64,000 nucleotides of DNA from Ginglymostoma cirratum. Taxonomy: Eukaryota. The stretch lies in the NCBI GenBank assembly GCA_024137785.1, contig JAHRHZ010000105.1, positions 6,700,219-6,764,218 of the forward strand. Direction: 5' to 3'. The first letter of the stretch is position 1. Each line of letters begins with the position of its first letter. A program made the translations under genes and the position numbers. Below the pieces are notes generated by a model. The model was not told the DNA's origin. It did no database searches and worked only from the letters and a program-made list of their open reading frames with translations. This document shows, one piece after another, positions 1 through 64,000 of this stretch.

Positions 1-13480: not shown

Positions 13481-15079
13481 AAAAAACACCTTATCTCGAC
13501 GTTGCTCTTTGTACTCAATCTTCGTTCTATTAATGACCTCTCTTCATGTCTCACTAGCTGTTGAGAACATGGGGTAGCGGATAGTAATTTTTTTTTGTAA
13601 ATATGTACTTTATTATTTTTTAAACATCTACATTCTTCACATGTTGTCGTCCTGTCATGCTCTTCATTGCAATGACTGTACTTGGGACACATTGTTAAGA
13701 TTTGTTCTTCTGTCATGCCTCATGTTCCTGGCAGACGAATTGAACAAAGTTTAGACCCAAAACCCCAAGCAAAGAAGCCACAGAGAACAATCCGAGAATG
13801 CATGAATTTTTAAAAAATGTTAACTAGATCTGGTTTTGATTGCCAGTTGCCTGGAGGGAAATAAAACGAACCACTACATCTCAAACTCAATAGCGGTTCG
13901 TGGGAGTTCCAAAATCTCCAATGCTCAGTCGTATAGTCGAGTAGTGTCCCATCCATCCCACTTATCCAAGTATTCAGAAGAAGCAGATATCCCTTTCAAT
14001 CTAGTGGTAGTATCCTTCGTTATGATTTCACATACATGTTCTAATTGGATGAGGTGATGGTGGGACACCTTCGGTATGTGGTTCTAGGTGAGTGGCGGGG
14101 ATGGGTGATGATGTGTTAATTCGAAACGTAAAGCTGCCAGAGACCGTTTGTCTAAACCTCTCCAATAAACAATCTCCAAACTGTTTCCCATTTGTGTTAC
14201 ATTCAAGAGAACATCTTCGATCAGTAAACAGTAACAATAATGGTGTAGAAAAAATTAAAACCGATTAATTGTTGCCAATTGTTCTTCTTTGTCAAACTTT
14301 AACACACAATGCACATGGTGAAGCGATTGCAGCATTTGGTCCTTCTCACTGTATTTTTACATTGAATACACGTGACAATAAATGATTCAATTCCCTACAG
14401 CCATGCAAATCTGGCCAATGGATGTTGTTCAATTTATGCCAAACTGTGCCCATATATACATATTCATCTACACATATAATACATGTGCATTAGTTGTCGC
14501 ACTAATGAAATCACAGTTAACCAAAGGTCATAAAGGTTACAATAAAAATCTTTTTCGTGATTTCAGAAGTATCTGACAACTTGAGTTCAACTTTTTTGTT
14601 CCCATTGATCTTCACTCACTTTGACTGATGTGGGTGATGTCCCAAGACTGACAATAACAGGCACAAATACTGGGGCAAGGGCAACCTTAAAAACCATACA
14701 GTTGTTTCGAATCTCCGACGACCATCCCGGCCCAAACCACCAGTCTCCCCCCAGCTCAGAATAGAGGCAGTACAAATGCAGTCCGAGATCATAAGCCACA
14801 GCTGCTGTAAACTTGGGTCAATCCATTTGAAAAATACATCAAGCAGACCCACATTTTGGGTACGCTGATAAAGACGATTAAAAGTCTATGTTTTGGAGTA
14901 GAAACAAAGGTTATTGTTTGCGTTTGTACATAATTATTACCAGCCACAGAATAAACGATCTGGAGTCCGGAATAACCAATATTCTATCGAGTAAAAACTT
15001 TATACAGAATAGAAAAAAATGTGATGAAAGCAACACGAACAAAACATCTACTATTAACATATTGCATACCGTTGATACA

Positions 15080-15480
15080 AAGGAAATAGTTTATATTTAT
15101 ATGGCGCCTATCAGAACTCAAGAGCCCCCCTACAGGGCTTTACAGCGATTTGGGAAGTTTCAAAGTTTACTCACTGCTGAAATGCAGAAACAGGCAGTCA
15201 CCATGTGCACGGTATGCTCCCATAGACAACAATGATATAGTGTCCAAACATCTTTCTAAAATAAAGTCAATATGGGGATAAATATCAGCCTGAGTTCCGA
15301 TTGAATTACTTTTCCATTCTTTGAGATACAGTTGGATCTTGACAATGCCCCTAAAAAGGGCAGAGGAAGACTGGAGTTAAACCCCTCAGCCAACAAACGG
15401 CATTTGTCTCCGACAGTGTAGCACTCTGGCAGAGCCACGTTATGAAGTCTCAGCGCTCTGGTGTGGGCCTTCCAACCCAG
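15080..15480 (-). mobile_element. Old Deu-type SINE
   Basis: Minus strand reads GTGCTACACTGTCGGAGACAAATGCCG, a Deu-domain-like start, with L2-type tail GGCGCCATATAAAT. Confidence 0.6.
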
Positions 15481-15484
15481 ATAC

Positions 15485-15652
15485 AATGTTCTTTAGGGAA
15501 GGAAACTGCCATCCTTACCTGATCTAGCCTACATGTGACTCCAGACCCAAAGCAATATGGTTTACTCTCAACTGCCCTCTGGGCAATTAGGGATGGGCAA
15601 TAAATGCTGCCTAGCCAGCGACGCCCTCATCCCGTGAATGAATAAAAAAAAA
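15485..15652 (+). mobile_element. SINE family X, 3' half with A-rich tail
   Basis: Near-identical to 50662-50813. Confidence 0.85.
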
Positions 15653-15673
15653 TACAAACATCACACTGTTCAG

Positions 15674-15881
15674 AAATAACACAGTGTGGAGCTGGAGGAG
15701 CACAGCAGGCCAGGCAGCATCAGAGGAGCAAGAAAGTCGACGTTTCGGGTCGGGATTTCTGAAGAAGGGTCCCAACCCGAAACGTCAGCTTTCCTGCTCC
15801 TCTGATGCTGCTTGGCCTGTTGTGATCCTCCAGCTCCACACTGTCTTATCTCTGACTCCAGCATTGGCAGTTCTTACTATC
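15674..15881 (+). mobile_element. Fold-back mini Penelope insertion (family A) with hammerhead core
   Basis: About 80-bp inverted arms. TSD TCACACTGTTCAG at 15661-15673 and 15882-15894. CTGAAGA-A-GGGT..ACCC-GAAA-CGTC at 15759-15786. Confidence 0.85.
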
Positions 15882-16604
15882 TCACACTGTTCAGGAAGCA
15901 CGGTTTAATTTTAGAATTTATATTGGAAAAAAGATCAAACTCCAGAGAGACAGACTACGCTGAGACTGAAAGCGTGTAAGAAAGAAGGAAAAATAAAAGT
16001 TTTTTTAAAATGCTGAACCGGTCTTGGGTTTTAAGAACTTATCGACTGTGGGAGAAAGCATAGAATGTAAAAGCGGAAGAACTCGTTGCTGTAAGGCCAT
16101 AAAAGAGTTTTTTTTTAAATTGAGCATAGATGAGTTCAATTAGACTACTCGAATAGTATAATTCTTGAATGCTTTCCTTCTTAGTTGAAGTCACAATCAA
16201 CCACTATACAAATGTAATCGGCGATGACCTCCGCTCAACGTCCTGGTAAAATAGGCTACATGTACACTGCACTAACAAAACACAAATTGCTTTTCGGAAA
16301 GTAGCTGGGAAATCAGACATCTGGGGTTGAGCAAGGCGTGAGCAAAACTGCTCTGAGTAAAGTTACATCTAACAAGGGACTGCGTAGAAATTTAAAGAAA
16401 AAGTTGGCAATGTTTGCACAGTGACTCATAAAGGATTGACCTTTACCTGTAGCATAAAGTAGATAGCCAGACGGGACGATTTTAGAATGCGAGTCATGCC
16501 AGTGAGTGAGACAGCATACTAAGACCGTTGGGCTTTTACAAATTGATTTGAGAATGGGGCAGTTTGCCACAGAATACCATTGTCCACTTTGTGGTTTGAA
16601 TTGC

Positions 16605-16940
16605 CATTGCAATTGTATAGCGCCTGACGACCATTGAACGCCCCAAAGTACTTCACGCGAAATGAAGCACTTTTCTGAAGAGTTGCTGTTATTCTATCTG
16701 GCGATAGGCAGCAGGCCCTTTGTACACAGCAAACTCCCACATACAACAAGGCGAGAATAGCCGGATAATTTTCTTTTGTGATGTTGAGTGAGGTGAATGT
16801 TGGCTAGGGTGGCACTCTGTTTTTCTCCTACATTGTACCATGAGAGCTTTTAAGTCCAGAGGGTAGGCAGGGGCTTATTTTAAACATTTCTTCTAAAAGG
16901 TGGCACCTCAGACGGCGCAGCACTGCCTCTCTTTTGCACT
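16605..16940 (-). mobile_element. Old Deu-type SINE
   Basis: Minus strand reads GTGCTGCGCCGTCTGAGGTGCCACCTTTT...GGCGCTATACAATTGCAA. Confidence 0.65.
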
Positions 16941-17330
16941 GGGCGGGGTGGGGGGGGGTTTGTACTAAATTTGCGTACAGTCCCTGTTGTGAACCGCGAA
17001 CTCGCTACCATCTGCGAGAAGGCTGCCAAAATTTTGCGCCAGTTGTGCCAAAGAATTTATCTTGGCTGTGTTCCATCCCTGTATTTGCCTTCTAGAGATA
17101 AGCGACCTTGCACGAAGTTGACACAGGAGGCAGCAGGGAAGGGGAAACACATGTTCATTCACGTAGCAAACGTTTTCTCTTTAAATAAACTAGAGCTGCC
17201 AACGTCATTTTGTGAGTGAGGAAAGGCACAAGGCTTATCTTTAGTCAGACCCACCTTCGAAACTCTTGCTCCTTAATAACGTGTCGGATTGCGAGTTCCT
17301 TTTGTGTAAGCAATGGGCAGTAATGCAATA

Positions 17331-17494
17331 TAAAAACCGAAAGAACTGCGGATGCTGTAAATCAGGAACAAAAACAAAGTTGCTCGAAAAGCTCAGTTCT
17401 GAGGAAGGGTCACCAGACCCGAAACGTTAATTCTGTTTTCTCCTTCGCAGATGCTGCCAGACCTGCTGAGCTTTTCCAGCAACTTTATTTTTGT
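17331..17494. mobile_element. Fold-back mini Penelope insertion (family B) with hammerhead core
   Basis: TSD GGCAGTAATGCAATA at 17316-17330 and 17495-17509. CTGAGGA-A-GGGTC-ACCA-GACCC-GAAA-CGTT at 17399-17428. Confidence 0.85.
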
Positions 17495-17659
17495 GGCAGT
17501 AATGCAATAGTACACGATGCTGAACTATAACTTCTTTATGCAATATTACCTTCTTAAAGAGGATGATTTTTCTCTGCCTTGCCTCAATACGTCCTCAACT
17601 TATTGACTGATGTTTTTCGTAGCGTCTAATCATCATCGGGATCAAAGCCATCGAGCAAT

Positions 17660-18162
17660 AAAAAGCAGGAAGTGCCGGAGAAACCCAGCAGGTTTTGCTG
17701 CTCCTGTAGAGAGAGAGAAACAGAATTAACGCTTCGAGTCCGATGACCTTTCGTCAGCAGCTGGGTCAGGTGGTATTTATACTGATGACAGTGAGTAGGG
17801 GAAACAGTCAACAGATTTGTATGGATTGGTTCCAGCGCGGGCAACACACTTTCAAACATTCACTGTTCTCGTTAGCACGCTATCCAGCATTTATTTCCTT
17901 CTGGACTTATCATAGCCAATCTCTTTGATCTCCTCTCCTCTTTTTTTCTCTCTGTCTCTATGCATTCTATTCGTCGTCCCCCTCCCCCGATATCACCATA
18001 AATGCCACCTTGTCCCCAGCGCTTTTAGTTCTGACGAACGGCCACTGGATTCGACACATTAATTTCCTTCTACCGTCCATAGATACTGCCAGACCTGTTG
18101 AGTTTCTCCAGCACTTTCTGTTTTTGTTTCGGATCTCCAGATCCGCAGTTCTGTGTTTTATC
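17660..18162. mobile_element. Older, longer inverted family-B Penelope remnant
   Basis: Diverged inverted termini, each with a decayed CTGACGA core (17751-17757 -, 18031-18037 +). Confidence 0.7.
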
Positions 18163-21100
18163 AAAGTTCCTGGGGTTTGCTGCTGCATCAGTTTAAACCC
18201 TGCCACACCGAGAACGCTTGAATGTAATAATGCTAGGCACACTTTCACCAGGACAGTGAACTATCAGATGCCTTACACTTTCCTAACGGTGGCAGTTATT
18301 TCTTCCTCTCTGCATTCTAGAGTGTGATTATGCGGTTTGAAAGAAAAATGCAAATTCGCGCAAACATCCACTTTATGAGTTTCCAGTCTGTTGCGAAAAG
18401 GGTATATCTGCCGCAGGGACCAGAAGCTGTCTGTAGTCCAATGGCATGAGTTTATTTCCTGAGATGTAAGGAGTTAGTTTTATTCCTGTTGCGCACACAG
18501 AGTTATTTCTAGCAACAGGTACCAAAAGACTAAGATGAAGTACCATCTGATGTAACTCTATTGCCTCTTCAGGCCCGGTTACCAATGAGCTTTCGTGGAA
18601 ATGAACGCTAGTCAGGACACTGTTGACGGAGACCTTTTGAACACATTTCTTCAAAAACCTGGGCGCTTGCCACGCAAGAATGTAACAGCAGGCGCCAAAA
18701 TAAAATCATTGCTCTATAAAATAGCTCAAGTCAAAGGGTTTTAAAACTGCATGAGTCACGGAGAGTTAGTTCAATTGGATGTGATGGAGGAGACTGATCT
18801 CTCGAGATAACGGTTATATTCTGCAGTATAGCGTCTTAATGAAATCAGATAACATGCCAAACAATTTCATATTTTCACATCAGGGTGAGGCTTGCGATTT
18901 GGATGTTGGTACCAGATAGAAGATGCCATTTTTTTTATATCCAGTCCTTTGTCATAATAACGCTACTAACGTCAGGACCGCGCCGACGTTAGACCGCGTG
19001 CATTTCGGGATCATAAACACGACGCCAGTTTCAGTTTTGAGTCTTGCATCTCGAGTCGGTTGAACTTTCCCTACCTTTTGAAGCACTTGGAGTATCAGTG
19101 GAGGAATAGGGGACTTTTTTTATCTGGGGGAGGGGCACGGTGTAGGTTATGACAATGGTTAGCAATTCTAAATACCAGGCGAAATCCTGCCACCCAACAT
19201 CCGCAGGTATGTGAATGAGAAAATTACTATAACCTATTCCATAAATGTTCATACGCAGAGAATGAAAAACAGGGTGATAGTAAACTAGAACCGTTCACGA
19301 AACAAGTAGTTTTCGGTTCAGTCACCAGCCTCACAATCTGTAATTAGAATCAGCGTGCCAATTGGAGGATTACATTTTTGACTATGGTCACCCAGTGTAT
19401 ATTTGTTCACCATCTTTTGTACAACACACATAAAGCACAAATCGTGTTTCTGGGTCATCGGCAATAGAGTAAATATAATGTCTTCCTAACATATTATCAC
19501 AGTTTTAAGGCTCGGTAGGGTCATAATTTCGTTTTGGATTTTTAAAATCTAAGTTTACTGTTTAAGTCATAAATTAGAAGTACAGTTGAAAGATCAGACT
19601 CAGAAACATGTGAAATGTTAAACATCAGATCTCACTATTTCCAACTCGACTTCCCATCCGTACACCAGCACCCCCACCCCCCGCTGCCCAGAAATTCCTT
19701 GGTTTAATGACATCTCCACGGCAACAAAAATTATTAAAATATTTCAACTGGTAAGCCAATGGATTCAAACGTTCAAAAGCATATAGTTGGATTTTAAGAT
19801 GAAACCAGTTTCCCTGCCTTACCCATTTTTACAGAGGGTTCTGGTTACACAATAGTAGCGTCTCTATCTCTGAGCCTGGGGGTTCAAGTTCCAACTCCAG
19901 AGGTGTGTAAAAACATCTCTGAACAGGGTGGTTAAGATGATCTACTCTCTTTCATACATTTACGCTCATATCAGCAAATGCAAGCAGGAAAAGTACACAT
20001 TAAACTTCAAAAAAATTATACTTTACTCCGAAAAAAAATTCATGTCAGTCAAAAAATATTCGGTGCATCAGGCCAGCGCCGTGGTTTTAGACATAGGGGT
20101 GCCCTATCTAAGACCACGCTCCTGTTCTCTTCCTTTTTCAAACAGCTTTCCCCTAAATACTTCAATATTCTGAGGCAGAGAATCCCACGTTCTAATCACC
20201 TTATGTGTATTTTTTTTTGTTTGCTTCTTATTGGTTGTTTTTCCAGGTCACATGCCGTGGAACTTATTGAGCAACAGTTGGATCTTTAATGGGAATATGT
20301 GTAAATCTATTGGAAACGCGACAATCGCCTTTACCACAATCATAAAACATTAACAGCAGTCACCACAAAGTGAACACAAAGCAACGTCAGTCAAGTAATC
20401 CATATGGAAGAAGAAAATGTGTGGTTTGCATAGATACTAACGCTCTGTGAAAAATATGCTAGCAATGTATTTCAAAAATCGTTAAATTCTATGTTGAATT
20501 TGCAGCAGATTATGCGTTTATTCTCCATAAAACTTGTACACACAGTTCATTGGAAGCATCTACAAGACCACTCGACGAAGGTTAGAATAGGAGATCACAC
20601 GGCGTGAGGTCTGCGTAGGACCAATAGCTAAACATCGGGCAATAAAACAATGTACCATTAAGGGAACGTACTTTATTTATTTTAATCAACCTACACAGAC
20701 ATATAATCACAACTCTTAAAAAGGGACTTGAACAGAGACCTCCTGGCTCAAAGGTAGAGACACTGCGACTGTGTTATTGATGCCCCTTACATCTTGTTTC
20801 TTCAATATCCGACTTTCATTGGCACTCAAAGCAACATTTTCAATTAAATTGGATAAATTTAAAAACTGAGTTGCGTATTCCAAAAACCTCGTCTTTGTGA
20901 CAAGGCATTTCTCCAATTCTACCTCGTGGTAACTGACTATTGGATGTCGAATTTAATTTCTTCAGGTACACATTATCACGTACTCGCGATAGGCTGCCAG
21001 GAATTTAATTTTCAGTAGTTACATCACGGTAGATATGAAATCTTATCTTCAAACTCCTGCACATTGCATCATGACCGGGTATAAAAGTGCTTTTTTGGCT

Positions 21101-22057
21101 AAAATTTTGCTTGTTCCACCAAAAGCTGCCGCTCTTAATTTTTGCTGCGTTCAAGAATACACATTTGGAACAACGTAAGAATTTATTGCGTCAATATGAA
21201 ATATTCAATAGCTCGCAATTTGGACAACATTTCTATTAGTTCACAATTAAACCAGTGTGTTCCAATTCCGGAGCCGAGGGGAGAGCTTTCCTTGTTTTCT
21301 CCGAGTCCCTGATAAAGTAACAGTCTCATTAGAAAGGCGAGTTATGATAGATGTTTGAAGAACTGAGCAATAATGTTTTGCCCTGGATCGTCAATCAATG
21401 TTCCTAAAGGAAGCCAAGTGTCTATTTTAATGTTCTGGAGTCTTAACAAGTGCTTACAAGCCGGAGCATTCAAAGCATATGAAAGCCACTGGTTTGCTGG
21501 GAATCAAAATAACTAACTTTGACATTTATAGTCATTAAACTTTGAAGTTGACATTTTCATTAACTATCTGGACCTTCGCTTAAACTGTTGTAAAAATCAA
21601 AAGATTCGTATAAACTTGGTAATGTGGTCAGTATCATGAAACCTGACAGTAGAGGCGCTTCCATTTAATTGAATAGGTACTGCCTGTCACACTCTAATAC
21701 ATCACTGAAATACCTCTCAATGTTTGCATCAATATTCTTATTTTCGCGTTGGATTTGATGGGAATAAGATGTCTAGCATTCTGTTGTTATCCACAGTGTT
21801 GTGGAAAGTAGGTCTTTGGATCTGTCGCTGCACGTTGGAAACTTACACCCAAAATTAACACTAATGACAGATTTATTGCAGTCAGTCAAAATAGGCGCCT
21901 CGCAGACAGAATCAATGTGCTGCATAAACAATTGTCACACAACCAATTTTGGTCTGTTCCAGTTACGTACAAGTGTGGTCGGGCGGGTCTTCGTGAGCAG
22001 GCTACCTTTGGTATGATCAGCCCTTTACCAGGGGAAAAAAAATGTCCAATGGAAGAA

Positions 22058-22192
22058 GAAGCCAAAGAAGGACAGATGCTGGAAATCAGAAACAAAAGCA
22101 TAAATTGTTGGGAAAACTCGGCAGGTCTGGTAGCATCTGTGAAGAGAAAGCAGAGTTAATGCTTCGGCTCCAGTGACCCTTCTTCAGAACTG
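22058..22192 (-). mobile_element. Family-B Penelope terminal fragment
   Basis: CAGATGCTGGAAATCAGAAACAAAA...GCAGGTCTGGTAGCATCTGTG...GACCCTTCTTCAGAAC. Confidence 0.75.
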
Positions 22193-22409
22193 ATCTTCAG
22201 AAAAAAGTGTCCAGGAGGCCAGTATTCGATGAAAGGCTTGTCAAACTTCTGCTTAATTCAGCAGTTCTGATATCCAACTGGAAGGGATTTGTTAGAGAGA
22301 TTAAAGTGTAGATTACTCATCCGAACTCACATGTCACTTGCAACAAACAAAATATTCCATGCAATGTCTAAGTTTGAAACCCCAATAAAGTATAAACTAG
22401 TGTGAGTTG

Positions 22410-22840
22410 GTAGGTCGAGATCTTATGAGGAAAGGCTGAGGGACTTGAGGCTGTTTTCGTTCGAGAGAAGAAAGTTAAGAGGTGACTTAATAGAGACATA
22501 CAAGATGATCAGAGGATTAGATAGGGTGGACAGTGAGAGCCTTTTTCCTCGGATAGTGATGGCTAGCACGAGGGGACATAGCTTTAAATTGAGGGGTGGT
22601 AGATATAGGACAGATGTCAGAGGTAGGCTCTTTACTCAGACAGTAGTAAGGGCGTGGAATGCCTTGCCTGCAGCAGTTGTAGACTCTCCAACTTTAAGGG
22701 CATTTAAATGGTCATTGGATAAACATATGGATGATAATGGAATAGTGTAGGTTAGATGGGCTTCAGATTGGTTTCACAGGTCGGCGCAACATCGAGGGCC
22801 GAAGGGCCTGTACTGCGCTGTAATGTTCTATGTTCTATGT
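22410..22840 (+). mobile_element. Young CR1-clade (HER1-like) LINE, 5'-truncated: ORF2 C-terminus and 3'UTR
   Basis: ORF 22445-22750 contains ERRKLRGDLIETYKMIRG...TRGHSFKL...WNALP, the typical CR1 ORF2 end; GCCGAAGGGCCTGT and (TGTTCTA)n tail. Confidence 0.92.
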
Positions 22841-24614
22841 GCGTAAGAGAACACCGACCAAGTATAAGGACATTCGGCTCTTGGAAATTCACCCACCTGG
22901 ATTCCCACCTCTGTCATTGCAACATCGTACACACACTCATGCCTGAACATGTTTCCTTGCATGGTTAACCAGTCACATAGCTTCACTAATCTTGCTTCCT
23001 GAGCAAACAAGATATCACAATTAGAATGGGAGATTCCAAACTTTTCTCTTCCAGAGATAAACCAACTAAGGATACACACCCAATTCTATTGAGCTATAAC
23101 AGTACCATGTTTGAACCTTCCTGTTTCAGTTTTACGGATTCTTGATATCCGAGTTCCTATCTCAAACTTGTTTTGCCAACAGTTGAATTCCTTATCCACT
23201 TCCACTGGAACATCAAGAGTTGGGTTGCGCAATGTTAGACAGTGAAAGGGGGCAGTTGGATTATTTAGACTGGCAGGCATTCATTCCACTTCCAAATATA
23301 TTCCCACTGTTTCAGTGAGATCACACGAAAATGTGAGAACTTGGCATTGTCCCGGTGTTTTATTTTATATAACTCTAGTTTGTTAGCATAAGTTCAAGCG
23401 TCCTAGACCCAAGTGCAGATCAACCTGTACTTCTCGTAAGGCAGACCTCTCTTGCGGTAACTGAACAGTCTAAAGCCCAGCTGAAGTCTAGAGCCTGTGC
23501 TGTATCCAACAAACAAGAGTTGCTGTCTCACAGGCGAACAGATCATATGTTATAAAGCAAGATGGTAGCCCAGGGACAGCCTCCAGCTCGCTAGACTTCT
23601 CTGATGTGCTTACCAATTATGTTTTTTTTAAATTTGCAAGAACTTTTAAATAGACATCTATAATTATATAAAACATGCTTATACAGCCTAAACTCGGACA
23701 CCGATCAGAGAACTGGACTCCACCCACTCAATAAGTCCATCCAATAATAGTTTCCAACACTAGCCATAAGCCAATGAAAAGCAGACAAAATGACGGGTTA
23801 ACGGAAAACTGCCTCGTCGTTTCCCAAGACCTGTTAAGGTAGAAAATCCTTCCAATATTATCCACACCCTAATTTCTATATAGCAACAAACTTCCACAAA
23901 CTATGAAATTTCAGTCCTGCCAACTCTACTAACATCATTTTACCGACACTAAGCTTTGGATACATGTTTAAAAGTTTAAAGTTTATCCTAGACCTGACTC
24001 TTTCGCACTCAGTTCTACATGTATTTTTTAAAAGAATACTCACAAACATTCAATATCGACAAGGAAACATTCCCCATATTTTGCTACAGAAGTCTGATAT
24101 GGATACCGAAGGATGTTGACTGCATAATATTGGATATTGGGACGTTTTGCCATCATGCGGCATGACTTGGAGTTTTAATTTCTCAACTCACTTCGAATCT
24201 TGGACCAAAAGCTAATGATTGAAGCGGAGTACATGAACAGTGACTTATTTTGCTTTATAGAGAATAGTCACCGGTTCCAATTGCGCATTCGTCAGTGTGA
24301 AAGATGCATCTACGCTTTGATTTACGACTTTTCCATGCCCTTGTAGCGTTGGTCACCCAGGCTGCACATTATTAGACTAGAGTAGGTGGGGCTTAAAGGT
24401 GTCCTTGCTCAGAGGTAGGGACATTATCACTGCATTACAAAATCCCTTACCTTTTGACTTGTAGGATGTCCTGTACCTTGCAGGAGTTACTGAGCGGTCA
24501 ATAGAAACAATTGTCAAATTGCAGCACGCCTTTCCCAGCGATTCCATCACCAAGTACTTCAATAAACAAAGATTATTTCACCAACCTGGCTCCTCAATAG
24601 AGAGTTGAGGATAT

Positions 24615-24785
24615 TGAAACAAATATAGAAAATGCTGGAAAAACTCAGCAGATCTTCTTCAGAACTTCAAATTTCTTCTGCTGAAGAACCGGACTCAAAA
24701 CATTATCTCTCGCTCTCCCTCCAAGGATACTGCCAGACCTATTGAATTTCTCCACGATTTTCTACGTTCGTTTCAGATTTTCAGA
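24615..24785. mobile_element. Degenerate fold-back family-B Penelope fragment
   Basis: GAAAATGCTGGAAAAACTCAGCAG and inverted GATACTGCCAGACCTATTGAATTTCTCCA. Confidence 0.6.
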
Positions 24786-25724
24786 TGTTGCCTTTATTAT
24801 AGTTGCTGGTTCAATCCAGCAACACGGCGTCATTGCTAGTTTGTCAGCAAAGAACTTCTCTCAACGCCGGGCAGCACAGTATCTAAGCTTTGTAGCTCTC
24901 GAATATCCCATACTTTTGGGCAAGATTTTGTTCAGAGATGAGAGTCAGGGTTAGATCGGAAGCGATGATATAGAGCAATTATTTAATGATTGTCCTCAAA
25001 CCTTACTGGGAGTTTGCAGGGCTATTTCTTCTGATTTGACTAAGGAGAGCTGCTACAGTTCCACCAAGCTTGCCCGGGATCCTTTCAAAAATTAATAAAA
25101 GCCACCCTAGATGATGCAGTCAGTTAATCTCCAAAATTGAACAGTTCAAAGGATTCAGCTCGAAAGAAAACGTACGGAATAACAAATGGTAAAAGTCCTG
25201 AGCTCTCGCTGTGGGGCTTTTTCAGGGAGTAAATTGAGAAGCGAGGTAGATAATTGGACCGACGACTATTAGCAACACTGCCTCCTCAGTTCTCAATTTA
25301 TCCCCAAGGACAGCTACAAGGCAAACGCTTAGTTTATATAATCGCACACGACTGAGATGTTTCGTTTAGAAATAGCGCTAATTATAGGTTTCTTACAAAT
25401 AGCATTTGATCTTAAATTCATTATAAAGTAAGTTGCGATTTGTCCTTCCGCCTTCAAAGGTCAGAATTTTAATGCATCTTTTATTCCATTGAGAAGTTAA
25501 GCAGCTGTTAATAATTATATGGATGAAGATGCAAAACGAAGTTAAAAAAATCGAGGAATCTTTTCACTCAACAGAGTAGAAATTATATAGAAGTATTAAA
25601 GGGATATTAGGGAGATAGCCGAGAGACAAATAGAAGAATATGTTGAGAAGATAAATATTTGAGTATAGCTGAGCAGAGCAATTTGCACTTAATGCAGTAG
25701 GGATAAAGTAGCCTTTGTCGAGAG

Positions 25725-25855
25725 CAGGTTTAACCTGAGGTGAGGGGAGGAGCTTGAGAATGAGAATCCTTCATGATACCCTCAGCCGGTACAGGGAATT
25801 GAACCCACGCTATTAGCTTTACTTCTCATTGCGGACCGGCCAACGGAGCTAACCA
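25725..25855 (-). mobile_element. tRNA-derived SINE head (third family)
   Basis: Minus strand has A-box-like GGTTAGCTCCGTTGG and B-box GGTTCAATTCCC, but no complete cloverleaf. Confidence 0.55.
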
Positions 25856-27441
25856 ACTACAATGCAGGAATTGCAGGGAGCATTGACAGACTGGCTGAAG
25901 AATGGCAATTCAACCAAGCCATGCCAAGCGGATTGTAACACTTCGGGTCTGACTAGGACTATTAGCCCCCTCCCCGAGCCAACACAGTTATTGCAACAAC
26001 AACTCCCTCTGGGTATTTTAAAAAAGTGATGGGCAATAAACGTTGGTGTAACCAACGACACTCTCATCCTGTGAATGATGTTTTTTTAAAAAAAAACACA
26101 ATCAGCCCATTGAAAAGCATAAAACCGAGGAAGCAGCGATTCTGTGAAAGTTGGAAAAATAAAGGGAATTCCTGAAAAACTGGAGAAACAGTTCGTGATG
26201 AATCTGAAGTGTGACTCTCTCCACCGGTGATCCCAGACCTGCTGAGAGTTTTCTGCTGAAAACAAAAAAAAATGCTGGAAATCACAGCAGGTCAGGCAGC
26301 GTCCGTGGAGAGAGAGCAAGCTAACCTCTTGAGTCTAGGTGACTCTTCAATTCCTTTCCCTCAAAGACCACCAGGTCGTGTTGCCTGTTCTCGGATCCTA
26401 ACACGACTAGAATCTCCCTATATCTCAACCCACTGTCTTAAATGAAGCTGGTAGCGCTGCGAACAAATTCAACCTGGCCATGTCGATACCTGCAGTTTAC
26501 TCCGGGTTAACCACTTGGCTGGCCGCTAGATGTCGGAACCTCGTCGCTCTGCCGCCACCTCGGTCAACGTAGGACAGATTCACGGCGAATTCGCAAACCA
26601 ACCAGCGGTGTTGGTTCTCTCATTTTTGTGGGATCATTCCGTGAACACTTTATCTGCTTCATTTCCGCTAAAACAAACTATTTCCTCGTCGCATTATGAG
26701 GACGTAAAAGGTGCCATGCAAATGCAATTGCTTTCTTTCTGATCCAAACTTTGCACGTGGAGTGATCCCGGTTTAGATACCACACATGGCGACGCGCTTT
26801 TGGTTTTCTGCTGAAACATGTGAACACAATAATGCCAACAGCAGCAGCAAAAATGGACCTGGACACCGACAGCAACTGTCTCAAATGTTTCCTCTCAAGC
26901 TCGCGGTGTCCACAGCGCTCAAATAATTTGCCGGGTAATACGGAATTTGGCTGCGGGACGGACCACACATTCCGCATAATGAACGCCGAAGTCCTCAGAT
27001 TTTTGTGGTCAAAAATGTTTCATGAACAGACCGAAACTGTATGGCAAACGTTTCCCTCTCATTGCGGACATTTCCTGACGTGTTCTTATCTCCAGTCCTA
27101 GCTAACAAAAATACGTTAAGCTTTTCCAAAACAAAAATTCTAATGTTTTACGGCTTCAATGCGTGAGTCAGATAATCTCTCCTCGATTCCAGAAGCAACT
27201 AATTCCAATGGTTTTCAGTTTAATCCACTCCTAGAAGTGATGAAGCGACCAATTAGGATTTGACAAACCCTATCAACTACTAGAAATGTCGAGATGTCGA
27301 TTGATAGTATCGCATTTTATGAAAGAACGGTACAAGGTTGGTAAACAGAGGACAGAGATTTGCGATAATCGACAAAAAAAGGTCTAGGAAAGATTAGGTG
27401 ATCTTTAAAAAAGATCTTGCTATGATGTCCTGGAATGTATC

Positions 27442-39150: not shown

Positions 39151-42100
39151 ATTCTTCTTAGAGAAGGGAAGATTAAGAGGAGCATTGAAAGTTATGCACA
39201 AAGTGGTTAGGGTCTGGCAGGCGCTGCTTGCGAGTATAATGAAGCCAGATTCAACGTGCCTTTCAAAAGTGAATTGGCCGATAATCTGAAGACACTAAAT
39301 GTTTGGGGCCACAGAAAGAAGGCGTGGGGAAGGTAGTGCTGTGACAATTGCACAACGTTGTGGTTTGAGTGTTGTAAGTTTTGGAAGAATCGAACAGTGG
39401 AAACGACAAAAAAAAACTATGGAAGTGACGATAAAAATCTGGAAAGGGAGAGGGCTTCACAATAAAATTAACGAAATGACATATTTCTCGGACTCTGCAG
39501 AACACAGCCAATGAAACAGTATCATTTTACCTTGATCTACACTAGACTGATCTCAAATCTGTAAAAAGTCATTCATTCTTCCTACAGTGAAAGAGTCCTA
39601 TTCCTCCCTAGACCAAATGCATGTCATTTCACAAAACTAAAGAGATGTGTCAAATATCAAGGAAACTGAACATTCATCGCCTGAAGGAAAATAACCGTTT
39701 GACTTCGTCAATGCTTGCACGTAAAAGTGGGGAATAAACTCTTGAAATAAGTGGCCTGTTAAGAGTAAAACATTACGTGCTGGCCTTTGTTATGAATGTT
39801 TTGAGAGAGTAACACCGACACAGTTTGACATATTAAGGTGTAAACGGAGCTGGAAGACGACTTCCTTTGTTGTCGATGTAAACCATGCTTTTGGGGCCTC
39901 GGTGACACAGAGAGCTATAGAGACTGGGCAGCTCTTGGAGGAAATGTCACCAATTCAAGCGTGGCGTCATTGCTTTTAAATTTCCTCGTGTCGTGGCTTT
40001 TGACGAAGAAAAACAGATTTGCAATTGTCTAAACGGAAGGTACACGGCAGGGAAGAGTGAGCTACGGTATGGTTCTAGTTACCTAAGCCTCGAGATCTGC
40101 AACTCAATTTGTACACCTCTCTACCTTTTTCCCTTGCTTTCCTCCTTCCAGCCGATCCATGCAACCCACCTCTTTTAACCGACCTTTGATCTAATGTCTC
40201 CTCATTTGTTTACATGTCAGCCTCGTTTTACAATGCTCCTACTAAGTGACCTGGGACTTTTCATTAAATTAGAGGCGCCATGTCACGACAAGTTGTGTTG
40301 CGAAGTTTGTGTGATTGGAGAGATGGACCACAAATGTATCAACCAAGCAATTACTGTAAGTGTGTGTGTGTGTCGGGGCGAGTGGGGGGTGCGGAGCTGG
40401 ACACCAATGAAATGAATGGTCCCGAGTCCCATCACAACATTCCAAATTGGAAGCTTGCGACATTGAGAGAATGTTGAAACAACGTGTTGCATTATGATGT
40501 CAATACTTGCGCTCAGGGAGGGGTTTGGGATGAGGGAGGGATGGGAGGCTCTCAGCTATCTCGCCCCCACACATGGCTTGGCTCTGATACGTCACGCTTC
40601 GCCTCATCCTCTACTTCAGGGAACTTATTTGGTGTGGGGTGACACATGAACACTTTCTATTATACACAGTTCGCCCGGATACTTTCCAGATCAACTATAA
40701 TGAAAGCCAGAAAATTCCAGCCTTCCAGAGAGCCCGAGGACACAGCAAGCGGACTGAACAAAACTGCACCCATCTGAACGGTGAAAACTCCAATCTAAGA
40801 CCCTGGATGCATGTCAATGCTTCAGTGTGCTGTTTACTGTGTCAAATGCCCAACTTGGTACATAACAATGAAATGTATTTCACATTCAGTACCGGTTAAA
40901 GGACTGACATACAGCGAGGATCTTAGCCTGGAGTTTGCACGTTTGAAATTGGCGCAGCAAGTGTACCTCCTTAAGAATGCTAGTTATTCCTGTTTAAACT
41001 TGGATCTGGGATGTGCGTTGAAAAATAATTGAAAATACATTCATAATAACACAATATCCAATCATTTCGGAGAATCACTAACGAACTGCGATATTTAATT
41101 TGTTTCGAGGAATAAAGTGGTTTTGTAATTCCGAGTAGAATAACATCGAGAAAGAGGGGCAAGTTTGTATTTTAAAAAGAAAATCTGCGAGGCTTCCCAA
41201 ATTGTTCGGAGAATTCTAATTGTGGAAAGGTTGGAAGCCCCAAGGGCAGCGAATAGTCCTTTAATAACCTGGTTGAAAACCCTCATGCGTGACACAAATA
41301 GACTCCGGCACAGCGCTTTAAGTCTGACATGTGCTGGAATTTACCGCTGACACACTCTGGCCATTTTGCTGAGAATGATCAGTAACGTCTTCGTTGATTT
41401 CTTCCAGATTGATGGAAAGCAGCCAGCCGTTGGTTAAAACGACGCTTGGTGTCGATTATTATGACAACCTAATGCAATAACATCCAATTAAAGAACCAAG
41501 GTGACCCCACACTTTTTCACAATGTTTAAACAAAACGCCGACTAGCCTGGTGTCTGGAATGGAGCTGCTTTATGCAATTATGAATCAGTTGGCATTATTC
41601 CAAATGTTTCCCAGGGAGCTGTAAGCTAATAGTTCGGGCGTCATTTTGGCGACGATCTGCGTTGCAGTTTTATTTTTGTTGCGTTTATATACAAATACCG
41701 CAGGCTACATACTTTCGCAAGTCCATTACAGAGATGGAATGGAACACCAAACTCGTAACACTTCCTTCACTTGTCTGTTTATACCTTTTCCCCACTGTGC
41801 AAAAGTAATTTCCAATGGCAACATTGTCATTAAGGTTGGTTTTAGCAGCAGATTTTATAATAGGAGTTACAGAGAACCAGAAATAACACCTGAAATCAGA
41901 ACCTGGTATACCAGGCAGGCGAGTTTCACAGTGGGACGAATATAGCCATCAGGCTAATTTTTTATTGGGCTTGGCTTAAGCATGAAAAGGGTCCTATTTT
42001 GGGGTTACAGTTGATTGGAAAAACGTGGTTATTTTGCAAAATATAGGACCGGAAACGGCTGTCTTTGACAACAATCTTTTTAGTATTATTGATGAATTAA

Positions 42101-45099
42101 ATACTCTCAGAAGCAGCAGCTTCTTGGTGCCCGAGGCATTTTTCCGCCTTTCTGCCCCACTGGTAAAGAAAAGGATGACATAACGATGATTCTCGACTTC
42201 CATTTTTGCAGTGTGGAGATGGAGTAAATGTAAACCCCCTCTACTGTACCGCACACACAAGTTTGCAGGTCGTCTGAATCATACACACTGGGGACTTTCC
42301 AAATGTGATTTATGTCGCTTGTTGGATACAGCAATGGGAAGAAAAAAAGAATCAACTGCACAGGAAATCTGTTCACAAGCAACATATGGAATCCAAATAC
42401 ATGGTCAATGAATCCCGAATATTTTATGGGCAGATTCTGTGTCTGTTGCTTGTAACTTTCAGCCAAAAGTGCAACCTATTGAGTTCTCCGAATTACTGCA
42501 TTCACCAACCTTGCAAATCGATGTATCGATTCCTTGCTACAAATTAATAGCAAAAATATAACGAGGCCCGTATTGGATCAACACACATTACAAGTGTGCG
42601 TCAGCTTTCAGCACTCTGGTACTCATGAGGGACCAGAAATGTTCAATTCTGTTGATGACAAAGCCTAAAAATCAGTTTAAAACTTGTATATTTCCCCTCC
42701 AAATGATCCGGAAGTATCTTAATTATCTGAGCTTTTATGGTTGTCCTTTGCAAATACTGTCGGTGCATGTTTTTCGTCGATGTTTTAATAAGTCTGCATG
42801 ATATCGAACCACCATTCAATTTCCTCTGATTACATTTGTATAGTTACACTCCGAGAAGAATTCCTGTTGGTGCAGCCGTAATAAAAACGCAACATTTCAG
42901 AGTGAGACTGGATGTTCGTTCCATCAGGTATTTCAGCACATCTTGCATTTAACACGTTTAAAGTTCTGGTCAGATAGAAAACAGTTTATAAAAACATTTT
43001 CCAAAGCGCATTTTTTAAGAAAAAGGACATGAATTCTGCCCCTTGGCAAATTATATTTATGTGTTGGAACACCACAGTAAACATTTAAATCACAGACTTT
43101 AACAGTCTAAACACCCTTTCGTCAAGATTAAATGGATAAACATCTCACAATCCTTTTAATCAATGCTCCACACTGCCCTGGTGAAGCCACAAACTATAAC
43201 ATGTTATAAAATGTTACGATCTCATAAACATGCTTGAACCCTAGTTTGGTTCATTTTCCGTCAGACAATATTTTCAGTACAATATGAGCTAATGGAGGGC
43301 ATATGCGAAACAAAACGATCACTAAATGTGGCAACGGATAAGATCCCACTTACCGTACTCCTTGATCTAACCCTACACCTCTCCCTATTTGCTCCCAATA
43401 GAAGCTATCTGCTTCCACAAATATTAATTCCCCCAATTCAGAGTGTGGGTTAAACTAGCTCTGTACCTTAAGAGAAATCACACTCTCTACTAACCTTAAT
43501 ATGAGAACTGACATCAAGACCGCAGCCAGGAAAACAGCCACTTGTGGTGTGTTCCAATAAGTAGGCCCAAAACCATCACCCAGGATTGAAATAATCATTT
43601 TACAGGAATTTATGGTCAATGTCTACTCTGTAAAGTGAAAGATCATCAAATCTCTTCAATTTCACTCACCTTCTGAAATGAAAATCATTATTTCCCAAAG
43701 CCCGATGTAAGAGTTAACATTCACAGGATGGTAGTCCTTTCAATAAACCTGTTTCTAAATTAACAAGAGGTTACCTAATTTCAACATAAATTAGTCAAAT
43801 AAAAGGGAAAAGCATTCCATATGGATTACCTCCGTCCATATGTTCTTTGAATTATATCTATTAATTCAGTGTGAGTATACATTTTTAACTTGTACAAAGG
43901 CAGTGGAGGTAAATATGTTTCTGGGCCAAGGGCAGATTCCAGCGTGCAACTCGATTTCTTGCATCATTTAGAGGCATTAATTCACAGTCAAACTGAAAAT
44001 CTAGCTACCAAGCGTGAGTTTGAATTTATTTCAATGATTGACTAAATGGCATTAGGCCTGACTTATGATAATTATGTAACTAATTATAATTTATAGCAAC
44101 TGGACATTGCCAACGAGAGGGTTTGGTTTTTTTAAAAGGAAGTAATGTATAATAAGTATAATATGGGCCTGAATATCAACAGGATAAAAATTGGGGATTA
44201 CTTTTGATACCGTCATCGTTACCGTTTTTCCCCAGCATTGCTGGAACAAATAACTTCTACTTGTTACATTTTATACCTAGCTCCATTCACATGGTTCCAA
44301 TGTAGTTGACTGGTATGACTGCTCAACAGATTTTACTAATGTGAATAAACATACACACTAGGATAGTGCAGTGGCCCTAATTGTCCGTTGTCTCCTGATC
44401 TACCAAAATTAAATGTTAGGTTGTGATTTATTGGCCTACCACTAACATTTGATTTTCTTTTGTTAAACAAGATATATATCGCCTAGTCTTAATGAAACGT
44501 ATACACTATTTTAAAATATCTAGGATTATTCCTGTCAGCCGGAGGGATGCCTCTTTAATGGACAATGAACTTTTCTTTGTCGTGACCAGTCCTGAAGATA
44601 GTTTTAGTTCGTGCACCGCCTTTGGAGGATTGCAACAACAAACATGCTCCCTTTGAATCATAGATATGAAAATGTTACATGTCCCACTCGATTCACCTGA
44701 TCTGTTCTTTTTTTTTCTCGTGCTTCCACACATCAGTGACGCTTACTTCCCCGAAACTGTATAGGGACGTGGATGGCTGGCTTTTGGAGGAACGCATCTA
44801 GATTCCTCTTTGTTTTCTACATCAGATGTTTCCTATTATTATAACTTTTGGTTAGTAAGTTGGTGCATCTAAGGTTCACAGTCGGCAGCATTTCTTTGTT
44901 GGAATTCATGTTTTTTTTTAAAAAAAACGCGAAATACATATTTTATTGACTGTGATTTGATGGAAATGTCATTTTAAAACATAAACCCTCTGCGCATTGT
45001 TAAGTGTAACAGTCACTGCCTAATTGTGTTTTTTCCCTTCCCTCCCAAGTCGCAACATCAATAATGTTTCCCACACACTCTTCACTCCCTTTGTCCTCC

Positions 45100-45444
45100 C
45101 TTCTCTTCCAGCTCTGGTCCTCCACTATCCCGGCATGCCTTCCACCTCAGGGCCCGCCCGCACGCCGTGACTGGTCATTTTCCTACACCCTCGCCCATTT
45201 CCGTGCAACCAAACGTGCTTTCGCCGCGGCGCTGACAGACGGCATAATAGACCAATCACAACGACATTAGAACCGGCGGGCCAATCGTACAGAGGTCAGG
45301 AGGTCGGACCATTTGTGCATCAAGTTTGGATGAACGGCAGCTAGAATCCTGAAGTGGAGATTATTTTTTAAATTTTTTTTGCTCTGAAAGTTAGGAAAAT
45401 ATTGTGAAAATTACTGTAATTGGTTCGACTGACAACTATACAGA
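45100..45444 (+). promoter_or_regulatory. PSMB3: PSMB3 promoter and 5'UTR
   Basis: CpG cluster, GC box GGCCCGCCCG 45151-45160, two CCAAT boxes (45252-45256, 45281-45285), no TATA; directly upstream of ATG|GTGAGT. Confidence 0.75.
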
Positions 45445-45447
45445 ATG
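45445..45447 (+). CDS. PSMB3: PSMB3 coding exon 1 (ATG only)
   Basis: CAGAATG|GTGAGT consensus donor; phase 0 fits exon 2; completes a 618-nt, 205-aa CDS. Confidence 0.8.
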
Positions 45448-46771
45448 GTGAGTGATGAAAGGGAAAGTATTCAAAAATATAACTCCTTTTGCGCTGATTT
45501 ACAGCTTGTTTAATTTGCACATTAGAATGAGCCAGGCCTGACCTGACTAATGTGGCCTTTACTTTCTCTTTTAAGGCAAGACACATTTTATATTGTTTAA
45601 GTTTCATTTTAAACCTTAAGACGGTTCAGGTAATTTTATTACAATTATTAATGGTCTTTCTTTACCTAAAGGTGTGCCACAGAAATTTTAGATCCCCTTT
45701 TTAGGTAGTAATCCATTACAGGCTGATCCACTACAGTTTTAGGATGTTTTTTTCAATTATAATTTATTTTTCCTTTCTTCATAAGGCTTGTGTTTATTTT
45801 AACTTTCCAGTTATGATCCATTTTACCTGAGGAAGCATTCCTTCAGGATTTTAAGGTCTTAATGTCTGGATTCAACAGTAACTTCCTCTACCATATTTAC
45901 AGTTGGTTGACTTGCATTTTTGCTCCATTTTACAGTTTGATAAATTTCTTTTTTTATTTTGTCTTTCTGTCTAACCTACTGAATTTAAAAGAAAAATTCA
46001 GATTTGTATAGATTTGCAGGACTTCTTGATAACTTTAACACGGTGTGTTGGTGTACTTCTGTAGCAGAATGAAATACCTCCCAGGTTCTTTAGTTTATCT
46101 ACAGTCTCATTTCTGGAACCTTTTTTTTTTGTAAATCTTCTCTGCACTGTCGTCTTAGTGCCTTTGCCTCCTTCCTTATGCACGGTGCTCAGAAATTGAT
46201 TCAATTTCCTGTTGACCCAAACTTGTATTTTATAAAGTTTTACCATAACCTTCTTGCATATTTATTCTCTGCCTCTGGTTGTAAAGCCCGGGATCCCATA
46301 TCCCAAACCTTTCTCAAACTGCCTTATTTACCTATATTTTGATGAAAGTATCTTGCCAGGCGGTGTAATGCATTAAAAGTTATCCACTGGATTTTTTAAA
46401 CATTTTTTTGTGATATCTCAAAATTTGTAGTGCTCAGGAGAATGCTTTTTAAATAATAAAGTAGTTGAGTTTAATTTTTTTCCTTAATCATGATTTGGAA
46501 TTATGGTGAGATGGATTCACCCATCAAATGCTGCAGAGGTCTTGTGGCACAGTGGCAAAGTTCCCAGCATTTGGGCCAGAGGCACTGAGTTAACGTCACA
46601 TTCCAGGACTTGTTGATCATGGAGGTTGTATTCCTACACAGTTCAATATGATGATAATCATCCTGGGAATCTTTCCACACCTTCCCACTATTCCTCAAAG
46701 TATGTGTGATGATATACAAATAAAAAAGCATTGTAGGAGTTCCTAACTTGTTTTTCCTTCTCTTCCAACAG

Positions 46772-46956
46772 TCACACATGTCATATAATGGTGGGGCTGT
46801 TATGGCCATGCGGGGTAAAGATTGTGTGGCAATAGCAGCTGACAGACGGTTTGGAATTCAGGCACAGTTGGTGACGACTGACTTCCAGAAAATCTTTCCA
46901 ATGGGTGAAAGGTTATTTATTGGACTGGCTGGTCTCGGCACAGATGTACAGACGGT
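46772..46956 (+). CDS. PSMB3: PSMB3 exon 2 (proteasome subunit beta type-3)
   Basis: CAG|...|GTAAGT, 185 nt: [62 protein letters not shown]. Confidence 0.98.
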
Positions 46957-47103
46957 GTAAGTATTCTGGCAGAGGTTAACTGTTTCACCTTTGTTAAGAG
47001 ATAAGACGTCCTCAGTTAGACAGAGGATTAGCCAGTTCAGGTCTGTCTTGGGTTATTGATTTTAATAAAGGGAGCTGGTAAACCAGTTACGGATTTGGAA
47101 ATA

Positions 47104-47299
47104 ACAAGGTGCAGAGCTGGATGAACACAGCAGGTCAAGCAGCATCAGAGGAGCAGGAACGCTGACGTTTCGGGCCTAGACCCTTCTTCAGACTTCAGCC
47201 TTCCTGCTCCTCTGATGCTGCATGGCCTGCTGTGTTCATCCAGCTCTGCACCTTGTTATCTCAGATTCTCCAGCATCTGCAGTTCCTGCTATCTCTGAA
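47104..47299. mobile_element. Fold-back mini Penelope insertion (family A) in PSMB3 intron 2
   Basis: TSD ACGGATTTGGAAATA at 47089-47103 and 47300-47314; minus-strand core CTGAAGAAGGGTCTAGGCCCGAAACGTC at 47191-47164. Confidence 0.88.
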
Positions 47300-47749
47300 A
47301 CGGATTTGGAAATACCAGGTTTTGTTACCTGTGCTGGTTTTAAGGGATAATCCTCCTCCTGATTCCAATGTAGTGAATCGTGCTGTAAAATTCATGTCTG
47401 GTGAACTGATGTATAAACCAAGTATATGGTTGTACGCGCCACCTGGCATTAGGTACAAAGAATAGCCTCTTGGGTAAGATATTGGCTTTCCAGCCAAAGA
47501 CACCTTTAGAGTGAAGGAGAGTAGAGAGAACTTTGAGACCTCTGAAGTTCAAGTGACAGAATTTCACAGAATTGTTATGGTGCAGAATGAGACCATTCTA
47601 CCCATCATGTCTGCACTGGTTCTATTACCTTGTCCTTTCTGGTTTGATTTCCCCAGAATTTCCTGACAAATGCAAGTAATAACGATGCCAACTCACACTG
47701 TTGGCACTTGACCCATATTCTGCACTGAATAGCTCTGTATACACAAGAG

Positions 47750-48160
47750 AGTTGGCTTATGTGGAGACATTGAGTAGAAAGGGTCTATATTCTCTGGAGT
47801 TTAGAATAAGAGGGTGCTCTCATACAAATATTTAACATACTTAGTGGGCTTGATGGGATTAATTCTGAGGGGCTGTTTCTCCTGTCTGGAAAGACGAGAA
47901 CTGGGCCTCATGTCAGGGTGAGATATTAACAATTTAAGACACCAAATGAGGAGAACTGTTGTGAATCTTTGGAATTCCTCTGCCAATAGTCCTGGATACT
48001 CAATCTTTGATAAGCATATTCGAGAGTGAGACTGACAGTTTCTTGGGTAGTGATAGAACTATGGGATTGGATAGATCTGGAAAATGGAATTCAGGTAGAA
48101 CATTGTGTTCGATGGCAAAGCAGGTTTGAAAAGCAGCTCTCCTGCTTGTATTCCTAGAGT
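47750..48160 (+). mobile_element. Decayed CR1 3' fragment
   Basis: TATATTCTCTGGAGTTTAGAA...GTTGTGAATCTTTGGAATTC. Confidence 0.65.
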
Positions 48161-48654
48161 TCATACGGTTGTGTACTTCAGAAGGAAATGTTTCTTTGCC
48201 ACAGCGATTGCACTTCTAATTATCTGATGATGTGTGCTGCAGTAATCATTTTAAAAGCAATTTAAATGTAGGTCCCCAAGACCTCATTTAGTTCCTCCAG
48301 TGACGAGAATTATGTAAATTATGAATTTACAAATTTGATTCTGTGTGCTGTATTAGGAGATTACAGCCAGGCAGGAGTATGTAGTCATTGTAATCAACTT
48401 TTGGGCGTGTTATGACACGTGTCCAGGGTGGATGGAAGTTGAACCTGGACCTTCTTGCCCAAAGGTAGGGACAGTACCATCATCATGCAAGAGCTCTCTT
48501 ACGACCTGTTAATGTGGATAAAGACTTTGGAGATGTGCGAAATGTGAGCTTAAGGACTCGCCTGCTGTTTGTGAAATGTTGTGTCTGAAGTGTTATCCCA
48601 AGGTGGGGCTGGAGAATGTAGAGTTGGTCTGATAGGTGATACGTTAAGAAGAAA

Positions 48655-48958
48655 TCATAGAATCTCTACTATGTGGAAGCAGCCATCCCACTCAGACTGC
48701 ACCCCCCTTCCCCCCCTCCCCCGACCATCCCTGTAACCCTGCATTTCCCATGGCTAACCCACCTAGCTAGCACGTCCTTGAACATTATGAGCAATTTAGC
48801 ATGGCCAGTCCACCTAAACCTGCACATCTTTGGACTTTGGGAGGAAACTGGATCACCACGCAGACACAGAGAATGTGCAACCTCCATACAACAGTTGTCC
48901 AAGGATGGAATTGAACCTGGGTCCCCGGCGCTGTGAGGCAACAGTGCTAACCACTGAG
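48655..48958 (-). mobile_element. HE1 (V-SINE) elasmobranch SINE
   Basis: Minus strand reads CTCAGTGGTTAGCACTGTTGCCTCACAGCGCCGGGGACCCAGGTTCAATTCC...TTTCCTCCCAAAGTCCAAAGATGTGCAGG...GGCCATGCTAAATTGC. Confidence 0.88.
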
Positions 48959-50245
48959 TAACATCAACTTATGTTCTGCACCTGGTTGCAGTCTGGCATC
49001 CCATTTTCAATAGGTGCCATTTAAATTGGATTTTAGCTGAGACAAGTTTGACTGTCTCTGCCCAGTAGTGTTGGAGTAGGCCCTTGCTTTTGATGTCTAT
49101 TTGTAAATAATACATTCTTGGGTGAGGCAGCAGTGTGAGAGTGGCACCTGTATAACCATGCCTCCCATTTCTTCATTTCTACACTGTTAAATGCCAGTCT
49201 TACTAACAGTGTTGACCATCTGAGTTGCACTTGCACGACTGTGGAGCAGTGGGATGCTTCAGCAGATGGTTAAGAGGTAGCCACGTTGGGAGATGAACAA
49301 CATAAAAACAGGGGTCAGCCATTCACCCACATCGGTGAGAGCATGTCTTATCTATATCCTAACACCAACCACCCAATTAATTGCTGCTTGTTTGCCTTTA
49401 TTTCACCCTTTGTTACAGCACCAAAATGTTTTGCATATGAGAAAGAAATCACCCAATGGGAGTTTCTCTTTTCCAAAACCTGTTGTTCTTGAAGATTATG
49501 GGACTGAATCCTGTGCCAGTCCTCTTTATGTGATTCTGTTCGCTGCAACAGTTTACATTTGTATCAGTACTGAATGTTGGAAAATGAGGTGCTTCACAGA
49601 AGACTTGTCAAACAAAAGTTGATATTGAAACTAAGGAGGAGTATTAACAGGGATGTCTGAATTCTTGGACAAAGGGATAGATGTTCTGACAATCTAAAAG
49701 CAAGAGAGGGAGAGACAGAAGATGTTTTAAAGAGGGAATTAAAGAGCTTAGTCCCTAGATAGAGGAACGGCGCAGCATGCAGTGATAGGATGAAGGGACT
49801 GGGAAACGTTCAACCGGTCGGAGTTGGAGATTCACACAACATTTTCTGATTACAGCTCTGTGCCACGAAAGAAATATCTAAAATGCATTATGCAGTTTTT
49901 TGGTCTTATTAAATGCAGGCAAGTTCTGGCATTTTGCTGATGGAACCAGCTATACTACCCAAGTGGATTATTTTATTTTTAATGAGAATTGCAATTTTGG
50001 AATATACGTGGGAGCTGATCAGAAATCTGCCCACAGCCTACTAGCTAACATGCTGTTTTTCTTAAAAAGAGTTTACATAAGATCTGGTTTGCTCCATTTC
50101 CAACACTATAGGCTTCTGCATTTCAGAATAATCTGCCAGATGTCACAAAAGTTAGTGAATGCCTCAGTACAAGTTAAATATTGTCTCCCTTTATGGCTTG
50201 AAGTAGTCCACTACTGCTAATGCATATTTCCATTTTATTTTATAG

Positions 50246-50353
50246 ATCACAGCGACTCAAATTCAGGTTGAACCTGTATGAATTAAAAGAAGGCAGACAG
50301 ATCAAACCAAAAACGTTTATGAGCATGGTCTCAAATCTCCTCTATGAGCGACG
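50246..50353 (+). CDS. PSMB3: PSMB3 exon 3
   Basis: TAG|...|GTAGGT, 108 nt: [36 protein letters not shown]; absent from the ORF track. Confidence 0.97.
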
Positions 50354-50487
50354 GTAGGTTAAATATTCCAAATTCTTGTGAAGTGGTCGATGTTGTACAC
50401 CATTGTATTGTATGATTCTCAAATTTAAGTTTGCATTACTAACTCTCACACAAACATAATGTTCTGTACACATGTATCATCCTGTAA

Positions 50488-50813
50488 GGGGAGGTGATGG
50501 CCGAGTGGTATCAATGGTAGACTGTTAATCCAGAGACCCAGGTAATGTTCTGGGGACCCAGGTTCAAATCCTGCCCCAGCAGATGGTGGAATTTGAAACA
50601 ATAATAATAATATGACCATCGAACCATTATCGATTGTCAGGAAAAAACCATCTGGTTCACTAATGTTCTTTAGGGAAGGAAAGGCTGCCATCCTTACCTG
50701 ATCTGGCCAAATATGACCCCAAACCCAGCAATGTGGTTGATTTTAACTGCCCTCTGGCAGTAAATGCTGGCCTAGCCAGTGACATCCACATCCCATGAAT
50801 GAATAGAAAAAAA
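50488..50813 (+). mobile_element. SINE family X, full length
   Basis: tRNA-like head (TGGCCGAGTGG; GGTTCAAATCC), body and A-rich tail. Confidence 0.88.
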
Positions 50814-50866
50814 AGGCCTACAGTTTTTACACTCTAAACTGCTTATGTGAACTGTACAGAGTCCTT

Positions 50867-51025
50867 GATAACAAGCATGGGGCTGGATGAACACAGCAGG
50901 TCAAGCAGCATCATAGGAGCAGGAAAACTTGACGTTTCGGGCCTAAACCCTTCATCAGAAATGGGGGAGGGCAAGAGGGTTCTGAAATAAATAGGGAGAG
51001 AGGGGGAGGCGGATAGAGGATGGAT
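50867..51025 (-). mobile_element. Family-A Penelope terminus with canonical CTGATGA hammerhead core
   Basis: TSD AGAGTCCTT at 50858-50866 and 51026-51034; core on minus strand at 50958-50931; colinear with 62209-62370. Confidence 0.85.
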
Positions 51026-51352
51026 AGAGTCCTTATTGATTTTTGAGAGATCTTCAAAATCTAACTCCCAGTAACAGATAAGAACCTGTTGTGGCCTGTA
51101 AATGGTGCAATTTACCAGCGTGGTCCTGCTGAGGGTGCAGTCGAGCTATATTGCTGTGGATGTGCCATTGGGCACTGCAATAGTCTGTCTGAACCAGGAC
51201 ATTAAAACTGTAAATTAGTGTTCTGTGTTGTACGCTGTCCCTCAATTGCCTTATTCAATTTGATGAAGTCTGGGTCTCAGTGTTTCTTTTATGAGAAATG
51301 ACTTTTATGTGATGTGGATTTGTTTTCTTCTTATTACTTTCATCCTTCACAG

Positions 51353-51530
51353 ATTTGGCCCATACTATGTTGAACCAGTGATTGCAGGTCTTGATCCAAA
51401 AACCTACCAACCATTTATTTGTTCGCTTGACTTAATTGGCTGCCCAATGGAGACCGAAGACTTTGTGGTCAGTGGAACATGCTCAGAACAAATGTACGGA
51501 ATGTGTGAATCCCTTTGGGAACCAGACATG
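51353..51530 (+). CDS. PSMB3: PSMB3 exon 4
   Basis: CAG|...|GTGAGT, 178 nt: [59 protein letters not shown]. Confidence 0.98.
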
Positions 51531-52744
51531 GTGAGTACTGCTTGCCTCCTTGCCCTAAGGCTTTAGCACTTCGACCTGTTAATTACCTGGGGTGAATGCA
51601 AGAATGCTAGTTGTATTTTTTGTGTGAATATACTTTCTATTTTCTTTGATTCCAACATGACTTGTGCCTGGTGATGTTATCATTTTTTTGTGAAGAGTAT
51701 GGATCCGATTCTGAAATAACAATGGCATTGTATGATTTTTCAATTGCAGCCATGTGGTTGCCTCTGTGTATTGTCATTATTGCGACATTTAAGGAAGGAT
51801 TCATTGAAAACAAGCCTCCAAGATTTAATGGCACACCTTCCAACAAAGGGTGTCTTTAACTTAGCACCAAAATGATTGTCAAAGGGCTGAGCTGGCACAG
51901 AATTTCTCTTGCAGTAAGATTCTTTTAAAGCTGATGTGGTATGTGCTGATACTTCTTTGTTCCCTAGCCCAATGCTCTCTGCTGTTGAAGGCAATGATTT
52001 ACGCTGAGAAACTTCCACTGATACTGTTACCTTTCCAGTACTTCATTCAACTTGCCATTTTTCTTGTGAAGCTATATATTGTTGAGAAAACATTCACTTG
52101 TCCTGAGATTGAACCAGTTCCGTACAACTTTTACATATTTGTAAGGCCGCTGGGTTTAAAAACCAAATTTGAAACCTTAGTTGACTTCTTGATGCCACAT
52201 ACACACAAACCCAAGACAGGAACAATGAGGCAATCTTACTGTTTCTAATCGTCTGCACTTCAGCTAAATCCACACAGACCTGGCATTGAGCTTGAAACTT
52301 TTGTGAATGGTGTGGCTCAGTGACCCATCCAATGGGGTCCATTACCAGCTGAACCAGTAGATAGATATGGAGTTTTTATATCTTTCACAAGAATAACTAA
52401 TTCAGTATTTCATTAAAAGGGGTGCCATGCTACAGGCATTAAGTATGTATAGAGTTTCATATACTGCTGAGAAATCTTGGATGGCTTGGGCTGTTCAACA
52501 GATCCCAACTGCTGTTTCAGTGTACAAATTACCATTACTCTGGACTTCTATTCTGGGTAACGTGAAGCTTCAGAGGGCATGAATTGGCCTTCCGAGGGGC
52601 ACTTTACTGCACAACTGGGTGCTTACCCTGTCCCTTCAAAGCAAAGCAAATCAAATCAAATAGACCCATTCAGGAAAAAAATGATTTGTAACGGTACAAC
52701 AATTGTGTCCAAGCTAACATACCAAACGAATGTTTCCATTTCAG

Positions 52745-52839
52745 GAACCAGAAGATCTGTTTGAAACCATTTCTCAGGCTATGCTGAATGCTGTGGATAG
52801 AGATGCTGTATCTGGTATGGGTGTCATCGTGCACATCAT
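52745..52839 (+). CDS. PSMB3: PSMB3 exon 5
   Basis: CAG|...|GTAAGT, 95 nt: [32 protein letters not shown]. Confidence 0.97.
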
Positions 52840-53699
52840 GTAAGTTTGGAACACTCTTGTGCAGTTAGTTTCAGCTTGACTGAAAGTTAAGCTTCAATTT
52901 AACAATCATAATAAAATCAGGTTAATAATGGCAGAAGGAAGTTTCCATATGTGTTAAACATTGTGCTATCAAAAGTATTTACACTGCTGGGTTGCTAGAC
53001 GGTGCTGCATGAACAAAATCAGTCCATGGGGAGGAAGGTTATGATATATATCCATGTATGTGACTTAACCAAGTGTAAGTTTGAGTTAGAGCCCCAGTGA
53101 GACAGATGTGAGTCCAACAGTCCCTTCTGCAGGAGTGGAGAGGATAGGGGTAATCTGAATTAATTTGGTGGTGATGATGAAGAATGTGTTAATAAGAAAG
53201 CTCCCAAGATGCTACATACTATCCACTTTCCAGTAGACCCAGTAACTTGGCCAGTAAGGAAAGCCTGTGGAAGAAAATAGAAGCCTTTGTAATATGGATG
53301 CTAAAATTTCAACACAGACTATAAGATGAATGATCCTGTTGAATGGCAGACCAGTTTTGAGAGGCCAAACTTACTCCTGTTCCGACTTATGGTCTTATTG
53401 AAACTGTCAGGTCAAAAGGAACACTTTAAAAATAACATCCAGCTAATATTTTGTTGTTTTGATCAGAGTTGAAAAGCTACAGCAATCTCTAAAGGGCAAA
53501 GTGGAGGATAGCGTGTAGAAGGGCCAGGCCAGATATTGTTGACTGATGGATATATTGGAGTGGTTGAAGATGAGTTACAGTAGATATGTGAGGATTACAC
53601 AGGAGAGAAGAGTATGTGCTACAACAGCAGATTTCCTAGCAGGAGCAGATACAAACAGTAACAGAAATTTATTACATGTACAGTACTTAATTATTGCAT

Positions 53700-53945
53700 G
53701 ACGTTCACTAAACTGACTCCGAGGATGAGGTAACTCTCCTGGGAGGGAAGATTGAGTAGATTAGACCTGTATTCTGTCGGGATTAGAAAACAGATAATCT
53801 TATCAAAACATAATCTTCTTGACAGTGCTATGAGGATGTTTCCCTTGCATGGCGACTCGTAGCATTAAGGAACAAAGTCTCAGAATAAGGTGTTGATCAT
53901 TCAGAATTGAGATGAGAAGGAATTTCTTCATTCAGAGGGTGAAGT
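53700..53945 (+). mobile_element. Decayed CR1 fragment
   Basis: GAGATGAGAAGGAATTTCTTCATTCAGAGGGT (RRNFFIQRV), typical of the CR1 ORF2 end. Confidence 0.65.
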
Positions 53946-54734
53946 TTTCCTGGCCTTGCAGTGGTTGGTATGGTCCAGAATTACTGGAAGTGGGGAGCTA
54001 CATAATGATGATTCCTGACATGTCCCTGCTGCTAGAAAAGCTTTCTAAGAGTGGACAACTATCCGCTGTGTTGACAGGAGCAGCCATTTACAGGCCGGAA
54101 CCCTTTATTCGCATATCTGAAAACTGAAGAGACCTAAAAATTAAAAGGTCTTTTGAAAGCAGGCCTGAACACTTGTTGTAGATCTGCGTCTGAAAACCAA
54201 AAATATCCTTTATCCGCAAACCAGTTGGCCCTAATATTTATGGATAAAGGATTCCTAACTTGTAAAATAGTTAAGGCCTCAATTGGGTCAGTTTTCAGCA
54301 AATGCTAGGGAAGCGGCCACTTGCCATGTGTGGTAGCTAGCTCAGCAGAGCAGGCTATAGGACTGTCAGAGCTAGATTCCAGGAAAAGCTATGTGCACAA
54401 CCTGAGTGATTGCTCCACTTTTCATTCCAATGGCCTACTGGTTTCATCCCTTAAAAATTTTGATTGGACCTGATCCATACCTCTGAGGGTATGGCTATGT
54501 TCTGGCAGCCACATCATGGACCCTAGAACACAAATGCTCGCATTGTCCATGGCAATGCCTTTACCAAGCAGAGGCCACTTGCCAGTCGGCGTTCTTCTCT
54601 CATACCACAACATGGTTTTGTCATGAACTGGTATTCTTGTGTATTGTCCTCCCAAGTATAAGATGAAAAGCTTTGATAAAATATCTTTTTGTCAACAATA
54701 CCAAAGTAAATAGTTCAGGGAGCAGTCAACCTGT

Positions 54735-56170
54735 TTAAGAAGTGAGGGAGGGAATTATAGGGTGGTTAGCCTGACCTCTCGTTGGTAAGATTTTAGAATC
54801 CATTATTACACATGAGATTGCGGAGTACTTGGAAGTGCATGGTAAAATAGGGCTGAGGCATCACAGCTTCGTTAAGGGGAGGTCATGCCTGACAAGTCTG
54901 TTAGAATTCTTTGAGGAGGTAATGAGCAAGTTGGACAGAGGAGAGCCAGTGGCTGTAATCTATTTATATTTCCAGGAGGCTGCTAAATAAGATAAGAGCT
55001 CACACTGTTAGGTGCAAGTTGCTGGCATGAATAGAGGATTGGCTGACTTGCAGAAGGCAGAGAATAGAGATAAAGGGGTCTTTTTCAGGAGTTCTGCAGG
55101 TGTCAGTGTTGGGACCACAACTGCTCACATTATACATTAACGATCTGGAAGAAGGAACTGAGGCAGATGGCACAAAAATAGGTGGAGGGACAGGTAGCAT
55201 TGAGGAAGCAGGGAGGCTGCAGAAGGACTTGAACAGGCTAGGAGAGTGACAAAGAAGGGGCAAATGGAATACAATGTAGGAAAGTGTGAGGTTAGGCACT
55301 TTGGTTGTAAGAATGCAGGAGTAGACTTTTCTAAATGGGGAAAGGCTTCAGAAATCTGAAGCACAAAGGGACATGGGAATCCTAGTTCAGGATTCTCTTA
55401 AGGTTATATCAGAGATAAAAGGTACTGCAGATGCTGGAGAATCCGAGATAATAAGCATGGGGCTGGATGAACACAGCAGGTCAAGCAGCACCATAGGAGC
55501 AGGAAAACTTGACGTTCCGGGCCTAAACCCTTCTGAAGGGTTTAGGCCTGAAACGTCAAGTTTTCCTGCTCCTATGATGCTGCTTGACCTTCTCTTAAGG
55601 TTAATTTAGCAATTAGGAAGGCAAATACAGTGTCAGCATTCAGGAAGGTTATACTATAAGAGCAGGGATGTATTGCTGAGGGCTGCATTTCTAAGGAAGA
55701 ATATGCCAGTGTTGGAGGGGCCCATCGGAGGATAACATGGATGATCCTGAGGGTGAATGGCTTGTCATATGTGGAATGGTTCAGGACTGTGGGTCTATTC
55801 TGGGTTGAGTTTAGGAAGAGGTGGGGGCCTGATCAAAAATTACACAATACTGACAGCCTTGGATAGAGTGGATGTGGAGAAAGTGCTCTCAGTAGTAGGA
55901 CAGACTCGGAACTGAGGGCACAGCCTCAGAGTGAAGGGATGATGAAGAATTTCATTAGCCAGAGCGTGATGAATCTGTGGAACTCATTGCTGCAGAGGGC
56001 TGTGGAGGCCAAGTCAGTGTATTTGAGCCAGAGATAGGTTCTTCATTAGTTAGGGATCAGAGGTTACAGGGAGAAGGCAGGAAAATGGTGTTGAAAATCA
56101 CTTCAGACATGATTGAATGGTAGAGCAGAGTCAATGGGCTGACTGGTCTAATTCTGCTCTTATTGTACAG
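54735..56170 (+). mobile_element. Decayed CR1 LINE (RT remnant to 3' end) in PSMB3 intron 5
   Basis: GGGAATTATAGG..GTTAGCCTGAC, GGGAGGTCATGCCTGAC, GTGTTGGGACCACAACT and ATTAACGATCTGGA are CR1 RT motifs; frameshifted. Confidence 0.85.
55407..55589. mobile_element. Fold-back family-A mini Penelope nested in the CR1
   Basis: TSD TTCTCTTAAGGTTA at 55393-55406 and 55590-55603; arms invert at 55533. Confidence 0.88.
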
Positions 56171-56227
56171 TTCCTGTTAAGTTCATAATTGTTCGGGAAC
56201 ATTTCATTCAGTCGAGAGAGAGCGAGC

Positions 56228-56630
56228 AGCGAGTTATACAGCACAGAAACAAACCTTCGGTCCAACTCGTCCACGCCGAACAGATGTCCTACTGATCTAG
56301 CCCCATTTGGTTCACATCTGTCTAAACCCTTCCTATTCATGTACCCATGCAGATGCCTTTTAAATGTTGTAATTGTACCCACCACCTCTAGCAGCTCATT
56401 CTATACATACATCACCCTCTGTGTGAAAAGGTTGCCCCTCAGGTCTCTATCAAATCTTTTCCCTCTCACTTTAAACCTGTGCCCTCTGATTTAGGACTCC
56501 CCTACCCTGGGATAACAACTTTTGCTATTCACCTTAGCCATGTCCCTCATGATTTTATAGACCTCTAACGGGTCACCCCTCAGCCTCTCCCTGTATCTCA
56601 AACCCTTCAATCCTGGTAACATCTTTCCTA
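56228..56630 (-). mobile_element. CR1 3' fragment, tail-to-tail with the previous copy
   Basis: ORF remnants RERLRGDPLEVYKIMR and TFKRHLHGYMNRKGL. Confidence 0.8.
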
Positions 56631-57062
56631 TAGTATCATTTTCTTTGACCTGTCCCGGTTTCAGATTGAATTTGCTGTAATCCGGCAAACTGCTTCAGCA
56701 GCAACCTGTCACCCTCCTGCAGACATGGGTGTATATAGAACATTTTGTTTCCATCAGCATGATACAGAAGTAGGCTATGTGGCCCATTGCGCCTGTCCCC
56801 ACACTCTGAACAGCTCTACAAGTGGTGCTGAACACTAAGTTTAACTACAGTATCTCCACATCCCTTTCCAAATATACCCAGTTCCCTTTTGAATGTCTAA
56901 AAATCTGCTTCTACCATTCCTTTTGTATGCCAGATTATGACAACTAACTAACTGTCTCTAACATAATCCCAAAGGGATGTTTTCCCACCTAGATTACCCT
57001 CTAACTGCCAGCCATCTACCTCGTTATATCCTATTATTTTACCTTTGTTTTCTTTGTTGCAG

Positions 57063-57111
57063 TGAAAAAGACAAGATTACCACCAGAACATTAAAAGCTC
57101 GTATGGATTAA
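57063..57111 (+). CDS. PSMB3: PSMB3 exon 6 (last coding exon)
   Basis: CAG| EKDKITTRTLKARMD, TAA at 57109-57111. Total CDS 3+185+108+178+95+49 = 618 nt. Confidence 0.98.
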
Positions 57112-57291
57112 AAGCAAAACTTCTGTAACCGACTTTGCAATACAATGTTTTTGTTTAATTGTAGTTTCTCTTCTGACACACCTGAAACAGCAGGAGATTG
57201 TCAGTCAATCTAAGAATTTTAATGGAATAACTTTTCATATTCTGTTCAGCAGTCATTGAGTATTCTGTTTATATGATGTGTGTAATTCAAA

Positions 57292-57297
57292 AATAAA
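57292..57297 (+). terminator. PSMB3: PSMB3 polyadenylation signal AATAAA
   Basis: First AATAAA, about 180 nt after the stop, followed by a T/GT-rich stretch. Confidence 0.75.
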
Positions 57298-57388
57298 CTA
57301 GTTATATAACACGGAACATCTTAAGTACAGATTTGTTTAATATTCCTCTTACCTACTGACTGTGGTAAGCTATAAAAGTACGTTGATT

Positions 57389-57394
57389 TTTATT
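57389..57394 (-). terminator. PIP4K2B: Candidate distal PIP4K2B polyadenylation signal
   Basis: TTTATT on + (AATAAA on -). Alternatives at about 58416-58421 and 60446-60451. Confidence 0.5.
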
Positions 57395-57499
57395 TACAAA
57401 ACAATCTTTCTTTGGGGTCAGGGAAAAAGAATTCAGAACAAGCAGCCACCCACAATTTTAATGGATCCATAATAACCCATTGTTGGTGTTTAGATGAAT

Positions 57500-57740
57500 A
57501 CATATCTTAGAACCTTCCAAAGTACTTTAAAGCCAATCTAGTACTTTCTAAAAGTCCTAGTTCCCTGTTTTAATGTAGGAAATACAATGAGCAATTTGTG
57601 CACATCAAACCCGCACAAATAACAAGCAATAAGGTCTGTTTTGAGGAATAAACAGGGACCAAGATGTTAGAGAATTTCTGTACTCCTAAAACAAATGCCA
57701 CAAGACTTTTTCATCCATGAGGGATAAACTGGGTCTAATG
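57500..57740 (-). mobile_element. Old Deu-type SINE fragment in the probable PIP4K2B 3'UTR
   Basis: CCAAAGTACTTTAAAGCCAAT...AATGTAGGAAA...CAATTTGTGCACA. Confidence 0.55.
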
Positions 57741-58779
57741 CTTCACCCACTTCTGCATGATTTGAATGGAGAGATTACCCAAAAAGTCCGTGACCTTTGA
57801 AGAAATGGCAGAAAGGGTATGAAAGAAAAATCCAGGGACATTTGCAGGGTAATGGAATCTGCTAAAAACTCAAACATCTCTCAGAATCTCACTGTATTTG
57901 GATCTGATTCAGTTGTACTCAGCTTAGTGACAACTAGTGGGAGAGTTAACCATCATCCGATTGGACCAGTGCAGTTTTACAAAAACATGTTTTTTATTTG
58001 TAAGCTTTGGTATTACTGCAATGAGTTTAAACACTGTCACCGTGACTCCCAAACACAGCATTACAAATTATTACAGTTAAACTCCTGATAAATGAATAAC
58101 TGGTCAAACCAAAATCTTTGCATTAACGCTGATAATTTCCACTGTGGAACAGACAGATGTCTACAAGTTTGAATGTGTGTGTTGCAACCCAAAGATAAAC
58201 TGGGTTTGGGCTAATACGCTGACACTTACTGAGATGTACCACCTGTGGAATTTGGTGAGTTCCTAGTGCTTTCAGTCATAAGTCACATGATCTTGGATTT
58301 CCTTGAGGATATGTTGATTTTTTTTTTGTTTGGTTTAGACATCTGAAACAAGGAGTGAAGTAAGAAACCTGGTGGAAGAACAAAATGATATCTCCACTGG
58401 GATGACACTGTCAGATTTATTAAAACCAACAGGAAATAGGAAAAAATGAATGTTGGAGGTCCTGACTTGTCAAATACAAAGGTCTGGTCCTAAGAGACAA
58501 TAGCACTGTTTGAATGTGGGTGGATATTTTGCCTAATGTGGTAGAACTGGACAGTCCTGAATTAGCCAGCTTCAACATTGATAGTAATGGAAACAAAAGT
58601 AAACTTGTTCTCCTTACCCTTGGGAGGGATTAAAAACCTTTAAATAGGTGGCTACTACAAGACAGTGCCTATGGTACCATGGCATTCATGGCCGAATTAC
58701 CTACTCTTAGTCACCATCTGGTCTCGCATGTGGAAAATGGTCTATTTGGGTGAGGTATGGGAGGGGAGTTACTATTTAT

Positions 58780-58898
58780 TATAGAATCCCTACAGTGTGG
58801 AAACAGGCCCTTCGGCCCAACAAGTCCACACTGACCCTCAAAGCAGCCCATCCAGACCTATCCTGCATAACCCACCTAATCTACACATCCCTGAACTC
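58780..58898 (-). mobile_element. HE1 SINE 3' fragment
   Basis: ATAGAATCCCTACAGTGTGGAAACAGGCCCTTCGGCCCAACAAGTCCACACTGACC. Confidence 0.8.
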
Positions 58899-61017
58899 GG
58901 GCATGGTCTCCAGTGGGCATCCACAGTGACTGAAGCAAGAACAACTTCTTGATTTCAAAAAATTTTAAAATCCATTAAAAAATTATGTTCTTTCTGCTGT
59001 TAACTTTTGAAAGTTGCGTGTCCTCACATCACCAGTGACATGTTGTATGAATACCATGAGAACATCCTCCAAATCTTGTAAAATATAACCCCATGGAAGT
59101 TAACAAACCGCAATGGACTGGACTGAGCAGCTGTTCAACTGAAGTATTTTATGTAAGGTCCAGATTATATACATGAGTTATGCCTGCATCAGGAACTATC
59201 CACATGTGAAACAGAAATCATTTGGCATTCTGAAAATCAAAGCTTGGATCAGATGTGCACTTACCCTGATACAACTGAATTTGGACTGAAATTTTAATGT
59301 TCCTTTACTTCATCCTTTACAGTTTTGAATTAGCTACAGCTGCACTAGAACTTTTATAACATACAGTGTACTAAATTGTACATTTTGTTCCAGCAACAAA
59401 GGATGTCAGGTGTGTGTTCAAATAATGTAATGTTTACACCTCTAACACTCTGTCTACTGTTCTCAATTACAAACTTGACTGATCACTTAGTAAAATGGCC
59501 CCTGTCCTTTTAGTACAGAAGACTTATGTATTAAAAACAATCCATAGAAAATAATAGGTTAGTGAGGATTCAAACATTAATTTGTAGTCTCTTTGTTGAT
59601 CTGAGGCATGTACATATCTATTAGTGATCACTTAGTCACTGCCAAATGCAGATTAATCTCACCTGCAGTATCCCTCCTTTAATATGTGTTAAGCTATACA
59701 TAACAGCAATACACAAAATTGTTATTTCAAGGGTTAAAGTGCCAATCAATTCCTTCTAATGGTTCTTGCAAGCAACAATTAAATGGTTCAAATTTGATGC
59801 TTGCCTGCTTTAATCATATGTTTTCATATACCCAGAATGTTCTTTTAAAACATCACAATATTGCTACAGCATTTTCATAATATTTCAGGCTTGTTAAGGA
59901 TTCAAAAATTGACAATCGGGTAGTTTTACAAAAGCACTACCAAGTAACATTATTGTCACAGCTACCTCTTTGTAACAAGATTCAACAGCAAATAGCAATA
60001 CTTTGTTGAGAGAAGTTGAGTCTTTTAAAAAGTCCCTTACAAAGGAGTTAGCTCTTTTAAAAAAAAAATCACTTTTTTACTCATGTCTATTGACCTAGCA
60101 GACAAAATGCCACAGTGTCCAAATAATTAGCTTAAAGCACAATTACAGACTGTACTCTTTTATCAAGCCAAGTAGCTCACATCGAAGTAAACGCGAGCCC
60201 TCCTGCTGAGTAACAAATAAAAGTAAACTTTTAGAATACATTAGGAATGCCGCAAAGCCAAATGGTTTACCCAAATCACATCTGATGGATTGATGGCTGT
60301 TCCACACACTGCATAATCAGATGCAGACTCGATCTGGATATGTGGCATCCTATTGTAAATTTTCACTTGAGTAAACATTGCCCCCTCCCTCCCTCCCTTA
60401 CCTGCCCACCCTTAACGAACAATAGCTTATATATAGTTGCGTTGGTTTATTGATAAAGTTGCTGAAGTCCTTTTTTTTGCGATTAAACAATATGGCAACT
60501 TAAAACATTTGAGAAACAGCGTGGCAAAGGCCTGGCAATGGCGAAACCAGGGTTGGGACGAGTGCAGCGTCACAAAGATACACGCAAATAATACCGTGCC
60601 TTTGCTCCATTAGGACAATATATGAACTGTTTAAAAAAAAAAGTGATTCTTGCCATTGTTAAAGTGCCCATCGTCCTTCACTGCGTTCAAGTGCCCACCT
60701 TCTGGTTTTAGGATTTATACAGCATGTCTCACCATGGCTAACGGAGTGCCACTGAAGCTGCCGCCAGTAAAGACACACTCATAATACATGGCAGGGAAAA
60801 CTTCAAGAGCAATGCAACATTTCAGGCAATGCAGGTTTGCCAGCAAGTTTTTTTTTTGTTGTGTTTTTGTTTTATTTCCAAAGGATGCAATTTTGGAGAT
60901 TAGTCTCTGCACATTGAATACTGCACGCACCACTACAGCGTCCTCAGTTTTCATGTTCCTGCATTCGCTACACATTGGTAGTCTCGTTGTGCGTGTCATG
61001 TGTTGTCTACAGGGGCA

Positions 61018-61098
61018 CTATGTTATGATGTTAGACATAAATTCCAAGAAACGCTTTGAGTACTGTTCGGGGTTAACGGTGGAGATCTCGGCACCAGC
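61018..61098 (-). CDS. PIP4K2B: PIP4K2B last coding exon (phosphatidylinositol-5-phosphate 4-kinase type-2 beta); upstream exons lie right of the window
   Basis: TTGCAG| [26 protein letters not shown] then TAG. The EFMSNI ending fits beta rather than alpha (DFIGHI). Convergent with PSMB3 as in human. Confidence 0.93.
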
Positions 61099-61819
61099 CT
61101 GCAACACATAAGGAAACAAGGCATTAATCTAAACGATATCTGTGCTCATGAAATTATGAATCCTTAACCAGCAAACAGAAGAAACTGAAAAGTAAAATGG
61201 TTACAGCTTCCTTTTCATGAAACCATAACTAGTTAAGCAGGTTTGATCATTTATTCACCATGTCCCCAAAGATATTGTTCCACAACTGCTTCCCCCCATC
61301 CAACTCGCACCACATTATCTAATGTCCAAGCTGCACCCTGAAAGACAATTGATTCATGCTGTGTACAGTTTGTCATAATCCTTTAGTATTCTTCGAGTGA
61401 GGTTAGACAATGTGTACCAAACATGCTAATCAAATGTGTACAGAATAACAAAATTAGTCTGATCTGAACCACACCTGATACTGCTGTACAAATTTATGCA
61501 ATCCTTCCGCATCTCCTCAGTTACTGAAAACGAGAAAGGTTCTCTTGAAGTTTCTCATCCAAAAATAGGGAGATAAAAATATTCGTTTAGTGGCTGACTC
61601 AGTTGTGCCATTAGCTTTGGTTCATTCTATCAATCTAGATACTGTTAATCTTGAATGTTTATAATAATAGAATCATAGGTGGTTTTCATTACAGAAAGAA
61701 GTCACCTGGCCCATCATGTCTGTGTTGGCTGAAAAGCGAGACGTCCAGCCTAATCCCGCTTAAAAGCATTTCACCTATAGCCCAGGTTGTTTCATTTGAG
61801 ATGCATGCTAGGGATTAAC

Positions 61820-61990
61820 TTGTAAAGGCAGCAAATGGAACACTGTTGTTCATTGGAAAGTGGATGGAATACAAAAGTAGGGAAGTTTTACCGCAACTGT
61901 ACAGGTCCTTGGTGAGACTATACCTGAAGCACTGTGTTCAGTTTTGGTCTCCTTACTCGAGAAAGGAAATAATTGCATTAGAAGTAGTTG
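61820..61990 (+). mobile_element. Decayed CR1 fragment
   Basis: EYKSREV..QLYRSLVR..L.HCVQFWSPY, a CR1 ORF2 motif. Confidence 0.8.
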
Positions 61991-62171
61991 CGAAAATAGA
62001 TCAGACTCCCTCAACAGTCACTTCATAATGTAATGCACTAAATTAGGAACAAATTGCTGATCTGACCTGATATGTGCTGTTAAAATTAGCAATTGTGTAC
62101 TTTTGCTCCTTTTGTGTAAAATAACAGTACATTTGTCAACCCTTTTGTCTAATCAAATAAATAATTTGGCT

Positions 62172-63710
62172 CAGAGATAATAGGAACTGCAGATGCTGGA
62201 GAATCCGAGATAACAAGGTGTGGAGCTGGACGAACACAGCAGGCCAAGCAGCAGAGGAGCAGGAAAGCTTGACGTTCCGGGCCTAGACCCTTCATCAGAA
62301 ATGGGGGACGGGTAGGGGGTTCTGAAATAAATAGGGAGAGAGGGGGAGGCGGAAAGAAGATGGATAGAGGAGAAGACAGGTGGAGAGGAGACAGACAAGT
62401 CAAAGAGGCGGGGATGGAGCCAGTAAAGGTGAGTGTAGGTGGGGAGGTAGGGAGGCGATCGGTCAGTCCAGGGAGGACGGACAGGTCAAGGGGGCTGGAT
62501 GAGGTTAGTAGGTAGGAAATGGGGGTGCGGCTTGAGGTGGGAGGAGGGGATAGGTGAGAGGAAGAACAGGTTAGGGAGGCGGGGACGAGCTGGGCTGGTT
62601 TTGGGATGCAGTTGGGGGAGGGGAGATTTTGAAGCTTATAAAATCTACATTGATACCATTGGACTGCAGGGTTCCCAAGGGGAATATGATTTGCTGTTCC
62701 TGCAGCCTTCGGGTGGCATCATTGTGGCACTGCAGGAGGCCCAGGATGGACATGTCGTCTGAGGAATGGGAGGGGGAGTTGAAATGGTTCGCGACTGGGA
62801 GGTGCAGTTGTTTGTTGCGAACTGAGCGCAGGTGTTCTGCAAAGCGGTCCCCAAGCCTCCGCTTGGTTTCCCTGATGTAGAGGAGGCCACAATGGGTACA
62901 GCAGAAGCAGTATACCACATTAGCAGATGTGCAGGTGAACATCTGCCTAATGTGTAAAGCCTTCTTCGGGCCTGGGATGGGGGTGAGGGAGGAGGTGTGG
63001 GGGCAGGTTCCTGCGGTTGCAGGGAAAGTGCCGGGTGTGGTGGGGCTGGAGGGGTGTGTGGAGTGGACAAGGGAGTCACGGAGTGAGTGGTCCCTCCAGA
63101 AGGCAGATAAGGGTGGGGAGGGAAAAACGTCTTTGGTGGTGGGGTCGCATTGCAGATGGCAGAAGTGTCGGCGGATGTTGCATTGGATCTGGAGGTTGGT
63201 GGGGTGGTACGTGAGGACAAGGGGGATTATGTTTTGGTTGTTATTGCGGGGACGGGGTGTGAGGGATGAGTTGTGGGAAATGCAGGAGACACGGTCGAGG
63301 GCGTTCTCGACCACTGTGGGGGGGAAGTTGCGGTCCTTGAAGAACGAGGACATCTGAGATGTACGGGAGTGGAGTGCCTCATCTTGGGAGCAGATGCGGC
63401 AGAGGCAAAGGAGTAGGGGATGGCATTTTTTGCAGGAAGGTGGGTGGGAAGAGGTGTATTCTAGGTAGTTGTGGGAGTCGGTGGGCTTGAAATGGAAATC
63501 TGTTTCCAGGTGGTTGCCCGAGATGGAGACAGAGAGTTCCAGGAAGGTGAGAGGGGTGTTAGAGATGGTCCAGGTGAGCTTAGGGTTGGGGTGGAAGGTG
63601 TTGGTGAAGTGGATGAACTGTTCGAGCTCCTCGTGGGAGCACGAGGCGGCGCCGATACAGTCATCAATGTAACGGAGGAACCCTGCCCAAGCTCCACACC
63701 TTGTTATCTC
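62172..63710 (-). mobile_element. Penelope-like retroelement, 5'-truncated, in the last PIP4K2B intron
   Basis: Minus strand from 63680 reads FLRYIDDCIGAAS...FKPTDSHNYL (RT). ORF 62571-63353 has CTSANVVYCFCC..CGLLYI.ETKRRL..RF.EH (GIY-YIG). Frameshifted. TSD TAAATAATTTGGCT at 62158-62171 and 63711-63724. Confidence 0.95.
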
Positions 63711-64000
63711 TAAATAATTTGGCTGGCAGTTTCCAACTACAGTAATTTAAATGCTTGTTATTCTGTGGAACTTCAAACATTAGAAGAAAAATATGCATTA
63801 CAAAATCATGATGAAACAAAGACAGGGCTGGGCTGCTCTAACGGGCAGTTACAGAATTATACATATTAAAATTAATTGTTTTTTGTTGTTTTCTCTCCTG
63901 ATAGCATTGATTGTAAGATTCCCCAAATATGGTCATTCCTCATGCACAAACTGAGTATGCATCAACCAATCACTCTCTCCACTCTCAGTGCACCTTGGCT

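Follow-up and report, generated by a model that had tools for sequence, protein, structure and literature searches.

Terminal-sequence inserts of a Neptune-like Penelope element in Ginglymostoma cirratum: target duplications, inverted arms and clustered 5' ends

Inverted terminal (pLTR) sequence together with a tail at one end only and a target site duplication (TSD) is the published layout of Penelope-like elements (PLEs) and is not new (PMC3846280, PMC8557442); the origin of the inverted ends and one-sided tails has been stated as unresolved (PMC8557442). Transcripts of PLEs begin within the pLTR (PMC2377424). In the parts of the Anolis study drawn upon here (PMC11167929), a PLE protein nicks and extends both strands, with two internal starts on pLTR-ORF junction RNA, and its in vitro starts lie at sites not homologous to the cut DNA.

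We analysed a single window, a stretch of 64,000 nucleotides of the Ginglymostoma cirratum genome (contig JAHRHZ010000105.1), in which seven short inserts made of terminal sequence had been predicted and which holds about nine datable insertions.

Seven inserts of terminal sequence

Positions within the element are given as offsets from the first C of the hammerhead core. On its 3' side the element has two termini, T1 and T2, the latter being T1 plus a tail of 33-36 nt. The inserts and their parts are as follows.

15661..15894: insert 1, subfamily A, TSD 15661-15673 / 15882-15894
15674-15754, minus strand: inverted arm of insert 1, from the tail-less end T1 to about +12
15755-15881, plus strand: direct arm of insert 1, from -4 via the hammerhead and T1 (about 15852) into the tail
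15755..15790, plus strand: minimal type I hammerhead of insert 1, core from 15759, predicted cleavage after 15786
17316..17509: insert 2, subfamily B, TSD 17316-17330 / 17495-17509
17331-17396, minus strand: tail-bearing arm of insert 2, reaching about +62
up to 17494, plus strand: other arm of insert 2, starting at -6 to -2 (junction microhomology) and ending at T1
17399-17428: hammerhead core of insert 2
37400..37522, plus strand: insert 3, subfamily B, TSD 37400-37410 / 37512-37522; simple, without inversion or tail, from about -5 to T1
38141..38219: insert 4, subfamily A, TSD 38141-38151 / 38209-38219; without ribozyme
38152-38173, minus strand: arm of insert 4 from T1 to +68
38174-38208, plus strand: arm of insert 4, barely more than the tail, hardly overlapping the other arm
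47089..47314: insert 5, subfamily A, TSD 47089-47103 / 47300-47314
47104-47192, minus strand: arm of insert 5 from T1 to -1, hammerhead core 47191-47164
about 47195-47299, plus strand: tail-bearing arm of insert 5, starting near the cleavage site (+23 to +28)
50858..51034, minus strand: insert 6, subfamily A, TSD 50858-50866 / 51026-51034; simple, from T1 to -67
50993-50986 and 50962: TATA-like box and Inr-like A retained in insert 6
50958-50931: hammerhead core of insert 6
55393..55603: insert 7, subfamily A, TSD 55393-55406 / 55590-55603
55407-55533, minus strand: arm of insert 7 from the tail to +5
55534-55589, plus strand: arm of insert 7 from +4 to about +59, with a non-canonical end

Exact TSDs of 9-15 bp flank all seven inserts, at the places and with the lengths given in the original prediction (13, 15, 11, 11, 15, 9 and 14 bp for inserts 1-7), and their length is not fixed. 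Among 3000 random placements with a tolerance of +/-3 nt, a repeat of at least 9 bp was found in 3 and one of at least 11 bp in 0. The weakest TSD is the 9-bp one of insert 6, four bases of which also fit the upstream continuation of the element. The inserts are 57-208 bp in size, with unequal ends, and all map from -67 to about +129, i.e., they consist of terminal sequence only, as had been expected. Two subfamilies, A and B, are represented among them; these, as well as the further copies listed below, were missing from the earlier list.

Inversion is present in five of the seven inserts and in a long copy of the element. Long hairpins are formed by three of them (inserts 1, 5 and 7, starting at 15674, 47104 and 55407; z -18.8, -18.2 and -12.9), insert 2 (17331) is a partial hairpin (z -5.3), the two arms of the inverted insert 4 (38152) scarcely overlap (z -1.9), and inserts 3 and 6 (37411 and 50867) are without inversion (z -1.3 each). 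Long hairpins with a ribozyme near the apex had been predicted for several copies; the long hairpins stand for the three, two inserts having no inversion and one no ribozyme, and the label "MITE-like fold-back" is too wide for the whole set. That the inserts are DNA-transposon MITEs is extremely improbable: they are short and non-coding and include the three hairpins, but the duplications vary between 9 and 15 bp, the ends are unequal, sizes and junctions differ from copy to copy, two of the seven lack inversion, and the sequence runs on into an RT/GIY-YIG element. Retrotransposition, and not DNA transposition, is the reading that agrees with these variable TSDs.

Insert 7 (hairpin) and insert 6 (simple) belong to one subfamily and are identical at 84/87 and 55/56 positions; because they are so closely alike and yet differently shaped, independent formation at each site, as originally proposed, is upheld. 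Single-copy empty targets were likewise recovered, by paralogy, for two of the seven sites. At insert 4, three LINE RT proteins align gapless across the one-target form and none across the two-target form, and at insert 7 an in-frame alignment of the one-target form is obtained with a gap of 4 codons. No paralogous empty site inside the window spans a junction; a word-based search with the LINE flank gave 0 matches, as did Pfam with three LINE flank translations. It should be added that inserts 4 and 7 each lie within a LINE RT remnant.

Parent element and further copies

Judged by their sequence, the inserts are pieces of the pLTR of a Neptune-like Penelope retrotransposon with two subfamilies and with TSDs of the staggered-cut type. 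The same termini and the same inverted layout occur in a 1.5-kb ORF-bearing copy (62172-63710), in line with the predicted Penelope-like origin. This and the other copies in the window are listed here.

62158..63724, minus strand: long subfamily-A copy, TSD 62158-62171 / 63711-63724 (14 bp, 1 base ambiguous)
62172-63689: body of the long copy, 5'-truncated, with 3' pLTR and tail
63690-63710: inverted T1 stub of the long copy, 21 bp, 21/21 identical to its own 3' end
62574..63683, minus strand: ORF remnant with RT end, thumb, damaged Zn-finger linker and GIY-YIG endonuclease
17657..18160: older head-to-head subfamily-B pair, tail only at right, no credible TSD
17997-18004 and 18027: TATA-like box and Inr-like A, 30 nt apart, in the plus arm of this pair
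minus arm of this pair (copy 17660): perfect TATA match at -24, no Inr match
22036..22213, minus strand: further subfamily-B copy with tail and a 13-bp TSD with one mismatch (22036-22048 / 22201-22213); 5' end about -7 to -4 plus a short core duplication
36018..36128, plus strand: another subfamily-A copy, running from +18 to the end of the tail, without a clear TSD
36666..37235: inverted pair of subfamily B on either side of the only N gap of the window (36765-37164), with arms 47/47 identical, the junction being hidden

The ORF remnant is 63% identical to a Chiloscyllium punctatum protein and 41-46% to 14 unnamed RT/GIY-YIG proteins. Thirteen of the 15 matched proteins align over 93-95% of the 370 aa of the long copy, P0001 and P0011 score for RVT_1 and GIY-YIG, and the arrangement of EN+ Penelope elements, a telomerase-like RT followed by GIY-YIG in a single ORF, is present. 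The CX2-5CxxC linker, damaged in the window copy, is found in all eight aligned homologues that reach the region. Pfam gave no match on the ORF remnant of the window, and no full-length pLTR-ORF-pLTR source copy lies within the window. A search around 12 other intervals returned, besides the long copy, a credible TSD only at 22056 (13 bp, 1 mismatch).

Hammerhead ribozyme and 5' ends

A strict minimal-hammerhead descriptor matches four of the seven inserts (1, 2, 5 and 6), with 0 matches in 20 shuffled windows; insert 3 has a stem II mismatch, the core of insert 7 is cut by the junction, and insert 4 has no ribozyme. Hammerhead stem cells pair in 87.7% of cases, compared to 52-59% after a shift by one position. 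When insert 1 is folded as a whole, its minimum-energy structure has the hammerhead paired into the long hairpin. Rfam returned no hammerhead family at E<=1, and isolated ribozyme regions, when folded, beat their shuffles in 0/7 cases (z -1.2 to +0.8), which is expected for a minimal hammerhead of the dimer type but gives no support. Covariation in the stems of nine copies did not exceed the shuffle control by any measure, 148-441 of 500 shuffles reaching the observed value. Weak Rfam microRNA matches, below threshold, were seen on two inserts.

The longest arms of inserts 1-7 end at -4, -5, -5, +68, -1, -67 and +4, i.e., five of the seven cluster in a 10-nt stretch at the hammerhead's 5' edge (p 0.0004-0.015 under seven null models) and two lie away from this pile-up, exact ends being blurred by junction microhomology of 1-4 nt. 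Seven of the nine arms reading past +5 stop between -6 and +5, an interval picked after the data had been seen. The non-inverted insert 3 and the non-inverted copy at 22049 end at the same point as the inverted inserts. The earlier statement that inner breakpoints differ in every copy is correct base by base and misleading as to this cluster, which also leaves extreme random truncation unsupported.

A common 5' boundary fits a unit-length element, and animal retrozymes have been proposed to be pLTR-derived, with dispersed monomers (bioRxiv 10.64898/2026.07.22.740005). A retrozyme monomer or SINE-like unit starting at -4, non-autonomous but amplifying through mobilisation in trans, is nevertheless very improbable here. 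None of the five tandem arrays of the window is a head-to-tail hammerhead array, the copies being single or head-to-head; at least four sub-lineages, spread over two subfamilies, share this boundary; the minis interleave with longer copies in a tree whose inner branches are mostly weakly supported; a unit cut by the ribozyme would start at +28 and not at -4; and the ribozyme of hairpin copies is tied up in duplex. The retrozyme alternative raised originally is disfavoured by the lack of head-to-tail arrays and by ends that do not fall at the cleavage site.

Using the TATA and Inr consensus motifs, a core promoter was predicted directly before the ribozyme.

62298..62333, minus strand: predicted subfamily-A core promoter, in which the TATA-like box (62333-62326) departs from the consensus at 2 positions and lies 31 nt from the A (62302) of an Inr-like motif; hammerhead core from 62298

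An Inr-like A at -4, preceded by a TATA-like box at a distance of 31 nt in subfamily A and 30 nt in subfamily B, is found in three of the four copies reaching upstream (shuffle p 0.0006 and 0.0001, post hoc). No copy of the young B subfamily reaches upstream of the hammerhead. Both B copies carry pyrimidine-AG directly before it. An ATG in the subfamily-A core was dropped as a candidate ORF start, as its frame varies among copies and it is absent from subfamily B; a 40-residue search from the open frame of a mini gave 0 matches among 3 candidates.

Priming and the origin of the inserts

The tail-bearing terminus T2 is used just once per inverted insert, the tail being at exactly one end in all six that are bounded by TSDs (p 0.016 if ends chose freely). 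Three inverted pairs without TSD bounds also fit a one-sided tail. At the eight tail-less ends, the adjoining target bases agree with the RNA as it continues at 30 of 48 positions, a level reached in 0 of 200000 random draws; without the two best cases the count is 19 of 36 (p 0.0003-0.004). Three of the eight lack a matching run directly at the junction. This scoring covered the tail-less ends, RNA beyond T2 lying outside the window, with insert 4 anchored by coordinates. The arms of one insert come from the same sub-lineage (identity 72/81, 57/60, 52/55 and 21/21). The arm at 55407 is equally close to insert 6.

Taken as a whole reading, it is rather probable that the minis are dead-end insertions made by an autonomous Neptune-like Penelope protein through two-strand priming and copying of a leader. 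The endonuclease would nick both target strands 9-15 nt apart, and both 3' overhangs would prime on one RNA, one at T2 and the other at or near T1, with a few matching bases helping; two cDNAs joined head to head would give a hairpin, and one-sided priming the simple inserts. The RNA would start about 4 nt before the hammerhead core, from the predicted TATA/Inr promoter in the pLTR. In a pLTR-ORF-pLTR transcript the RT start sites would be present twice, and priming at the pair nearest the 5' end would copy only a leader of 95-130 nt, running off the cap. Many minis may then be complete cDNAs of a short 5' leader and not truncations, which would explain the ribozyme at the hairpin apex; such minis lose the TATA box and would not be expected to multiply further. 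Against leader copying stand the two mismatches of the subfamily-A TATA, the TATA at -24 without Inr in copy 17660 and the pyrimidine-AG of subfamily B, as well as, in Drosophila virilis, an intron that ends at helix I and a promoter that is TATA-less and internal (PMC4209133, PMC2377424).

An account close to the original interpretation keeps the same enzyme and the same two-strand priming but takes the minis as abortive copies: begun in the 3' pLTR, they would be 5'-truncated in the ordinary way, with the hammerhead as the place of a strong stop, be it an RT stall, trimming of the RNA to the 5' edge of a folded or protein-bound ribozyme, or a splice acceptor. In its favour, the pile-up falls on the 5' strand of stem I, a candidate 3' splice site is present at -3/-2 in subfamily B, and truncation at scattered points is clear for inserts 4 and 6, for the short arms and for the long copy. 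However, a stall is expected 3' of a structure and not past it, subfamily A stops at -4 to +4 though it has no acceptor nearer than -23, and the TATA/Inr spacing in both subfamilies would be left unexplained; we consider this account unlikely.

Inversions might instead arise by self-priming or fold-back, e.g., on the antisense template proposed in PMC3846280; the endonuclease would trim the tail from one end and the palindromic hammerhead would favour the turn. Insert 7 indeed turns near-symmetrically in the core, self-complementarity peaks in the hammerhead region (mean best microhomology 3.4-3.8 vs 2.6-3.4 elsewhere), and the tail has been ascribed to endonuclease resolution (PMC8557442). 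In three of the six inverted inserts (2, 4 and 5), however, the shorter arm carries the tail, and cDNA folding back on itself therefore cannot be its source. The non-inverted insert 3 and copy 22049 share the stop point, the microhomology peak (+10 to +30) lies away from the pile-up of ends, and the target/RNA matches at T1 suggest target priming, although an endonuclease preferring T1-like DNA would give the same; fold-back is quite improbable as the origin of these inserts.

Two-strand priming with leader copying might apply beyond this window: PLEs would routinely copy their own 5' leader as a complete cDNA, with RT start sites ~100 nt behind the cap, and would insert by programmed twin priming at two fixed sites of one RNA. 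We put this forward tentatively, as somewhat less than an even chance. If true, the solo minimal hammerheads present in their thousands in vertebrate genomes would form a defined class of by-products with 5' ends mapping the promoter, and inverted pLTRs, one-sided tails and dispersed hairpin loci would be explained by one mechanism. Should the pile-up mark the transcription start, a promoter is predicted and solo hammerheads are explained without a new mobile RNA; if nothing beyond the known layout applies, the finding is an ordinary one. Both junctions are preserved within 200 bp in these minimal inserts, so that a genome offers many cheap read-outs of the reaction. For annotation, it is a warning that such hairpins resemble MITEs or microRNA precursors, and they may break assemblies (gap 36765-37164).

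Comparison with described systems

In LINE-1 twin priming, the second target strand primes internally by short complementarity, which gives a 5' inversion within a TSD. Inserts 4 and 7 resemble this process; in contrast to it, here poly(A) is lacking, the second site is largely constant, at T1, and the arms usually overlap, so that cDNA must be displaced or two RNAs used.

Non-LTR retrozymes (PMC7229834; bioRxiv 10.64898/2026.07.22.740005) are, like the present inserts, short, non-coding, hammerhead-bearing and pLTR-related, but form head-to-tail tandem units giving circular RNAs, whereas here single or head-to-head copies with TSDs occur. The minimal hammerheads found in metazoan PLEs, as described in the sections of PMC4209133 considered, share the bulged base before stem II, the absence of loop III and the palindromic stem III, and occur mostly as single copies with some close opposite-strand pairs, as here; those sections take dispersed hammerheads as probable truncated PLEs and leave TSDs and ends unmapped.

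Penelope of D. virilis (PMC2377424) similarly has a transcript start inside the pLTR, a 34-bp tail and partial tandems placed between inverted repeats that vary in size; its promoter is internal and TATA-less, with an intron 46 nt past the start, whereas TATA/Inr are predicted here directly before the ribozyme. For Poseidon of Anolis carolinensis (PAc), the parts of PMC11167929 considered describe two internal RT starts one tail apart, nicking and extension of both strands and a hammerhead just upstream, all as here; PAc differs in belonging to another PLE clade and in showing no target/RNA homology in vitro. Those parts do not discuss inverted inserts or 5' ends, and Fig. S2 of that study may already show where genomic copies end.

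A close likeness in layout is to EN+ PLEs of the Neptune/Nematis type (PMC8557442, PMC3846280), with RT and C-terminal GIY-YIG, a hammerhead pLTR, an inverted 5'-truncated copy, the CX2-5CxxC linker (here in close homologues) and a 30-40 bp tail at one end. TSDs of Adineta EN+ PLEs are 8-10 bp, compared to up to 15 bp here, and, as distinct from these elements, both arms can here be reduced to no more than the terminal 20-130 bp, with 5' ends piling up at one point.

Insertions, target sites and neighbouring features

The seven short Penelope-like (PLE) insertions are each bounded by their own target duplication (TSD), as the original prediction had it: exact direct repeats abut the ends in 7/7 cases, against repeats of at least 9 bp in 3/3000 and at least 11 bp in 0/3000 random placements with a tolerance of +/-3 nt. 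The accompanying statement that several form long hairpins holds for three inserts; the rest comprise a partial hairpin, an inversion whose arms hardly overlap and two plain inserts. Two subfamilies, A and B, were resolved by self-comparison and profile searches within the window, and about ten further older or unbounded pieces belong to B.

PLE copies (inserts by start, with subfamily, TSD and end of the longest arm, numbered relative to the hammerhead core's first C)
15674: insert 1, A, 13 bp, -4
17331: insert 2, B, 15 bp, -5
37411: insert 3, B, 11 bp, -5
38152: insert 4, A, 11 bp, +68
47104: insert 5, A, 15 bp, -1
50867: insert 6, A, 9 bp, -67
55407: insert 7, A, 14 bp, +4
36018: further copy, A
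62172-63710, minus strand: long copy, A
17657-18160: older 500-bp head-to-head insert, B, both arms extending beyond the promoter region, tail one-sided
36666-37235: inverted pair, B, arms 47/47 identical on either side of the window's only N gap (400 bp), with a short extra repeat of the region of terminus T1 after the right arm

The last of these may be where a young palindrome disrupted the assembly.

Other features
13161-13489, 15485-15652, 26000-26112, 35973-36403, 38716-39035, 50505-50813: SINE-like interspersed repeat unlike the PLE, A-rich end, 70-86% identity; three subfamily-A copies (15674, 36018, 50867) have it at a distance of ~60 bp or less
27442-27590 and 28881-29030: direct repeat of 150 bp with 83% identity between the units, not PLE-related
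30324-30397: gene for tRNA-Asn (anticodon GUU), scoring 68.4 bits in Rfam
47122-47238 and 15708-15818: hairpins with sub-threshold Rfam matches to several microRNA precursor families, likely owing to shape alone

A single-copy empty target could be recovered by paralogy for sites 38152 and 55407, the remaining 5/7 being without a usable paralogue. Both lie in LINE reverse transcriptase (RT) remnants (38100-38520 and 55130-55700, respectively), which we take to be CR1-like. At 38152, three RT proteins align gap-free across the one-target form and none across the two-target form; at 55407, the one-target form keeps the reading frame, with a gap of 4 codons close to the site, and gives the better alignment of the two forms. 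A 12-bp deletion adjoins the right TSD of the latter insert.

In the long copy, the PLE terminal repeat (pLTR) continues into an RT/GIY-YIG ORF remnant matched by 15 longer proteins (E 1e-88 to 2e-60), with identities of 41-46% in 14/15 and 63% in a Chiloscyllium punctatum protein, a hit that would fit a cartilaginous-fish host. This copy, too, is flanked by a TSD of its own (14 bp) and bears an inverted stub of 21 bp at the 5' end, so the minis are the smallest members of a single size range. The minimal hammerhead described in PMC4209133 has an intact counterpart in 4/7 inserts; no covariation support for it was demonstrable among nine copies.

5' ends and the predicted promoter

Five of the seven longest-arm ends fall within 10 nt (p 0.0004 to 0.015 over three uniform and four geometric nulls), and with nine further copies of approximate end, which may lean to the conserved core, 11/16 fall within 15 nt. 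Among arms reading past +5, 7/9 stop inside the following 12 nt.

Four copies extend further upstream, and three of them have an initiator-like motif with A at -4. The distance from the start of a TATA-like box to this A is 31 nt in subfamily A (two copies, two mismatches) and 30 nt in subfamily B (one copy, one mismatch); the fourth copy lacks an initiator match, and its TATA, a perfect one, sits at -24. The motifs and spacing looked for are the standard ones, and the motif statistics are post hoc. The simplest reading of the sequence is that -4 would be the first base of the transcript. A stop due to structure, trimming or a splice acceptor is also possible; for the last of these, a pyrimidine-AG lies at -3/-2 in subfamily-B copies, and PMC4209133 and PMC2377424 describe for D. 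virilis a TATA-less promoter and an intron ending at helix I, but subfamily-A copies have no such acceptor nearer than -23. Under the transcript-start reading, the minis of the pile-up would be complete cDNAs of the RNA leader, primed at the pair of 3' termini, T1 and T2, closest to the cap. PMC11167929 used such a pLTR-ORF junction RNA as template in vitro.

Termini, tail and priming

Subfamily A ends 3' at about +91 (T1) or at +124 to +129 (T2), the difference being the tail. It is present at one end only in 6/6 TSD-bounded inverted inserts (p 0.016), whose tail-less end is T1 in five and ~+59 in insert 7. Inserts 2, 4 and 5 have it on the less far-reaching arm, which therefore cannot be a fold-back copy of the longer one. 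In insert 4 the tailed arm ends at the start of the T1 arm, a layout which we take to resemble LINE-1 twin priming.

Beside eight tail-less ends, the six target bases match the RNA continuation at 30/48 positions. Pairing of target and RNA looks helpful in these sequences and not required, because three of the eight ends have no matching run right at the junction; the matches would arise equally from an endonuclease with a preference for T1-like DNA. At 22188-22200, 24655-24677 and 47193-47199 the junctions include small duplicated stretches of hammerhead core, as from templated synthesis in end joining.

Shape inheritance and comparison with known elements

Two inserts of different shape, the hairpin at 55407 and the plain one at 50867, agree at 84/87 and 55/56 positions and group together (support 91/97), other inner branches of the tree being mostly weak. 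Insert shape is thus not inherited. Retrozymes are defined by head-to-tail arrays in PMC7229834 and bioRxiv 10.64898/2026.07.22.740005; there is no such array within the window. A ribozyme-cut unit would be expected to start at +28, and one arm only (insert 5) starts near that position. The retrozyme-like alternative of the original prediction is accordingly disfavoured, and an amplifying non-autonomous family is very unlikely on the same grounds together with the non-inherited shape.

The inserts are real and mostly explained, as minimal Penelope-like insertions of already known layout. What is added is that the 5' end is fixed, at the predicted promoter, together with a set of junction rules; these allow a test of a model in which both nicked target strands prime on one RNA. 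By title or abstract, none of the papers listed in a mainly open-access literature search ties PLE inversions to twin priming or describes a PLE 5' pile-up at a promoter. The minis match the published layout of inverted pLTR, one-sided tail and TSD, both in Adineta, with a TSD of 8-10 bp (PMC3846280), and in the general PLE scheme (PMC8557442). According to PMC11167929, the PLE protein of Anolis introduces nicks in both strands, extends them and uses two start sites one tail apart, without target homology.
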